In this document: in pieces, positions 1 through 32,000 of the stretch | Position numbering within the stretch: position 1 is the first letter of the stretch | How the letters are laid out: every line of letters starts with the position of its first letter | Assembly (NCBI GenBank): GCA_963843975.1 | Contig: CAWJMG010000001.1 | Location: 1,080,001-1,112,000, forward strand | From: an uncultured Actinomycetes bacterium | GTDB taxonomy: Bacteria; Actinomycetota; Actinomycetes; S36-B12; CAIYMF01 | Direction of reading: 5' to 3' | Length of the DNA stretch: 32,000 nucleotides | The notes under the pieces: generated by a model | Database searches by the model: none | Seen by the model: the letters and a program-made list of their open reading frames with translations, nothing else | Told to the model about the DNA's origin: nothing | Translations under genes and position numbers: made by a program

Positions 1-389
1 GGCAACCGCGCCGACGGTGCACCGGCTCACTCCCACCTCGACAGCACCGAGCACAACCACCAGGTCCTCGGAGGGCAACCTCCGACGGCGACGCAGCGGG
101 AGACCGCGGCGGCGACGGGGCCGGGCAGGAAGTTCGGTGCACGCCGACGACGAACGTCGGGCCATCGGGGCAACCCGGCGGCGGCGCAGCGGGAGACCGC
201 GGTGCTGACGGGCCTGGCGGACGCGGAGGCGGCCGCCGATGCGATCGGCGGGCCGGCTGGGGCAACCCGGCATCGGCGCGAAGGGCGGGCAACTGCCGGA
301 CGCGACGAGGTCCGACGGACGCACGGCTGCACAGAAGGTCGACCTCGCGGTCGGGGCAACCCGGCCGCAGGCCGACCGGATGTGCGAAC
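1..389. repeat. Degenerate GC-rich tandem-like repeat tract, period about 92-94 bp, apparently non-coding; it may continue upstream of the window
   Basis: The perfect 12-mer GGGGCAACCCGG occurs at 167-178, 259-270 and 353-364. Weaker GGGCAAC(C/T) cores are at 73-80 and 287-294, and the window itself opens with GGCAACC. A 17-mer GCAGCGGGAGACCGCGG occurs at 93-109 and 186-202, which is 93 bp spacing. No frame gives a convincing protein. Confidence 0.4.
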
Positions 390-434
390 GCGGGGCCCCT
401 CGATCTCATACATCGAGGGGCCCCGCACCATTTT
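390..434 (+). terminator. Rho-independent-terminator-like hairpin: 15-bp perfect GC-rich stem, 7-nt loop, followed by ACCATTTT
   Basis: GCGGGGCCCCTCGAT (390-404) pairs perfectly with ATCGAGGGGCCCCGC (412-426). A T-run lies at 431-434. Confidence 0.6.
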
Positions 435-583
435 CCAGTCTGCCAAGGCCCGGCGCCGGAAGGCGCGAGCGACACGGCTGCGGCTCCCGCGCGTCGTCGA
501 GGCCTGCATCACGCCGTACGCCGCCCCCCGTGCCCTGGCCCGCACCGGATGCGGGCCCCTGAGCGGCCCTCTAGCGTCGGGGC

Positions 584-1000
584 ATGGCACCTGACCCCTC
601 CGATGCTCCCGGCCGCGTCGCGCGGCTGGTGGGCGTCTACCGGGCCGAGGGAAGCCTGCGGGGCGAGGTGGCGTACGTGCTCGGGAAGCTCCTCGGCCGC
701 GCCCACTGCTCCCTGTGCGACATCACGCACTCGCCGCTGCACCGCAAGGCGGCGTGGGACCGCATGGCTGCGGGTCTCGGCGTCCCGTTCGAGCTGGTCC
801 ACCTCGACGAGCGCGACGACGCCACAGCGGCGCTCGTCACCGGATGGGACGACTCGCCCGCCGTCCTCGCCGAGGTCGACGGGGTCCTCTGCATCGTGCT
901 CGGGCCCGACGACCTCGAGGGGCTCGGCGGCGACGTCGACCGCTTCGAGTCGGCGTTGCGATCGGCGCTGGCCCAGGCCGCGCTAGCCCTTCCCGCCTGA
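584..1000 (+). CDS. Conserved-looking hypothetical protein (138 aa) with an HCSLCDITH motif; family not recognised
   Basis: ATG start, GC3-rich codons throughout, and a clean ORF between two non-coding stretches. Confidence 0.6.
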   Translation: MAPDPSDAPGRVARLVGVYRAEGSLRGEVAYVLGKLLGRAHCSLCDITHSPLHRKAAWDRMAAGLGVPFELVHLDERDDATAALVTGWDDSPAVLAEVDGVLCIVLGPDDLEGLGGDVDRFESALRSALAQAALALPA

Positions 1001-1014
1001 CGGGGGCCGCAGCA

Positions 1015-1037
1015 CGTGTCAGCACCGTGCTGACACG
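1015..1037. promoter_or_regulatory. 23-bp palindrome (GTGTCAGCAC-C-GTGCTGACAC plus a flanking C/G pair); candidate operator or terminator stem
   Basis: The arms at 1016-1025 and 1027-1036 are perfect reverse complements. A third GTGTCAG copy lies at 1049-1055. The site sits between the 584-1000 gene and the nitroreductase-family gene. Confidence 0.4.
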
Positions 1038-1117
1038 CCTGGCGTCCCGTGTCAGGGCTCGCCGTACCGCACCGACGCCCTTCGACGTACGGGCCGGCGC
1101 CGGGCTAGCGTGCGCGC

Positions 1118-1684
1118 ATGCCTGATGCAGTCGACCCCGCCACCGCCGACGAGGAGCGCGCGGTCCTCGCACGGCTGCGACGCATCGCCGATCACGAGGC
1201 CCGCGTGCGCGCGAACCCGCTCACCTCCGTCACCCGCCACCTCAGCAAGACGGCTGCGTTCGCCGCCATCTACCGCCGGGTCGGCCCGAAGGTCGACCCG
1301 TCCCTCATGAAGATCCGCGACGGCCGGTTCCTCGCGGCCGTCTACGGCTTCCCGTTCCTCACCCTGCACAGCACCGGTGCCAAGAGCGGGCTTCCCCGCG
1401 AGTCGCCGCTGCTCTACGTGCGCGACGGCGACGACGTGATGCTGCTCGGCACCAACTTCGGCCAGGCCAAGCACCCTGCGTGGACCGCCAACCTGCTGGC
1501 CCACCATGGCTGCGCGGTCGTGATCGGCCCGGAGCGGCTCGAGTGCCGCGCTGAGCTGTGCGACGAGGAGACCTGGGCGGCGCTGTTCCCGCGGTTCGAG
1601 GCGGTCTACCCCGGGTACGCCGGCTACCTCGAGCGCCGCGCCGAGCTCACGCCGCGCATGTTCCGCCTCCGCCCCGTCGTCTAG
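1118..1684 (+). CDS. Nitroreductase-family deazaflavin (F420)-dependent oxidoreductase, DDN/DUF385-like
   Basis: 188 aa. The core HSTGAKSGLPRESPLLYVRDGDDVMLLGTNFGQAKHPAWTANL matches the T-G-x-K-S-G ... G ... HP-W-x-N-L signature of this split-barrel family as I remember it. Confidence 0.75.
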   Translation: MPDAVDPATADEERAVLARLRRIADHEARVRANPLTSVTRHLSKTAAFAAIYRRVGPKVDPSLMKIRDGRFLAAVYGFPFLTLHSTGAKSGLPRESPLLYVRDGDDVMLLGTNFGQAKHPAWTANLLAHHGCAVVIGPERLECRAELCDEETWAALFPRFEAVYPGYAGYLERRAELTPRMFRLRPVV

Positions 1685-1887
1685 GCCGAGCACCGGTTCG
1701 GTGCACCGCTCGTCGGCCGCTGCGGGCGGCCGCCCAAGTTCTTACTCATCGTGAGTGTGCGCTGACCGCGCGTGCAATCGGTCGGGCGGAAACGGTTACG
1801 CCTCTCCGTCGCGGTTGACGAAACGGGCCACGGTCGACGGCTGCGCTGGTTCACTTCCCCCAGAAGTTCTCACCCTGGGAGGGGCAC

Positions 1888-2154
1888 ATGCTCGGCATCA
1901 TCGGACTCATCATCGGCGGCGCCGTGATCGGCGTGCTCGCGCGCTTCGTCATGCCGGGCCGGCAGAACGTGCCGATCTGGCTGACGATCGTCGTCGGCAT
2001 CGTCGGCGTCCTCATCGGCAACTGGCTCTCGGGCCTCATCGGCGTCCGCGACACGGGCGGCATCGACTGGATCCGGCACATCCTGCAGGTCGTGACCGCG
2101 GTCGTGCTGCTCGTGATCCTCGGCGGCGTGATGGGACGCAAGGCCAGCGCCTGA
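1888..2154 (+). CDS. GlsB/YeaQ/YmgE family (transglycosylase-associated) stress-response membrane protein
   Basis: 88 aa with three Gly-rich hydrophobic helices (MLGIIGLIIGGAVIGVLARFVMPG...). GGGAGGGG Shine-Dalgarno just upstream. Confidence 0.75.
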   Translation: MLGIIGLIIGGAVIGVLARFVMPGRQNVPIWLTIVVGIVGVLIGNWLSGLIGVRDTGGIDWIRHILQVVTAVVLLVILGGVMGRKASA

Positions 2155-2169
2155 CCCACCCCCGACGTA

Positions 2170-2208
2170 CCACTGCCCCGAAGTCCTCCAGGACCTTCGG
2201 GGCAGTGG
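2170..2208. terminator. Bidirectional terminator hairpin between convergent genes
   Basis: CCACTGCCCCGAAG (2170-2183) pairs with CTTCGGGGCAGTGG (2195-2208). It lies between the glsB-like stop (2154) and the permease stop (2228). Confidence 0.6.
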
Positions 2209-2227
2209 CGTCTTCGGGGTCGTGGGC

Positions 2228-3232
2228 TCAGCCCTTGACCGACCCGGCGAGCAGGCCGCGGACGAAGAACCGCTGCAGCGAGAAGAACACGATGAGCGGG
2301 ATGATGATCGCGATGAACGCGCCCGCCGTGACCAGGTGCAAAGCAGCGCCGTACGTGCCCTTGATGCTCGACAGGTAGACGGTGATCGGCGCGACGTCGG
2401 CCGTGCCTCCCGCGAACGTGAGGGCGACGAGCAGGTCGTTCCACACCCACAGGAACTGGAAGATCGCGAACGACGCGATCGCCGGAACCGACAGCGGCAG
2501 CACGATCCTGCGGAAGATCAGGAAGTGGCTGGCGCCGTCCACGCGCGCAGCCTCGAAGAGGTCGCGCGGCAGCTGCGAGATGAAGTTGTGCAGCAGGAAG
2601 ATCGCGAGCGGGAGCGCGAACATCGTGTGCGCGATCCACACCGGCACGAAGCTCGTGCCACCCGCCGGCCAGACCCAGTCGCCGAGCACCGGGATGTCCT
2701 GCACGAGGTTCTTCAGGGGCGGCAGCCCGAACCAGCCGAGGTTGAACAGCTGGAGCAGCGGCAGCAGCGCCATCTGGAGCGGCACGACCTGCAGAGCGAA
2801 GATGCCGAGGAACAGCGCGTTGCTGAACTTGAAAGGCACCCACGCGAGCGCGTACGCGGCCATGAGCGCGAGCGTCAGCGGGATGATCGCCGCCGGGATC
2901 GAGATCACGAACGAGTTCACGAAGTACGGCGCGATGCCGTTGGGGATGATCTCGCCGCCGCTGATGACCTCGCTGTAGTTCGACAGCGTGAAGGTCGGGT
3001 TGGTGAAGATCGTCCACCAGCCGCTGTTGGACGCGTCCTCGGCGGGGCGCAGCGACGTGATGAGCAGGCCCAGGGTGGGGATGGTCCACATGATCGTCAG
3101 GAAGATGACGAAACCGGTGGCCCAGGGGCTCGACAGGTTGCGACGCAGGGCGGAGGACATGCCCCCGTGGTCCGGCGCGGCAGTCAGCGCCTTCTCGGCG
3201 GCGGCTGCGATTCCAGGAGTCTCGACGCTCAT
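2228..3232 (-). CDS. Carbohydrate ABC transporter permease (CUT1, MalG/CebG-like)
   Basis: 334 aa, multi-TM. EAA loop LFEAARVDGASHFLIFRRIVLPLSVPA. ATGA start/stop overlap with the upstream permease at 3229-3232. Confidence 0.85.
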   Translation of the reverse strand: MSVETPGIAAAAEKALTAAPDHGGMSSALRRNLSSPWATGFVIFLTIMWTIPTLGLLITSLRPAEDASNSGWWTIFTNPTFTLSNYSEVISGGEIIPNGIAPYFVNSFVISIPAAIIPLTLALMAAYALAWVPFKFSNALFLGIFALQVVPLQMALLPLLQLFNLGWFGLPPLKNLVQDIPVLGDWVWPAGGTSFVPVWIAHTMFALPLAIFLLHNFISQLPRDLFEAARVDGASHFLIFRRIVLPLSVPAIASFAIFQFLWVWNDLLVALTFAGGTADVAPITVYLSSIKGTYGAALHLVTAGAFIAIIIPLIVFFSLQRFFVRGLLAGSVKG

Positions 3233-4206
3233 CGGATCGACTGCTCCTTCCTCAGCTGCACGATGTTGTAGATGATCAGGGGCACCACCGCGACGAAGAG
3301 CACGACGGCGAGCGCGCTACCGCGGCCCTTGTCGAACTGCACGAACGCCTGGGCGTACATCTCGTTGGCCAGCACCTGGGTGCCGAAGTTTCCGTTCGTC
3401 ATCGTGCGGACGATGTCGAAGACCTTGAGGACCCCGATGGCGATCGTCGTGAGGACGACCACCAGCGTTCCGCGGATCATCGGCACGGTGACCTTGGAGA
3501 AGAGCTTCCAGCCGACGGCGCCGTCGAGCATGGCGGCCTCGGTGACGTCCATCGGGATCGCCTTGATGGCCGCAGAGAGCACGACCATCGCGAAGCCGAC
3601 CTGGATCCAGATCATGATGACCATGAGCAGGAAGTTGTTCCACGGCTGCAGGAGCAGCCAGTTGGGCGGGTCGATGCCGAACAACGACACGAACGCCGAC
3701 AGCAGGCCGACCTGCTCCTGGCTCGGGTCGCGGTACTCGTAGACCAGGCCCCAGATGATCGACGCGCCGACGAACGAGATCGCCATCGGCATGAAGATCA
3801 GCGACTTGGGGAGGGACTCGCGGCGCATGCGGTCCATGAGGAGCGCGAGCAGCAGGCCCAGCGCCGTGGACGCGAGCGGCGTGATGACGATCCACAGCGC
3901 GGTGTTGATCAGGAACGTCGAGTTGTCCGGCGCAGTGAAGATCCACTTGTAGTTCGAGATGCCGACGAACTTCTTGCCGTTCGGGTCCAGGAAGCTCTGG
4001 TACGTGGTGATGACCGCAGGGATCACCAGGCCGATCGTCAGCAGCAGCGCTGCCGGCCCCAGGAAGATCAGACGAGCCAACGGAGTCTGCGCCTTGCCGC
4101 GCGCGCGCGAAGCCAGGAAGAAGACCAGCAGAAGCACTCCGAAGAAGACCGCCACCACGCTAGCCGCCAGGGCCAGCTTGGATGCGTAGTTCATCCCCTC
4201 GACCAC
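3229..4206 (-). CDS. Carbohydrate ABC transporter permease (CUT1, MalF/CebF-like)
   Basis: 325 aa, multi-TM. EAA loop VTEAAMLDGAVGWKLFSKVTVPMIRG. Confidence 0.85.
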   Translation of the reverse strand: MVEGMNYASKLALAASVVAVFFGVLLLVFFLASRARGKAQTPLARLIFLGPAALLLTIGLVIPAVITTYQSFLDPNGKKFVGISNYKWIFTAPDNSTFLINTALWIVITPLASTALGLLLALLMDRMRRESLPKSLIFMPMAISFVGASIIWGLVYEYRDPSQEQVGLLSAFVSLFGIDPPNWLLLQPWNNFLLMVIMIWIQVGFAMVVLSAAIKAIPMDVTEAAMLDGAVGWKLFSKVTVPMIRGTLVVVLTTIAIGVLKVFDIVRTMTNGNFGTQVLANEMYAQAFVQFDKGRGSALAVVLFVAVVPLIIYNIVQLRKEQSIR

Positions 4207-4247
4207 CCTCTCGATCTGTCGGACACAGCGTGTACGACGGGCCCCCC

Positions 4248-4302
4248 GGCCCCGGTGTGAGACCGGGGCCCGGAAGGAGTGTCTACCCCTTCCGGGCCCC
4301 GG
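4248..4302 (-). other. Intercistronic GC-rich stem-loops between the binding-protein and permease genes (two mutually exclusive hairpins)
   Basis: GGCCCCGG (4248-4255) pairs with CCGGGGCC (4263-4270). Alternatively, CCGGGGCCCGGAAGG (4263-4277) pairs with CCTTCCGGGCCCCGG (4288-4302), a 15-bp perfect stem. Confidence 0.55.
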
Positions 4303-4352
4303 CCGGTACTACTTCGTCACGACTTCTCGCGACGTCGTGCTCAGAACCGTGA

Positions 4353-5735
4353 TCAGCTCGCCGGCCAGGCAGCGTCGATCGCTGCGGTGACGTCGTCGAT
4401 GCTCTTGTTCTCGGCGAAGAAGGCCGTCATCTGCTTCCACTCCTCACCCGCACCGACAGCAGCCGGCATCAGGTCGGAAGCGTCGAAGCGGAAGGTGGCG
4501 TTCGCGTCGGTGAGGTACTTCGCCGACAGGGCCGAGATCGGGTCCTGGTAGAGCGTCAGGTCGACGCCGCTGTTCGCGGAGACCCAGCCGCCGCCCTTGA
4601 CCTTCTCCGAGGCGAACGTGTCGCTGGAGAGGAAGGTCTGGAAGGCCTGGACCTCGGGACGGTCAGCGAACGCCGTCACGAACTCGCCACCGCCGACGAT
4701 CGGCGTGGGGATCGCGTCGGACATCTGCGGCAGGTAGAACGCGAAGACGTCGCCGTCCTCAGCGATCTTGACGTCCTTCTTGAACGTCGGCCACTGGGCC
4801 GCGTAGAAGGAGGCCTGCTGGTACATGCCGCACTTGCCGCTCAGGATCGGCTTGCCGCCGTCCTGGAACGCGGTCGTGGCGATGGTCTTCGTGTCACCGA
4901 TACCGGCATTTGCGTACTTGTCGTTGCGGTACCAGCCGTTGAGCGTCTCGAAGGCCTTCTTGATCTCGGGGGACGAGAACGGAACCTCGTGCGAGACCCA
5001 CTTGTCGTAGACGTCGCCGCCGGACTGACGGAGCACGATCTGCTCGAGCCAGTCGGTCGCGAGCCAACCGGTGGCGCCACCGGACTCGATGCCGCCGCAC
5101 CACGGCTTGATGCCGTCAGCGACCATCTTGTCCGAGAGCTTGAAGAGGTCGTCCCACGTCGTCGGGATCGTGTAGCCCTTCTCGGCGAAGACCGAGGGGG
5201 AGTACCACACGAAGGACTTCATGTTCGAGCCGAGCGGGGCGCCGTAGAACTGGCCGTCGACCGTGCCGTACGACTTCCACGCCGGGTTCCAGAACTTGTC
5301 CACGTTGTCGGACGTGCCCTGGGGTGCGACCTTGGGGCCACCCTGCTGGACGAGCTTCTGGAGAAGACCCGGCTGCGGGATGAACGCGATGTCGGGAGCG
5401 TTGCCACCCTGGATACGGGTGGGCAGCTGCGCCTCGAACTGGTCCGAGCCCTCGTACTTGACCGTGATGCCGGTGCACTTGGAGAACTGCGCCCAGGCGG
5501 TCTCGAACTTCTGCTGCTCAGGCGGCAGGATCGAGGTGAACACCGTCACCGAGGTGTTGGGGTGTGACCCGTACGAGGCGTAGTCCTCGCAGCCGGCCAC
5601 GACGGGCGTGCTGGAGCTGGGCGCGGGCGCCGAGCTGGAGTCACCTGAATTGCCACTGCTGCCACAGGCAGCGAGCAGCAGCGCTGCCGCGACGCCACCG
5701 ACAACGGCGGCGGTCCGGCGAACGGGAACGGACAT
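4353..5735 (-). CDS. ABC transporter extracellular solute-binding lipoprotein (family 1, sugar; CebE-like)
   Basis: 460 aa. Signal peptide with lipobox LLAAC followed by a Ser/Gly/Pro linker. First gene of the SBP-permease-permease operon. GAGGGAGA RBS. Confidence 0.85.
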   Translation of the reverse strand: MSVPVRRTAAVVGGVAAALLLAACGSSGNSGDSSSAPAPSSSTPVVAGCEDYASYGSHPNTSVTVFTSILPPEQQKFETAWAQFSKCTGITVKYEGSDQFEAQLPTRIQGGNAPDIAFIPQPGLLQKLVQQGGPKVAPQGTSDNVDKFWNPAWKSYGTVDGQFYGAPLGSNMKSFVWYSPSVFAEKGYTIPTTWDDLFKLSDKMVADGIKPWCGGIESGGATGWLATDWLEQIVLRQSGGDVYDKWVSHEVPFSSPEIKKAFETLNGWYRNDKYANAGIGDTKTIATTAFQDGGKPILSGKCGMYQQASFYAAQWPTFKKDVKIAEDGDVFAFYLPQMSDAIPTPIVGGGEFVTAFADRPEVQAFQTFLSSDTFASEKVKGGGWVSANSGVDLTLYQDPISALSAKYLTDANATFRFDASDLMPAAVGAGEEWKQMTAFFAENKSIDDVTAAIDAAWPAS

Positions 5736-5889
5736 TCTGTCTCCCTCGAGCCGATTTAAGAGGTCCGGGTGGCTGATCCCCGGGCTTGTAAGCGTTTCGC
5801 ATCTTGCTGCGAGTCAGGCGCGTAAGCAAGGGGTTTCAGCGAGGTTTCGGCCTGCAACCGATTACAAATTGGTATCGGTTCGGAAACGA

Positions 5890-5902
5890 TGGAGCGCTCC
5901 CA
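5890..5902. promoter_or_regulatory. CebR-type (LacI-family) operator-like box TGGAGCGCTCCCA upstream of the ABC operon
   Basis: It contains the perfect 10-bp palindrome GGAGCGCTCC. It differs by one missing G from the Streptomyces CebR box TGGGAGCGCTCCCA as I recall it. It lies about 155 nt upstream of the SBP start. Confidence 0.55.
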
Positions 5903-6097
5903 CGATAGCGCGATCTGACCGCGGCGGGAAGGCCCTGCCGCGTGTCGCGGCGGGCACCTCGCGCAAGCGGTCTGCGGGGCTGCTCGGCGACGACGCTGCC
6001 ACGCCCAGCCGGCGGATGCGCGCCGAAGGCGACGGTTGCGACGCTTTCGCAACCTTCACCGCCCGGGCGGCGCAGCAGTGCGGCGCGGCGCGCCTCG

Positions 6098-6367
6098 TCA
6101 GTCGCCGACGTGCGGCGCGGGCGGGTTGCTGCGGCGCTGGAGGATCCGGACGACGCCGACCAGGCCGACGGCCGCCCACACCCCGTTGAGCAGCGCGGAC
6201 TGCCAGGCGGAGATCGAGATGGCCCACACGAGCAGGGCGCCGGCGAACACCGTGTTGGCGCCTTGGTAGCGCACGGACGCGGACTCCCACCGCCCGGCGG
6301 TGAGCAGGCCGTACGCCGCGAGCACGCCGAGCGCACCCACCCAGCCGAGGACGTCCGTGACGGTCAT
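6098..6367 (-). CDS. Small three-helix membrane protein (CBU_0592-like family, tentative)
   Basis: 89 aa, GC3-rich, hydrophobic helices (VLGWVGALGVLAAYGLL..., VFAGALLVWAISI..., VWAAVGLVGVVRIL). Confidence 0.5.
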   Translation of the reverse strand: MTVTDVLGWVGALGVLAAYGLLTAGRWESASVRYQGANTVFAGALLVWAISISAWQSALLNGVWAAVGLVGVVRILQRRSNPPAPHVGD

Positions 6368-6402
6368 GACGCGAGGCTACGGCGCGACGGGCGCCGGACT
6401 CG

Positions 6403-7026
6403 TCAGGCGGTGACGGTGGTGATCCACGACCGCAGGACGTCGAGCGAGCCGGCGTCGATGCCGTGCCCACCGGGCGAGCGGTGCGTCGTCGCGGTAGCCC
6501 CGGATGCGCCGTTCACGTAGGTCCAGGTGCGGTCCAGCAGCTCGCGCGGGATGACGGTGTCGGCGTCACCCTGGATCGCGAGGACATCGGCGCCGTCGAG
6601 ATGGCCGTCGGTGGTCGGCACTCCGGCGTCGAAGGGCAGCGTGCCGAACAGCACGGCGACGCCGTCCCACCGGGCGGGGTCGTCGAGCAGGAGCCCGCCG
6701 GCGAACGCGGCCCCTCCGCTGAAGCCGACGAGGACGACACGTCGGCCAGCAGCTTCGGTATCGAGCCAGGTGCGGAACCAGTCCATCGTCTCGCGCAGCG
6801 ACTCGGCGATCGGGCGGCCGATGCCGCGGTTGGCGAACCACGCGTAGCCGCCGCCCTCGCCGATCGGCGCGCGGACCGCGGCGTACGCCGGACCCTCGGG
6901 CAGGTGCGATGCCAAGCCGATGATGTCGCCCTCGTTCGAGCCGCGACCGTGCAGCAGGACGACGAGAGGTGCTGCCGGGTCGCTGCTCCCGGCCGTGACG
7001 ACGACGGGGTCGGGGAAGACGGTCAC
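6403..7026 (-). CDS. Alpha/beta hydrolase, phospholipase/carboxylesterase (dienelactone-hydrolase-like) family
   Basis: 207 aa. VVLLHGRGSNEGD, nucleophile elbow GFSGG, C-terminal GGHGI. GTGA overlap with the upstream VOC gene. Confidence 0.75.
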   Translation of the reverse strand: MTVFPDPVVVTAGSSDPAAPLVVLLHGRGSNEGDIIGLASHLPEGPAYAAVRAPIGEGGGYAWFANRGIGRPIAESLRETMDWFRTWLDTEAAGRRVVLVGFSGGAAFAGGLLLDDPARWDGVAVLFGTLPFDAGVPTTDGHLDGADVLAIQGDADTVIPRELLDRTWTYVNGASGATATTHRSPGGHGIDAGSLDVLRSWITTVTA

Positions 7027-7541
7027 GCGTCGCCCTTCGCCGGCAACGGACGGAGCTCGTCGGCGGTGGGCACCCCGGTCCAGCGCTCGACGTCGCCGGG
7101 CAGGTCAAGGCGCTCGATCGGCGCAGAGTTCTCGTACTTGCCCCACTCCGCGCGCGGCAGCATCCACATGACCTCGAACTCGTTGCCGTCGGGGTCCTGC
7201 CCGTAGAGGCTCTTCGTGGCGCCGTGGCTGGACTCGCCCACGAGCGCGCCGGCCTCGGCGAGCACGAGCTGCGCGGCCTGCAGCTCGTCGATCGTGTCGA
7301 CCTGCCAGGCCAGGTGGTAGAGCCCGATGCCCGGTCGCTTCGGGCCGTGGCCCGTCCCGATCCCGAACAGGCCGAGGTCGTGGTGGTTGCCGCTGCGCGG
7401 CAGCCTGAGGAACGCCGCGTTGGCGCGCGGCTCGAGCGCCGCGACCTCCATGCCGAACACGCGCTGGTAGAAGGCCAGCGCCCGCTCGAGGTCGGACACG
7501 TAGAGCACGGCGTGGTTGAGCCGGACGGCGGAGACTGTCAC
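7023..7541 (-). CDS. VOC family protein (glyoxalase / bleomycin resistance / ring-cleaving dioxygenase fold)
   Basis: 172 aa. LNHAVLYVSDLERALAFYQRVFGMEV and HHDLGLF...LYHLAWQV blocks. Confidence 0.75.
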   Translation of the reverse strand: MTVSAVRLNHAVLYVSDLERALAFYQRVFGMEVAALEPRANAAFLRLPRSGNHHDLGLFGIGTGHGPKRPGIGLYHLAWQVDTIDELQAAQLVLAEAGALVGESSHGATKSLYGQDPDGNEFEVMWMLPRAEWGKYENSAPIERLDLPGDVERWTGVPTADELRPLPAKGDA

Positions 7542-7604
7542 GAGGGACCCCTTGGTGGGCGGTGGCGGGACATCGTCACAACGTGCCCGAGCAGCACGGC
7601 ATTC

Positions 7605-7616
7605 CTGACGCGTCAG
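7605..7616. promoter_or_regulatory. Perfect 12-bp palindrome CTGACGCGTCAG in the VOC/MarR divergent intergenic region; candidate MarR operator
   Basis: Seen directly. It ends 24 nt upstream of the MarR GTG start. Confidence 0.4.
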
Positions 7617-7639
7617 TAGATGGAGGGTAAGGTATCGGC

Positions 7640-8077
7640 GTGCCGCGTGCCATCGATGATCCCGTCATCACCACGTTCGGGCGCCTGCTCGAGGCCTTCA
7701 GCGGCATGGAGCGGCGCCTCGCCCGCAACCTCGAGTCGGAGGCCGAGCTGCCGCTGACCTGGTTCGAGGTGCTGCTGCGCGTGTCCCGCTCGCCCGACGA
7801 GCGCCTGATGATGAGCGAGCTCTCCGCACAGCTCGCGTTCACCACCGGCGGCGTCACGAGGCTCGTCGACCGCATCGTCGACGCCGGCTATCTCGAGCGG
7901 GTGCCGGCCGCGCACGACCGACGCGTGATCTGGGCTGTGGTGACTCCCCTCGGCCACGAGGTCGTCGAGCACGCCGCCGCCATCCACGCAGCCGAGCTGC
8001 ACGAGATCTTCCACGGCTTCACCAAGACCGACCGCAAGCACCTCGACACGCTGCTCGACCGCCTCCGCGACGTCTGA
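7640..8077 (+). CDS. MarR family transcriptional regulator
   Basis: 145 aa. Winged-helix block MSELSAQLAFTTGGVTRLVDRIVDAGYLERVPAAHDRRV. Confidence 0.85.
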   Translation: MPRAIDDPVITTFGRLLEAFSGMERRLARNLESEAELPLTWFEVLLRVSRSPDERLMMSELSAQLAFTTGGVTRLVDRIVDAGYLERVPAAHDRRVIWAVVTPLGHEVVEHAAAIHAAELHEIFHGFTKTDRKHLDTLLDRLRDV

Positions 8078-8102
8078 GCAGCCGCCGGTGCGGCAGTCCT
8101 CG

Positions 8103-8420
8103 TCAGCGGATGCGCTCGACGAGCAGGGCCCAGAGGTCCGGGCCCTCCTGCTGGTACGTCGCCTCGAGTGCACCGGAGTGGATCTCCTCGAGGCCGCGCA
8201 GCAGCGGCATCACCTCGTGGGGTGCGACGAACACGACGCCGTCGTCGACGGGGACCGCGGCGAGCACGGCCTCGACGACAGCGCGACGGACCTCCGACGT
8301 GACCGTGCCCAGGTCGACGACGGGTGCAGACCCCTGGCCACCGCAGCCACCCTCGCCGCAGGCACAGCCCGCGCAGCCTGCTGTGGGCTCCGCCGTCACG
8401 TCGATCATCTGGTCGGACAT
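8103..8420 (-). CDS. DUF2249 domain protein with an N-terminal Cys/Gly-rich segment
   Basis: The C-terminal part (VVFVAPHEVMPLLRGLEE...YQQEGPDLWALLVERI) resembles DUF2249. I prefer the start at MSDQM (8420) over the ORF maximum (8465). Confidence 0.55.
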   Translation of the reverse strand: MSDQMIDVTAEPTAGCAGCACGEGGCGGQGSAPVVDLGTVTSEVRRAVVEAVLAAVPVDDGVVFVAPHEVMPLLRGLEEIHSGALEATYQQEGPDLWALLVERIR

Positions 8421-8571
8421 GACGGAGCCTCCGGTCGACGCACGTGAGGTGGTCCAGGCGGCCACGGAGACACCCTAGGGACGGCGAGCCGTCCCCGCTC
8501 GCCCGATGGATGAGCGTCCTCCCCACGGGTGAAGCTGCGCCGCACACCCCCGTGGCCGGGGCTCCGCGGGC

Positions 8572-8847
8572 TCAGACGACGTCGTCGCGGACCTCGGTCG
8601 TGACGACGTTGCGCGAGGTCTGCGGCGTCCCATCGGGCGCGACGGAGCCGTAGGGCACGCCAGTCTCGATGACCTGGCGACGTCGCCGCGGGGCGAAGAC
8701 GAGAAGAGTCATCAGGAGGCCGAGGACTCCGGCGCCCATCAGGATCCAGCCGACCACGTGGATGTCCACGCCGGCGACCTTCGCGTCCACCGCGAACGCC
8801 AGGATCGCGCCGACCGCCATCAGGAAGATGCTTGCTCCGATACCCAT
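8572..8847 (-). CDS. Small two-TM membrane protein (DUF6458-like, tentative)
   Basis: 91 aa. MGIGASIFLMAVGAILAFAV ... VVGWILMGAGVLGLLMTLLVF. GAGAGGGG RBS. Confidence 0.6.
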   Translation of the reverse strand: MGIGASIFLMAVGAILAFAVDAKVAGVDIHVVGWILMGAGVLGLLMTLLVFAPRRRRQVIETGVPYGSVAPDGTPQTSRNVVTTEVRDDVV

Positions 8848-8898
8848 GTCAGACCCCTCTCGGACGTGCTCCGGCGCGCTCGCGCCGAGGCACAGGTC

Positions 8899-9832
8899 CT
8901 ACCCGGCTGCGACCGGCTCAACCGCCGCCACGTGGTCGAGCTGGCGGATCTCCGGGGACTTCTGAGGGACGCAGACCGTGACCGACGCCGGGTGGACGTC
9001 GATGCGCAGCTTCTTGGTCGGCGGTCGGTCACCGCCGTCGATCTCGTAGGCGAGCTTCTTCTTCAGGGTGACGCGGATCCGGTGTCCGCTCGTCACGTCG
9101 ATGAACGGCGACTTCTCGGCGCGATCGACCACGACGCGCGTGACCGCGCGGGTCCACTCCACCGGCGTGCTGGCGGAGACCACCCCGACCTCGAGCACCC
9201 CGTCCTCGGGGCTGGCGCCGTCGAAGGCCTCGATGCCTGCGAACACCTTCGCCACATTGCCGACGAGCACGCACGAGAGCTGCCCCTCGTAGAACACGGT
9301 CCCGTCCACCTTCACCTTTCCCTGCACCTGCGCGGCGCTGATGTTGCGCAGCCCGGTCCAGAGATAGGCAGCACGGCCGATGCGGTCCTTCAGGCCGCGG
9401 TCGGCGTCCTTGATCATGAGGGCGTCGAATCCGGCGCCGGCCATCACGGCGAAGTGCTCGCCGTTGCAGACACCGGTGTCGAGCGCCTGCCGGTCTCCGT
9501 GCAGGGCGACGGCCACCGCCTCTGGCACGGTCGTCGGCACGTCGAGGTTCGTGGCCAGCAGGTTGCCGGTGCCGGCGGGGAGGATTCCCAGGGGGACGTC
9601 GGTTCCCGCAAGGACCTCGATGCACCGCTGCTGCATGCCGTCGCCGCCCCACGCGAGCACGACCTCGGCGCCCTTCTTCAGGGCCTTGCGCACCGCCTTC
9701 GGCGCGTACTTGCTCTTTGGCACCTCGTACCAGAGCACGTCGACGTCCTCCCGCGAGAGGACGTCGCGGAGCCTCGGGCAGCCCGCCACCGAACGTCTTG
9801 CCTGCGTGCGCGACCACGGCGACCTTGGTCAT
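8899..9832 (-). pseudogene. Diacylglycerol-kinase-like lipid kinase (DAGK catalytic domain, YegS/LCB5 type), apparent +1 frameshift near 9769-9775
   Basis: The N-terminus MTKVAVVAHAGKTFGGGLPE is in the 9832 frame, whose ATG forms an ATGA overlap with the PAP2 stop. The rest (LRDVLSREDVDVLWYEV...WGGDGMQQ...GILPAGTGNLLA) is in the 9789 frame. Removing one base from GAGGCTC on the coding strand restores GGGLPELRDVL. Confidence 0.75.
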
Positions 9833-10578
9833 CGGGGAACCTCTCGATGGGCCGGCGCTACGCCGACGGACGGTGTGACGGGTGGACCCAGGACGGGCGT
9901 GGGCGGGGCGTCACCCGGCCACCAGGTGAGCTGGGCCGCGCGACCCAGGACCAGCAGCGACGGGACGAACAGCCAGGCGGCGAGGACGTCCGTGGGCCAG
10001 TGGACGCCGAGCCACACGCGCGACCAGCCGACCCCCAGGGCCCACAGCGCGGCGACGACCCACACCGCGGTCTGCGCAGACCGGCTCGTCACGACGCGGG
10101 TGACTGCCCAGGCGAGCAGAAGGGCGGCGACGGTGGCGGCCGTGGTGTGGCCGGACGGGAACGACGGGCCGCCCGCGGCACCGGCCCAGGAGTCGGGCAC
10201 CGGCCGCTCACGGCCGACGAGCTGGTTCATGGTGAGACCGAGCACGATCCCTCCACCGGCCAGCAGGCCCATGCCGACCGCGGCGCGGCCACGGCCCCAG
10301 CGGCGGGTCACCGACTCGACGAGGACGACGCCGACCACGGCCAGCGGCACGGCGACGTCCACCTGGCCGAGGACGCTGACGGCGTTGGCGACGTCGATCG
10401 TCTCCGGGGTGCGGGTCTGCACGGCCCAGTCGTGCAGTGCGCTGTCGAGGGCCGGCAGCTCCGGCGCGCTGGTACGTACCCACGCGAGCAGGCCCACCCA
10501 CCCAGCAGTGAGTCCGGCACCGAGCAGCCAGGCTGCCCGCGCACCGCGTCGCACCACCTGCGGGTCCGTCGTCGCCAT
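9829..10578 (-). CDS. PAP2 superfamily phosphatase (membrane lipid phosphate phosphatase)
   Basis: 249 aa from MATTDPQ. Motifs VGRERP, FPSGHTT and SRVWLGVHWPTD match the PAP2 pattern (PSGH, SR-x5-H-x3-D). The listed 608-aa ORF is a GC-driven upstream extension. Confidence 0.8.
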   Translation of the reverse strand: MATTDPQVVRRGARAAWLLGAGLTAGWVGLLAWVRTSAPELPALDSALHDWAVQTRTPETIDVANAVSVLGQVDVAVPLAVVGVVLVESVTRRWGRGRAAVGMGLLAGGGIVLGLTMNQLVGRERPVPDSWAGAAGGPSFPSGHTTAATVAALLLAWAVTRVVTSRSAQTAVWVVAALWALGVGWSRVWLGVHWPTDVLAAWLFVPSLLVLGRAAQLTWWPGDAPPTPVLGPPVTPSVGVAPAHREVPR

Positions 10579-10650
10579 CCGTGCTGTCTTCCCCGCGCGT
10601 GGTCTCTTCAACCCTCGGCGGCTCTGCCGCATCGCACTAGGCTCGGCGGC

Positions 10651-11559
10651 GTGAGCACGTGGGACGCAGTCGTCGCGTCGCGGTCGTCGTACGAGCTCGG
10701 CGAGGGCCCGGTCTGGGACCCGGACCGCGCGATCCTGCGCTGGGTCGACATCCTCGGCGGCCGCGTGCATGTGGGCACGCTGGACGACGGGGGCGGCGTG
10801 CACGAGCAGGCGTCCTTCTCCCCGGCCCACGCGCCGGCGACGCTGAGCGCCGTCGCGGCCCCCGCGTTCCTGGACCACGAGCCCGGCACGCTCGTCGCGG
10901 CACACGACCGCGTGGTCTTCATCGACGTCGACGGCGGCGAGCACGTCATCGCCGTCCTGTGCGAGGGCGAGCCCCGACGACTCAACGACGGCGTCACGGA
11001 CCCGGTGGGCCGCTACCTCGTGGGCTCCGCGCCGATGGGCGAGCGGACGTTCTCCGAGCGCCTGTGGCTCGTCGACCACGACGGCACGGTCACGCTGCTC
11101 GACGACGACCTCGGGCTCTCCAACGGCCTCGCTTTCTCTGCCGACGGCGGCACGCTCTACAGCGTGGACACGTTCAGCCATGTCGTGCGCACCCGCCCGT
11201 ACGACGTCGCCACGGGCGCCGTGGGTGCGCGCACAGACTTCGTGCGCGTCGAAGACGGCTACCCGGACGGCATCGCGCTCGACGCGGACGGCTACCTCTG
11301 GGTGGCGGTGTTCGGCCAGGGCGAGGTTCGTCGCTTCGACCGCGACGGGACGCTGGTCGACGTCGTGCGCACGCCGGGAGCCCCGCAGGCGACCAACGTC
11401 GCGTTCGCGGGCCAGGACCTTCTCACGCTCGTGATCACCACTGCCCGCGAGGACATGACCGACCAGGACGTCGCCGACCATCCGCGGTCGGGCAGGCTGT
11501 TCACCACGCGCGTGGACGTGCCGGGCCTGCCGGCCCGTCCGTGGCGCGGCACGACCTGA
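10651..11559 (+). CDS. SMP-30/gluconolactonase/LRE family protein (sugar lactonase)
   Basis: GTG start, 302 aa. YELGEGPVWD, NDGVTDPVGRYLVGS, SNGLAFSADGGTLYSVDT and PDGIALDADGYLWVAVFGQGEVRRFD propeller blocks. Confidence 0.8.
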   Translation: MSTWDAVVASRSSYELGEGPVWDPDRAILRWVDILGGRVHVGTLDDGGGVHEQASFSPAHAPATLSAVAAPAFLDHEPGTLVAAHDRVVFIDVDGGEHVIAVLCEGEPRRLNDGVTDPVGRYLVGSAPMGERTFSERLWLVDHDGTVTLLDDDLGLSNGLAFSADGGTLYSVDTFSHVVRTRPYDVATGAVGARTDFVRVEDGYPDGIALDADGYLWVAVFGQGEVRRFDRDGTLVDVVRTPGAPQATNVAFAGQDLLTLVITTAREDMTDQDVADHPRSGRLFTTRVDVPGLPARPWRGTT

Positions 11560-11590
11560 CCACGCCTCACATCGACTAGGACGAGATCCC

Positions 11591-12452
11591 ATGAAGCTCA
11601 TCCGCATCGGGGCCGCCGGCGCCGAGAAGCCCGCAGCCCTCGTGTCCGACGGCACCTACGTCGACCTCTCCGACGAGGTCCGCGACTTCGACGAGGCGTT
11701 CTTCGGCAGCGGCGGCATCGAGCGGGTGCGCGGCCTCGTGTCCGAGCGCACCGCCGCGGGCGACGTGCACCAGCTCGGCGACCAGCGCCTCGGTGCGCCG
11801 TTCGCACGGCCGCACCAGATCCTCTGCATCGGCCTCAACTACAGCGACCACGCCGCCGAGACCGGTCAGGCGGTGCCCGACGAGCCGATCCTGTTCACCA
11901 AGTCGCCCAACACCCTCATCGGGCCGGATGACGACGTCCTCATCCCGCGCGGCGCGACCAAGCCCGACTGGGAGGTGGAGCTGGGCATCGTCATCGGCCG
12001 TCGCACGAGCTACCTCGACTCGGTCGAGGAGGCGCGCGACGTCATCGCCGGCTACTGCGTCGTCAACGACGTGAGCGAACGCGCGTTCCAGATGGAGCGC
12101 GGCGGCCAGTGGAGCAAGGGCAAGAGCTGCCGAGACCTTCAACCCTGCCGGTCCGTGGCTCGTCACGCCGGACGAGATCGACGACGTGCTCGCGCTCGAC
12201 ATGTGGCTCGACGTCAGCGGCGTACGCCGGCAGACGGGCACGACGGCGACGATGATCTTCGACCCGTACTTCCTGGTGCACTACCTCTCGCAGTTCCTCG
12301 TGCTCGAGCCCGGCGACCTCATCAACACGGGCACGCCTCCGGGCGTCGGCCTGGGCTTCAAGCCGCCGGTATGGCTGCAGCCCGGCGACGTCATGGAGCT
12401 CGGCATCACGGGCCTCGGCGCCCAGCGGCAGAACGTGCTCGCACCTCGATGA
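11591..12452 (+). pseudogene. Fumarylacetoacetate hydrolase (FAH) family protein, apparent +1 frameshift near 12124-12131
   Basis: The N-terminal 180 aa (…ILCIGLNYSDHAAE…DWEVELGIVIG…GYCVVNDVSERAFQ…QWSKGKS) are in frame 2. The C-terminus (ETFNPAGPWLVTPDEIDDV…GDLINTGTPPGVG…GITGLG) is in frame 0. Skipping one base rejoins them. Confidence 0.8.
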
Positions 12453-13480
12453 GCCGCACCATGCGCGCCTTCGTGGTCACCGCTCCGGGGGAGACGGGCG
12501 TGCAGGAGGTCGAGGCGCCCGTGGCCGCGCCGGGCGAGGTGGTGGTCGACGTCGAGCGCGTCGGCGTCTGCGGCACAGACGTCGAGTTCTTCACCGGCGA
12601 GATGCAGTACCTGCACGACGGGTTCGCGCACTTCCCGCTCCGCCTCGGCCACGAGTGGTGCGGCACGGTCGAATCCGTGGGCGAGGGCGTGGACGAGCGC
12701 TGGATCGGACGCCGCGTCACCGGCGACACGATGCTCGGGTGCGGTCGCTGCTACCGCTGCCTGCGCGGCGACCAGCACGTGTGCGAGCACCGAAGCGAGG
12801 TCGGCATCCGCAACGGCCGCGCCGGTGCACTGGCCGATCAGCTCGCCGTGCCGGTCACCTCGCTTCACGGCCTGCCCGACGCCGTCGACGTCGTCGCGGG
12901 TGCGCTCGTGGAGCCGGGCGGCAACGCGCTGCGGGCCGCCCAGGGCGCGCGCCTCTCGCCAGGAGACCGCGTGCTGATCCTCGGCCCGGGGACGATCGGC
13001 CTGCTCGTCGCGATGTTCGCGCGGGCTGACGGCGCCGAGGTGCACCTCATGGGCCACTCCGCGCGCACCCTTGACTTCGCCCGCTCGATCGGCTTCGAGA
13101 ACGCCTGGACCGAGGCCGAGATCCCCTCTCTCCCATGGGATGCTGTCATCGATGCGAGCAACGCCGCGTACCTGCCTGCCAAGGCGCTCGAGCTGGTCGA
13201 GCCGAGCAAGCGGGTCGTCTACATCGGCCTCGCCGGAAGCCACAGCCATGTCGACAGCCGCACCATCGCGCTGAAGGACGTCACCGCTGTCGGCGTTCTG
13301 TCGGCGTCCCCCGGCCTCGCCGGGACGATCGAGGCGTACGCGTCGGGCGCCGTCGACCCGCGGCCCATCGTGGCTGCGACCGTCGGGCTCGACGGCGTGG
13401 CCGACGTGCTGGCCGGGCACCGTCCGGACGGCGCGGGCGCTGGACCGAAGATCCACGTGGACCCGAGGAAGCGAGACTGA
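12449..13480 (+). CDS. Zinc-binding medium-chain alcohol/polyol dehydrogenase
   Basis: 343 aa. GVCGTDVEF, GHEWCGTV, structural-zinc loop GCGRCYRCLRGDQHVC, and GPGTIGLL Rossmann motif. ATGA overlap with the FAH stop. Confidence 0.85.
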   Translation: MSRTMRAFVVTAPGETGVQEVEAPVAAPGEVVVDVERVGVCGTDVEFFTGEMQYLHDGFAHFPLRLGHEWCGTVESVGEGVDERWIGRRVTGDTMLGCGRCYRCLRGDQHVCEHRSEVGIRNGRAGALADQLAVPVTSLHGLPDAVDVVAGALVEPGGNALRAAQGARLSPGDRVLILGPGTIGLLVAMFARADGAEVHLMGHSARTLDFARSIGFENAWTEAEIPSLPWDAVIDASNAAYLPAKALELVEPSKRVVYIGLAGSHSHVDSRTIALKDVTAVGVLSASPGLAGTIEAYASGAVDPRPIVAATVGLDGVADVLAGHRPDGAGAGPKIHVDPRKRD

Positions 13481-13481
13481 C

Positions 13482-14223
13482 ATGGCCGAGTTCGACGGGA
13501 TCGCCGCGATCGTGACCGGTGGTGCGAGCGGGCTCGGCGCCGCGACGGCTGCGCTGCTCGTCGAGCGCGGCGCCAAGGTGGCCGTGCTCGACCTCAGCAC
13601 CGAGACGGCGCCGCCCGGCACGGTGCCGATCACCTGCGACGTGTCGGACTCCGCCTCGGTCGAGGCCGCCGTGCACGCCGCGGCCTTCGAGCCTCGGCGG
13701 CATCGATGTCGTCGTCAACAACGCCGGCATCGGCGCGGGCGGCGACGTCGCGGCGAACGGCGACGACGAGTGGCACAAGGTGCTCGACGTGAACGTGGTG
13801 GGCATGGCGCGCGTCGCGCGGGCCGCGCTGCCGTACCTGCGCGAGTCGAAGCACCCCGCGATCGTGAACACGAGCTCGGTCGTCGCCGTGGTCGGCGTCA
13901 AGAACCGCGCGCTCTACAGCGCCAGCAAGGGCGCGGTCCTCGCGATGACCCTCGCGATGGCCGCAGACCATGTGGGAGAAGGCATCCGCGTCAACGCCGT
14001 CGCGCCCGGCACCGCCGACACCCCCTGGGTCGCACGGCTGCTCGACGAGGCCGACGACCCGGCCGCCATGGGCGAGGCCCTCCGACGACGTCAGCCGATG
14101 GGACGCCTCGTGAGCCCCGACGAGGTCGCGCACGCGATCGCCTACCTAGCGAGCCCCCTGTCGGCCAGCACCACCGGGACGGTCCTGGGAGTAGACGGCG
14201 GCATGGCCGGACTCCGGGTCTGA
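13482..14223 (+). pseudogene. SDR family oxidoreductase, apparent +1 frameshift near 13689-13695
   Basis: TGGASGLG N-terminus in frame 0. GGIDVVVNNAGI ... YSASKGAV ... PGTADTP in frame 1. Removing one C from GAGCCTC gives AAAFELGGIDVVVNNAG. Confidence 0.8.
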
Positions 14224-14245
14224 CCGCGGATACCGCGAGCTCCTA

Positions 14246-14274
14246 CCGATCTCGAGCGCTGTCAGCGAGATCGG
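14246..14274 (+). terminator. Hairpin after the SDR gene (9-bp stem, 11-nt loop)
   Basis: CCGATCTCG (14246-14254) pairs with CGAGATCGG (14266-14274). Confidence 0.4.
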
Positions 14275-14288
14275 CGATCCCTTGCTTC

Positions 14289-14317
14289 TTGACAATGGGA
14301 AGATATCTTCCCATTCT
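14289..14317 (+). promoter_or_regulatory. Predicted promoter (TTGACA, 17 nt, CATTCT) with an embedded perfect 22-bp palindrome AATGGGAAGATATCTTCCCATT; candidate PadR auto-operator
   Basis: TTGACA at 14289-14294. The palindrome at 14294-14315 fills the spacer. The -10-like hexamer is at 14312-14317. The ATG at 14324 is 7 nt after the -10, which implies a leaderless mRNA. Confidence 0.6.
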
Positions 14318-14323
14318 TTCCCC

Positions 14324-14674
14324 ATGGCCCGCCGACGCTTCGACCAGCTGCTGCCGCTCGAAGTGGCGATCCTCGAGGCGGGGCTCGCCCTGACCCGCGA
14401 CGGCAGCGAGTTCCACGGCTTCGCGCTCGCGGCGGCGATGGCGGATGTCGAGGGATCTCGACGGCTCACAGCCCACGGCACCCTCTACAAGGCGCTCGGC
14501 CGCATGGCCGAGCGCGGCCTCCTCACGGCCCGCTGGGAGGAGTCGTCGATCGCCGACGCCGAGGGGCGGCCCCGACGTCGTCTCTACCGCGTCACCGGCG
14601 CGGGCGAGGCGGACCTCGTACGGAGCAGCCGGCCCACCGCGCCCGTCGCAGCGGCCCGGGTGGCGACGACATGA
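14324..14674 (+). CDS. PadR family transcriptional regulator
   Basis: 116 aa from MARRRF. Winged-helix block HGFALAAAMADV...AHGTLYKALGRMAERGLLTARWEE...RRRLYRVTGAGE. Confidence 0.8.
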   Translation: MARRRFDQLLPLEVAILEAGLALTRDGSEFHGFALAAAMADVEGSRRLTAHGTLYKALGRMAERGLLTARWEESSIADAEGRPRRRLYRVTGAGEADLVRSSRPTAPVAAARVATT

Positions 14675-15324
14675 CACCCGCGCCCGGCGAACGAGCTGCC
14701 GGCCTCGTCCTGCGGTGGTGCGGTCTCTACACGCGGGGGCTCCCTGCTCCCGTCGCGGCGGACCGGCGCGACGAGCTCCTCTCCGACCTGCACGACCACC
14801 GCGCGGCGGCCAGGGCCGCCGGCCGGTCCACGATCGGGCGCGACGTCGCAGCCCGCGCACTCCTCGGCGTTCCTGCTGACCTCTCCTGGCGCACCCACCA
14901 GCTGCGGATCGCCCGATCCGCACGGGAACCGGAGGTCACCATGAGTGCACGAACATCGCTCGATGGCTGGAGCCGTACCGCCTACGCCCTTGGTTCCACA
15001 GTCGCCCTGTGGTGCGCGGTCGTGGGCGTCGGCATGCTCCTCGACGCCGGCGACGCCGCTGCCGGGAGCGAGGACTACACCTGGCGGATCTGGCTGGGCG
15101 GCACCGGGCTCGTCATGCTCGCCCTCAGCATCCACGGCCTCCTCGGCCTCCGCACGCACCCGACCCGCGCGTCGGTGGAGCTCGCCGTGGCAGCCATGGT
15201 GACCACCGTCTGGATGTTGTGGGCTGCGCCGGTCGTGCTCGCGGGCGTGGCTCTCATGGCCTTCTTCGCGGCGTACGCCGTCCGCAGCCGCTCGGCAAGG
15301 CGCCGCGAGGCCGTCCCTGCCTGA
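14671..15324 (+). CDS. PadR-associated membrane protein (cytoplasmic helical N-domain plus about 4 TM helices)
   Basis: 217 aa. ATGA overlap with the padR stop. N-terminus RWCGLYTRGLPAPVAADRRDELLSDLHDH, followed by hydrophobic helices. Confidence 0.6.
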   Translation: MTPAPGERAAGLVLRWCGLYTRGLPAPVAADRRDELLSDLHDHRAAARAAGRSTIGRDVAARALLGVPADLSWRTHQLRIARSAREPEVTMSARTSLDGWSRTAYALGSTVALWCAVVGVGMLLDAGDAAAGSEDYTWRIWLGGTGLVMLALSIHGLLGLRTHPTRASVELAVAAMVTTVWMLWAAPVVLAGVALMAFFAAYAVRSRSARRREAVPA

Positions 15325-15334
15325 CACCGACCGG

Positions 15335-15374
15335 GCGGGAGCCGCGGAACCTCGCCAGGAGAGGCGGCTCCCGC
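15335..15374. terminator. Bidirectional hairpin between convergent genes (11-bp stem)
   Basis: GCGGGAGCCGC (15335-15345) pairs with GCGGCTCCCGC (15364-15374). Confidence 0.5.
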
Positions 15375-15389
15375 TCGCCCTCGCGCCGC

Positions 15390-17063
15390 TCAGTGAGGGG
15401 TGCGGGAGAGGTGGCGGCGGGCGTGCTCGATCGCCTCGGGGGTCGACGCGAACACGTGCGCCTGGTGGGCTAGGTGCTCGTAGACGCCGAGGGTGGCGAA
15501 CACGGTGTTGTGCTCGTCGCGGATTCCGCTGAGCAGCACGGTGATCCCGCGCCCCTCGAGGTCGCGGATGGTCTGGCCGAGCACGGTCGCCCCGGTGGCG
15601 TCGAGCGTCTGCACCCGACCGAGCCGCAGGATCACGACGCGTACGTCGCCCACCTCCGACAGCTCGAGCAGGAAGCGGTGGGCCGCACCGAAGAACAGCG
15701 GGCCGTCGAGGCGGTAGGCCACGACGTGCTCGTCGAGGAGCGCACGCTCTGCGTCGCTGTGGTCGCTCGTGTCGAGCGGCGTCTCATCGAGGTGGGCGGA
15801 CCGCGAGACCTGCTGCAGCGCATACAGACCCGCGACCACGAGCCCGACGATGACGGCGGTGACGAGGTCGAACACCACGGTCGCGACCGCGGTGGCGACG
15901 AGCACCAGGGCGTCGCCACGCGTCGCGCGCATGAGGGCTCGGAGGTTCGACACCTCGACCATCTGCACGACGGTCGCGATCAGCACGCCGGCGAGCGCCG
16001 CGAGCGGAATGTGCCCGACCCACGGAGCGGCGACGAGCATCACGACGAGCAGGGCGACGGCGTGCGTGGCAGACGCCAGGCGCGAGCGGGCGCCGCTGCG
16101 CACGTTGACCGCCGTACGCGCGATGGCCGCCGTCGCCGGGACGCCGCCGAAGATCGGCGCGACGAGGTTGGCGAAGCCCTGGCCGAACAGCTCGCGGTCG
16201 GAGTCGTGCCGCTCGCCGACGCTCATGCCGTCGGCGACCGTGGCCGAGAGCAGGCTCTCGAGCGCTGCCAGTGCGGCGACGGCGAGAGCGGGGACGACGA
16301 GCGAGCTGCGCTGGCCCCAGGCGACGCTGGGCAGCGCCGGCGCCGGGAAGCCGGTGGGGATCACGCCGATCGTCTCGGCGGGAAGGCTGAAGTAGGAGAC
16401 CGCGAGCGTCGCCACGATCACGGCAGGCAGCGACACCGGCAGGCCGGGCTTGAACCGGATAGCGAGCAGCATGCTGATCGCCACGAACGCGGCTACGAGC
16501 ACAGGCGCCCACTGCGGCGCCTCGAACCACAGCCGCACCGCCTCGATCGCGCGGCCGAGGACCTTCTCGCCCTCGACACTCACGCCGAGCGCGGACGGCA
16601 CCTGCTGGAGTCCGATGATCACGGCGATCCCGAGCGTGAAGCCCTCGACGACCGGCAGGGGCACGAACTGCATCCAGCGACCGGCACCGATGAGCGCCAG
16701 CACGATCAGGAAGACGCCGGCGAGCAGGCCGACGACGAGGACGGCGCTGGTGCCGAACTGCGCGACGATCGGCAGCAGCACCACGGTCATCGCACCCGTG
16801 GGCCCGCTCACCTGCAGGTTGCTCCCCCCGAGGAGAGCGGCGACGAGGCCTGCGACCACGGCGGTCACGAGCCCGGCACCCGCACCCAGGCCGGACGCGA
16901 CCCCGAACGCGAGGGCGAGGGGCAGCGCCACCACCGCGACGGTCAGGCCGGCGATGAGATCGCGCTTGGGGTCCCGTCGCATGGCCCGGTAGTCCGCGGC
17001 CTGGGGCAGGAGCGCGCGCACACGGGACAGGACCGCGGCGGCACCGGCGTGGTCGGTGCTCAC
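15390..17063 (-). CDS. SulP family inorganic anion transporter with C-terminal STAS domain
   Basis: 557 aa from the GTG at 17063. DLIAGLTVAVVALPLALAFG N-terminal signature, many TM helices, and a STAS block (YRLDGPLFFGAA...ILRLGRVQTLDATGA). Confidence 0.85.
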   Translation of the reverse strand: MSTDHAGAAAVLSRVRALLPQAADYRAMRRDPKRDLIAGLTVAVVALPLALAFGVASGLGAGAGLVTAVVAGLVAALLGGSNLQVSGPTGAMTVVLLPIVAQFGTSAVLVVGLLAGVFLIVLALIGAGRWMQFVPLPVVEGFTLGIAVIIGLQQVPSALGVSVEGEKVLGRAIEAVRLWFEAPQWAPVLVAAFVAISMLLAIRFKPGLPVSLPAVIVATLAVSYFSLPAETIGVIPTGFPAPALPSVAWGQRSSLVVPALAVAALAALESLLSATVADGMSVGERHDSDRELFGQGFANLVAPIFGGVPATAAIARTAVNVRSGARSRLASATHAVALLVVMLVAAPWVGHIPLAALAGVLIATVVQMVEVSNLRALMRATRGDALVLVATAVATVVFDLVTAVIVGLVVAGLYALQQVSRSAHLDETPLDTSDHSDAERALLDEHVVAYRLDGPLFFGAAHRFLLELSEVGDVRVVILRLGRVQTLDATGATVLGQTIRDLEGRGITVLLSGIRDEHNTVFATLGVYEHLAHQAHVFASTPEAIEHARRHLSRTPH

Positions 17064-17401
17064 GAGACCTTGCGCCGTCCCGCCTTCAGCTCCTTGCGGA
17101 GCCCGGCCTGGTCGTCGATCACGTCGAGCAGGATCGTCCGCGCGGCGAGCAGCAGGTCGCGCGTCTCCGGTGCGGTGATCGCGTAGAACACCTGGCCGTC
17201 GCGGCGGTGCTGGGCGACGAGACCGGTGCGGCGCAGCGCCGCGAGCTGGTGCGAGAGGTTGCTCGGCTCGATCTCGATCTCGGCGAGCAGCTCGTGGACG
17301 GCGTAGTCGCGCTCGGAGAGCAGCTCGAGGACCCGGATCCGCGCGGGGTGGCCGAGTGTGCGGAAGAACTCGGCCTTGGCCTCGTACAGCGGCTTCGTCA
17401 T
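17060..17401 (-). CDS. ArsR/SmtB family transcriptional regulator
   Basis: 113 aa. FFRTLGHPARIRVLELL...HELLAEIEIEPSNLSHQLAALRRTGLV. Its TGA overlaps the SulP GTG start (GTGA). Confidence 0.85.
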   Translation of the reverse strand: MTKPLYEAKAEFFRTLGHPARIRVLELLSERDYAVHELLAEIEIEPSNLSHQLAALRRTGLVAQHRRDGQVFYAITAPETRDLLLAARTILLDVIDDQAGLRKELKAGRRKVS

Positions 17402-17445
17402 CGGACCTCCGTGTCGTCGGAAGCGACATTAGCACTTGAACAACT

Positions 17446-17459
17446 GTTCATGCTTTCGC
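17446..17459. promoter_or_regulatory. TGAACA-AC-TGTTCA inverted repeat; candidate ArsR/SmtB operator
   Basis: Perfect 6-2-6 palindrome 45-58 nt upstream of the arsR-like ATG. It overlaps an AT-richer stretch with TAATGT on the minus strand. Confidence 0.5.
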
Positions 17460-17503
17460 ATCGAAGGCTCCTCCCCGGGGAGGGCCCGCTGACACCTCCC
17501 CGC

Positions 17504-17523
17504 ATGACCGGTCATCCGGATGA
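17504..17523. promoter_or_regulatory. Composite symmetric element ATGA-CCGG-TCAT-CCGG-ATGA (two overlapping perfect 12-bp palindromes)
   Basis: Both ATGACCGGTCAT (17504-17515) and TCATCCGGATGA (17512-17523) are perfect palindromes. Confidence 0.35.
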
Positions 17524-17528
17524 CGCAC

Positions 17529-17546
17529 ATTGACTACCTTCCGTGA
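17529..17546 (+). repeat. Direct repeat copy 1: ATTGACTACCTTCCGTGA
   Basis: 16 of 18 identical to copy 2, which lies 107 bp downstream. Confidence 0.5.
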
Positions 17547-17635
17547 TGGCTCCCTCTCTTTCTGCTCACCATAGGCGAGGAAGGGTCCCCTTATTCATCC
17601 GATCGAGGGATGACATCGGGGCTCCGACGCCCGAG

Positions 17636-17653
17636 ATTGACTACCTACGGTGA
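17636..17653 (+). repeat. Direct repeat copy 2: ATTGACTACCTACGGTGA, 30 nt upstream of the response-regulator start
   Basis: Shares ATTGACTACCT-x-C-x-GTGA with copy 1. Contains a TTGACT -35-like hexamer. Confidence 0.5.
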
Positions 17654-17682
17654 ACCACCACCGCCGGTACTGAGGGGTACCT

Positions 17683-18348
17683 ATGACGTGGATCCTGGTC
17701 ATCGACGACGAGCCGGGGATCGTCAGGTTCGTGAGTCGCGCGCTGATCGCCGCCGGCTACGACGTCGAGACAGCAAGCAACGGTGTCGACGGGCTGCGCC
17801 GCGCCTCCGAGCAGCGGTTCGACCTGATCACCCTCGACCTGCGCCTTCCGGGGCTGGGCGGGATGGCCGTGCTGACGGCGCTGATGGAGCAGGACCCGGG
17901 CAACCGCGTCCTCGTGCTCTCGGCGGCCGAGGGCGTGCAGGAGCGGGTCCGGTGCCTCGAGAGCGGTGCCGCAGACTTCCTGGCCAAGCCGTTCGCGGTG
18001 GCCGAGCTGCTCGCACGCATCAAGTCGCGGCTCCCTGCACCGACCGGCCAGCCCGCCGCCCCGACCATCGAGACGGGTCGCGTGCAGCTCGACCCACACC
18101 GGCGGACGGTGACCGCCGACGGGCGGGTCATCGAGCTGTCGGCGCGGGAGTACCGCGTCCTCGTCCACCTCATGACCCGGGCCGACCGGGCGTGCTCACG
18201 CCAGGAGCTGCTGTCCGAGGTCTGGGGGCTCGCCTTCGACCCAGGCAGCAACGTCGTGGACGTATGCGTCGCACGCCTGCGCGCGAAGCTTGCCGGGGCT
18301 CACATCCAGACGGTGCGCAATGTCGGTTATGCCTTCGTCTCGGCGTGA
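17683..18348 (+). CDS. OmpR/PhoB-family two-component response regulator
   Basis: 221 aa. Receiver domain (VIDDEPG, LITLDLRLPG, AKPF) and winged-helix output (LSAREYRVLVHLM...VRNVGYAF). Confidence 0.9.
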   Translation: MTWILVIDDEPGIVRFVSRALIAAGYDVETASNGVDGLRRASEQRFDLITLDLRLPGLGGMAVLTALMEQDPGNRVLVLSAAEGVQERVRCLESGAADFLAKPFAVAELLARIKSRLPAPTGQPAAPTIETGRVQLDPHRRTVTADGRVIELSAREYRVLVHLMTRADRACSRQELLSEVWGLAFDPGSNVVDVCVARLRAKLAGAHIQTVRNVGYAFVSA

Positions 18349-19399
18349 CGACGGCCTCCTGGCCGCGTTCCTCGTCTTCGCCGGGATCTGCCTGCTGGTG
18401 ATGGCCTTCGTGCCCGGTCAGGTCACGGTGCCCTACCACCTTCTCTTCCTCAGCCTCACCCTCGTCTACGGCTACGCGCTCTGGCCGGCGCGCCGCACGG
18501 TCGCTCTCCTCCTGCTGGTCACCGTGGCGACCGGATTCATGCTCACGCGGCTGGCGATGACCGGTGAGATCGAGTGGGAGGAGTGCACGGAGATCGTGCT
18601 CATGCCCGCGATCTTCCTGGGCATGCTCTGGCACTCGCAGCGGCAGCTGCAGGCGCGCGAGCGCATGGCGACGGTCGCCATCGAGCAACGCGCCCTCCTC
18701 GATCACGAACGACAGTTCATCCAGGAGACCTCGCACGCGATCCGTACGCCTGTGACCGTGGCGCGCGGGCACCTCGACCTCGCCCTCGAGCACGTCAGCG
18801 ATCCGCAGGCCCGCGGCGACCTCGAGGTCGTCGCCCTGCAGCTCGAGCGCATCGCCAAGCTCGCCGGGACCCTGATGGCGTTGAAGGAGCTGGGCAACCC
18901 GAACCAGCACGACCGACACACGGTAGACGTCGCGGACGTCGTGGCCGCCGCCGCGCGCCGCTGGTCCAAGACGGCCGACCGCGACTGGCAGATCCTCGCG
19001 CCGGCCGGTGCCGTCGCCCTGGTGGACGAGCACACGCTCGAGCTGGCGCTGGACGCACTGCTGGAGAACGCCGTCCGCTTCACCGAGCCGGGCGACGTCG
19101 TCCGGGTGAGCGTCGCGTGGCTCAACGGCCGGGTCGAGGTGGAGGTCGCCGACTCCGGCCCTGGCGTGCCTCAGGCCGACCGCATCCATGTCTTCGACCG
19201 CTTCTGGCACGGGGAGTACCAGGCCGGTGGTCAGGGTTCAGGTCTCGGCCTGGCTCTCGTGCAGGCTGTCGCAGAGGCGCACGGCGGCACCGCCCGCGTC
19301 GCGGACTCCGACCTCGGCGGGGCGTCGTTCACCCTCGAGCTGCCCACTCCGGTGCTCCCGCGCGTCACCGTCGACAGCGAGGCACCCGGGATCGTCTAG
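18329..19399 (+). CDS. Sensor histidine kinase, membrane-embedded type with no sizeable extracytoplasmic domain
   Basis: H-box ETSHAIRTPVT, LLENAVRFT, DSGPGVP, GSGLGLALV. About four N-terminal TM helices. The start is uncertain (in-frame candidates at 18290, 18320 and 18329), and it overlaps the regulator's 3' end. Confidence 0.85.
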   Translation: MPSSRRDDGLLAAFLVFAGICLLVMAFVPGQVTVPYHLLFLSLTLVYGYALWPARRTVALLLLVTVATGFMLTRLAMTGEIEWEECTEIVLMPAIFLGMLWHSQRQLQARERMATVAIEQRALLDHERQFIQETSHAIRTPVTVARGHLDLALEHVSDPQARGDLEVVALQLERIAKLAGTLMALKELGNPNQHDRHTVDVADVVAAAARRWSKTADRDWQILAPAGAVALVDEHTLELALDALLENAVRFTEPGDVVRVSVAWLNGRVEVEVADSGPGVPQADRIHVFDRFWHGEYQAGGQGSGLGLALVQAVAEAHGGTARVADSDLGGASFTLELPTPVLPRVTVDSEAPGIV

Positions 19400-19513
19400 G
19401 GCAGCCGCCTGCTCGCATCGCATCGCATCGCCCGTCGGTCATGGATCGACGGGCTATATCGCATGGGGCAGTTGGTGACTCGCCGACTCGCCCAGGAGTG
19501 GATGACAGACGCA

Positions 19514-19527
19514 TGACAGAGCTGTCA
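19514..19527. promoter_or_regulatory. Palindrome TGACAG-AG-CTGTCA upstream of the giant secreted-protein gene
   Basis: Perfect 6-2-6 inverted repeat. ATGACAGA is also directly repeated at 19502-19509 and 19513-19520. It lies about 85-98 nt upstream of the ATG at 19612. Confidence 0.4.
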
Positions 19528-19611
19528 CGTACGCGGAAGACCGCGTGAAGCCACCTACGTTCGCCACCACTGGCCGGAATCCGCGGCCAGCCCGGCCTAC
19601 CTGGGGGCGAC

Positions 19612-22600
19612 ATGTTCTCGACCCGGACCAACGCCCGCCGCACCGCGGCGGCGCCGATCGTCGTGCTCACGCTCCTGCTGGGGCTGACGCCGGCACTCGT
19701 CGTCGGCGCGAGCGCCCCCGCGGCCGCCGCCACCTTCGGCGACCTGCGCGTCAAGGTCGTGACCGCACGGGCGATGGGCTCGTTGGCCGCGGGAGCAGCC
19801 ATCGACCCGGCCGCCACCTACACCTGGCTCATCACGGCTGACGATGCCGGCAACCCCGACCAGCAGCTCTCCGCGTGCCAGGCCTCCAACCCCGGCTACC
19901 CCGAGAGCTGCGCGTGGCCGTCGATCCGTCAGACCCCGGGCGCTGTGCCGATCGTCGCGCAGGGCACGCGGGCGGACCTCAACGCCACCAAGGCCCTGGC
20001 CGGCCTCCCCGCAGGCAAGTACCTCATCTCGGTGCTCGCGGACGGATACACGCTGGGCGGCAAGCACTTCACGATGCCGCTGTCCGCGCCCGTCCTCGAC
20101 GTCCCTGTGCAGCCGAACCCCGTCCCCCTGGGCACCATGCGCATCCGCGTCTTCCACGACAACGCGCCCGTCGACGGCACCTACGAGGCAGGTTCGGAGA
20201 CCGGTCAGCAGGGCAACCCCACCAACAACCTCTCGGGGTTCGAGGCCCACCTCAGCGACGTCCTGGGCGAGGTCACGACCGACTGGTACGGCAACCCGCT
20301 GTGCACCAACTACCGGCACGACGGCAACGGCCGCGTCGTGTTCGACGCCGGGTCGCCCGTCATCAACGCGACCAACCCCGGTGGTCGCTGCCTGAGCAAC
20401 GCCGTAGGCGACATCGTCGTCCCCAACCTCGGCAGCAACCGCTACGGCGTGACCCTGAGCAAGCCGGCGAACAAGGCCTCGTGGGTGCAGACCACGACGC
20501 TGGAGGGCGCGCACGACCACGACGTGTGGGTCATCAACGGCGACAACGGCCTGGACTCCGAGCTCGTCGTCGGCGGCGAGCCGGTGCCGTGGGTGCAGTT
20601 CGGCTACATCGAGCAGCGCCCCATGCGCAGCTCCACCGCAGTCGCGCACGTGAAGGGCCAGATCCTGGAGGGCCTCGCCTACGTCGGCGGCAACGGCGGC
20701 GTCACCATGCCCGGTGGGACCGGCACGGCCGGCGGCAAGGAGGGGCGGCCGATCGACCGCCCGTGGATCTCCCTGTCCGATCTCGGCAACGGCGACCAGA
20801 TGGTCTACACCGGCCGCGGCAACACGGACGGCACCTTCGACATCGCCCGCGTGCCGGACGGCACGTACCAGCTCACCGCGTGGGACGACGCACAGGACTA
20901 CATCCTCTTCAGCTTCAACGTAACCGTCGACAACCAGGTCAGCGTGGACACCGGCAAGAACTACCTGTCGGGCTGGATGACGCGGCTGTACGGCACCGTC
21001 TTCATCGACACCAACGAGAACGGCGTCCGGGACCCCGGCGAGCAGGGCGTGCCCGGCACCGCCGTGACCCTCCGCGAGCGCGACAACTCGCTCATGGACC
21101 AGTTCACCAACACCGCGACGACCGACAGCAAGGGCAACTACTCGATCGCCGAGGCGTACCCGCTCACGCGCTGGCTGATCCTCGAGCACTTCAACACGCG
21201 CTACTACGGCACCGGCGTCACGGTGCAGGGCGAGAACGACCCCACGCCCACGACGTTCCGCGGCGCGGCGGTCGACATCAACGTCCTGCCGGTCCTCGGC
21301 CTCGGCGGCCGCATCGACTGGGGGGTCAAGCCCTACGCCCCCGGCACCAACGGCGGGATCGTCGGCACCGTCTCGTACGACACCACGCGCAACGAGCTCG
21401 ACCCGGCGTACGCCGTGGCCGAGGACTACCAGCCGGGCGTGCCTGGGATCGGCGTGAACCTGTACGGGATCGAGAAGGACACGCGGGCCACCATCACCGA
21501 CCCCAACGACCCCTCGGCGACCATCCCCAACCCGGACTTCGGGATGCCGATTCTCGACAGCCGCGGGCTCCCCGTCCGCGGGCCGAAGCTCGCCGACACC
21601 TACACCTCCGAGACGTGGGAGGCCCCGAAGGGCTGCACCGCTCGGCAGTGGGACGGGAGCGAGCGCACGGGTCTCGGCTTCATCCCGGCATCCGGCCTCG
21701 CCGCGAACAAGACCTGCGTCGAGTCGCCGGCCATGGGCGTCCAGGTCCGTCCCGCCGACACGACCCAGGACGCCTGGGGCCAGACGGTGAACGGCAACTA
21801 CGGCTTCGCCGACTCCGACCTCAACCTCTACCTCCCCGGCGACCCGGACAACCCCGGCTACCCCGAGGGCTACGCGGCCGCCCACCCCGACGAGTGCGCG
21901 AACATCGCGACCCCCGAGGTCACGTGCGCACCGGGCGCCAACGACCTCCCGCTCTACGCCGATCTCGCGGCGTACGGCTACGACCCCCAGGCGCTCACGC
22001 CTGACGACTACGTGGTCGCGGTCGACATCCCCGACAACCCCGTCGGCGGCGGGAAGATGTACCAGGTCACCCGCGAGCAGGACGTCAACGTCTTCGACGG
22101 CGACTCGTACCTCCCCTCGGAGAACTTCCCCGTCACGAACGACCCGACGACCAACCCGCCGGTCATCAACGGTGGCAACACCGACGCTCCGACCGAGCCC
22201 CCGACGCAGGGCGGCGGGCTGGGCCTGTCGCCGTGCATCGGTGCGGACCAGACGGTCGACGTCACCAACCCGAACTTCCTCGACAACGGCGGCAGCCCGT
22301 TCCAGGGCCAGGCACGCCCGCTGTGCGACGAGAAGCTCGTGACGCTGCGCGGCCAGTCCGCGGTTGCGCCGACGTTCACGATGTTCACGCAGACGCCGCT
22401 GCCCACGCACTTCTGGGGTCTCACGATCAACGACCTCGGCCTCACGTGGGACAAGCGGAGCATCCAGTACGGCGAGGCGCAGGGCATCCCCGGCGTCCCC
22501 ATGGGCATCTACGACTTCAGCGGTCGTCTGATCGACACCGTGAAGACGGACTTCAACGGCTTCTACGAGGCCATCGAGCCCTCGACGTCGTCGTACAACT

Positions 22601-24999
22601 GCCCGACCCCGGCAGGTCCCTGCGCCGGCATGTACCGGTTCGTCGGCAACGACCCCGGTCAGCCAGGAGCACCGAACGCCAACTACAACCCGCGCTACCG
22701 CACGATCGCCACGAACTTCCAGGCGTACCCGGGCCTGTTCACGGTGACGGACACCGCACCGACGCAGACCGGTGCCGTGGCGATCACCCCGGGCACCACC
22801 ACGCCCGTCCCCGTCAACTGCGCAGTGAGCGCGACGACACCCGAGGTCTTCGCGGTCGACAAGGTCGTGGTCAAGGGCAGTGACGGCACTGCAGCCCGGA
22901 CGGTCACGGTCAACGGCCAGGGATTCGGTACGTTCACGTCCGGCTCGCGGGTCGAGCTCGTCCGCACCGACGGCACGGTGATCAACGCGACGTCGGTCTC
23001 GAGCTGGACCGGTACGCAGATCAAGTTCGTCGTCCCGAACACCGTCTCGATCATCCTGCCCCTCTACGGACCGCTCCAGCTGCGCATCCGCAACGCGAGC
23101 GGCAACTACTCGAGCAGCGCCGTCACGATCCACGAGACCCGCGGCCTCCTCTACGACCCTGCGGTCCGCGAGGTCGGCCCGGGCAAGACGTTCGCCACGA
23201 TCCAGGCCGCCATCGCCAACGGGGTCCCGGCGGCGGACGTCGCTCGGGAGTACGCTTTCGGACGGCTGATCGTCGTCTACCCGGGCACGCCGACCGCGTT
23301 CAACCCTGACGGTGCGTACCAGCAGAACGTCGTCATGAATCGCAGGGTCAAGCTGCAGGGCTTCGGTCCTGGCGGTATCCAGGCCGACGGGACGCACGTG
23401 CGCGGCACCGTGATCAGCGGCGCGGCCTATGACGCGGACGGCGCCTCGGGTGCGGCCTGGGCCGCCCTCGCAGCGGGTCGCCACGCGGGCCCGGCAGGTG
23501 TGCCGGACGGTGCCGTGGTGACGGTCCTCCCGACCACGACCGAGCAGTTCCGGACGAACCTCCCGCTGCAGAGCGCCCTCGGCAACGCCGCGATCGACGG
23601 CTTCCGGATCACGGGCGGCTACCAGTCCGACGTCGGCGTCGCGCCGAACGTCATCGGCGGGAACCGCACGGGGTACGGCGCACCAGGCGCGACGGTCTCG
23701 CAGGGCGGCGGAATCTACGTGCACGCCTCCGCGACCAACCTCCGCCTGTCCAACAACCTGGTCATCGGCAACGGCGGCTCGTACGCCGGCGGTATCCGAG
23801 TCGGCACGCCGTACGCCACCGTGAGCGACAACCAGAACGACAACGTCGTGATCGCCTACAACCGCATCCGCGACAACGGCGGCACGAACCTCGCCGGCGG
23901 CATCGGGATCTTCACCGGCACCCAGAACTACGTCGTCGACCACAACGACATCTGCGGCAACTTCTCGCAGGAGTACGGCGCGGGCATCAGCCAGTACGGG
24001 TTCAGCCCCGGTGGCCGGATCACCGCGAACCGCGTGTGGTTCAACGAGTCGTACGACGAGGGAGCCGGCATCTTCCTTGCCGGCGAGCTCCCCGCCAACC
24101 CGGACGACGCGTCGGCCGGCACGGGCGAGGAGACGATCTCCGGCAACACGATCGTCGCCAACAGCGCCAACGACGACGGCGGCGGCATCCGGCTCCTGCA
24201 GGTGGGGAACTACCCCACCAGCGGGCCCGGCAGCCGTCCGGCGGCCCAGCGCATCGGCTACCTGATCCGCATCGACAACAACATCGTGGCGGACAACGTG
24301 TCGACCCACGAGGGCGGTGGCATCGCCCTCGACGACGCGGCCAACGTCCAGATCGTGTCCAACACGGTGGCACGCAACATCACGACGGCCACCGCCGTGA
24401 CGAGCGACGGCACTCCCGCCCCGGCGGGCCTGTCGACCGGCGCCAACAGCACCCAGCTGCAGGCGACCCTGCCGGTCGGGGCGTCGACCTGGAGCAACCC
24501 GGTGCTGCTCGGCAACATCTTCTGGCAGAACGCTGCCGGCACCTGGGACGGCATGAACGTCAACGGGATCGGCATCGGCGGGGCCGCCGACCTGAACTTC
24601 TGGGACATGGGGTCCACGGACGGCTCCGGTCCGCTGACACCCAGGTTCGGGGTCATGACGAACCTCCACGCAGGAGTCACCGTCGACGCGACGAACGTCC
24701 TGTCGCCTGGCAACACTGTCGGCTTCGTGAACCCGTACAGCGTCTCGGTGGACGTGTCCACGCTGCGGGCGTTCCCGGGATTCCGGCAGTCGGTGATCGT
24801 CGTGAACAACGTTGCTCCCGACGTCCAGGGCAGCTACCGCATCGCGGCGGGGAGCACCGCGATCAACGTCGGCCGTGCCGCAGCGCTCTACGGGCCGCTG
24901 ACGGTGACCGCTCCGAGCACCGACATCGACGGGACCGTGCGCTACGCGGGCACCGCCACCACCACCACGCAGATCGATGCAGGAGCTGACGAGCGATGA
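19612..24999 (+). CDS. Giant secreted multidomain protein (1795 aa): signal peptide, SdrD-B/Cna-B-like and carboxypeptidase-regulatory-like beta-sandwich domains, IPT/TIG-like domain, C-terminal right-handed parallel beta-helix (PbH1 repeats)
   Basis: N-terminal signal RRTAAAPIVVLTLLLGLTPALVVGASAPAAA. GTVFIDTNENGVRDPGEQGVPGTAVTL...DSKGNY at about 20990-21150. TIG-like VVVKGSDG...VTVNGQGFG...IKFVVPN at about 22860-23040. GGGIYV/SNNLVIGNGG/GGIRV/NRIRDNGG/GGIGIF/GAGI/GGGIRL/GGGIAL repeats at about 23560-24400. Terminal STAINVG...TDIDGTVR...IDAGADE motif. Confidence 0.8.
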   Translation: MFSTRTNARRTAAAPIVVLTLLLGLTPALVVGASAPAAAATFGDLRVKVVTARAMGSLAAGAAIDPAATYTWLITADDAGNPDQQLSACQASNPGYPESCAWPSIRQTPGAVPIVAQGTRADLNATKALAGLPAGKYLISVLADGYTLGGKHFTMPLSAPVLDVPVQPNPVPLGTMRIRVFHDNAPVDGTYEAGSETGQQGNPTNNLSGFEAHLSDVLGEVTTDWYGNPLCTNYRHDGNGRVVFDAGSPVINATNPGGRCLSNAVGDIVVPNLGSNRYGVTLSKPANKASWVQTTTLEGAHDHDVWVINGDNGLDSELVVGGEPVPWVQFGYIEQRPMRSSTAVAHVKGQILEGLAYVGGNGGVTMPGGTGTAGGKEGRPIDRPWISLSDLGNGDQMVYTGRGNTDGTFDIARVPDGTYQLTAWDDAQDYILFSFNVTVDNQVSVDTGKNYLSGWMTRLYGTVFIDTNENGVRDPGEQGVPGTAVTLRERDNSLMDQFTNTATTDSKGNYSIAEAYPLTRWLILEHFNTRYYGTGVTVQGENDPTPTTFRGAAVDINVLPVLGLGGRIDWGVKPYAPGTNGGIVGTVSYDTTRNELDPAYAVAEDYQPGVPGIGVNLYGIEKDTRATITDPNDPSATIPNPDFGMPILDSRGLPVRGPKLADTYTSETWEAPKGCTARQWDGSERTGLGFIPASGLAANKTCVESPAMGVQVRPADTTQDAWGQTVNGNYGFADSDLNLYLPGDPDNPGYPEGYAAAHPDECANIATPEVTCAPGANDLPLYADLAAYGYDPQALTPDDYVVAVDIPDNPVGGGKMYQVTREQDVNVFDGDSYLPSENFPVTNDPTTNPPVINGGNTDAPTEPPTQGGGLGLSPCIGADQTVDVTNPNFLDNGGSPFQGQARPLCDEKLVTLRGQSAVAPTFTMFTQTPLPTHFWGLTINDLGLTWDKRSIQYGEAQGIPGVPMGIYDFSGRLIDTVKTDFNGFYEAIEPSTSSYNCPTPAGPCAGMYRFVGNDPGQPGAPNANYNPRYRTIATNFQAYPGLFTVTDTAPTQTGAVAITPGTTTPVPVNCAVSATTPEVFAVDKVVVKGSDGTAARTVTVNGQGFGTFTSGSRVELVRTDGTVINATSVSSWTGTQIKFVVPNTVSIILPLYGPLQLRIRNASGNYSSSAVTIHETRGLLYDPAVREVGPGKTFATIQAAIANGVPAADVAREYAFGRLIVVYPGTPTAFNPDGAYQQNVVMNRRVKLQGFGPGGIQADGTHVRGTVISGAAYDADGASGAAWAALAAGRHAGPAGVPDGAVVTVLPTTTEQFRTNLPLQSALGNAAIDGFRITGGYQSDVGVAPNVIGGNRTGYGAPGATVSQGGGIYVHASATNLRLSNNLVIGNGGSYAGGIRVGTPYATVSDNQNDNVVIAYNRIRDNGGTNLAGGIGIFTGTQNYVVDHNDICGNFSQEYGAGISQYGFSPGGRITANRVWFNESYDEGAGIFLAGELPANPDDASAGTGEETISGNTIVANSANDDGGGIRLLQVGNYPTSGPGSRPAAQRIGYLIRIDNNIVADNVSTHEGGGIALDDAANVQIVSNTVARNITTATAVTSDGTPAPAGLSTGANSTQLQATLPVGASTWSNPVLLGNIFWQNAAGTWDGMNVNGIGIGGAADLNFWDMGSTDGSGPLTPRFGVMTNLHAGVTVDATNVLSPGNTVGFVNPYSVSVDVSTLRAFPGFRQSVIVVNNVAPDVQGSYRIAAGSTAINVGRAAALYGPLTVTAPSTDIDGTVRYAGTATTTTQIDAGADER

Positions 25000-26327
25000 G
25001 CGACATGCAGAACGACTCGGACGGCTCGTCGTCGCCGCTGCTCGGTCGTCGGGCGCTGCTGCGCGGCGGTGCGGTGCTCGCCGCAGGCGCGGCGACGGGA
25101 GGCTGGCTCCTCAGCCGTGGTGCGGCCGACGCCGCGATCGTGCGCAACGCGGTCCCGGCCGTCTACCGCGCGCCCGGCCCGCGCGAGCAGCTGCTGCACC
25201 TTGCGGCGACCGACGGATGGGTGTCCATGCCTGCCGACGCACCGCCGGTCGGGGCCTTCTGGCCGGACACCCTCGCGCCGACGGGCTACAACGTCTACGC
25301 ATTCGGGTTCCGCGACGTCACCGGCATGACCCCCACCCAGGTCCTGGCTCAGAAGGAGCGGGCGCAGATCTCTGCTCCCATCCTCGGGTTCGACCAGTAC
25401 GTGAAGGCGAAGGACAACGCCGTCCGCGTGACGCTGTCGAACCTGGGTCTCGCCGTGCGCCCCGACCTGGTGGACGGCCACACGATCCACTGGCACGGCT
25501 TCACCAACGCCATCCCGCTGTTCGACGGCGTCCCCGAGCTGTCGATCTCCGTGCCGATCGGACGCGACTTCACGTACTACTACCGCCCGCACCTGCCCGG
25601 CACGTACATGTACCACTGCCACTTCGAAGACGTGGAGCACGTGCAGATGGGCATGACCGGAGTCCTGTACGTCCGGCCGGAGCGCAACACCATCAGCCAG
25701 AAGTTCGCGTACGACCACGACGCGACGGCGTACGAGCGGGAGTTCACCTTTATGCTCACCGAGCTCTGGGCCGAGGGTCACTACCGGGACGCGCACATCC
25801 AGACGTCGGACTGGACCGACTACAAGCCGAGCTTCTGGCTCATGAACGGCCGCGCCTACCCCGACACGCTCAAGCCCAACATCAACCCCATGGACTCGAG
25901 GCCGGACACCAACCCGGCGCTGCAGTCGGACTCCGGCGCATCGCTGCGCTACAACCCGATCTCGTCGCTCGTGCGGTGCAACGCCGGCGACCGCGTGCTG
26001 CTGCGCATCGCGAACCTCGGGTACCAGCACCACGCGATGACCCTCGACGGCATCCCGATGAAGGTGGTCGCCAAGGACGCGAGCCCCCTGATCGGAAACG
26101 GTCCGGATCTCACCTACGAGACGAACACCGTCGAGGTCGGCCCCGGTGAGAGCAGGGATGTGATCTTCACGGCTCCTGCAGTCGCGTCCACCACGACCTT
26201 CCGCCTGTACGACCGCAACTACGCCTACCTGAGCAACGCGGGCGCTGCGGGGTACGGCGGTCAGATGACCGAGGTGCGCGTGTCCCCCACAGGGACCTTC
26301 GGCCCCCAGACCGGCCCGAACCAGTGA
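24996..26327 (+). CDS. Two-domain multicopper-oxidase-like protein 1 (Tat signal; domain 1 carries a complete T1 site plus two HxH pairs; domain 2 is ligand-poor)
   Basis: 443 aa. Twin-arginine motif GRRALLRGG. HTIHWHG at 25479-25499. HCHFEDVEHVQMGM at 25614-25655. Second cupredoxin domain has only QHHAMTLDG. ATGA overlap with the giant gene stop. Confidence 0.8.
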   Translation: MSDMQNDSDGSSSPLLGRRALLRGGAVLAAGAATGGWLLSRGAADAAIVRNAVPAVYRAPGPREQLLHLAATDGWVSMPADAPPVGAFWPDTLAPTGYNVYAFGFRDVTGMTPTQVLAQKERAQISAPILGFDQYVKAKDNAVRVTLSNLGLAVRPDLVDGHTIHWHGFTNAIPLFDGVPELSISVPIGRDFTYYYRPHLPGTYMYHCHFEDVEHVQMGMTGVLYVRPERNTISQKFAYDHDATAYEREFTFMLTELWAEGHYRDAHIQTSDWTDYKPSFWLMNGRAYPDTLKPNINPMDSRPDTNPALQSDSGASLRYNPISSLVRCNAGDRVLLRIANLGYQHHAMTLDGIPMKVVAKDASPLIGNGPDLTYETNTVEVGPGESRDVIFTAPAVASTTTFRLYDRNYAYLSNAGAAGYGGQMTEVRVSPTGTFGPQTGPNQ

Positions 26328-26341
26328 GGAGGGCGGCAACC

Positions 26342-27680
26342 ATGCGAGCACTGTCCTGGAGCCCGGCCCGCACCGCGGCGCTCGCCGTGGTCACGATGAC
26401 CACTGCCCTGCTCGTCTCGGCCGGCCTCGCCGGCCAGGCTCAGGCCGCGTCCGACGAGGGCCTCGTGTGCGAGACGAGCGCGACCAACTCGTTCAACCTC
26501 ACCGCGACCAGCGGCTACATCCTCACGCCCGACGGCAACTCCATCTTCATGTGGGGCTATGCCGGTCCGAGCGGGACCTTCCAGCTTCCCCGGGCCGACG
26601 CTCTGCGTCGCCGAGGGCGCGACCGTGACGGTCACGCTGAAGAACCAGCTGCGCGAGCCGGTCTCGATCGTGTTCCCCGGTCTCACCGGTGTGAACGCGG
26701 ACGGGCAGCCCGCGCAGCCGACGTTCGACACGGCGGGGAAGCTCACCTCGCTGACGAAGGCGGCCGCCGCATCAGGCGGGACCGTGACCTACTCCTTCGT
26801 GGCCTCGCGACCGGGCACGTTCCTGTACGAGTCCGGCACCGACGTCGCCAAGCAGGTCCAGATGGGCCTGTACGGAGCCCTCGTCGTCCGCCCGGCGATC
26901 AACGGCACGATCATCGACGGCCAGGCGTACGACGACCCGGCGTCGAAGTTCGACCAGGGCCACGAGTACCTGCACCTGCTGTCGGAGATCGACCCGGCGT
27001 TCCACCTCGCGGTCGAGCGCAACCGGGCCTTCGACCTCGTCAACCTCCGCAGCCGCTACTTCCTCATCAACGGCCGCAGCATGCCGGACACCATCGCGCC
27101 GAACGGCGCTGCCTGGCTGCCGGCGCAGCCGTACGGATCGCTGATCCACATCCTTCCCAAGCCGGCCAACGCCGGCCCCGCGTATCGACCAGCGCTCATC
27201 CGCTACCTCAACGCCGGCACCGGGACGTACCCGTTCCACCCCCACGGCAACGACCAGCGCGTGGTGGGCAAGGACGGCTACGGGCTCATCGCCACCGGGA
27301 GCGGCGACTCCAGCTACGAGAAGTTCCTCATCGACATCGGCCCGGGCCAGACCGTCGACACCACGCTCGAGTGGAGCAACGAGGAGAACTACGCCCCGGA
27401 CACCGACCCGAACGACGGCGTCAACACCGACATCCCTGTCGACCTTCCAGCTCTCAACGACCAGATCATCACGCCGGACACGTGGTTCAGCGAGAGCCCC
27501 TACCTCGGGTTCACCGCCGACCTGCCGCCGAACGTGACGTCCAACAACCAGTGCGGCGAGTACTACCACGTGGCCCACAGCCACGCGCTGCAGCAGGCAA
27601 CGAACTACGGCGCGACCTTCGGCGGGATGATGACCCTCATCCGCATCGACCCGCCGGCCGGCTGCCCGGTGACGCCATGA
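26342..27680 (+). pseudogene. Two-domain multicopper-oxidase-like protein 2 (Sec signal; domain 1 ligand-less; domain 2 keeps HPH and HSH pairs but has lost the T1 His and Cys), apparent +1 frameshift near 26582-26591
   Basis: GAGGAGGG RBS and ATG at 26342. Signal ...AGLAGQAQA. The N-terminal 83 codons are in frame 2 (…GTFQLP) and the remainder in frame 0 (GPTLCVAEGATVTVTL…). YPFHPHG (His-Pro-His-Gly at 27237-27248) and HVAHSH at 27567-27584. Confidence 0.8.
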
Positions 27681-30408
27681 GCAACGGGACCGAGAGCGGG
27701 ACGACCATGAACTCACGACAGCGCTCGAGCCGTGCCCTGGCCATCGTGGCCGGCGGATCGCTCCTCCTCGCAGGGGTTGCCGCGGTGCCGCCGATCGCCG
27801 CCGCCCAGGCCGGTGCTGCGGCGCCGGCCCGGGTCGCGGCGGCAGTGCACCCCGCAGCAGTGCTCGTGCCGAGCACGGGAACTGCCTGCGTGGCCGGCAC
27901 CGGCACGCGGGTGTGCGACCTGTGGGCGCGCACCGGCGTGAACGCGGGGCCGGGTGCGCTCACCGGCGTCTCGTTCTGGAGCTACACCAGTGCAGCTGCC
28001 GACCCCGTCGGCACCACCGGGCCGACGCTCGTCGTGCAGCAGGGGGAGAGCGTCACGCTCCGGCTGCACAACCGGCTCGGCACGGGGCGCATCACGTCGC
28101 TCGCGATGCCGCAGGTCGACAGCTTCACCGAGGACACCACGGGCGTCGCGGACCTCGCCGACAAGGACTACACGTTCACGGCCACGCGTCCGGGCACGTA
28201 CCTCTACGAGGCCGGCGGCACGACCGACGGCGCGCGCCAGACCGCGCTGGGCATGGTCGGCGCCCTGGTCGTCGTGCCCACCGCCGCGCCGACCACCTAC
28301 ACGGACGAGGCCGTCGCTCTGCTCACCGACGTCGACCCCGGGCTGCACGCCAACCCGGCGACGTACGACATGCGCAACTACAACCCCCGCGTCCACCTCG
28401 TCAACGGCGCGACGTTCCCGTCGACGACGAACCTCCCCGTCACGGCAGGCAGCAACGCGTTGCTGCGCGTCGTGAACGGCGGAGTCGTCCAGCACGCGAT
28501 CGGCATCCTCGGGACGAACCAGAGGGTCGTCGCCGTCTCCTCCCGCACCCTCAGCCACCCGTACGGCGTGGCGGCCGAGAACGTCGCCGCCGGTGACACG
28601 CTCGACCTGCTCGTGTCGGTCCCGGCCGCCACGACCGCCGGGCTGAAGTACGCCGTGTACGACGCCTCCACGAGGCTCGACAGCAGCACGGGGGCCGCGA
28701 CCGGCATCGTGCCGTTCGGCGGAGCGCTGACGTTCCTCGACACCGGCTCGGCCGTCGCGACGAGCCCGGGGCCGAGCATCACCGGCCTCGTCGTCACCCC
28801 GGCCCGGTCCAACGGCTCGGCGTCGCTCACCTTCACGGGCACCGCCGGGATCACCGGCGACCCCGCGGTCACCGGCCTCGAGTACGTCGTGGACAACGGC
28901 GCGATCGCGACCGGATCGGGCACGGCGGTCGCGGGGGGCACCGGTCCCGTGACCGGCACCTTCTCGGCCACCGGTCTCGCCACCGGGTCGCACACGCTGC
29001 TGCTCCGCGCGAACAGCGCCGCGGGCTGGGGACCGTTCGCGGCCGCCACGTTCGTGGTCGACCGCACCGGCCCCGTCGCCTCGGGCGTCGGACTCAGCAG
29101 GCCGTCGGTCGGGAAGCTCGACGGTCTCGACCTCCGTCACGGTCAGCGCGAGCGCCTCGGACAGCACCACGGGCGGCAGCAACGTGACCGCGGCGACGTA
29201 CTCGATCGACGGAGGGCCGACTCAGCCGCTGACGCTCGCCCCCGGGCCGGCGGTCACGGTCTCGCTGAGCGGGACGATCGCGAAGTCCGTCGTCGACGGG
29301 CTCCTCGAGGGCAAGCACACGATCTCCGTGGTCGCGTCCGACCAGTTCGCCAACGTGGGCACTGCGGCGACCGCGGTGCTCCTCGTGGACCGCACCACCC
29401 CGACCGTCTCGGGTGTCACGGTGAGCCCGTCGCCGAACAACGGCGCCCAGGGCACACCTGCCGACCCGACCTCGGTCGAGGTCCGGGCGTCGTTCGCCGA
29501 CGCCTCCGCGGGCACAGCGCCCGGCGGCCCTGCTGCCAGCGGGGTCGTGTCCGGCGAGGGCTTCCTCGGCGGGACCACCGCGGGCACTCCGGGCACCGGG
29601 TTCCTGCTGACGCCCTACCCGACGGGCAGCCCCACCCAGCTGCTCGGCACCTTCCCGGTCTCGGAGCTCACGAGGTTCCCCGACGGACCGCTGACGGTGT
29701 GGGTGCGGGCCAAGGACGCCGCAGGCAACTGGGGCACCGCGGTCGCAGGCACGCTGGTCATCCAGCGCGACGCGATCTTCGCCAGCGCGTTCGACAGCCC
29801 GACGACGCTCGTCCCACCGTGGTCGAGCCAGGTTACGTCGAGCGGCCTCACCGTCGCGAACGCCGTGTCCGGCACGTCGCGCCAGCTGGTCGTCACCCGC
29901 TCGGGGTCGTTCTCGAACAACTCTCGCGGCTACGTCGTGACGACGGCACCGTCGGCCGAGACGAAGTACAAGGCGGCGTTCCAGTTCACGCCGGGCACCC
30001 TCACCACGGGCTCGTCGACCAACAACGCCCGCATCCTCACCATCTTCGCGGCAAGGACGGGGGCGGGGACGAACGCGCTCACCGTGCAGTACCGGTCCTT
30101 CGGTACGTCGCGTCAGGTGCGGATGCAGGTGGCCACGGCGACCGGGGCGAAGCTCGACCGCCTGGACGACGCTCGCCACGGGCAACGGCCCGGTCACCCT
30201 GCACCTCACGTGGGTGTCGGCGGCCTCGGCCACGGCGACGTTCACGATCGGCAGCACCGCGGTGCCGTCGCTCACCGGGCTGAACACGAGCGGCAACACC
30301 ATCGAGACGGCCTGGCTCGGCGTCTCTGCGTCGTCCGGCAGCGGGACGGTCTCGACCGGATCGCTCGCCTTCGACAACTTCGACTCGCGGCGCACCACCG
30401 CCCCGTGA
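27677..30408 (+). pseudogene. Cupredoxin-pair protein 3: signal peptide, two ligand-less MCO-like cupredoxin domains, Ig-like repeats and a C-terminal beta-sandwich-like domain; two apparent +1 frameshifts (about 29113 and about 30149)
   Basis: ATGA overlap with the protein 2 stop. GPTLVVQQGESVTLRLHN, PGTYLYEAGG...ALGMVGALVVVP and VNGATFP...LLRVVNGG are paralogous to proteins 1 and 2. VDRTGPVASGV / VDRTTPTVSGV Ig-like repeat starts. The reading frame moves 2 to 0 to 1, ending at TGA 30406-30408. Confidence 0.75.
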
Positions 30409-30425
30409 CCGACAAGGAGAACCCG

Positions 30426-30902
30426 ATGGCCACCACCGAAGGTCGCGGCACCAACCCGTTCCGGCGGCACGCCCGCGCGCTTGCCGCCGCGACAGGGCTC
30501 GCGCTCTGCCTCGGCATCGCCGGCGCCGTAGCTGCCGAGGCGGGCAAGCGCCCGACCCGGCCGTCCATGCCGGTCAGCAGCGAGGTCGAGACGAACGCGG
30601 GGGTCCGCGTCATCCGGGCCAGCCTCGCAGCCGACGGCGGACTGCTCGACGTGCGGTACGTCGTCCTCAACGCGCCGCGGGCGCAGAAGTGGATGGCGGA
30701 CACCTCCCAGCCTCCGGCGCTGTACGACCAGAGGAACAAGGCCACGATCGCCCGCGTCGCGCCTATGCGTGACGCGCACCAGCAGCGGCCGGGTCAGACC
30801 TACTACCTCGTCTACCAGAACGTTCGGAACACGATCCACCGCGGAGACCGGATCGACCTGACCGTGGCCGGCGTGACCCTGCACGACATCCCGGTGGAGT
30901 GA
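30426..30902 (+). CDS. Small secreted or membrane-anchored hypothetical protein (158 aa)
   Basis: AAGGAGA RBS. N-terminal FRRHARALAAATGLALCLGIAGAVAA hydrophobic segment. Family not recognised. Confidence 0.6.
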   Translation: MATTEGRGTNPFRRHARALAAATGLALCLGIAGAVAAEAGKRPTRPSMPVSSEVETNAGVRVIRASLAADGGLLDVRYVVLNAPRAQKWMADTSQPPALYDQRNKATIARVAPMRDAHQQRPGQTYYLVYQNVRNTIHRGDRIDLTVAGVTLHDIPVE

Positions 30903-30910
30903 GAGCGACC

Positions 30911-32000
30911 ATGTCCGCACGTCGCGCCTGGGCGCGCCTCAGCCTCGCGGCGGCTGCCGTCGTCGTGGGTCTGACGCTGTCAGCCGCTCCCGCGTCGGCC
31001 CACGCCGTCCTCATCGGGAGCAACCCGGCGGACGGGTCGAGCCTCGACTCTGCTCCCCAGGAGCTCGTCCTCACCTTCGACGAGGCGGTCACGGTCGAGA
31101 GCACGGTCGTGCACCTGCTCGACGAGTCCGGCCGGACGCTCGAGGTCGGCGCCATCGCCGCCGGCGACGGTTCCGGCGAGGAGGAGGCCGAGGCGATCAG
31201 CGCCCAGCTGCCGCAGCTTCCCGAACGGCCGCTATCTCATCCGGTGGCAGACGATCACGAGCGACGACTTCCACCCGGTCGACGGGTCGCTGACGTTCGG
31301 GGTCGGAACCGGCGTCGGGGTCACGGCTGTCGGCGGCACCAGTGAGCGACCCGTGGGCGATGTCCTCGAGACGCTGACCCGGGGGACGGTCGTGGCCGGC
31401 TACATGCTCGCTGTCGGTGCCCTGGCACTCCTTCTGCTCGCGCACCCGCTGCTCGCCGCGCGTCCCATCGCGCTGCGCTTCGTGGTGCGGGCCTGCATGG
31501 TCGGCGTCGTCACGTCGATCGGAGGCCTCGCCCTGCTCGCGGCGCTGCTGACCCTCGACACCGGTGCGGCTCCGCCGACGTCGTTCCTCCTCTACTGGGG
31601 CGCTGCGGCGGCCGGGCTGCTCGTCCTCGGCATCAACGCGAGCGCCATCGACCGGCTGCACGGCACCCGCGCGCCCCGTCCGGCAGCAGCCGCGACGGCA
31701 GTGCTCGCGGCGCTCGCAACCGCTTGGGGCGTCGGCCATCTCGGGCACGGCGGTGCTGCCGCAGGCTCGGCGCTGTCCACCGTGCACGTCGCCGCGACCG
31801 CCGTGTGGGCGGGCGGCGTCGCCCTGCTCGTCCCCCTGGCCTTCTTCGCCGGGCGCGACGGTCAGAGCGGCTGGGCCCGCGACGTCATCAAGCGGTTCGG
31901 GCGCCTCGCGGTGCCGGCACTCGCGCTGTCGATCATGAGCGGTGCGCTGCTCGCCCGCGGACTCGTCCCCACCTGGGGTGGCCTCACCGAGACCGCGTAC
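30911..32000 (+). pseudogene. CopC-CopD fusion copper transport/resistance protein (YcnJ-like), apparent +1 frameshift near 31214-31223; 3' end runs off the window
   Basis: Signal ...SAAPASA followed by HAVLIGSNPADGSSLDSAPQELVLTFDEAV (CopC N-terminal His motif). After the shift, NGRYLIRWQTITSDDFHPVDGSLTFGV (CopC end), then multiple TM helices with VHVAATAVWAGGV (CopD-like). The frame stays open to position 32000. Confidence 0.8.

Follow-up and report, generated by a model that had tools for sequence, protein, structure and literature searches.

Interrupted genes in the window

In the stretch of 32,000 nt analysed here (the window), six genes are disrupted by seven frameshifts, and each of them is repaired by skipping one base per site. 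A string search of the window located the strings reported by the initial annotation (n=7) exactly at the coordinates given there, and each of them is a genuine +1 change. At 7/7 sites the extra base, put in square brackets below, would fit a doubling of the adjacent base, as had also been proposed. Among the remaining approximately 25 genes of the window none is frameshifted, and no -1 shift was seen. Once one base per site is taken out, single full-length Pfam matches that span the repaired sites are obtained for all six proteins, and blastx against the ORFs of syntenic loci changes frame at about 26580 (2>3), 29110 (2>3), 30150 (3>1) and 31220 (2>3).

Site A (GAGC[C]TCGG, 9769..9777, minus strand, extra C at 9772/9773) is located in the gene of a lipid kinase of the DAGK_cat/YegS_C type (8899-9832) and puts the N-terminus of this protein, MTKVAVVAHAGKTFGGGLPE, out of frame by one base with the remaining protein, while the repaired kinase of 310 aa matches both DAGK_cat and YegS_C. 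Site G (GAGCTGC[C]GAG, 12124..12131, plus strand, extra C at 12130/12131) affects the gene of an FAH-family hydrolase (11591-12452). The native sequence of this site is GAGCTGCGAG, the core of which is GAGCTG (reverse complement CAGCTC) and not GAGCTC. The repaired hydrolase (286 aa) matches FAA_hydrolase with 2.9e-70 (profile 2-213/214), and its junction residue is the Cys (KGKS-C-ETFNP) that is present in 21/22 of the closest homologues, Ser being found in 1/22. Site B (GAGC[C]TCGG, 13689..13697, plus strand, extra C at 13692/13693) interrupts the gene of a short-chain dehydrogenase (SDR, 13482-14223).

The other sites are all on the plus strand. Site E (CAGCT[T]CCCC, 26582..26590) is found in the gene of the multicopper-oxidase-like protein 2 (26342-27680), for which every close homologue examined possesses FQ(L/M)PGPT with unchanged spacing, and this requires the window sequence minus one base. 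Protein 3, a multicopper-oxidase-like protein of 909 aa (27677-30408), is hit twice by GA[A]GCTCGAC, at site C (29113..29122, extra A at 29114/29115) and at site D (30149..30158, extra A at 30150/30151). Site F (CAGCT[T]CCCG, 31214..31222) belongs to a gene for a CopC-CopD fusion (CopCD), which starts at 30911 and runs off the window. Downstream of the frameshifts the GC3 codon bias is undisturbed, and neither stop codons nor other lesions were seen in the affected genes.

Comparison with the same strain and with relatives

Four independently assembled Logan contigs of run ERR12037365 (L049, L050, L051 and L053) were used for the comparison with the same strain. Together they cover a total of 16,412 nt, match the window with 99.87-99.98% identity and differ from it at seven places only, all of which are GAGCTC, CAGCTC or GAGCTG. 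The extra A at 29114 and the one at 30150 are absent from the Logan contigs: L049 reads G-AGCTCGAC at site C, as does the relative L052, and GCG-AGCTCGAC at site D, where L052 also lacks the extra base. The 909-aa protein encoded in this way equals the repaired protein 3, with which P0121, an intact protein of 909 aa on record, shares 100% identity.

The window and the Logan contigs carry different aberrant versions at the sites A, B and F, where the relatives have GAGCTCGG or CAGCTCCCG. L051 has GAGGCCTCGG at site A, where it thus shows another error than the window, and L050 has GAGTTCGG at site B, which is in frame, encodes Phe and constitutes the sole difference in 3820 nt. At site F, L049 has CAGCGCTTCCCG, in which an additional codon keeps the frame but takes the place of a Leu that approximately 20 homologues have in common; since this Leu is lost, the codon insertion is probably an error, too. 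L049 also deviates at a GAGCTC that looks correct in the window (GAGCTCACGAGG, 29664..29675, plus strand), where it reads GAGCTGACCAGG and differs at 29669 and 29672, while the window is identical to L052. The basecalls at the motif therefore appear to be unstable in run ERR12037365.

An eighth error is a substitution in the gene of a SulP permease (16303..16314, minus strand), where the window has GAGCTG[C]GCTGG and the other sequences have GAGCTG[A]GCTGG (reverse complement CCAGCTCAGCTC; the brackets mark the substituted base). It turns a conserved Leu into Arg, and position 16309 is the sole difference between the window and L053 over 4098 nt. The relatives L044, L048 and L001 all possess the A.

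The comparison with orthologues in relatives, which the initial annotation had suggested, revealed that the extra base is absent at 7/7 sites: in L044-L048 (88-90% nucleotide identity) and L052 (93.7%) the genes are all intact, and orthologues at 88-94% nucleotide identity keep a single frame through all seven sites. Site A corresponds to GGAG-CTCGG in L048 and to GAAG-CTCAGG in L044-46, with intact kinases of 304-310 aa; site B to GAG-CTCGG in L044-46 and L048, with an intact SDR of 246 aa; and site G to GAGCTG-CGAG in five relatives. Between L052 and the window there are exactly four indels in 6.4 kb, namely the sites E, C, D and F; L052 has CAGCT-CCCC at site E and CAGC-TCCCG at site F and encodes an intact protein 2 (445 aa) and an intact CopCD (595 aa).

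Position of the errors at AGCT cores

The native cores of the seven sites are GAGCTC in four cases and CAGCTC/GAGCTG in three. The numbers of five and two, respectively, given by the initial annotation have to be corrected, since the native core of the FAH site is GAGCTG, with C as the extra base. Its statement that intact GAGCTC persists is right, as 16 such positions are left in the window; altogether, 4/20 GAGCTC sites and 3/48 CAGCTC/GAGCTG sites are affected. All seven insertions (7/7) are located within -1..+6 of an AGCT tetramer (109 in the window), a zone that covers 2.7% of the positions and was chosen post hoc, with which the p-value of ~1e-11 has to be read. The substitution at 16309 is likewise located at an AGCT-core hexamer. 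Since 7/7 hits fall in SAGCTC-containing sites, which make up 83/109 of the AGCT sites, AGCT and GAGCTC/SAGCTS are inseparable on such data. The neighbour is doubled in four forms (GAGC[C]TC, GA[A]GCTC, CAGCT[T]C and GAGCTGC[C]), and the insertion point varies (GA^AGCTC, GAGC^CTC, CAGCT^TC and GAGCTGC^C): the extra base follows base 2, 4 or 5 of the hexamer, or it lies 1-2 nt beyond its limits.

The three pairs of identical sequence contexts that had been pointed out do exist, as GAGCCTCGG, GAAGCTCGAC and CAGCTTCCC occur in two copies apiece within the window, both strands counted. However, they carry little weight. Three disjoint pairs sharing at least 8 nt are obtained in 9% of the trials with seven random AGCT sites of the window and in 31% with seven random GAGCTC/CAGCTC/GAGCTG sites. 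The pairs are unremarkable because all sites are SAGCTS hexamers, and the strong non-random signal is the location at AGCT cores rather than the identical context pairs. The window also contains error-free copies of the same 8-9-mers (GAGCTCGG at 10693 and GAGCTCGAC at 21394), and penetrance is therefore partial.

Origin of the extra bases

A survey of 43 related loci revealed 31 frameshifts (25 +1 and 6 -1) in 37.5k aligned residues of 11 loci from nanopore-only MAGs of Microflora Danica, and none in 96.9k aligned residues of the 32 other loci. The Microflora Danica pipeline consists of R10.4.1 sequencing, Flye with --meta --nano-hq and one Medaka round, with no short-read polishing (PMC12313526). 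The ADH, PAP2 and response-regulator proteins of the window have exact matches on one contig of >1 Mb, which fits a long-read source. The frameshift pattern of the window, moreover, resembles that of the nanopore-only MAG loci and of no others. From such indirect signs we infer where the window comes from and how run ERR12037365 was sequenced: the window assembly is most probably a nanopore-only one of the Flye plus one-round Medaka type.

The seven frameshifts, together with the missense change at 16309, very likely arose as consensus errors in a long-read assembly and not as mutations in the organism. The extra base would have been written into the assembly at GAGCTC/CAGCTC sites, and the finding would therefore be an artefact. 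The initial annotation had already favoured a systematic error of consensus or basecalling that affects some of the GAGCTC-type sites, with a methylase as a possible link, and this view gains support, since the same-strain assembly disagrees only at the motif, the relatives lack all seven extra bases and, among the related loci, +1-biased frameshifts occur only in nanopore-only MAGs.

As to the cause, we infer, with slightly better than even confidence, a modification of the motif by a SacI-like (GAGCTC) or AluI-like (AGCT) methyltransferase. DNA modification at AGCT-core hexamers would disturb the pore signal, and basecaller and polisher would then give inconsistent output at the motif. The recognition sequences of the SacI and AluI restriction-modification systems match the affected hexamers, and both enzymes were first found in actinobacteria. 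Among the genes of the window no methyltransferase gene was seen.

Motif-bound, lineage-specific errors that survive Medaka polishing are documented for the Listeria motifs GCWGC and GCTGG (Modpolish, PMC10687267), for a Klebsiella outbreak (PMC11610573) and as strand-specific mismatches (PMC11610603). The errors in the window resemble these modification-mediated errors in recurring at one short lineage-specific motif and apparently also in the inconsistent basecalls there, an indirect sign of which is that the disagreement between the two consensus methods is confined to the motif; in both cases read-based polishing leaves errors and close relatives reveal the true base. In contrast to the published errors, which are mostly mismatches, 7/8 of the errors detected here are gene-breaking single-base insertions, although detection favours frameshifts. 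This, the partial penetrance within the window and the lack of a methyltransferase gene there argue against a modification.

A further parallel is the 5mC at GRGCYC (BanII-type) in Propionibacterium freudenreichii, a high-GC actinobacterium as well, since this motif class includes GAGCTC. The native R10.4.1 assemblies of two strains with this 5mC contained 114-126 differences and that of a strain without it 2, which amounts to ~50-fold more residual differences (PMC11649196). That the 5mC might be linked to residual assembly errors is our own reading and not a claim of these authors, who did not map the errors to the GRGCYC motif. Unlike in GRGCYC, CAGCTC/GAGCTG sites outside this pattern are also affected in the window, and of the GRGCYC sequences the comparison covers GAGCTC. 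Homopolymer indels of nanopore or flow-based sequencing are similar in that single-base length errors with a duplicated neighbour result in false frameshifts. However, homopolymer errors of the classical kind mostly remove bases, and they do so in runs at least four to five bases long, whereas the runs in the window comprise only 1-3 bases and are tied to the AGCT-core hexamer.

It is less likely, but still a serious candidate, that the artefacts are unrelated to modification and reflect a generic weakness of basecaller and polisher at GC-rich AGCT k-mers, worsened by low coverage or strain mixture. The +1 bias across the nanopore-only MAG loci regardless of lineage and the intact identical 8-9-mers in the window fit this explanation, and GAGC[C]TCC is found at a +1 shift in the locus L031, which comes from a different MAG of a distant lineage; this is a hint of a general weakness at such k-mers and not of methylation particular to one organism. 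On the other hand, L048 (ENA ERZ25039524, contig_1400, a Flye-like contig name) has error-free GAGCTCGG at sites A and B, 4/11 nanopore MAG loci are free of frameshifts, and the frameshift contexts vary between MAGs, several in other MAGs adjoining GATC. The pattern looks lineage-specific, like methylation.

We regard it as unlikely that ERR12037365 consists of accurate short reads and that the Logan versions are true, namely a 2-nt insertion in the kinase, an additional CopC codon and, in the SDR, Phe for Leu. The errors of the window would then be heterogeneous (a G deletion, T>CC, a GC deletion and A insertions). The Logan contigs do give intact protein 3, SDR and CopCD. However, GAGGCCTCGG and GAGTTCGG must both have been miscalled to the same GAGCCTCGG, and CAGCGCTTCCC and CAGCTCCCC must both have turned into CAGCTTCCC. 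Moreover, the Logan versions break features conserved in all relatives (the kinase is frameshifted and called with 279 aa, and the CopC Leu is lost), L049 departs at 29669/29672 from both the window and L052, and the deviations are all on the motif. The nanopore reads of Microflora Danica are at ENA (PRJEB58634) and its short reads at NCBI, and the ERR accession is consistent with the former.

Real, recent mutations that turn the genes of this strain into pseudogenes are very improbable. The frameshifts are present in the deposited sequence, and six affected genes within 22 kb are what a genome in decay might show. However, instead of lesions shared with independent data of the same strain, 2/7 frameshifts are absent there (C and D) and A, B and F differ; instead of mixed lesions in unrelated contexts with downstream decay, there are 7/7 one-base insertions at one motif class with undisturbed GC3 and no stop codons or other lesions seen in these genes. 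The identity of the repaired protein 3 with the recorded intact protein and the confinement of frameshifts to nanopore-only assemblies among the related loci also argue against decay.

Scars of mutagenic end-joining, which the initial annotation had offered as the biological alternative and for which SacI- or Ecl136II-type cleavage at GAGCTC was considered here, and programmed +1 frameshift or slippage sites can practically be dismissed: GAGC[C]TC might reflect a base inserted where GAG^CTC is cut bluntly and actinobacterial Ku/LigD end-joining can add single nucleotides, but the insertion position varies, 3 sites are not GAGCTC, two of the extra bases do not recur in the same strain and, since the orthologues have no extra base at the seven sites, nothing is conserved for recoding.

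Given that consensus errors are the preferred explanation, the six broken genes are almost certainly intact in the living bacterium, and the lipid kinase, the FAH hydrolase, the SDR, the two multicopper-oxidase-like proteins and CopCD should be treated as such. The biological significance is small and the practical value lies in annotation: clustered +1 'pseudogenes' at one short motif in nanopore-only MAGs should be read as consensus errors, which can be repaired from close relatives. As a by-product of the analysis, the motif gives a hint that a GAGCTC/AGCT modification system is active in the lineage. It is quite doubtful that the insertion miscalls mark a modification at GAGCTC/CAGCTC (AGCT core) other than the 5mC, 4mC and 6mA with which current nanopore models cope, for instance a bulkier or unusual one, in this uncultured Nanopelagicales/Longivirga-like actinobacterium; if true, it would account for the insertion-type errors and for the failure of both consensus methods at the motif.

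Seven frameshifts and their restored genes

The initial annotation had counted seven frameshifts in six genes of this actinobacterial DNA (G+C content 70.5%), each restored by skipping one base, and our analysis agrees with this tally. Every one of the seven strings that it quoted was recovered at its coordinates, and the three that it gave as repeated (GAGCCTCGG, GAAGCTCGAC and CAGCTTCCC) occur exactly twice each in the window, both strands counted. The sites lie in the genes for a lipid kinase (A, 9769-9777, minus strand), FAH (G, 12124-12131), an SDR (B, 13689-13697), protein 2 (E, 26582-26590), protein 3 (C, 29113-29122, and D, 30149-30158) and CopCD (F, 31214-31222).

At the plus-strand sites the GC3 phase switches, and blastx against the ORFs of syntenic loci finds the frame changing from 2 to 3 near 26580 (protein 2), near 29110 (protein 3) and near 31220 (CopCD), and from 3 to 1 near 30150 (protein 3). 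The initial 20 codons of the lipid kinase (MTKVAVVAHAGKTFGGGLPE) are offset by one base from the remaining gene. When one base is removed at each site, the Pfam matches of all six proteins are single and essentially full-length and extend across the repair (DAGK_cat with YegS_C; FAA_hydrolase, 2.9e-70; adh_short_C2, 5.4e-56; Cu-oxidase_3; CopC), and the other approximately 25 window genes checked have complete domain matches and no frame change. Stop-codon brackets were useless for placing the shifts, spanning 370-3900 nt because stops are scarce at 70% GC. On the minus strand, the ArsR-family regulator gene (17063-17428) and the SulP/STAS permease gene (15393-17066) overlap at the start of the latter; the permease frame is open far upstream, at first resembling a frame change, and the layout is identical in the related loci L001 and L044.

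The comparison with orthologues that had been proposed was carried out, and the relatives lack the extra bases of the window. Synteny with the JGI metagenome contigs L044-L047 and the ENA contig L048 extends over window 8545-17451 at 88-90% identity, and all genes of these contigs are intact over that stretch. In the alignments, the window reads GAGC[C]TCGG at sites A and B against GAG-CTCGG in L048 (A) and in all relatives (B), and GAGCTGC[C]GAG at the FAH site against GAGCTG-CGAG in all relatives. The initial annotation had repaired the latter site to GAGCTC by deleting a G; this is wrong, since the relatives read GAGCTG-CGAG and 21 of the 22 closest homologues have a Cys at the junction. 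These sequences give GAGCTG (CAGCTC on the opposite strand) as the native core. Over window 25607-32000, the Logan contig L052 (run SRR19787815; 93.7% identical) differs by exactly four indels, each one surplus base in the window: 26587 (CAGCT[T]CCCC), 29114 and 30150 (both GA[A]GCTCGAC) and 31218 (CAGC[T]TCCCG). All close protein 2 homologues examined contain FQ(L/M)PGPT at equal spacing. Two pattern scans of JGI metagenome contigs across sites G and E gave no match or unrelated matches only.

Sequence context of the errors

The pattern is truly present in the sequence and departs strongly from randomness. The repaired window holds 109 AGCT tetramers, and a zone spanning -1 to +6 of each, which was chosen after the data had been seen, makes up 2.7% of positions; all seven errors fall inside it (p about 1e-11 for this post hoc zone). 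Affected are 4 of 20 GAGCTC sites and 3 of 48 CAGCTC or GAGCTG sites, against none of the 41 other AGCT sites. A motif limited to GRGCYC was rejected, since the CAGCTC sites fall outside it. The three pairs of identical contexts that had been pointed out are present, but carry no significance beyond the hexamer class: three such pairs arise in 9% of trials with seven random AGCT sites and in 31% of trials with seven random SAGCTS sites. The same 8-9-mers are error-free at 10693 and 21394, and penetrance is therefore partial.

Contigs of the same strain

Repaired protein 3 is 100% identical to P0121, an intact 909-aa protein from the Logan assembly of run ERR12037365. Four contigs of this run, L051 (window 7834-11911), L050 (12300-16119), L053 (16090-20187) and L049 (27555-32000), together match 16,412 nt of the window (99.87-99.98% identical), and the window differs from them at only seven places, all at GAGCTC, CAGCTC or GAGCTG. 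At sites C (29114) and D (30150) the window has GAAGCTCGAC and the run's contig GAGCTCGAC; L052 also has GAGCTCGAC at C and lacks the extra base at D. At site A (9772) the window's GAGCCTCGG stands against GAGGCCTCGG in the contig and GAGCTCGG in L048, and at site B (13692) the same window string stands against GAGTTCGG in the contig and GAGCTCGG in L044-L046 and L048. Site F (31216) reads CAGCTTCCCG in the window, CAGCGCTTCCCG in the contig, where a Leu kept in approximately 20 homologues is replaced, and CAGCTCCCG in L052.

The remaining two differences leave the frame intact. Within 16303-16314, in the SulP permease gene (minus strand), the window has GAGCTGCGCTGG and L053 GAGCTGAGCTGG; the C at 16309, an A in L053, L044, L048 and L001, converts a conserved Leu in a membrane stretch to Arg. 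It is probably a substitution error, again at this motif, and counts as the eighth error of the window. At 29669/29672, the window and L052 share GAGCTCACGAGG, whereas L049 (2109-2120, window 29664-29675) has GAGCTGACCAGG, two synonymous C/G swaps adjoining GAGCTC; these are probably a mistake of the contig, although strain variation could also explain them.

ERR12037365 is most economically read as long-read data that are themselves error-prone, possibly the very reads underlying the window assembly, with a k-mer consensus and a polished consensus that would fail differently at shared sites. Identical native 8-9-mers (GAGCTCGG, GAGCTCGAC and CAGCTCCC, each twice) correspond to identical window miscalls, the deviations of the Logan contigs depart from conserved states, and Microflora Danica, the one project known for related nanopore MAGs, puts its nanopore reads in ENA and its short reads in NCBI. 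If the run were accurate short-read data instead, the frameshifts at sites C and D would be refuted still more directly, and the other window discrepancies would remain assembly errors, of more varied kinds.

Origin of the frameshifts

The seven frameshifts are very probably a sequencing artefact of a known kind. This was already suspected in the initial annotation, and the errors are indeed bound to the motif, specific to the assembly and missing in relatives. A gene cluster (window 17683-32000) conserved in many Actinomycetes and some Chloroflexota is present in 43 related loci (L001-L043); it encodes an OmpR-type response regulator, a histidine kinase, a protein of 1795 aa whose matches (SdrD_B, beta-helix) are all weak, a 158-aa protein, a CopC-CopD fusion and three multicopper-oxidase-like proteins of 443, 445 and 909 aa. 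Of these loci, 11 belong to long-read MAGs of Microflora Danica, and 32 to isolates or to MAGs of other assemblies, several of which have contigs named in short-read style. No frameshift occurs in the 96,852 aligned residues of the 32 loci, whereas the 11 have 31 (25 +1 and 6 -1) in 37,503. These are carried by L026, L015, L018, L031, L035, L040 and L042 (about 10000-21000 in each), and the four other Microflora Danica loci are clean. These MAGs were produced from R10.4.1 data with Flye --meta --nano-hq and one Medaka round, without short-read polishing (PMC12313526). The window bears the signature of these loci, its seven shifts all being +1 and none -1. Proteins of the window (ADH, PAP2 and response regulator) were in addition matched exactly to a contig exceeding 1 Mb, in keeping with a long-read source; for the 1795-aa protein and the 443-aa oxidase, exact searches gave no match.

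As to the cause, we lean slightly towards a DNA modification at GAGCTC/AGCT that would disturb the pore signal. Unmodelled modifications lead to motif-specific and lineage-specific errors that survive Medaka (PMC10687267; PMC11610573; PMC11610603). In Propionibacterium freudenreichii, native R10.4.1 assemblies of two strains with 5mC at GRGCYC, a motif class that includes GAGCTC, retain 114-126 residual differences, against 2 in a strain without it (PMC11649196); that methylation and differences are tied is suggested by our own reading of the tables in that study. A modification is also consistent with GAGCTCGG being error-free at sites A and B in L048, whose name (contig_1400) resembles those of Flye, and with frameshift contexts that are not alike across MAGs. 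The latter were located by scoring each possible one-base deletion, a coarse localisation of few cases, which placed +1 shifts in L040 (14416, 16416), L015 (11834), L035 (17046), L042 (14875) and L031 (11152). Some adjoin GATC, a common methylation motif. The shift in L031, a distant MAG, lies in GAGC[C]TCC, like sites A and B, which speaks against a modification, as do the partial penetrance and the predominance of mismatches in published cases.

Real pseudogenes are rejected, being contradicted by the same-strain contigs, the uniform type of lesion and the undisturbed coding signatures. Programmed frameshifting fails because the orthologues keep one frame, and end-joining scars, the biological alternative raised initially, because insertion positions vary and some sites are not GAGCTC. 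The biological interest of the frameshifts is low; in practice they serve as a caution in annotating nanopore-only MAGs, and the motif pattern hints at a GAGCTC/AGCT modification system.

A further case concerns P0005, a 496-aa protein from a 786-kb NCBI contig that joins a gluconolactonase-like SGL domain to an FAH hydrolase domain. The corresponding genes of the window are adjacent and separate (about 10650-11559 and 11591-12452), and the fusion is probably the product of another frame or stop error in that long contig.

Follow-up and report, generated by a model that had tools for sequence, protein, structure and literature searches.

The last part of the window, as we call the whole 32,000-nucleotide stretch of Actinomycetes DNA that was analysed, carries what sequence comparison identifies as a copy of an eight-gene unit that is widespread in actinobacteria. 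In it, a response regulator and a histidine kinase are followed by six genes (g1 to g6) for a giant secreted protein, three paralogous cupredoxin proteins, a small protein and a CopC-CopD fusion. On balance, and with moderate confidence, we consider the locus as a whole best explained as such a unit, under the control of its own regulator, in which a multicopper oxidase (MCO) is split over separate products and which is interrupted in the window by artefactual frame breaks.

Layout and conservation of the unit

The features are listed in Table 1. A sequence-only reading of this DNA had described a compact set of six genes on one strand, all encoding signal-bearing proteins, and much of that description stands. 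All six genes lie on the + strand, the ATGA overlaps at 24996-24999 and 27677-27680 are both present, the gaps are 14 nt (26328-26341), 17 nt (30409-30425) and 8 nt (30903-30910), and each of the six products has an N-terminal hydrophobic segment. The starts are preceded by GGAG-like ribosome-binding sites, and the unit is compact, with no terminator-like sites found on the + strand. The same reading had taken all six genes as readable. Order, strand and spacing are real, but three of the six are not continuous here: only g1, g2 and g5 are intact ORFs, and g3, g4 and g6 between them contain four frame breaks that had been silently read through. It had also left out the adjacent two-component system and the conserved direct repeat upstream of g1, both of which are part of the unit. 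A search of the window for Rfam RNA families returned none, and a sigma-70 promoter scan, which is unsuited to this organism, found nothing.

Table 1. Features of the locus and positions of the in-cluster frame breaks
Feature	Position	Strand	Remarks
Response regulator, OmpR-family	17683..18348	+	Pfam Response_reg and Trans_reg_C
Histidine kinase	18290..19399	+	Pfam HisKA and HATPase_c; start uncertain, 18290 TTG or 18320 ATG
Direct repeat ATGACAG-N4-ATGACAG, candidate regulator-binding site	19502..19519	+	11-bp period; 93 nt upstream of g1
g1, 1795-aa secreted protein	19612..24999	+	Intact ORF; Pfam support
g2, Tat-exported two-domain MCO paralogue	24996..26327	+	Intact ORF; Pfam Cu-oxidase_2 and Cu-oxidase_3
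g3, two-domain MCO paralogue, 1-nt insertion in window	26342..27680	+	Frame change at 26586
g4, 909-aa protein, two breaks in window	27677..30408	+	Two ligand-less cupredoxin domains, Ig-like domains, C-terminal domain
g5, 158-aa protein	30426..30902	+	Intact ORF; no Pfam family
g6, CopC-CopD fusion (YcnJ-like)	30911..32000	+	Pfam CopC; broken, cut by window end
Frame break 1	26586	+	Extra base, CAGC[T]TCCCC, in g3; family FQ(L)PGP invariant here
Frame break 2	29114	+	Extra A, G[A]AGCTCGAC, in g4; absent from L003 (99.95% identical) and L001
Frame break 3	30150	+	Extra A, G[A]AGCTCGAC, in g4; absent from L003, L004 and L001
Frame break 4	31216..31218	+	In g6; window CAGCTTCCCG, same population CAGCGCTTCCCG, L001 CAGCTCCCG

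A lack of synteny outside this strain had been named as grounds for rejecting the locus; the neighbourhood search found synteny very strongly kept. Essentially all of the 80 related loci that are long enough retain the order and strand of g1 to g6, and regulator and kinase precede them in the same order, lying directly alongside in 58 of 62 loci. Neither g1 nor g2 matched a recorded protein exactly. The host organisms are actinomycetes from soil, among them Nocardioides, Terrabacter, Micromonospora, Kribbella and Amycolatopsis; the g3 family occurs in at least 585 species-representative genomes, of which the best is only 74-75% identical. The genes downstream of CopC-CopD in L003, a locus from the same population, are not conserved in other loci and therefore fall outside the unit.

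For the response regulator the best NCBIfam match was TIGR01387 (heavy-metal regulator), which at 179.9 bits stays under its cut-off of 279.2. The kinase has hydrophobic segments at residues 19-48 and 70-91, so that its N-terminus is membrane-embedded with no large domain outside; its family matches are generic only, and an outside sensor domain is absent. The ATGACAG repeat matches once in the window, and with no more than two mismatches it recurs in the same orientation upstream of g1 in 51 of 66 related loci, as against 2 of 462 control windows. The adjacent regulator may switch the operon on through this direct repeat, which offers a testable candidate operator motif.

The g1 protein contains beta-sandwich modules (SdrD_B / CarboxypepD_reg-like, SdrD_B being supported by Pfam) and a C-terminal region that is parallel beta-helix-like. 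It had been called a giant beta-helix protein; the large secreted protein is there, but the Beta_helix match (24.6 bits) lies under its cut-off of 25.9. Homologues of about 1800 aa are present at 76 loci, and no sequence relative of g1 was found in the PDB. The g5 protein combines a single membrane helix with a small domain of beta-sandwich type; M114 and H118 are conserved. It belongs to no Pfam family, its model (pLDDT 78) gave no significant PDB fold match, and a relationship to YcnI (DUF1775) was not detectable; with 1165 cluster representatives, it stands for a large unannotated family. Any roles assigned to g1 and g5 are guesses, one being that g1 might anchor the complex to the cell surface or display it there.

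That the set ends in a CopC-CopD protein proved correct. For the CopC domain of g6, PF04234 gives 71.5 bits (cut-off 23.3), and the NCBIfam model copper_CopC gives 56 bits, short of the 95 that it sets for equivalogs. In the window g6 needs one frame correction, at 31216-31218; the CopD domain (PF05425) was scored on the intact same-population L003 copy, at 48 bits against a cut-off of 32.1. Intact relatives, L001 and L003 included, have 595-596 aa and both Pfam domains.

Frame breaks in the window

The ORF list of the window contains neither an ORF for 26342-27680 nor one for 27677-30408. The g3 gene begins in frame 1, and its stop is reachable only by way of a switch to frame 2 near 26586; g4 requires two switches (29114 and 30150) before its stop, and g6 switches once and then continues past the window end. 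At break 4 the window lacks 2 nt relative to the same population and has 1 nt extra relative to L001. Only four indels separate the window from L001, break 1 among them. Two further breaks, at about 12130 and 13692, lie in upstream genes and bring the number to six.

The breaks in g3, g4 and g6 are very probably assembly artefacts. Together with the two upstream they are most likely consensus errors, not biology, in an assembly for which we infer a long-read origin. This reading rests on intact near-identical contigs, on clustering of the breaks at AGCT, on the placement of substitutions and on enrichment of breaks in nanopore assemblies. Short-read contigs of a population 99.95-99.97% identical (L003 and L085) have all these genes intact, and over 8.2 kb a comparison of the window with them shows 4 indel events alongside only 3 substitutions. 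In relatives g3 is intact at 445 aa, and g4 is intact at 909 aa in L001 and L003. AGCT occurs within 3 nt of five of the six breaks (binomial p ~1e-7), the site at 13692 having none nearby. Substitutions relative to L001 still fall at third codon positions downstream of every break. Among the related loci, the cluster carries frame breaks in 5 of 12 from nanopore-only Microflora Danica MAGs and in 1 of 68 others (p = 2e-4); Medaka was the only polishing applied to those MAGs (PMC12313526). One of the proteins encoded in the window is also recorded on a contig of more than 1 Mb. An AGCT bias is not seen at the breaks of other nanopore MAGs. A uniform error model based on AGCT or GAGCTS methylation was tried and is a poor simple fit, given that 62 GAGCTS sites and a further 17 GAAGCT sites show nothing abnormal and that the site at 13692 lacks AGCT.

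The question then is whether some of these breaks could be real. A recent pseudogenisation of the operon and the two upstream genes, by a mutational process directed at sites that contain AGCT, would account for the position of five of the six breaks at or beside AGCT, for the identical 9-10-mers that result at two pairs of sites, and for the mismatch with the homopolymer pattern of other nanopore MAGs. We regard it as unlikely: a nearly identical population is intact, indels outnumber substitutions, downstream of the breaks the sequence shows no decay, and the other 62 GAGCTS sites are untouched. It is also implausible that a viable lineage should have acquired six inactivating indels, each independently, in conserved and unrelated genes within 20 kb. 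Far less credible still is a reading of the breaks as sites (NAG CUY N) of programmed +1 ribosomal frameshifting that regulates the operon, although the four in-cluster breaks are all +1 in one codon register (CAG CTT C twice, AAG CTC G twice). With each event taken on its appropriate strand, all four show one DNA motif, GAAGCTS, in both orientations, which argues for a cause at the level of DNA. The genes are in a single frame in all relatives, the near-identical population included, no slippery or stop-codon context is present, and at 17 other sites the GAAGCT motif is read in frame; programmed frameshifting is thus effectively refuted. For practical purposes the artefact reading carries a warning, as annotation would wrongly list three of the six genes as fragments or pseudogenes on account of motif-linked and probably technical indels.

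Copper ligands of the three cupredoxin proteins

The Cu-oxidase domains of g2 and g3 are above the Pfam cut-off. Those of g4 are below it (19.4-19.8 bits against 21), accompanied by a weak Big_13 match, and residues 115-364 of g4 match g2 and g3 at about 30% identity. A layout of two cupredoxin domains is therefore clear for g2 and g3 and only weakly supported for g4. The export signal of g2 is of the Tat type, with a twin-arginine motif in 77 of 79 homologues, and those of g3 and g4 are mostly of the Sec type.

The PDB entries closest to g2 are 3g5w and 2zwn. At least 95% conserved in the g2 family are H162, H165, H167, H207, C208, H209, H215 and M220, of which H162, C208, H215 and M220 align as type-1 ligands with the type C pattern of 3g5w; these ligands are absent from g3 and g4. 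In the alignment to 3g5w and 2zwn, domain 1 of g2 keeps HWHG and HCH, while both HxH motifs of domain 2 are lost family-wide. The g3 family has lost the domain 1 ligands and keeps H299, H301, H412 and H414 (HPH and HSH, domain 2) with 100% conservation. The g4 family has no conserved HxH motif. The histidines of a trinuclear cluster are thus distributed as four in g2, the other four in g3 and none in g4, and no chain has all eight. The model of g3 aligns with the trimeric two-domain cupredoxin enzymes 3g5w, 2zwn, 9cck and 4kns over about 305-320 columns (TM 0.6-0.64); its C-terminal third, which includes two of the ligand histidines, is of low confidence. The proteins g2 to g4, described earlier as a cupredoxin trio, are not three independent cupredoxins: they are paralogous two-domain MCOs whose halves of a single copper centre complement each other.

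In NirK and the known two-domain MCOs, all of them trimers, the catalytic copper is found where domain 1 of a subunit meets domain 2 of its neighbour. An analogous arrangement would bring g2, g3 and g4 together outside the cell as a heterotrimeric ring whose only active centre lies at the interface of g2 with g3, one active site being what the complementary ligand sets of g2 and g3 suggest. We tentatively propose that the three proteins form an obligate heterotrimeric two-domain MCO of six cupredoxin domains, with one type-1 and one trinuclear site at that interface, tethered to the giant surface protein and served by its own two-component system. Such an enzyme may represent an undescribed, widespread class of extracellular oxidase in Actinomycetota, and an extant intermediate on the path from two-domain oxidases that are homotrimers to those, like ceruloplasmin, that have six domains in a single chain. 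The alternative is that there is no such complex, that g2 is the sole enzyme, and that g3 and g4 carry no copper and have a binding or structural function. The difference in export type would agree with this, as g2 and the mostly Sec-type g3 and g4 would cross the membrane separately, and the assembly itself is one that we infer. We nevertheless judge the alternative improbable. With both HxH motifs of domain 2 gone, a g2 homotrimer would miss half of every trinuclear site; the four invariant histidines of g3 cannot form a site without a g2-type partner; and the three genes always co-occur in the related loci.

Known copper systems and the role of the unit

The locus had not been recognised as a described system. 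In its classes of genes (oxidase, CopC, CopD, regulator and kinase) it has the content of pco/cop clusters, so that this claim does not hold in full, but no described copy of this cluster, nor any heteromeric two-domain MCO, was found in the literature. The sole match there for a heterotrimer was a proteolytic form of a homotrimer (PMC11761707).

The Pco/Cop operons (pcoABCDRS of E. coli plasmids and copABCD-copRS of Pseudomonas syringae) likewise cluster an exported MCO, CopC and CopD with an OmpR-type regulator and a kinase. They differ in having a single three-domain PcoA/CopA where three two-domain paralogues are found here (TIGR01480, copper_res_A, scores 29.8 bits with g2 and 35.1 bits with g3 against a cut-off of 478.95), in having separate CopC and CopD, which are fused here, and in their Gram-negative hosts. 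A gene for the outer-membrane protein PcoB/CopB is absent from the window and from the related loci, and none would be expected in a Gram-positive host; the 1795-aa surface protein and the small membrane-anchored protein are extra here. The best match in both sequence and fold is to the type C two-domain MCOs, namely the blue copper oxidase of Nitrosomonas europaea (3G5W) and the metagenomic mgLAC (2ZWN), which share the two-cupredoxin layout and resemble g2 in having a type-1 site in domain 1 and the HxxHWHG...HCH...H...M pattern. Known members are homotrimers with all eight trinuclear histidines in each chain, whereas here these are split over two products and a third paralogue has none. YcnJ of Bacillus subtilis, from the copper-acquisition operon ycnKJI, has the architecture of g6, a secreted CopC that is His-first after the signal peptide and is fused to CopD, but its neighbours are the repressor YcnK and YcnI, and those of g6 are oxidases. 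Ceruloplasmin-type MCOs have six cupredoxin domains in a ring with one trinuclear cluster, placed where two of the domains meet, as the predicted g2-g3-g4 ring would; they are one eukaryotic polypeptide, in place of the three here, with the cupredoxin fold in common. In Corynebacterium glutamicum, CopRS reportedly controls copper stress genes that include the secreted oxidase CopO. There too an actinobacterial two-component system adjoins, and is often divergent from, an operon for a secreted MCO; CopO, however, is a conventional single-chain oxidase with different accompanying genes.

We prefer, if only slightly, a role in envelope copper handling of the Pco/Cop type, in which CopC-CopD would handle the copper that the enzyme needs or detoxifies; it is plausible that CopC-CopD would supply copper to the oxidase. 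Read directly from its sequence, g2 has no methionine-rich segment. Such a segment is typical of cuprous oxidases, for example CueO and PcoA, and its absence weakens the case for copper detoxification. The score of the regulator below the curated heavy-metal cut-off also counts against its reading as a copper regulator. It is quite possible, if somewhat less than probable, that the same anatomy acts on another extracellular substrate, as the sequence-only reading had suggested: material that is phenolic or derived from lignin, Mn(II) or Fe(II), or a polymer of the cell surface to which g1 binds, with CopC-CopD serving only to supply the cofactor. The size and adhesin-like character of g1 point in that direction, with its beta-helix-like region of a fold common in polysaccharide-binding proteins, as do the Ig-like and extra C-terminal domains of g4, the lack of a methionine-rich insert in g2, the description of the closest solved relative, 2zwn, as a laccase, and the soil habitat of the hosts. 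Yet no substrate-specific domain was found, carbohydrate-active or lignin-related genes are not conserved beside the cluster, and the match to the Pco/Cop gene classes together with the heavy-metal-like regulator points to copper itself.

If the heterotrimer proposed here is correct, it would show a symmetric homotrimeric copper oxidase evolving into an asymmetric enzyme with a single site, a step that has been proposed, not observed, on the way to the six-domain oxidases. It would also define a regulator-linked envelope copper system in hundreds of species of soil actinobacteria.

Gene layout and conservation of the cluster

At a G+C content of ~70%, long spurious open reading frames are abundant in the window, and coding frames were therefore assigned by third-position G+C. 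By this measure, coding on the + strand is unbroken from 19612 to the end of the window. The junctions of the six secreted-protein genes (g1–g6) reported in the sequence-only reading are exact, with ATGA overlaps at 24996–24999 and 27677–27680 and gaps of 14, 17, and 8 nt. The starts are preceded by GGAG-like sites, and no terminator-like site was found on the + strand inside the cluster. The same reading took the genes to be continuous throughout, which was not borne out: only g1, g2, and g5 are uninterrupted, and all four breaks in the cluster had passed without remark.

Features of the window, with frame breaks listed under the genes they affect
Feature	Position	Strand	Description
F420H2-dependent quinone reductase-family gene	1118–1684	+	appears intact
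Sugar-type ABC importer, two permeases	2228–4206	-	appear intact
Sugar-type ABC importer, binding protein	4353–5735	-	appears intact
Fumarylacetoacetate-hydrolase-family gene	11591–12452	+	interrupted
Break	~12130 (12124–12133)		sixth break
Short-chain dehydrogenase gene	13482–14223	+	interrupted
Break	13692		complex change; window GAGCCTCGG, L085 GAGTTCGG
SulP/STAS sulfate-permease-family transporter	15390–17021	-	
ArsR-family regulator	17060–17401	-	
Two-component system	17683–19399	+	directly upstream of g1
Direct repeat ATGACAG-N4-ATGACAG	19502–19519	+	11-bp period; 93 nt upstream of g1
g1	19612–24999	+	uninterrupted ORF, 1795 aa
g2	24996–26327	+	uninterrupted ORF, 443 aa
g3	26342–27680	+	starts in one frame, ends in another
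Break	26586		in g3
g4	27677–30408	+	two frame changes needed before the stop
Breaks	29114 and 30150		extra A each in window against near-identical contigs; both GAGCTCGAC -> GAAGCTCGAC
g5	30426–30902	+	uninterrupted ORF, 158 aa
g6 (CopC-CopD)		+	frame change near 31216
Break	31216		two bases absent from window against near-identical contigs; CAGCGCTTCCCG -> CAGCTTCCCG

The g3 family gave 2606 matches in the protein search, and species-representative genomes hold at least 585 loci with it; the source is Actinomycetota throughout, except for one MAG contig labelled Oscillatoria. Synteny is kept outside the source strain: among the 80 best loci, the order g1-g2-g3-g4-g5-CopCD and the strand are constant wherever the contig is of sufficient length. 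Carriers include Nocardioides, Terrabacter, Micromonospora, Kribbella, Amycolatopsis, Actinoplanes, Intrasporangium, Planosporangium, Jatrophihabitans, and Acidothermaceae. In related loci, genes past CopC-CopD show no conservation, and the ArsR-family regulator and SulP/STAS transporter are not kept beside the cluster. The content of 1118–5735 is ordinary for actinobacteria.

Two-component system and putative operator

The two-component system is part of the conserved unit; it adjoins g1 in 58 of 62 loci, mostly in divergent orientation. In the Kribbella loci L046, L054, L057, L065, L068, L071, and L080, the regulator and kinase genes follow g5 instead of preceding g1, and in several of these loci CopC-CopD is shifted by ~2 kb. 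The best curated family for the regulator is the heavy-metal type, with a score below the cut-off. The ATGACAG repeat is the sole match in the window, and direct repeats spaced in this way are what OmpR/PhoB-family regulators usually bind. In the same orientation upstream of g1, it was found with at most one mismatch in 25 of 66 loci and in none of 462 control windows taken inside g1; with at most two mismatches, the counts were 51 of 66 and 2 of 462. The OmpR-family regulator encoded next to it may use the repeat as its operator. The intergenic stretch past the kinase gene (19400–19500, +) also holds a run of three CATCG units, a hairpin CCCGTCG...CGACGGG, and two tandem copies of GACTCGCC.

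Frame breaks and their probable origin

Over 6.4 kb, only four indels separate the window from L001, a contig from another sample with 93.7% DNA identity, and they are located exactly at the four in-cluster breaks; the remaining differences are substitutions. In L001, g3 (445 aa), g4 (909 aa), g5 (158 aa), and CopC-CopD (595 aa) are intact. Past each break, the substitutions that separate the window from L001 still fall mainly on third codon positions, as in g3 (40 of 51) and g6 (54 of 65), which argues for a technical origin. Genes are also intact in L003 (99.95%) and L085 (99.97%), near-identical short-read contigs both from run ERR12037365, against which the window has only three substitutions in 8.2 kb. 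At 31216 the window sequence falls between the alleles of L003 and L001. Substitutions against L003 number only two, at 29669 and 29672 (window GAGCTCACG, L003 GAGCTGACC); both are synonymous, and they lie 3 nt apart, immediately after AGCT.

Of the two upstream breaks, that at 13692 disrupts a dehydrogenase whose protein is intact (246 aa) in the 99.97% identical L085. In the fumarylacetoacetate-hydrolase-family gene, the N-terminal fragment (frame 1) covers only profile positions 2–113 of 214, and the remainder runs in frame 2 to the stop. Near-identical contigs do not span this site; the likely cause is an extra C in GAGCTGC[C]GAG, beside an AGCT, placed by what we take to be the family consensus, GKS-x-D/E-TF-x-P-x-GP.

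All four in-cluster events, each on the appropriate strand, yield GAAGCT[C/G], and two 9–10-mers at these breaks each occur nowhere else in the window. AGCT lies within 3 nt of five of the six breaks (p ~1e-7); the majority of AGCT sites in the window carry no break. Since the motif is symmetric under reverse complement, a cause at the DNA level is indicated, and a ribosomal one is disfavoured. We are fairly confident that consensus errors account for the breaks; a modified AGCT motif or a mixture of strains may be involved. A technical origin is supported by the excess of indels over substitutions against the near-identical population and by the fact that every indel breaks a conserved gene. 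It is further supported by the enrichment of in-cluster breaks among related loci in Microflora Danica MAGs (5 of 12, against 1 of 68 other loci; Fisher p = 2e-4), which are nanopore-only assemblies with one Medaka polishing round (PMC12313526). One window protein is also recorded on a contig of >1 Mb, which suggests a long-read assembly. An AGCT bias was not seen at the breaks of other nanopore MAGs. The motif-linked frame breaks, the most striking feature of this window, are probably technical. Homologues of g1–g4 have frame changes of their own in L005, L008, L026, L042, and L074 (Microflora Danica MAG loci) and in L043, such as a shortened G-run at ~8498–8537 in g3 of L008; none were found in the other 78 loci.

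Protein architecture and proposed oxidase

The g1 protein combines beta-sandwich modules of the SdrD_B and carboxypeptidase-regulatory-like types with a parallel-beta-helix-like C-terminal region, for which the Pfam match is slightly under the cut-off; no solved relative was found by sequence. The g2 protein is nearest to 3G5W and 2ZWN, which are two-domain oxidases of type C. Domain 1 of g2 contains H162 (type 1), H165-W-H167, H207-C208-H209, H215, and M220, each at least 95% conserved, and both HxH motifs are gone from domain 2. The ligand pattern of g3 is the reverse: domain 1 has SIVFPG and YESG in place of the oxidases' TIHWHG and YHCH, and in domain 2 H299-P-H301 and H412-S-H414 are present in all 82 sequences. 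The g3 model has a mean pLDDT of 68, with domain 1 >90 and a poor C-terminal third; its matches are trimeric two-domain cupredoxin enzymes, namely NirK 4kns and the oxidases 9cck, 2zwn, and 3g5w. In the g3 homologue P0001, residues 350–445 include the most invariant stretch of the family (CGEYYHVAHSH...FGGMMT), yet are modeled with pLDDT <50. The C-terminal third of g3 may need a partner subunit or copper to become ordered. In the g4 protein, two cupredoxin-like domains, neither with an HxH motif, precede Ig-like domains and one more domain at the C terminus. A twin-arginine signal is present in 77 of 79 g2 homologues and mostly absent from g3 and g4. The g5 protein is a membrane-anchored beta-sandwich protein with an invariant H118; it has 1165 cluster representatives and gave no Pfam family or fold match. 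The CopC domain of the g6 CopC-CopD fusion would start with histidine once the signal is cleaved.

In the trimers of two-domain oxidases and NirK, neighboring subunits build the catalytic copper site together, one contributing domain 1 and the other domain 2 (3G5W, 2ZWN, and SLAC structures). A homotrimer of g2, or of g3, would lack a complete site. A g2:g3 contact would supply exactly eight histidines, and the ring would be completed by g4, the third paralogue, which has no ligands and always accompanies the other two. From the site split across g2 and g3 and the ever-present g4, we infer that the three proteins form a heterotrimer with a single type-1 and a single trinuclear site. As its physiological role we slightly prefer envelope copper handling, based on the pco/cop gene classes, the heavy-metal-like regulator, and the presence of CopC-CopD. 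It is nearly as likely that the oxidase acts on another extracellular substrate, presented by g1, since g2 has no methionine-rich segment and g1 resembles an adhesin or polysaccharide-binding protein.

The sequence-only reading did not recognize a described system, and in the literature searched no description of this cluster, or of a heteromeric two-domain oxidase, was found; its gene classes, however, are common to Pco/Cop. The locus parts from Pco/Cop in the type of oxidase and in having no PcoB, and it falls within the two-domain oxidase superfamily, yet without the full eight histidines per chain. The functional claims are all made in silico; the oxidase system that they concern is conserved, unusual in structure, and amenable to testing.

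Follow-up and report, generated by a model that had tools for sequence, protein, structure and literature searches.

The window analysed here is a stretch of 32,000 nt, given as one strand, 5' to 3', from an uncultured Actinomycetes bacterium (GCA_963843975.1 CAWJMG010000001.1:1080001-1112000). Positions 24996-30408 carry three consecutive + strand genes for two-domain cupredoxins of the type-C two-domain MCO kind, here called P1, P2 and P3. The genes of the locus are:

17683-18345, + strand: OmpR-family response regulator, directly upstream of the operon (Pfam Response_reg 8e-27, Trans_reg_C 9e-22)
18290-19399, + strand: sensor histidine kinase, start codon uncertain (Pfam HisKA 8e-08, HATPase_c 3e-25)
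19612-24999, + strand: giant secreted protein, 1795 aa, with Ig-like/SdrD_B and CarboxypepD_reg domains and a C-terminal right-handed beta-helix (Pfam)
24996-26327, + strand: P1, 443 aa, two-domain cupredoxin (Pfam) with a Tat-type signal, GRRALLRG
26342-27680, + strand: P2, 445 aa after removal of the extra base 26586, two-domain cupredoxin with a Sec-type signal
27677-30408, + strand: P3, ~909 aa after removal of the extra bases 29114 and 30150, with a Sec-type signal
30426-30902, + strand: small conserved protein, 158 aa, with an N-terminal membrane anchor or lipoprotein signal followed by a ~110-aa domain
30899-32000, + strand: CopC-CopD fusion (copper uptake/handling), frame-broken at 31218 and continuing beyond the window end

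Orthologous operons are likewise flanked by a regulator/kinase pair. The small protein has no family match in Pfam or NCBIfam. The CopC-CopD orthologue on a closely related contig (L086) is 595 aa long (CopC 6e-20, CopD 2e-12). P3 consists of two ligand-free cupredoxin domains (~aa 60-360), Ig-like (Big_13) domains and a C-terminal beta-sandwich region. Start/stop overlaps of 4 nt (ATGA or GTGA) occur at three junctions, giant/P1 and P2/P3 (both ATGA) and small/CopC. One correction to the original prediction concerns the start of P2, which is likely to be ATG 26342, matching a 97%-identical homologue (P0121), and not the GTGA overlap at 26324.

Neither P2 nor P3 is an intact ORF in the window, and the original prediction, which treated them as continuous genes, had silently read through three frameshifts. 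The +1 frame breaks lie at:

26586, + strand: single extra base T, context AGC[T]TC, breaking the P2 frame
29114 (A) and 30150 (A), + strand: equivalent extra bases in P3
31218 (T), + strand: equivalent extra base in copCD

All of them are extra relative to L086, a 93.7%-identical contig that carries unbroken genes (P3 at 909 aa). The four extra bases are the sole indels in this 6.4-kb alignment and all share a GA[A]GCT context. P0121 is also intact and reads GTFQLPGPTLC across the position of the P2 break. With the extra bases removed all ORFs are open and no stop codon is left. Of ~70 other genomes nearly all have unbroken genes, and the few fragmented cases are contigs of uncultured MAGs. 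Since the extra bases are absent from the ~94%-identical relative and all the genes are under strong purifying selection, we conclude that they are not pseudogenes.

That the three genes are tandem two-domain cupredoxin paralogues was borne out by Pfam, BLASTP and hhalign. Tested against PF00394, PF07731 and PF07732, P1 (Cu-oxidase_2 9e-14, Cu-oxidase_3 4e-12, Cu-oxidase 6.5e-06) and P2 (Cu-oxidase_3 1e-14) exceed the Cu-oxidase gathering cut-offs; P3 is borderline for Cu-oxidase_3 and Cu-oxidase (4e-4; 20.8 and 20.9 bits, just under the cut-off of 21). BLASTP connects P1 to P2 at 2e-21, P1 to P3 at 5e-12 and P2 to P3 at 7e-19. In hhalign all three are related with a probability of 99.7-100%, and P3 is tied to P1 and P2 at 1e-26 to 1e-46 (1e-46 for P2). 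In sequence and fold P1 and P2 come closest to the blue copper oxidase of Nitrosomonas europaea (3G5W) and the metagenomic mgLAC (2ZWN), which are also the best PDB matches for P1; both domains of P1 and P2 align to both structures in HMMER. AF2 monomer models were of modest confidence (pLDDT 59 for P1 and 69 for P2). They best match two-domain MCOs and NirK (TM ~0.5-0.7, normalised to the target), the structures closest to the P2 model being 2ZWN, 9CCK and 3G5W.

The copper-ligand motifs are distributed over the paralogues as follows:

25479-25499, + strand: P1 domain 1, H162-T-I-H165-W-H167-G, the T1 His plus an HxH pair, aligned to HTIHWHG of 3G5W
25614-25655, + strand: P1 domain 1, H207-C208-H209-FEDVE-H215-VQMG-M220, the HCH pair plus the T1 Cys, His and Met, aligned to YHCHVNVNEHVTMRGM of 3G5W
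26028-26051, + strand: P1 domain 2, degenerate site H346-A-M-T-L-D351-G, in the HxxHxH position of type-C MCOs
26208-26228, + strand: P1 domain 2, second degenerate site Y405-D-R407; the two domain-2 sites align to HAIHTHG and HDH of 3G5W
27228-27248, + strand: P2 domain 2, Y302-P-F-H305-P-H307-G, an HxH pair in which Tyr replaces the ancestral T1 His
27567-27632, + strand: P2 domain 2, H418-S419-H420 ... G-G-M-M, the second HxH pair, with Ser in the Cys position of T1-bearing domains

In the HMMER alignment P1 YHCHFEDVEHVQM-GM falls on YHCHVNVNEHVTMRGM of 3G5W, and P2 YPFHPHG aligns to HAIHTHG of 3G5W and HAMHSHG of 2ZWN. Read from the alignment, the HxH-x12-GG-x-M-T spacing of P2 equals that of HDH...GGIMT in domain 2 of 3G5W. 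The T1 site (H162, C208, H215, M220) is present only in P1 and absent from P2 and P3. No HxH stands at the equivalent positions in P1 domain 2, P2 domain 1 or either P3 domain. If a full set is taken to be all four HxH/HCH motifs in one chain, none of the three has it: P1 has the domain-1 motifs only, P2 the domain-2 motifs only and P3 none. Over the three proteins the ligands add up to one T1 site and eight trinuclear-cluster histidines.

These results uphold what the original prediction had said of the ligands. Its by-eye alignments of both motif blocks were reproduced by profile-profile alignment. Its assignment of a full T1 site and four cluster histidines to P1 domain 1, of two HxH pairs only to P2 domain 2 and of no ligands to the other four domains stands, as does its sum of exactly one T1 site plus eight histidines. 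It had accepted beforehand that displacement of these residues from canonical ligand positions would refute it, and against the solved type-C two-domain MCOs 3G5W and 2ZWN they are at those positions. Orthologues each with a full ligand set would likewise have refuted it, and none was found in ~70-80 actinobacterial operons, in Methylocaldum or in Cupriavidus metallidurans CH34.

We scored the ligand columns in 82 P1, 77 P2 and 71 P3 sequences from different genomes. In P1, H162, H165 and H167 are present in 82/82 and the ligands of HCH-x5-H-x4-M in 81-82/82, the lone exception being H207 (81/82). The four P2 histidines (H305, H307, H418, H420) and S419 are found in all 77 sequences and Y302 in 75. 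No HxH occurs in the ligand columns of the 71 P3 orthologues. The non-ligand residues that substitute for ligands in the degenerate sites are highly conserved too (in P1, H346 in 82/82 and D351, Y405 and R407 in 81/82 each). The same partition is found in the ~70-80 orthologous actinobacterial operons; it extends for all three proteins to Methylocaldum and CH34, and for P2 and P3 to two uncultured lineages (L083 and L085). A canonical domain-2 pair of HxH motifs is missing from all of the 149 best P1-family cluster representatives. The partition is older than the split of the actinobacterial and proteobacterial lineages. All three genes are under purifying selection, the ligand-free P3 included (dN/dS 0.04 for P1, 0.07 for P2 and 0.16 for P3), and P3 is the most divergent across loci (~34-61% identity versus 53-76% for P1 and P2). 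Four Cys residues of P2 are invariant in a 30-sequence alignment (A1).

Synteny was compared over 80 loci. All loci with enough DNA preserve the order giant, P1, P2, P3, small, the giant always preceding P1. P3 is always encoded beside P2 in the loci surveyed, and the small protein follows P3 in nearly all loci that extend past it, with homologues 3' of P3 in L083, L085, L087 and CH34 as well. The consensus operon thus comprises a two-component regulator, a ~1800-aa adhesin/beta-helix protein, P1, P2, P3, a ~155-aa membrane protein and CopC-CopD. CopC-CopD is conserved across actinobacterial loci, and Gram-negative versions have SCO1/SenC and a cytochrome c in its place. Two lineages (P0292/L083 and P0375/L084) have the giant fused to P1, and CH34 has it fused to P3, so that P1 and P3 are linked to a single assembly. 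Both cupredoxin domains of P3 persist in all lineages examined, and in one of them P3 is a minimal 334-aa form made of these domains alone; its C-terminal extensions differ by lineage (Ig-like in the window, cadherin-like in L087/L088, absent in L085). No P1-P2 or P2-P3 fusion was found among the 150 best representatives or the 80 loci. A single six-domain polypeptide is not what the locus encodes, since there are three separate genes, each with its own signal peptide.

An RRx-hydrophobic motif lies within the first 50 residues of 73 of the 75 P1 homologues that begin with Met, versus 22/112 for P2. Gram-negative P1s have Sec-type signals, and the actinobacterial P3 signal is Sec-type as judged by eye from two sequences. 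With a Tat-type signal on actinobacterial P1 and a Sec-type one on P2, as on P3, assembly and metallation of the cluster would have to follow export, which counts against a heteromer.

The known proteins closest to this arrangement are type-C two-domain MCOs. They likewise have two cupredoxin domains, a T1 site in domain 1 (HxxHxH plus HCH-x7-H-x4/5-M), two HxH motifs in domain 2 and an inter-chain cluster. However, each type-C chain has all eight cluster histidines and the homotrimer contains three T1 sites and three clusters, whereas P1, P2 and P3 have at most four cluster histidines per chain and could jointly make a single T1 site and a single cluster. The clusters of two-domain MCO trimers each sit between two subunits, domain 1 of one chain and domain 2 of the next (Lawton et al. 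2009, cited in PMC11761707), and it is from this that a heterotrimeric ring or a heterodimer can be inferred.

We therefore lean, in the absence of direct evidence for a complex, towards the view that P1, P2 and P3 are subunits of one extracytoplasmic hetero-oligomeric MCO derived from a homotrimeric type-C two-domain MCO. The ligand identities, their partition and its conservation, the synteny and the fusions are established; physical assembly, 1:1:1 stoichiometry, ring order and substrate are inferred. In this model P1 domain 1 would provide the only type-1 copper (H162, C208, H215, M220) and four cluster histidines (H165, H167, H207, H209), and P2 domain 2 would provide the remaining four (H305, H307, H418, H420). 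As each domain holds half of the cluster histidines, a single O2-reducing trinuclear cluster is predicted, only at the P1 domain 1/P2 domain 2 interface. Electrons accepted at the P1 T1 site would pass through the C208-His diad to this cluster. The copper-free P3 would most likely close a pseudo-threefold six-domain ring in the domain order P2-P1-P3, anchored at the cell surface to the giant adhesin/beta-helix protein and the small membrane protein. Copper would be supplied by CopC-CopD in Actinobacteria and by SCO1/SenC with cytochrome c in Gram-negatives. Eight histidines over six domains fit one cluster and argue against three per assembly; that the six domains form a single ring is inferred.

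The obligate heterotrimeric ring, or P1/P2 heterodimer, of the original prediction is thus supported, and beyond what it drew upon there are now the giant-P1 and P3-giant fusions and the purifying selection on all three genes. Its quaternary structure is still an inference. We consider an obligate heteromer the best explanation of the split ligands, though without direct evidence of a complex. The place of P3 in the ring rests on parsimony and the fusions, without contact evidence. Inter-protein covariation showed no enrichment at the predicted interfaces and was uninformative; one striking covarying pair, residue 345 of P1 and residue 181 of P3, may be a clade effect.

The alternative that survives best, which we consider unlikely, is that P1 and P2 alone are catalytic, in a heterodimer or in a ring with a further copy of P1 or P2 as its third member, and that P3 is a separate copper-free adhesin or anchor of merely shared ancestry. 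In its favour, ligands are confined to P1 and P2, and P3 diverges more than the other two, with the highest dN/dS (0.16) and C-terminal extensions that vary by lineage. Against it, P3 retains both cupredoxin domains throughout, even in its minimal form, is always next to P2 and in the window overlaps the P2 stop with its start. The giant fuses to P1 or to P3, putting both on the same partner, and a threefold ring requires a third two-domain unit.

Much less probable is separate action of the three proteins, with P1 a homo-oligomer carrying its T1 site and a non-canonical partial copper site (NirK-like or binuclear), and P2 and P3 copper-binding, chaperone or structural pseudo-enzymes. The conserved H346, D351, Y405 and R407 of P1 domain 2 could build a different site, the P1 model is similar to copper nitrite reductases as well, in which just three His residues bind the catalytic copper, and in Actinobacteria P1 has a Tat signal versus Sec for P2. 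However, the HxxHxH and HCH patterns of P1 are MCO-type and identical to those of 3G5W. H346 lies in the ancestral T1-His column, which is conserved in all three paralogues (H346, Y302/H, H273), and so does not point to a site peculiar to P1. P2 has no redox centre of its own, yet its four histidines do not vary across phyla, which is hard to explain unless they bind the cluster, and it would have to be by chance that the two half-sites complement each other exactly.

A decaying locus, in which P2 and P3 are pseudogenes with real frameshifts and the ligand losses reflect relaxed selection on redundant paralogues, would fit the clustering of three breaks in P2/P3 and a fourth in copCD within 4.7 kb, with none in the 6.7 kb of giant and P1, but can be all but dismissed given that all four breaks are single extra bases in one GA[A]GCT context and the only indels against an intact contig, that no stops remain after their removal, that dN/dS is 0.04-0.16, that nearly all of the ~70 other genomes have unbroken genes and that the partition predates the Actinobacteria/Proteobacteria split.

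Returning to the heteromeric MCO, a bolder form of it would be an obligate 1:1:1 P1:P2:P3 six-domain ring with a single T1 site and a single cluster, an evolutionary intermediate and the head of a metal-oxidising surface machine; we see about as much reason to doubt this as to accept it. MCOs of the ceruloplasmin type are six-domain pseudo-threefold rings in which one interface holds the only trinuclear cluster and the remaining two have degenerate sites. The single-cluster, pseudo-threefold ring proposed here would resemble them, but in ceruloplasmin one polypeptide forms the ring and domains 2, 4 and 6 hold T1 sites, whereas P1, P2 and P3 are three chains with one T1 site in a domain-1-type position. 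If correct, the locus would represent an extant link between two-domain MCOs that form homotrimers and six-domain MCOs of one chain, such as ceruloplasmin, in which gene triplication and differential site loss came before any fusion. The ring would then be the catalytic part of a widespread machine on the cell surface that oxidises metals or mineral-bound Fe(II) and also comprises the giant beta-helix adhesin, the small membrane protein and a copper supply of its own.

The suggestion that such an architecture had not been described needs qualifying. In Sideroxydans lithotrophicus ES-1, Slit_1812-1818 contains three tandem MCO genes encoding adjacent extracellular cupredoxin proteins, two with MCO motifs and a third that is larger, motif-free and has adhesin/polysaccharide-lyase-like domains, together with SCO1/SenC, a cytochrome and small hypothetical proteins; clusters like it are reported from Ralstonia, Paraburkholderia and Steroidobacteraceae (PMC5566968; PMC11429942). 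The three cupredoxin proteins are co-expressed and are higher on magnetite (PMC11429942), which speaks for the heteromeric reading. Two of the cluster's proteins were termed 'canonical' MCOs, and neither split ligands nor a heteromer is mentioned (PMC5566968; PMC11429942). The description matches our Gram-negative versions (L087, L088 and CH34), and the gene content of the window, L087, L088, L083 and CH34 fits a three-cupredoxin cluster of this type, as compared with the published description and not with the Slit sequences. From that description and the matching CH34 architecture, not from its sequences, we infer that the S. lithotrophicus cluster is homologous to this operon. The actinobacterial version differs in having a separate giant gene, and CopC-CopD instead of SCO1/cytochrome c. 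The cluster type has thus been reported before; the partition of ligands across three chains is a logic we did not find in the literature searched. A metal or mineral-bound Fe(II) is a possible substrate, a suggestion that rests only on the magnetite induction of the like-composed S. lithotrophicus cluster.

Other bacterial MCO systems share some of these features. The Mnx Mn(II) oxidase complex (MnxG with MnxE and MnxF) is also a multi-subunit bacterial MCO that acts on metal at the cell or spore surface (PMC5622069). MnxG is said to hold every cluster ligand in its own chain, and MnxE/F are accessory proteins that are small and unrelated; the Mnx catalytic cluster, unlike that proposed here, is not known to be shared between paralogous MCO chains. 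OmpB of Geobacter and MofA of Leptothrix are large secreted MCOs encoded beside a MofC-like cytochrome c and a SCO1/SenC chaperone (PMC5566968). He et al. state that by their criteria the three tandem MCOs are no homologues of OmpB/MofA; the Gram-negative versions of the P1-P2-P3 operon have the same neighbours, a cytochrome c and SCO1/SenC.

The three genes under study, which encode the paralogous two-domain cupredoxin proteins P1, P2 and P3, belong to an unbroken same-strand run in the window that extends from a response regulator to a CopC-CopD fusion:

17683-18345, + strand, OmpR-type response regulator
about 18290-19399, + strand, histidine kinase
19612-24999, + strand, giant secreted protein of 1795 aa with SdrD_B, CarboxypepD_reg-like and right-handed beta-helix regions
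24996-30408, + strand, three multicopper oxidase (MCO)-like genes, P1, P2 and P3
30426-30902, + strand, small protein of 158 aa that matches no family
from 30899 and past the window end, + strand, CopC-CopD fusion

ATGA or GTGA overlaps are found at the giant/P1, P2/P3 and small/CopC junctions. All three MCO-like proteins match Cu-oxidase Pfam families, P3 only marginally, and they are mutually homologous across both domains (BLASTP E 5e-12 to 2e-21; hhalign probability 99.7-100%). The original prediction had aligned by eye PGTYMYHCHFEDVEHVQMGMTGVLYVRP with PGTFLYESGTDVAKQVQMGLYGALVVRP and PGTYLYEAGGTTDGARQTALGMVGALVVVP in the first domain and LLRIANLGYQHHAMTLDG with LIRYLNAGTGTYPFHPHG and LLRVVNGGVVQHAIGILG in the second; both alignments held, being reproduced by profile-profile alignment. 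Among solved structures, 3G5W and 2ZWN, both type-C two-domain MCOs, come closest. On these, HTIHWHG of P1 falls on an identical HTIHWHG and YHCHFEDVEHVQM-GM of P1 falls on YHCHVNVNEHVTMRGM, and in the second domain of P1 the HAIHTHG and HDH of 3G5W have become HAMTLDG and YDR. In P2, YPFHPHG falls on HAIHTHG and HAMHSHG, and the spacing of HSH-x12-GGMMT equals that of HDH-x12-GGIMT in 3G5W. The first domain of P2 lacks any histidine in the region equivalent to HTIHWHG and has YESGTD in place of YHCHxx, and no HxH is present at the four ligand positions of P3. The three proteins thus sum to one type-1 (T1) copper site and eight cluster histidines, exactly as had been counted from sequence alone.

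P1 is an intact ORF of 443 aa, and P2 and P3 are not intact in the window, being interrupted by +1 frame shifts near 26586, 29114 and 30150 that the original prediction had passed over silently. A Logan contig (L086) that is 93.7% identical to window 25607-32000 encodes intact P2 (445 aa), P3 (909 aa), small protein (158 aa) and CopCD (595 aa). The alignment of the two contains exactly four indels, at 26586, 29114, 30150 and 31218, each a single extra base in the window; all four share the context GA[A]GCT or its complement AGC[T]TC, each disrupts a gene, and their removal leaves no stop codons. The dN/dS values between window and contig are low (P1 0.04, P2 0.07, P3 0.16, small protein 0.06, CopCD 0.07), and nearly all of the approximately 70 other genomes examined carry P2 and P3 each as one ORF, the few with fragmented genes being contigs of uncultured MAGs. 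On these combined grounds the breaks are likely to be insertion artefacts tied to this sequence context, or very recent lesions at most, and they do not point to decay. The extra bases have the appearance of a sequencing or assembly artefact, and a link to a methylation motif is conceivable; GAAGCT occurs 21 times in the window against 7.1 expected. Programmed +1 frameshifting was considered since all three breaks in P2 and P3 share GAAGCT, but was rejected: the extra bases are absent from the 93.7%-identical relative, 95 GAGCT sites are unaffected, and GAAGCT lies elsewhere within intact genes without a change of frame. Further frame errors may lie upstream, around 11591-14390, where a 629-aa ORF carries a partial FAA_hydrolase domain and a complete zinc alcohol dehydrogenase in one frame, and the ORF after it matches a short-chain dehydrogenase profile over just the first ~70 positions of that profile.

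Scanning species-representative genomes gave 419 with a P1 relative, counting the actinobacterial form alone, and 80 loci were examined (Micromonospora, Actinoplanes, Amycolatopsis, Nocardioides, Terrabacter, Kribbella, Kineosporia, Nakamurella, Acidothermaceae and one Chloroflexi MAG). Wherever the contig was long enough, these loci keep the order giant, P1, P2, P3, small, CopC/CopD. Of 82 P1 sequences, 81-82 agree at each ligand column; H305, H307, H418, S419 and H420 of P2 are present in 77/77 and Y302 in 75/77; and none of 71 sequences has ligands at the P3 columns. The residues that replace ligands at the degenerate sites are conserved as well (H346/T349/D351 and Y405/D406/R407 in P1; S114/F117/G119 and S170/G171/D173/K176/Q177 in P2; Y177/A179/T182/R187/Q188 and H273 in P3); these surfaces are still constrained.

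Homologues number thousands across proteobacterial, Nitrospira and Desulfuromonas lineages, which together with the 419 genomes of the actinobacterial form makes the operon widespread. Searching 1.84 billion cluster representatives exhaustively returned 245 clusters at E < 1e-30. HCH with no HxH downstream of it was found in 94 of the 149 best representatives, and none of the 149 has the canonical pair of domain-2 HxH motifs. Many matches are proteins of 1000-2800 aa with the P1 module at the C-terminus. In giant-P1 fusions, found in some Gram-negative lineages, the giant protein sits N-terminal to P1, as in the database homologues P0292 (2457 aa, locus L083) and P0375 (2816 aa, locus L084). 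The latter also carries a PAP2 / vanadium-chloroperoxidase-like insert (Pfam PAP2, VCPO_2nd) between its beta-helix part and the MCO module. The positions of the accompanying features in the window and in the loci compared with it (L083-L089) are:

giant protein of ~1800 aa or its fusion: window 19612-24999; L083 10001-17374; L084 3460-11910; L089 14103-22226
small protein: window 30426-30902; L083 20659-21105; L085 12699-13193; L089 22230-22727
SCO1/SenC and cytochrome c regions, with the protease in L087 and L088: L087 13985-18562; L088 14001-19218; L083 7401-9652

In L083 the fusion is followed by a P2-like gene with LHPFHHHG and WHSH...GGMMT, then by a P3-like gene without ligands and a small-protein homologue, with SCO1/SenC and cytochrome c divergently oriented. 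In L085, a third lineage, the giant is encoded separately, alongside P1, P2, a minimal P3 of 334 aa and the small protein. Methylocaldum (L087) and Desulfuromonas (L088) share the order regulator/kinase, giant, P1, P2, P3, small protein, subtilisin-like S8 protease and SCO1/SenC, and Methylocaldum also has a cytochrome c gene; Gram-negative operons carry SCO1/SenC and a cytochrome c of ~500-550 aa where Actinobacteria have CopC-CopD. On the chromid of Cupriavidus metallidurans CH34, NC_007974.2 at about 1.334-1.358 Mb, the order is P1, P2, a stop-to-stop ORF of ~2700 aa and the small protein, the long ORF being P3 fused to the giant, with the giant part C-terminal of P3. The motif census is the same in Methylocaldum and CH34: P1 has just HxxHxHG and HCH, P2 just two HxH, and P3 none. 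No natural P1-P2 or P2-P3 fusion was found among the long matches, which are giant-P1 fusions or frameshift artefacts (P0287, P0315).

In two-domain MCOs each trinuclear cluster sits where two neighbouring chains meet, one contributing its domain 1 and the other its domain 2 (9CCK; Lawton et al. 2009 for 3G5W). We propose that P1 would supply half a cluster and P2 the complementary half, so that domain 1 of P1 paired with domain 2 of P2 would form the sole O2-reducing site, with electrons predicted to reach the trinuclear cluster from the only T1 copper by way of the C208-His diad. P3 would be the obvious candidate for the third two-domain unit needed by a threefold ring, in the domain order P2-P1-P3, since this paralogue is copper-free, evolves under purifying selection and always has its gene beside that of P2. 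Independent genomic evidence that P1 and P3 share an assembly comes from the giant, which is covalently joined to P3 in CH34 and to P1 in some other lineages. In the absence of any physical or modelled complex, we favour with moderate confidence a P1/P2/P3 heteromer with split ligands, and a strict 1:1:1 ring could as readily prove wrong as right.

Several observations weaken this model or do not settle it. In Actinobacteria P1 is a Tat substrate, with a twin-arginine signal in 73 of the 75 homologues that begin with Met (window 24996-25130), whereas the P2 signal is Sec-type (window 26342-26450) and that of P3 looks Sec-type (two sequences only, judged by eye). The presumed partners P1 and P2 would therefore be exported by different routes and the cluster would be assembled outside the cytoplasm, which is plausible given the adjoining copper-handling genes, but unusual. 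Gram-negative P1s have Sec-type signals. Four cysteines of P2 are invariant in a 30-sequence alignment, making disulfides probable, and the T1 ligand is the sole conserved cysteine of P1 orthologues. Inter-protein covariation (mutual information, 70 paired operons, Neff ~27) was noise-dominated, with phylogenetic hubs prevailing, and in these operons the motif neighbourhoods showed no enrichment at predicted versus non-predicted interfaces. One pair, P1 residue 345 (window 26028-26030) and P3 residue 181 (window 28217-28219), reached the 99.8th percentile, being N/H in 57 genomes, H/G in 5 and Q/A or Q/L in 3. In every genome where His is missing at P3-181 (G, A or L), His or Gln replaces Asn at P1-345, and the swap is seen in three separate lineages, the window's own clade among them. 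This may reflect a compensatory contact across the interface of P3 domain 1 and P1 domain 2, or a clade effect; the two are inseparable. Since P1-345 covaries equally strongly with P2-301 and a clade effect is possible, we do not count the pair as evidence. AF2 monomers confirm the fold class only (P2, pLDDT 69, best match 2ZWN; P1, pLDDT 59, best matches NirK and 3G5W), and the HSH region of P2 has low confidence and is uninterpretable given the 30-sequence alignment.

The gene cluster is already known as an uncharacterised entity. Keffer et al. (PMC11429942) reported that expression of Slit_1812-1818 in Sideroxydans lithotrophicus is higher with solid magnetite than with Fe(II)-citrate, that two of its proteins have 'canonical' MCO motifs and a third, larger one lacks them and has adhesin/polysaccharide-lyase-like domains, and that similar clusters occur in Ralstonia, Paraburkholderia, Anaeromyxobacter and Steroidobacteraceae. 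This description agrees with the CH34-type architecture, from which, rather than from the Slit sequences, we infer that the cluster is homologous to the P1-P2-P3 operon. Because of the magnetite response and the matching architecture, oxidation of metals or mineral-bound Fe(II) at the cell surface can be offered as no more than a reasonable guess, the substrate being inferred. OmpB/MofA clusters have the same reported neighbours as the Gram-negative operon (SCO1/SenC and cytochrome c); no named MofA/OmpB homologue was among the best 120 matches of the third homology search.

To our knowledge no characterised MCO lacks a complete ligand set in one gene product. No equivalent heteromeric or heterotrimeric MCO was found in the literature searched, which left most subscription journals uncovered, so that absence is no proof, and there is no NCBIfam model for these proteins. 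Nearest were the Mnx complex, the small subunits of fungal laccases and the alpha-alpha-alpha' form of Nmar_1354, where the difference lies in a pendant domain. What appears to be new is the division of the ligands into complementary sets, together with the deep conservation of this division and the heteromer that it implies. If the model is true, eight histidines split over two gene products with a copper-free third paralogue would be a new quaternary solution for MCOs, and direct evidence for the long-proposed route by which two-domain trimers gave rise to six-domain proteins with a single active cluster. Expression of the cluster's 'MCO' alone should then yield inactive protein, which is relevant to work on iron-oxidising Sideroxydans and on the metal-resistance model Cupriavidus metallidurans.

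The small protein of ~150 aa, which has no Pfam or NCBIfam match, is membrane-anchored or lipoprotein-like and follows P3 in every lineage. It may serve in anchoring, in assembly or as a chaperone. The motifs DGGL..RYvVLD..KA and GQ.YY..Y.N are conserved in it, as is a Met/His pair in Actinobacteria only.
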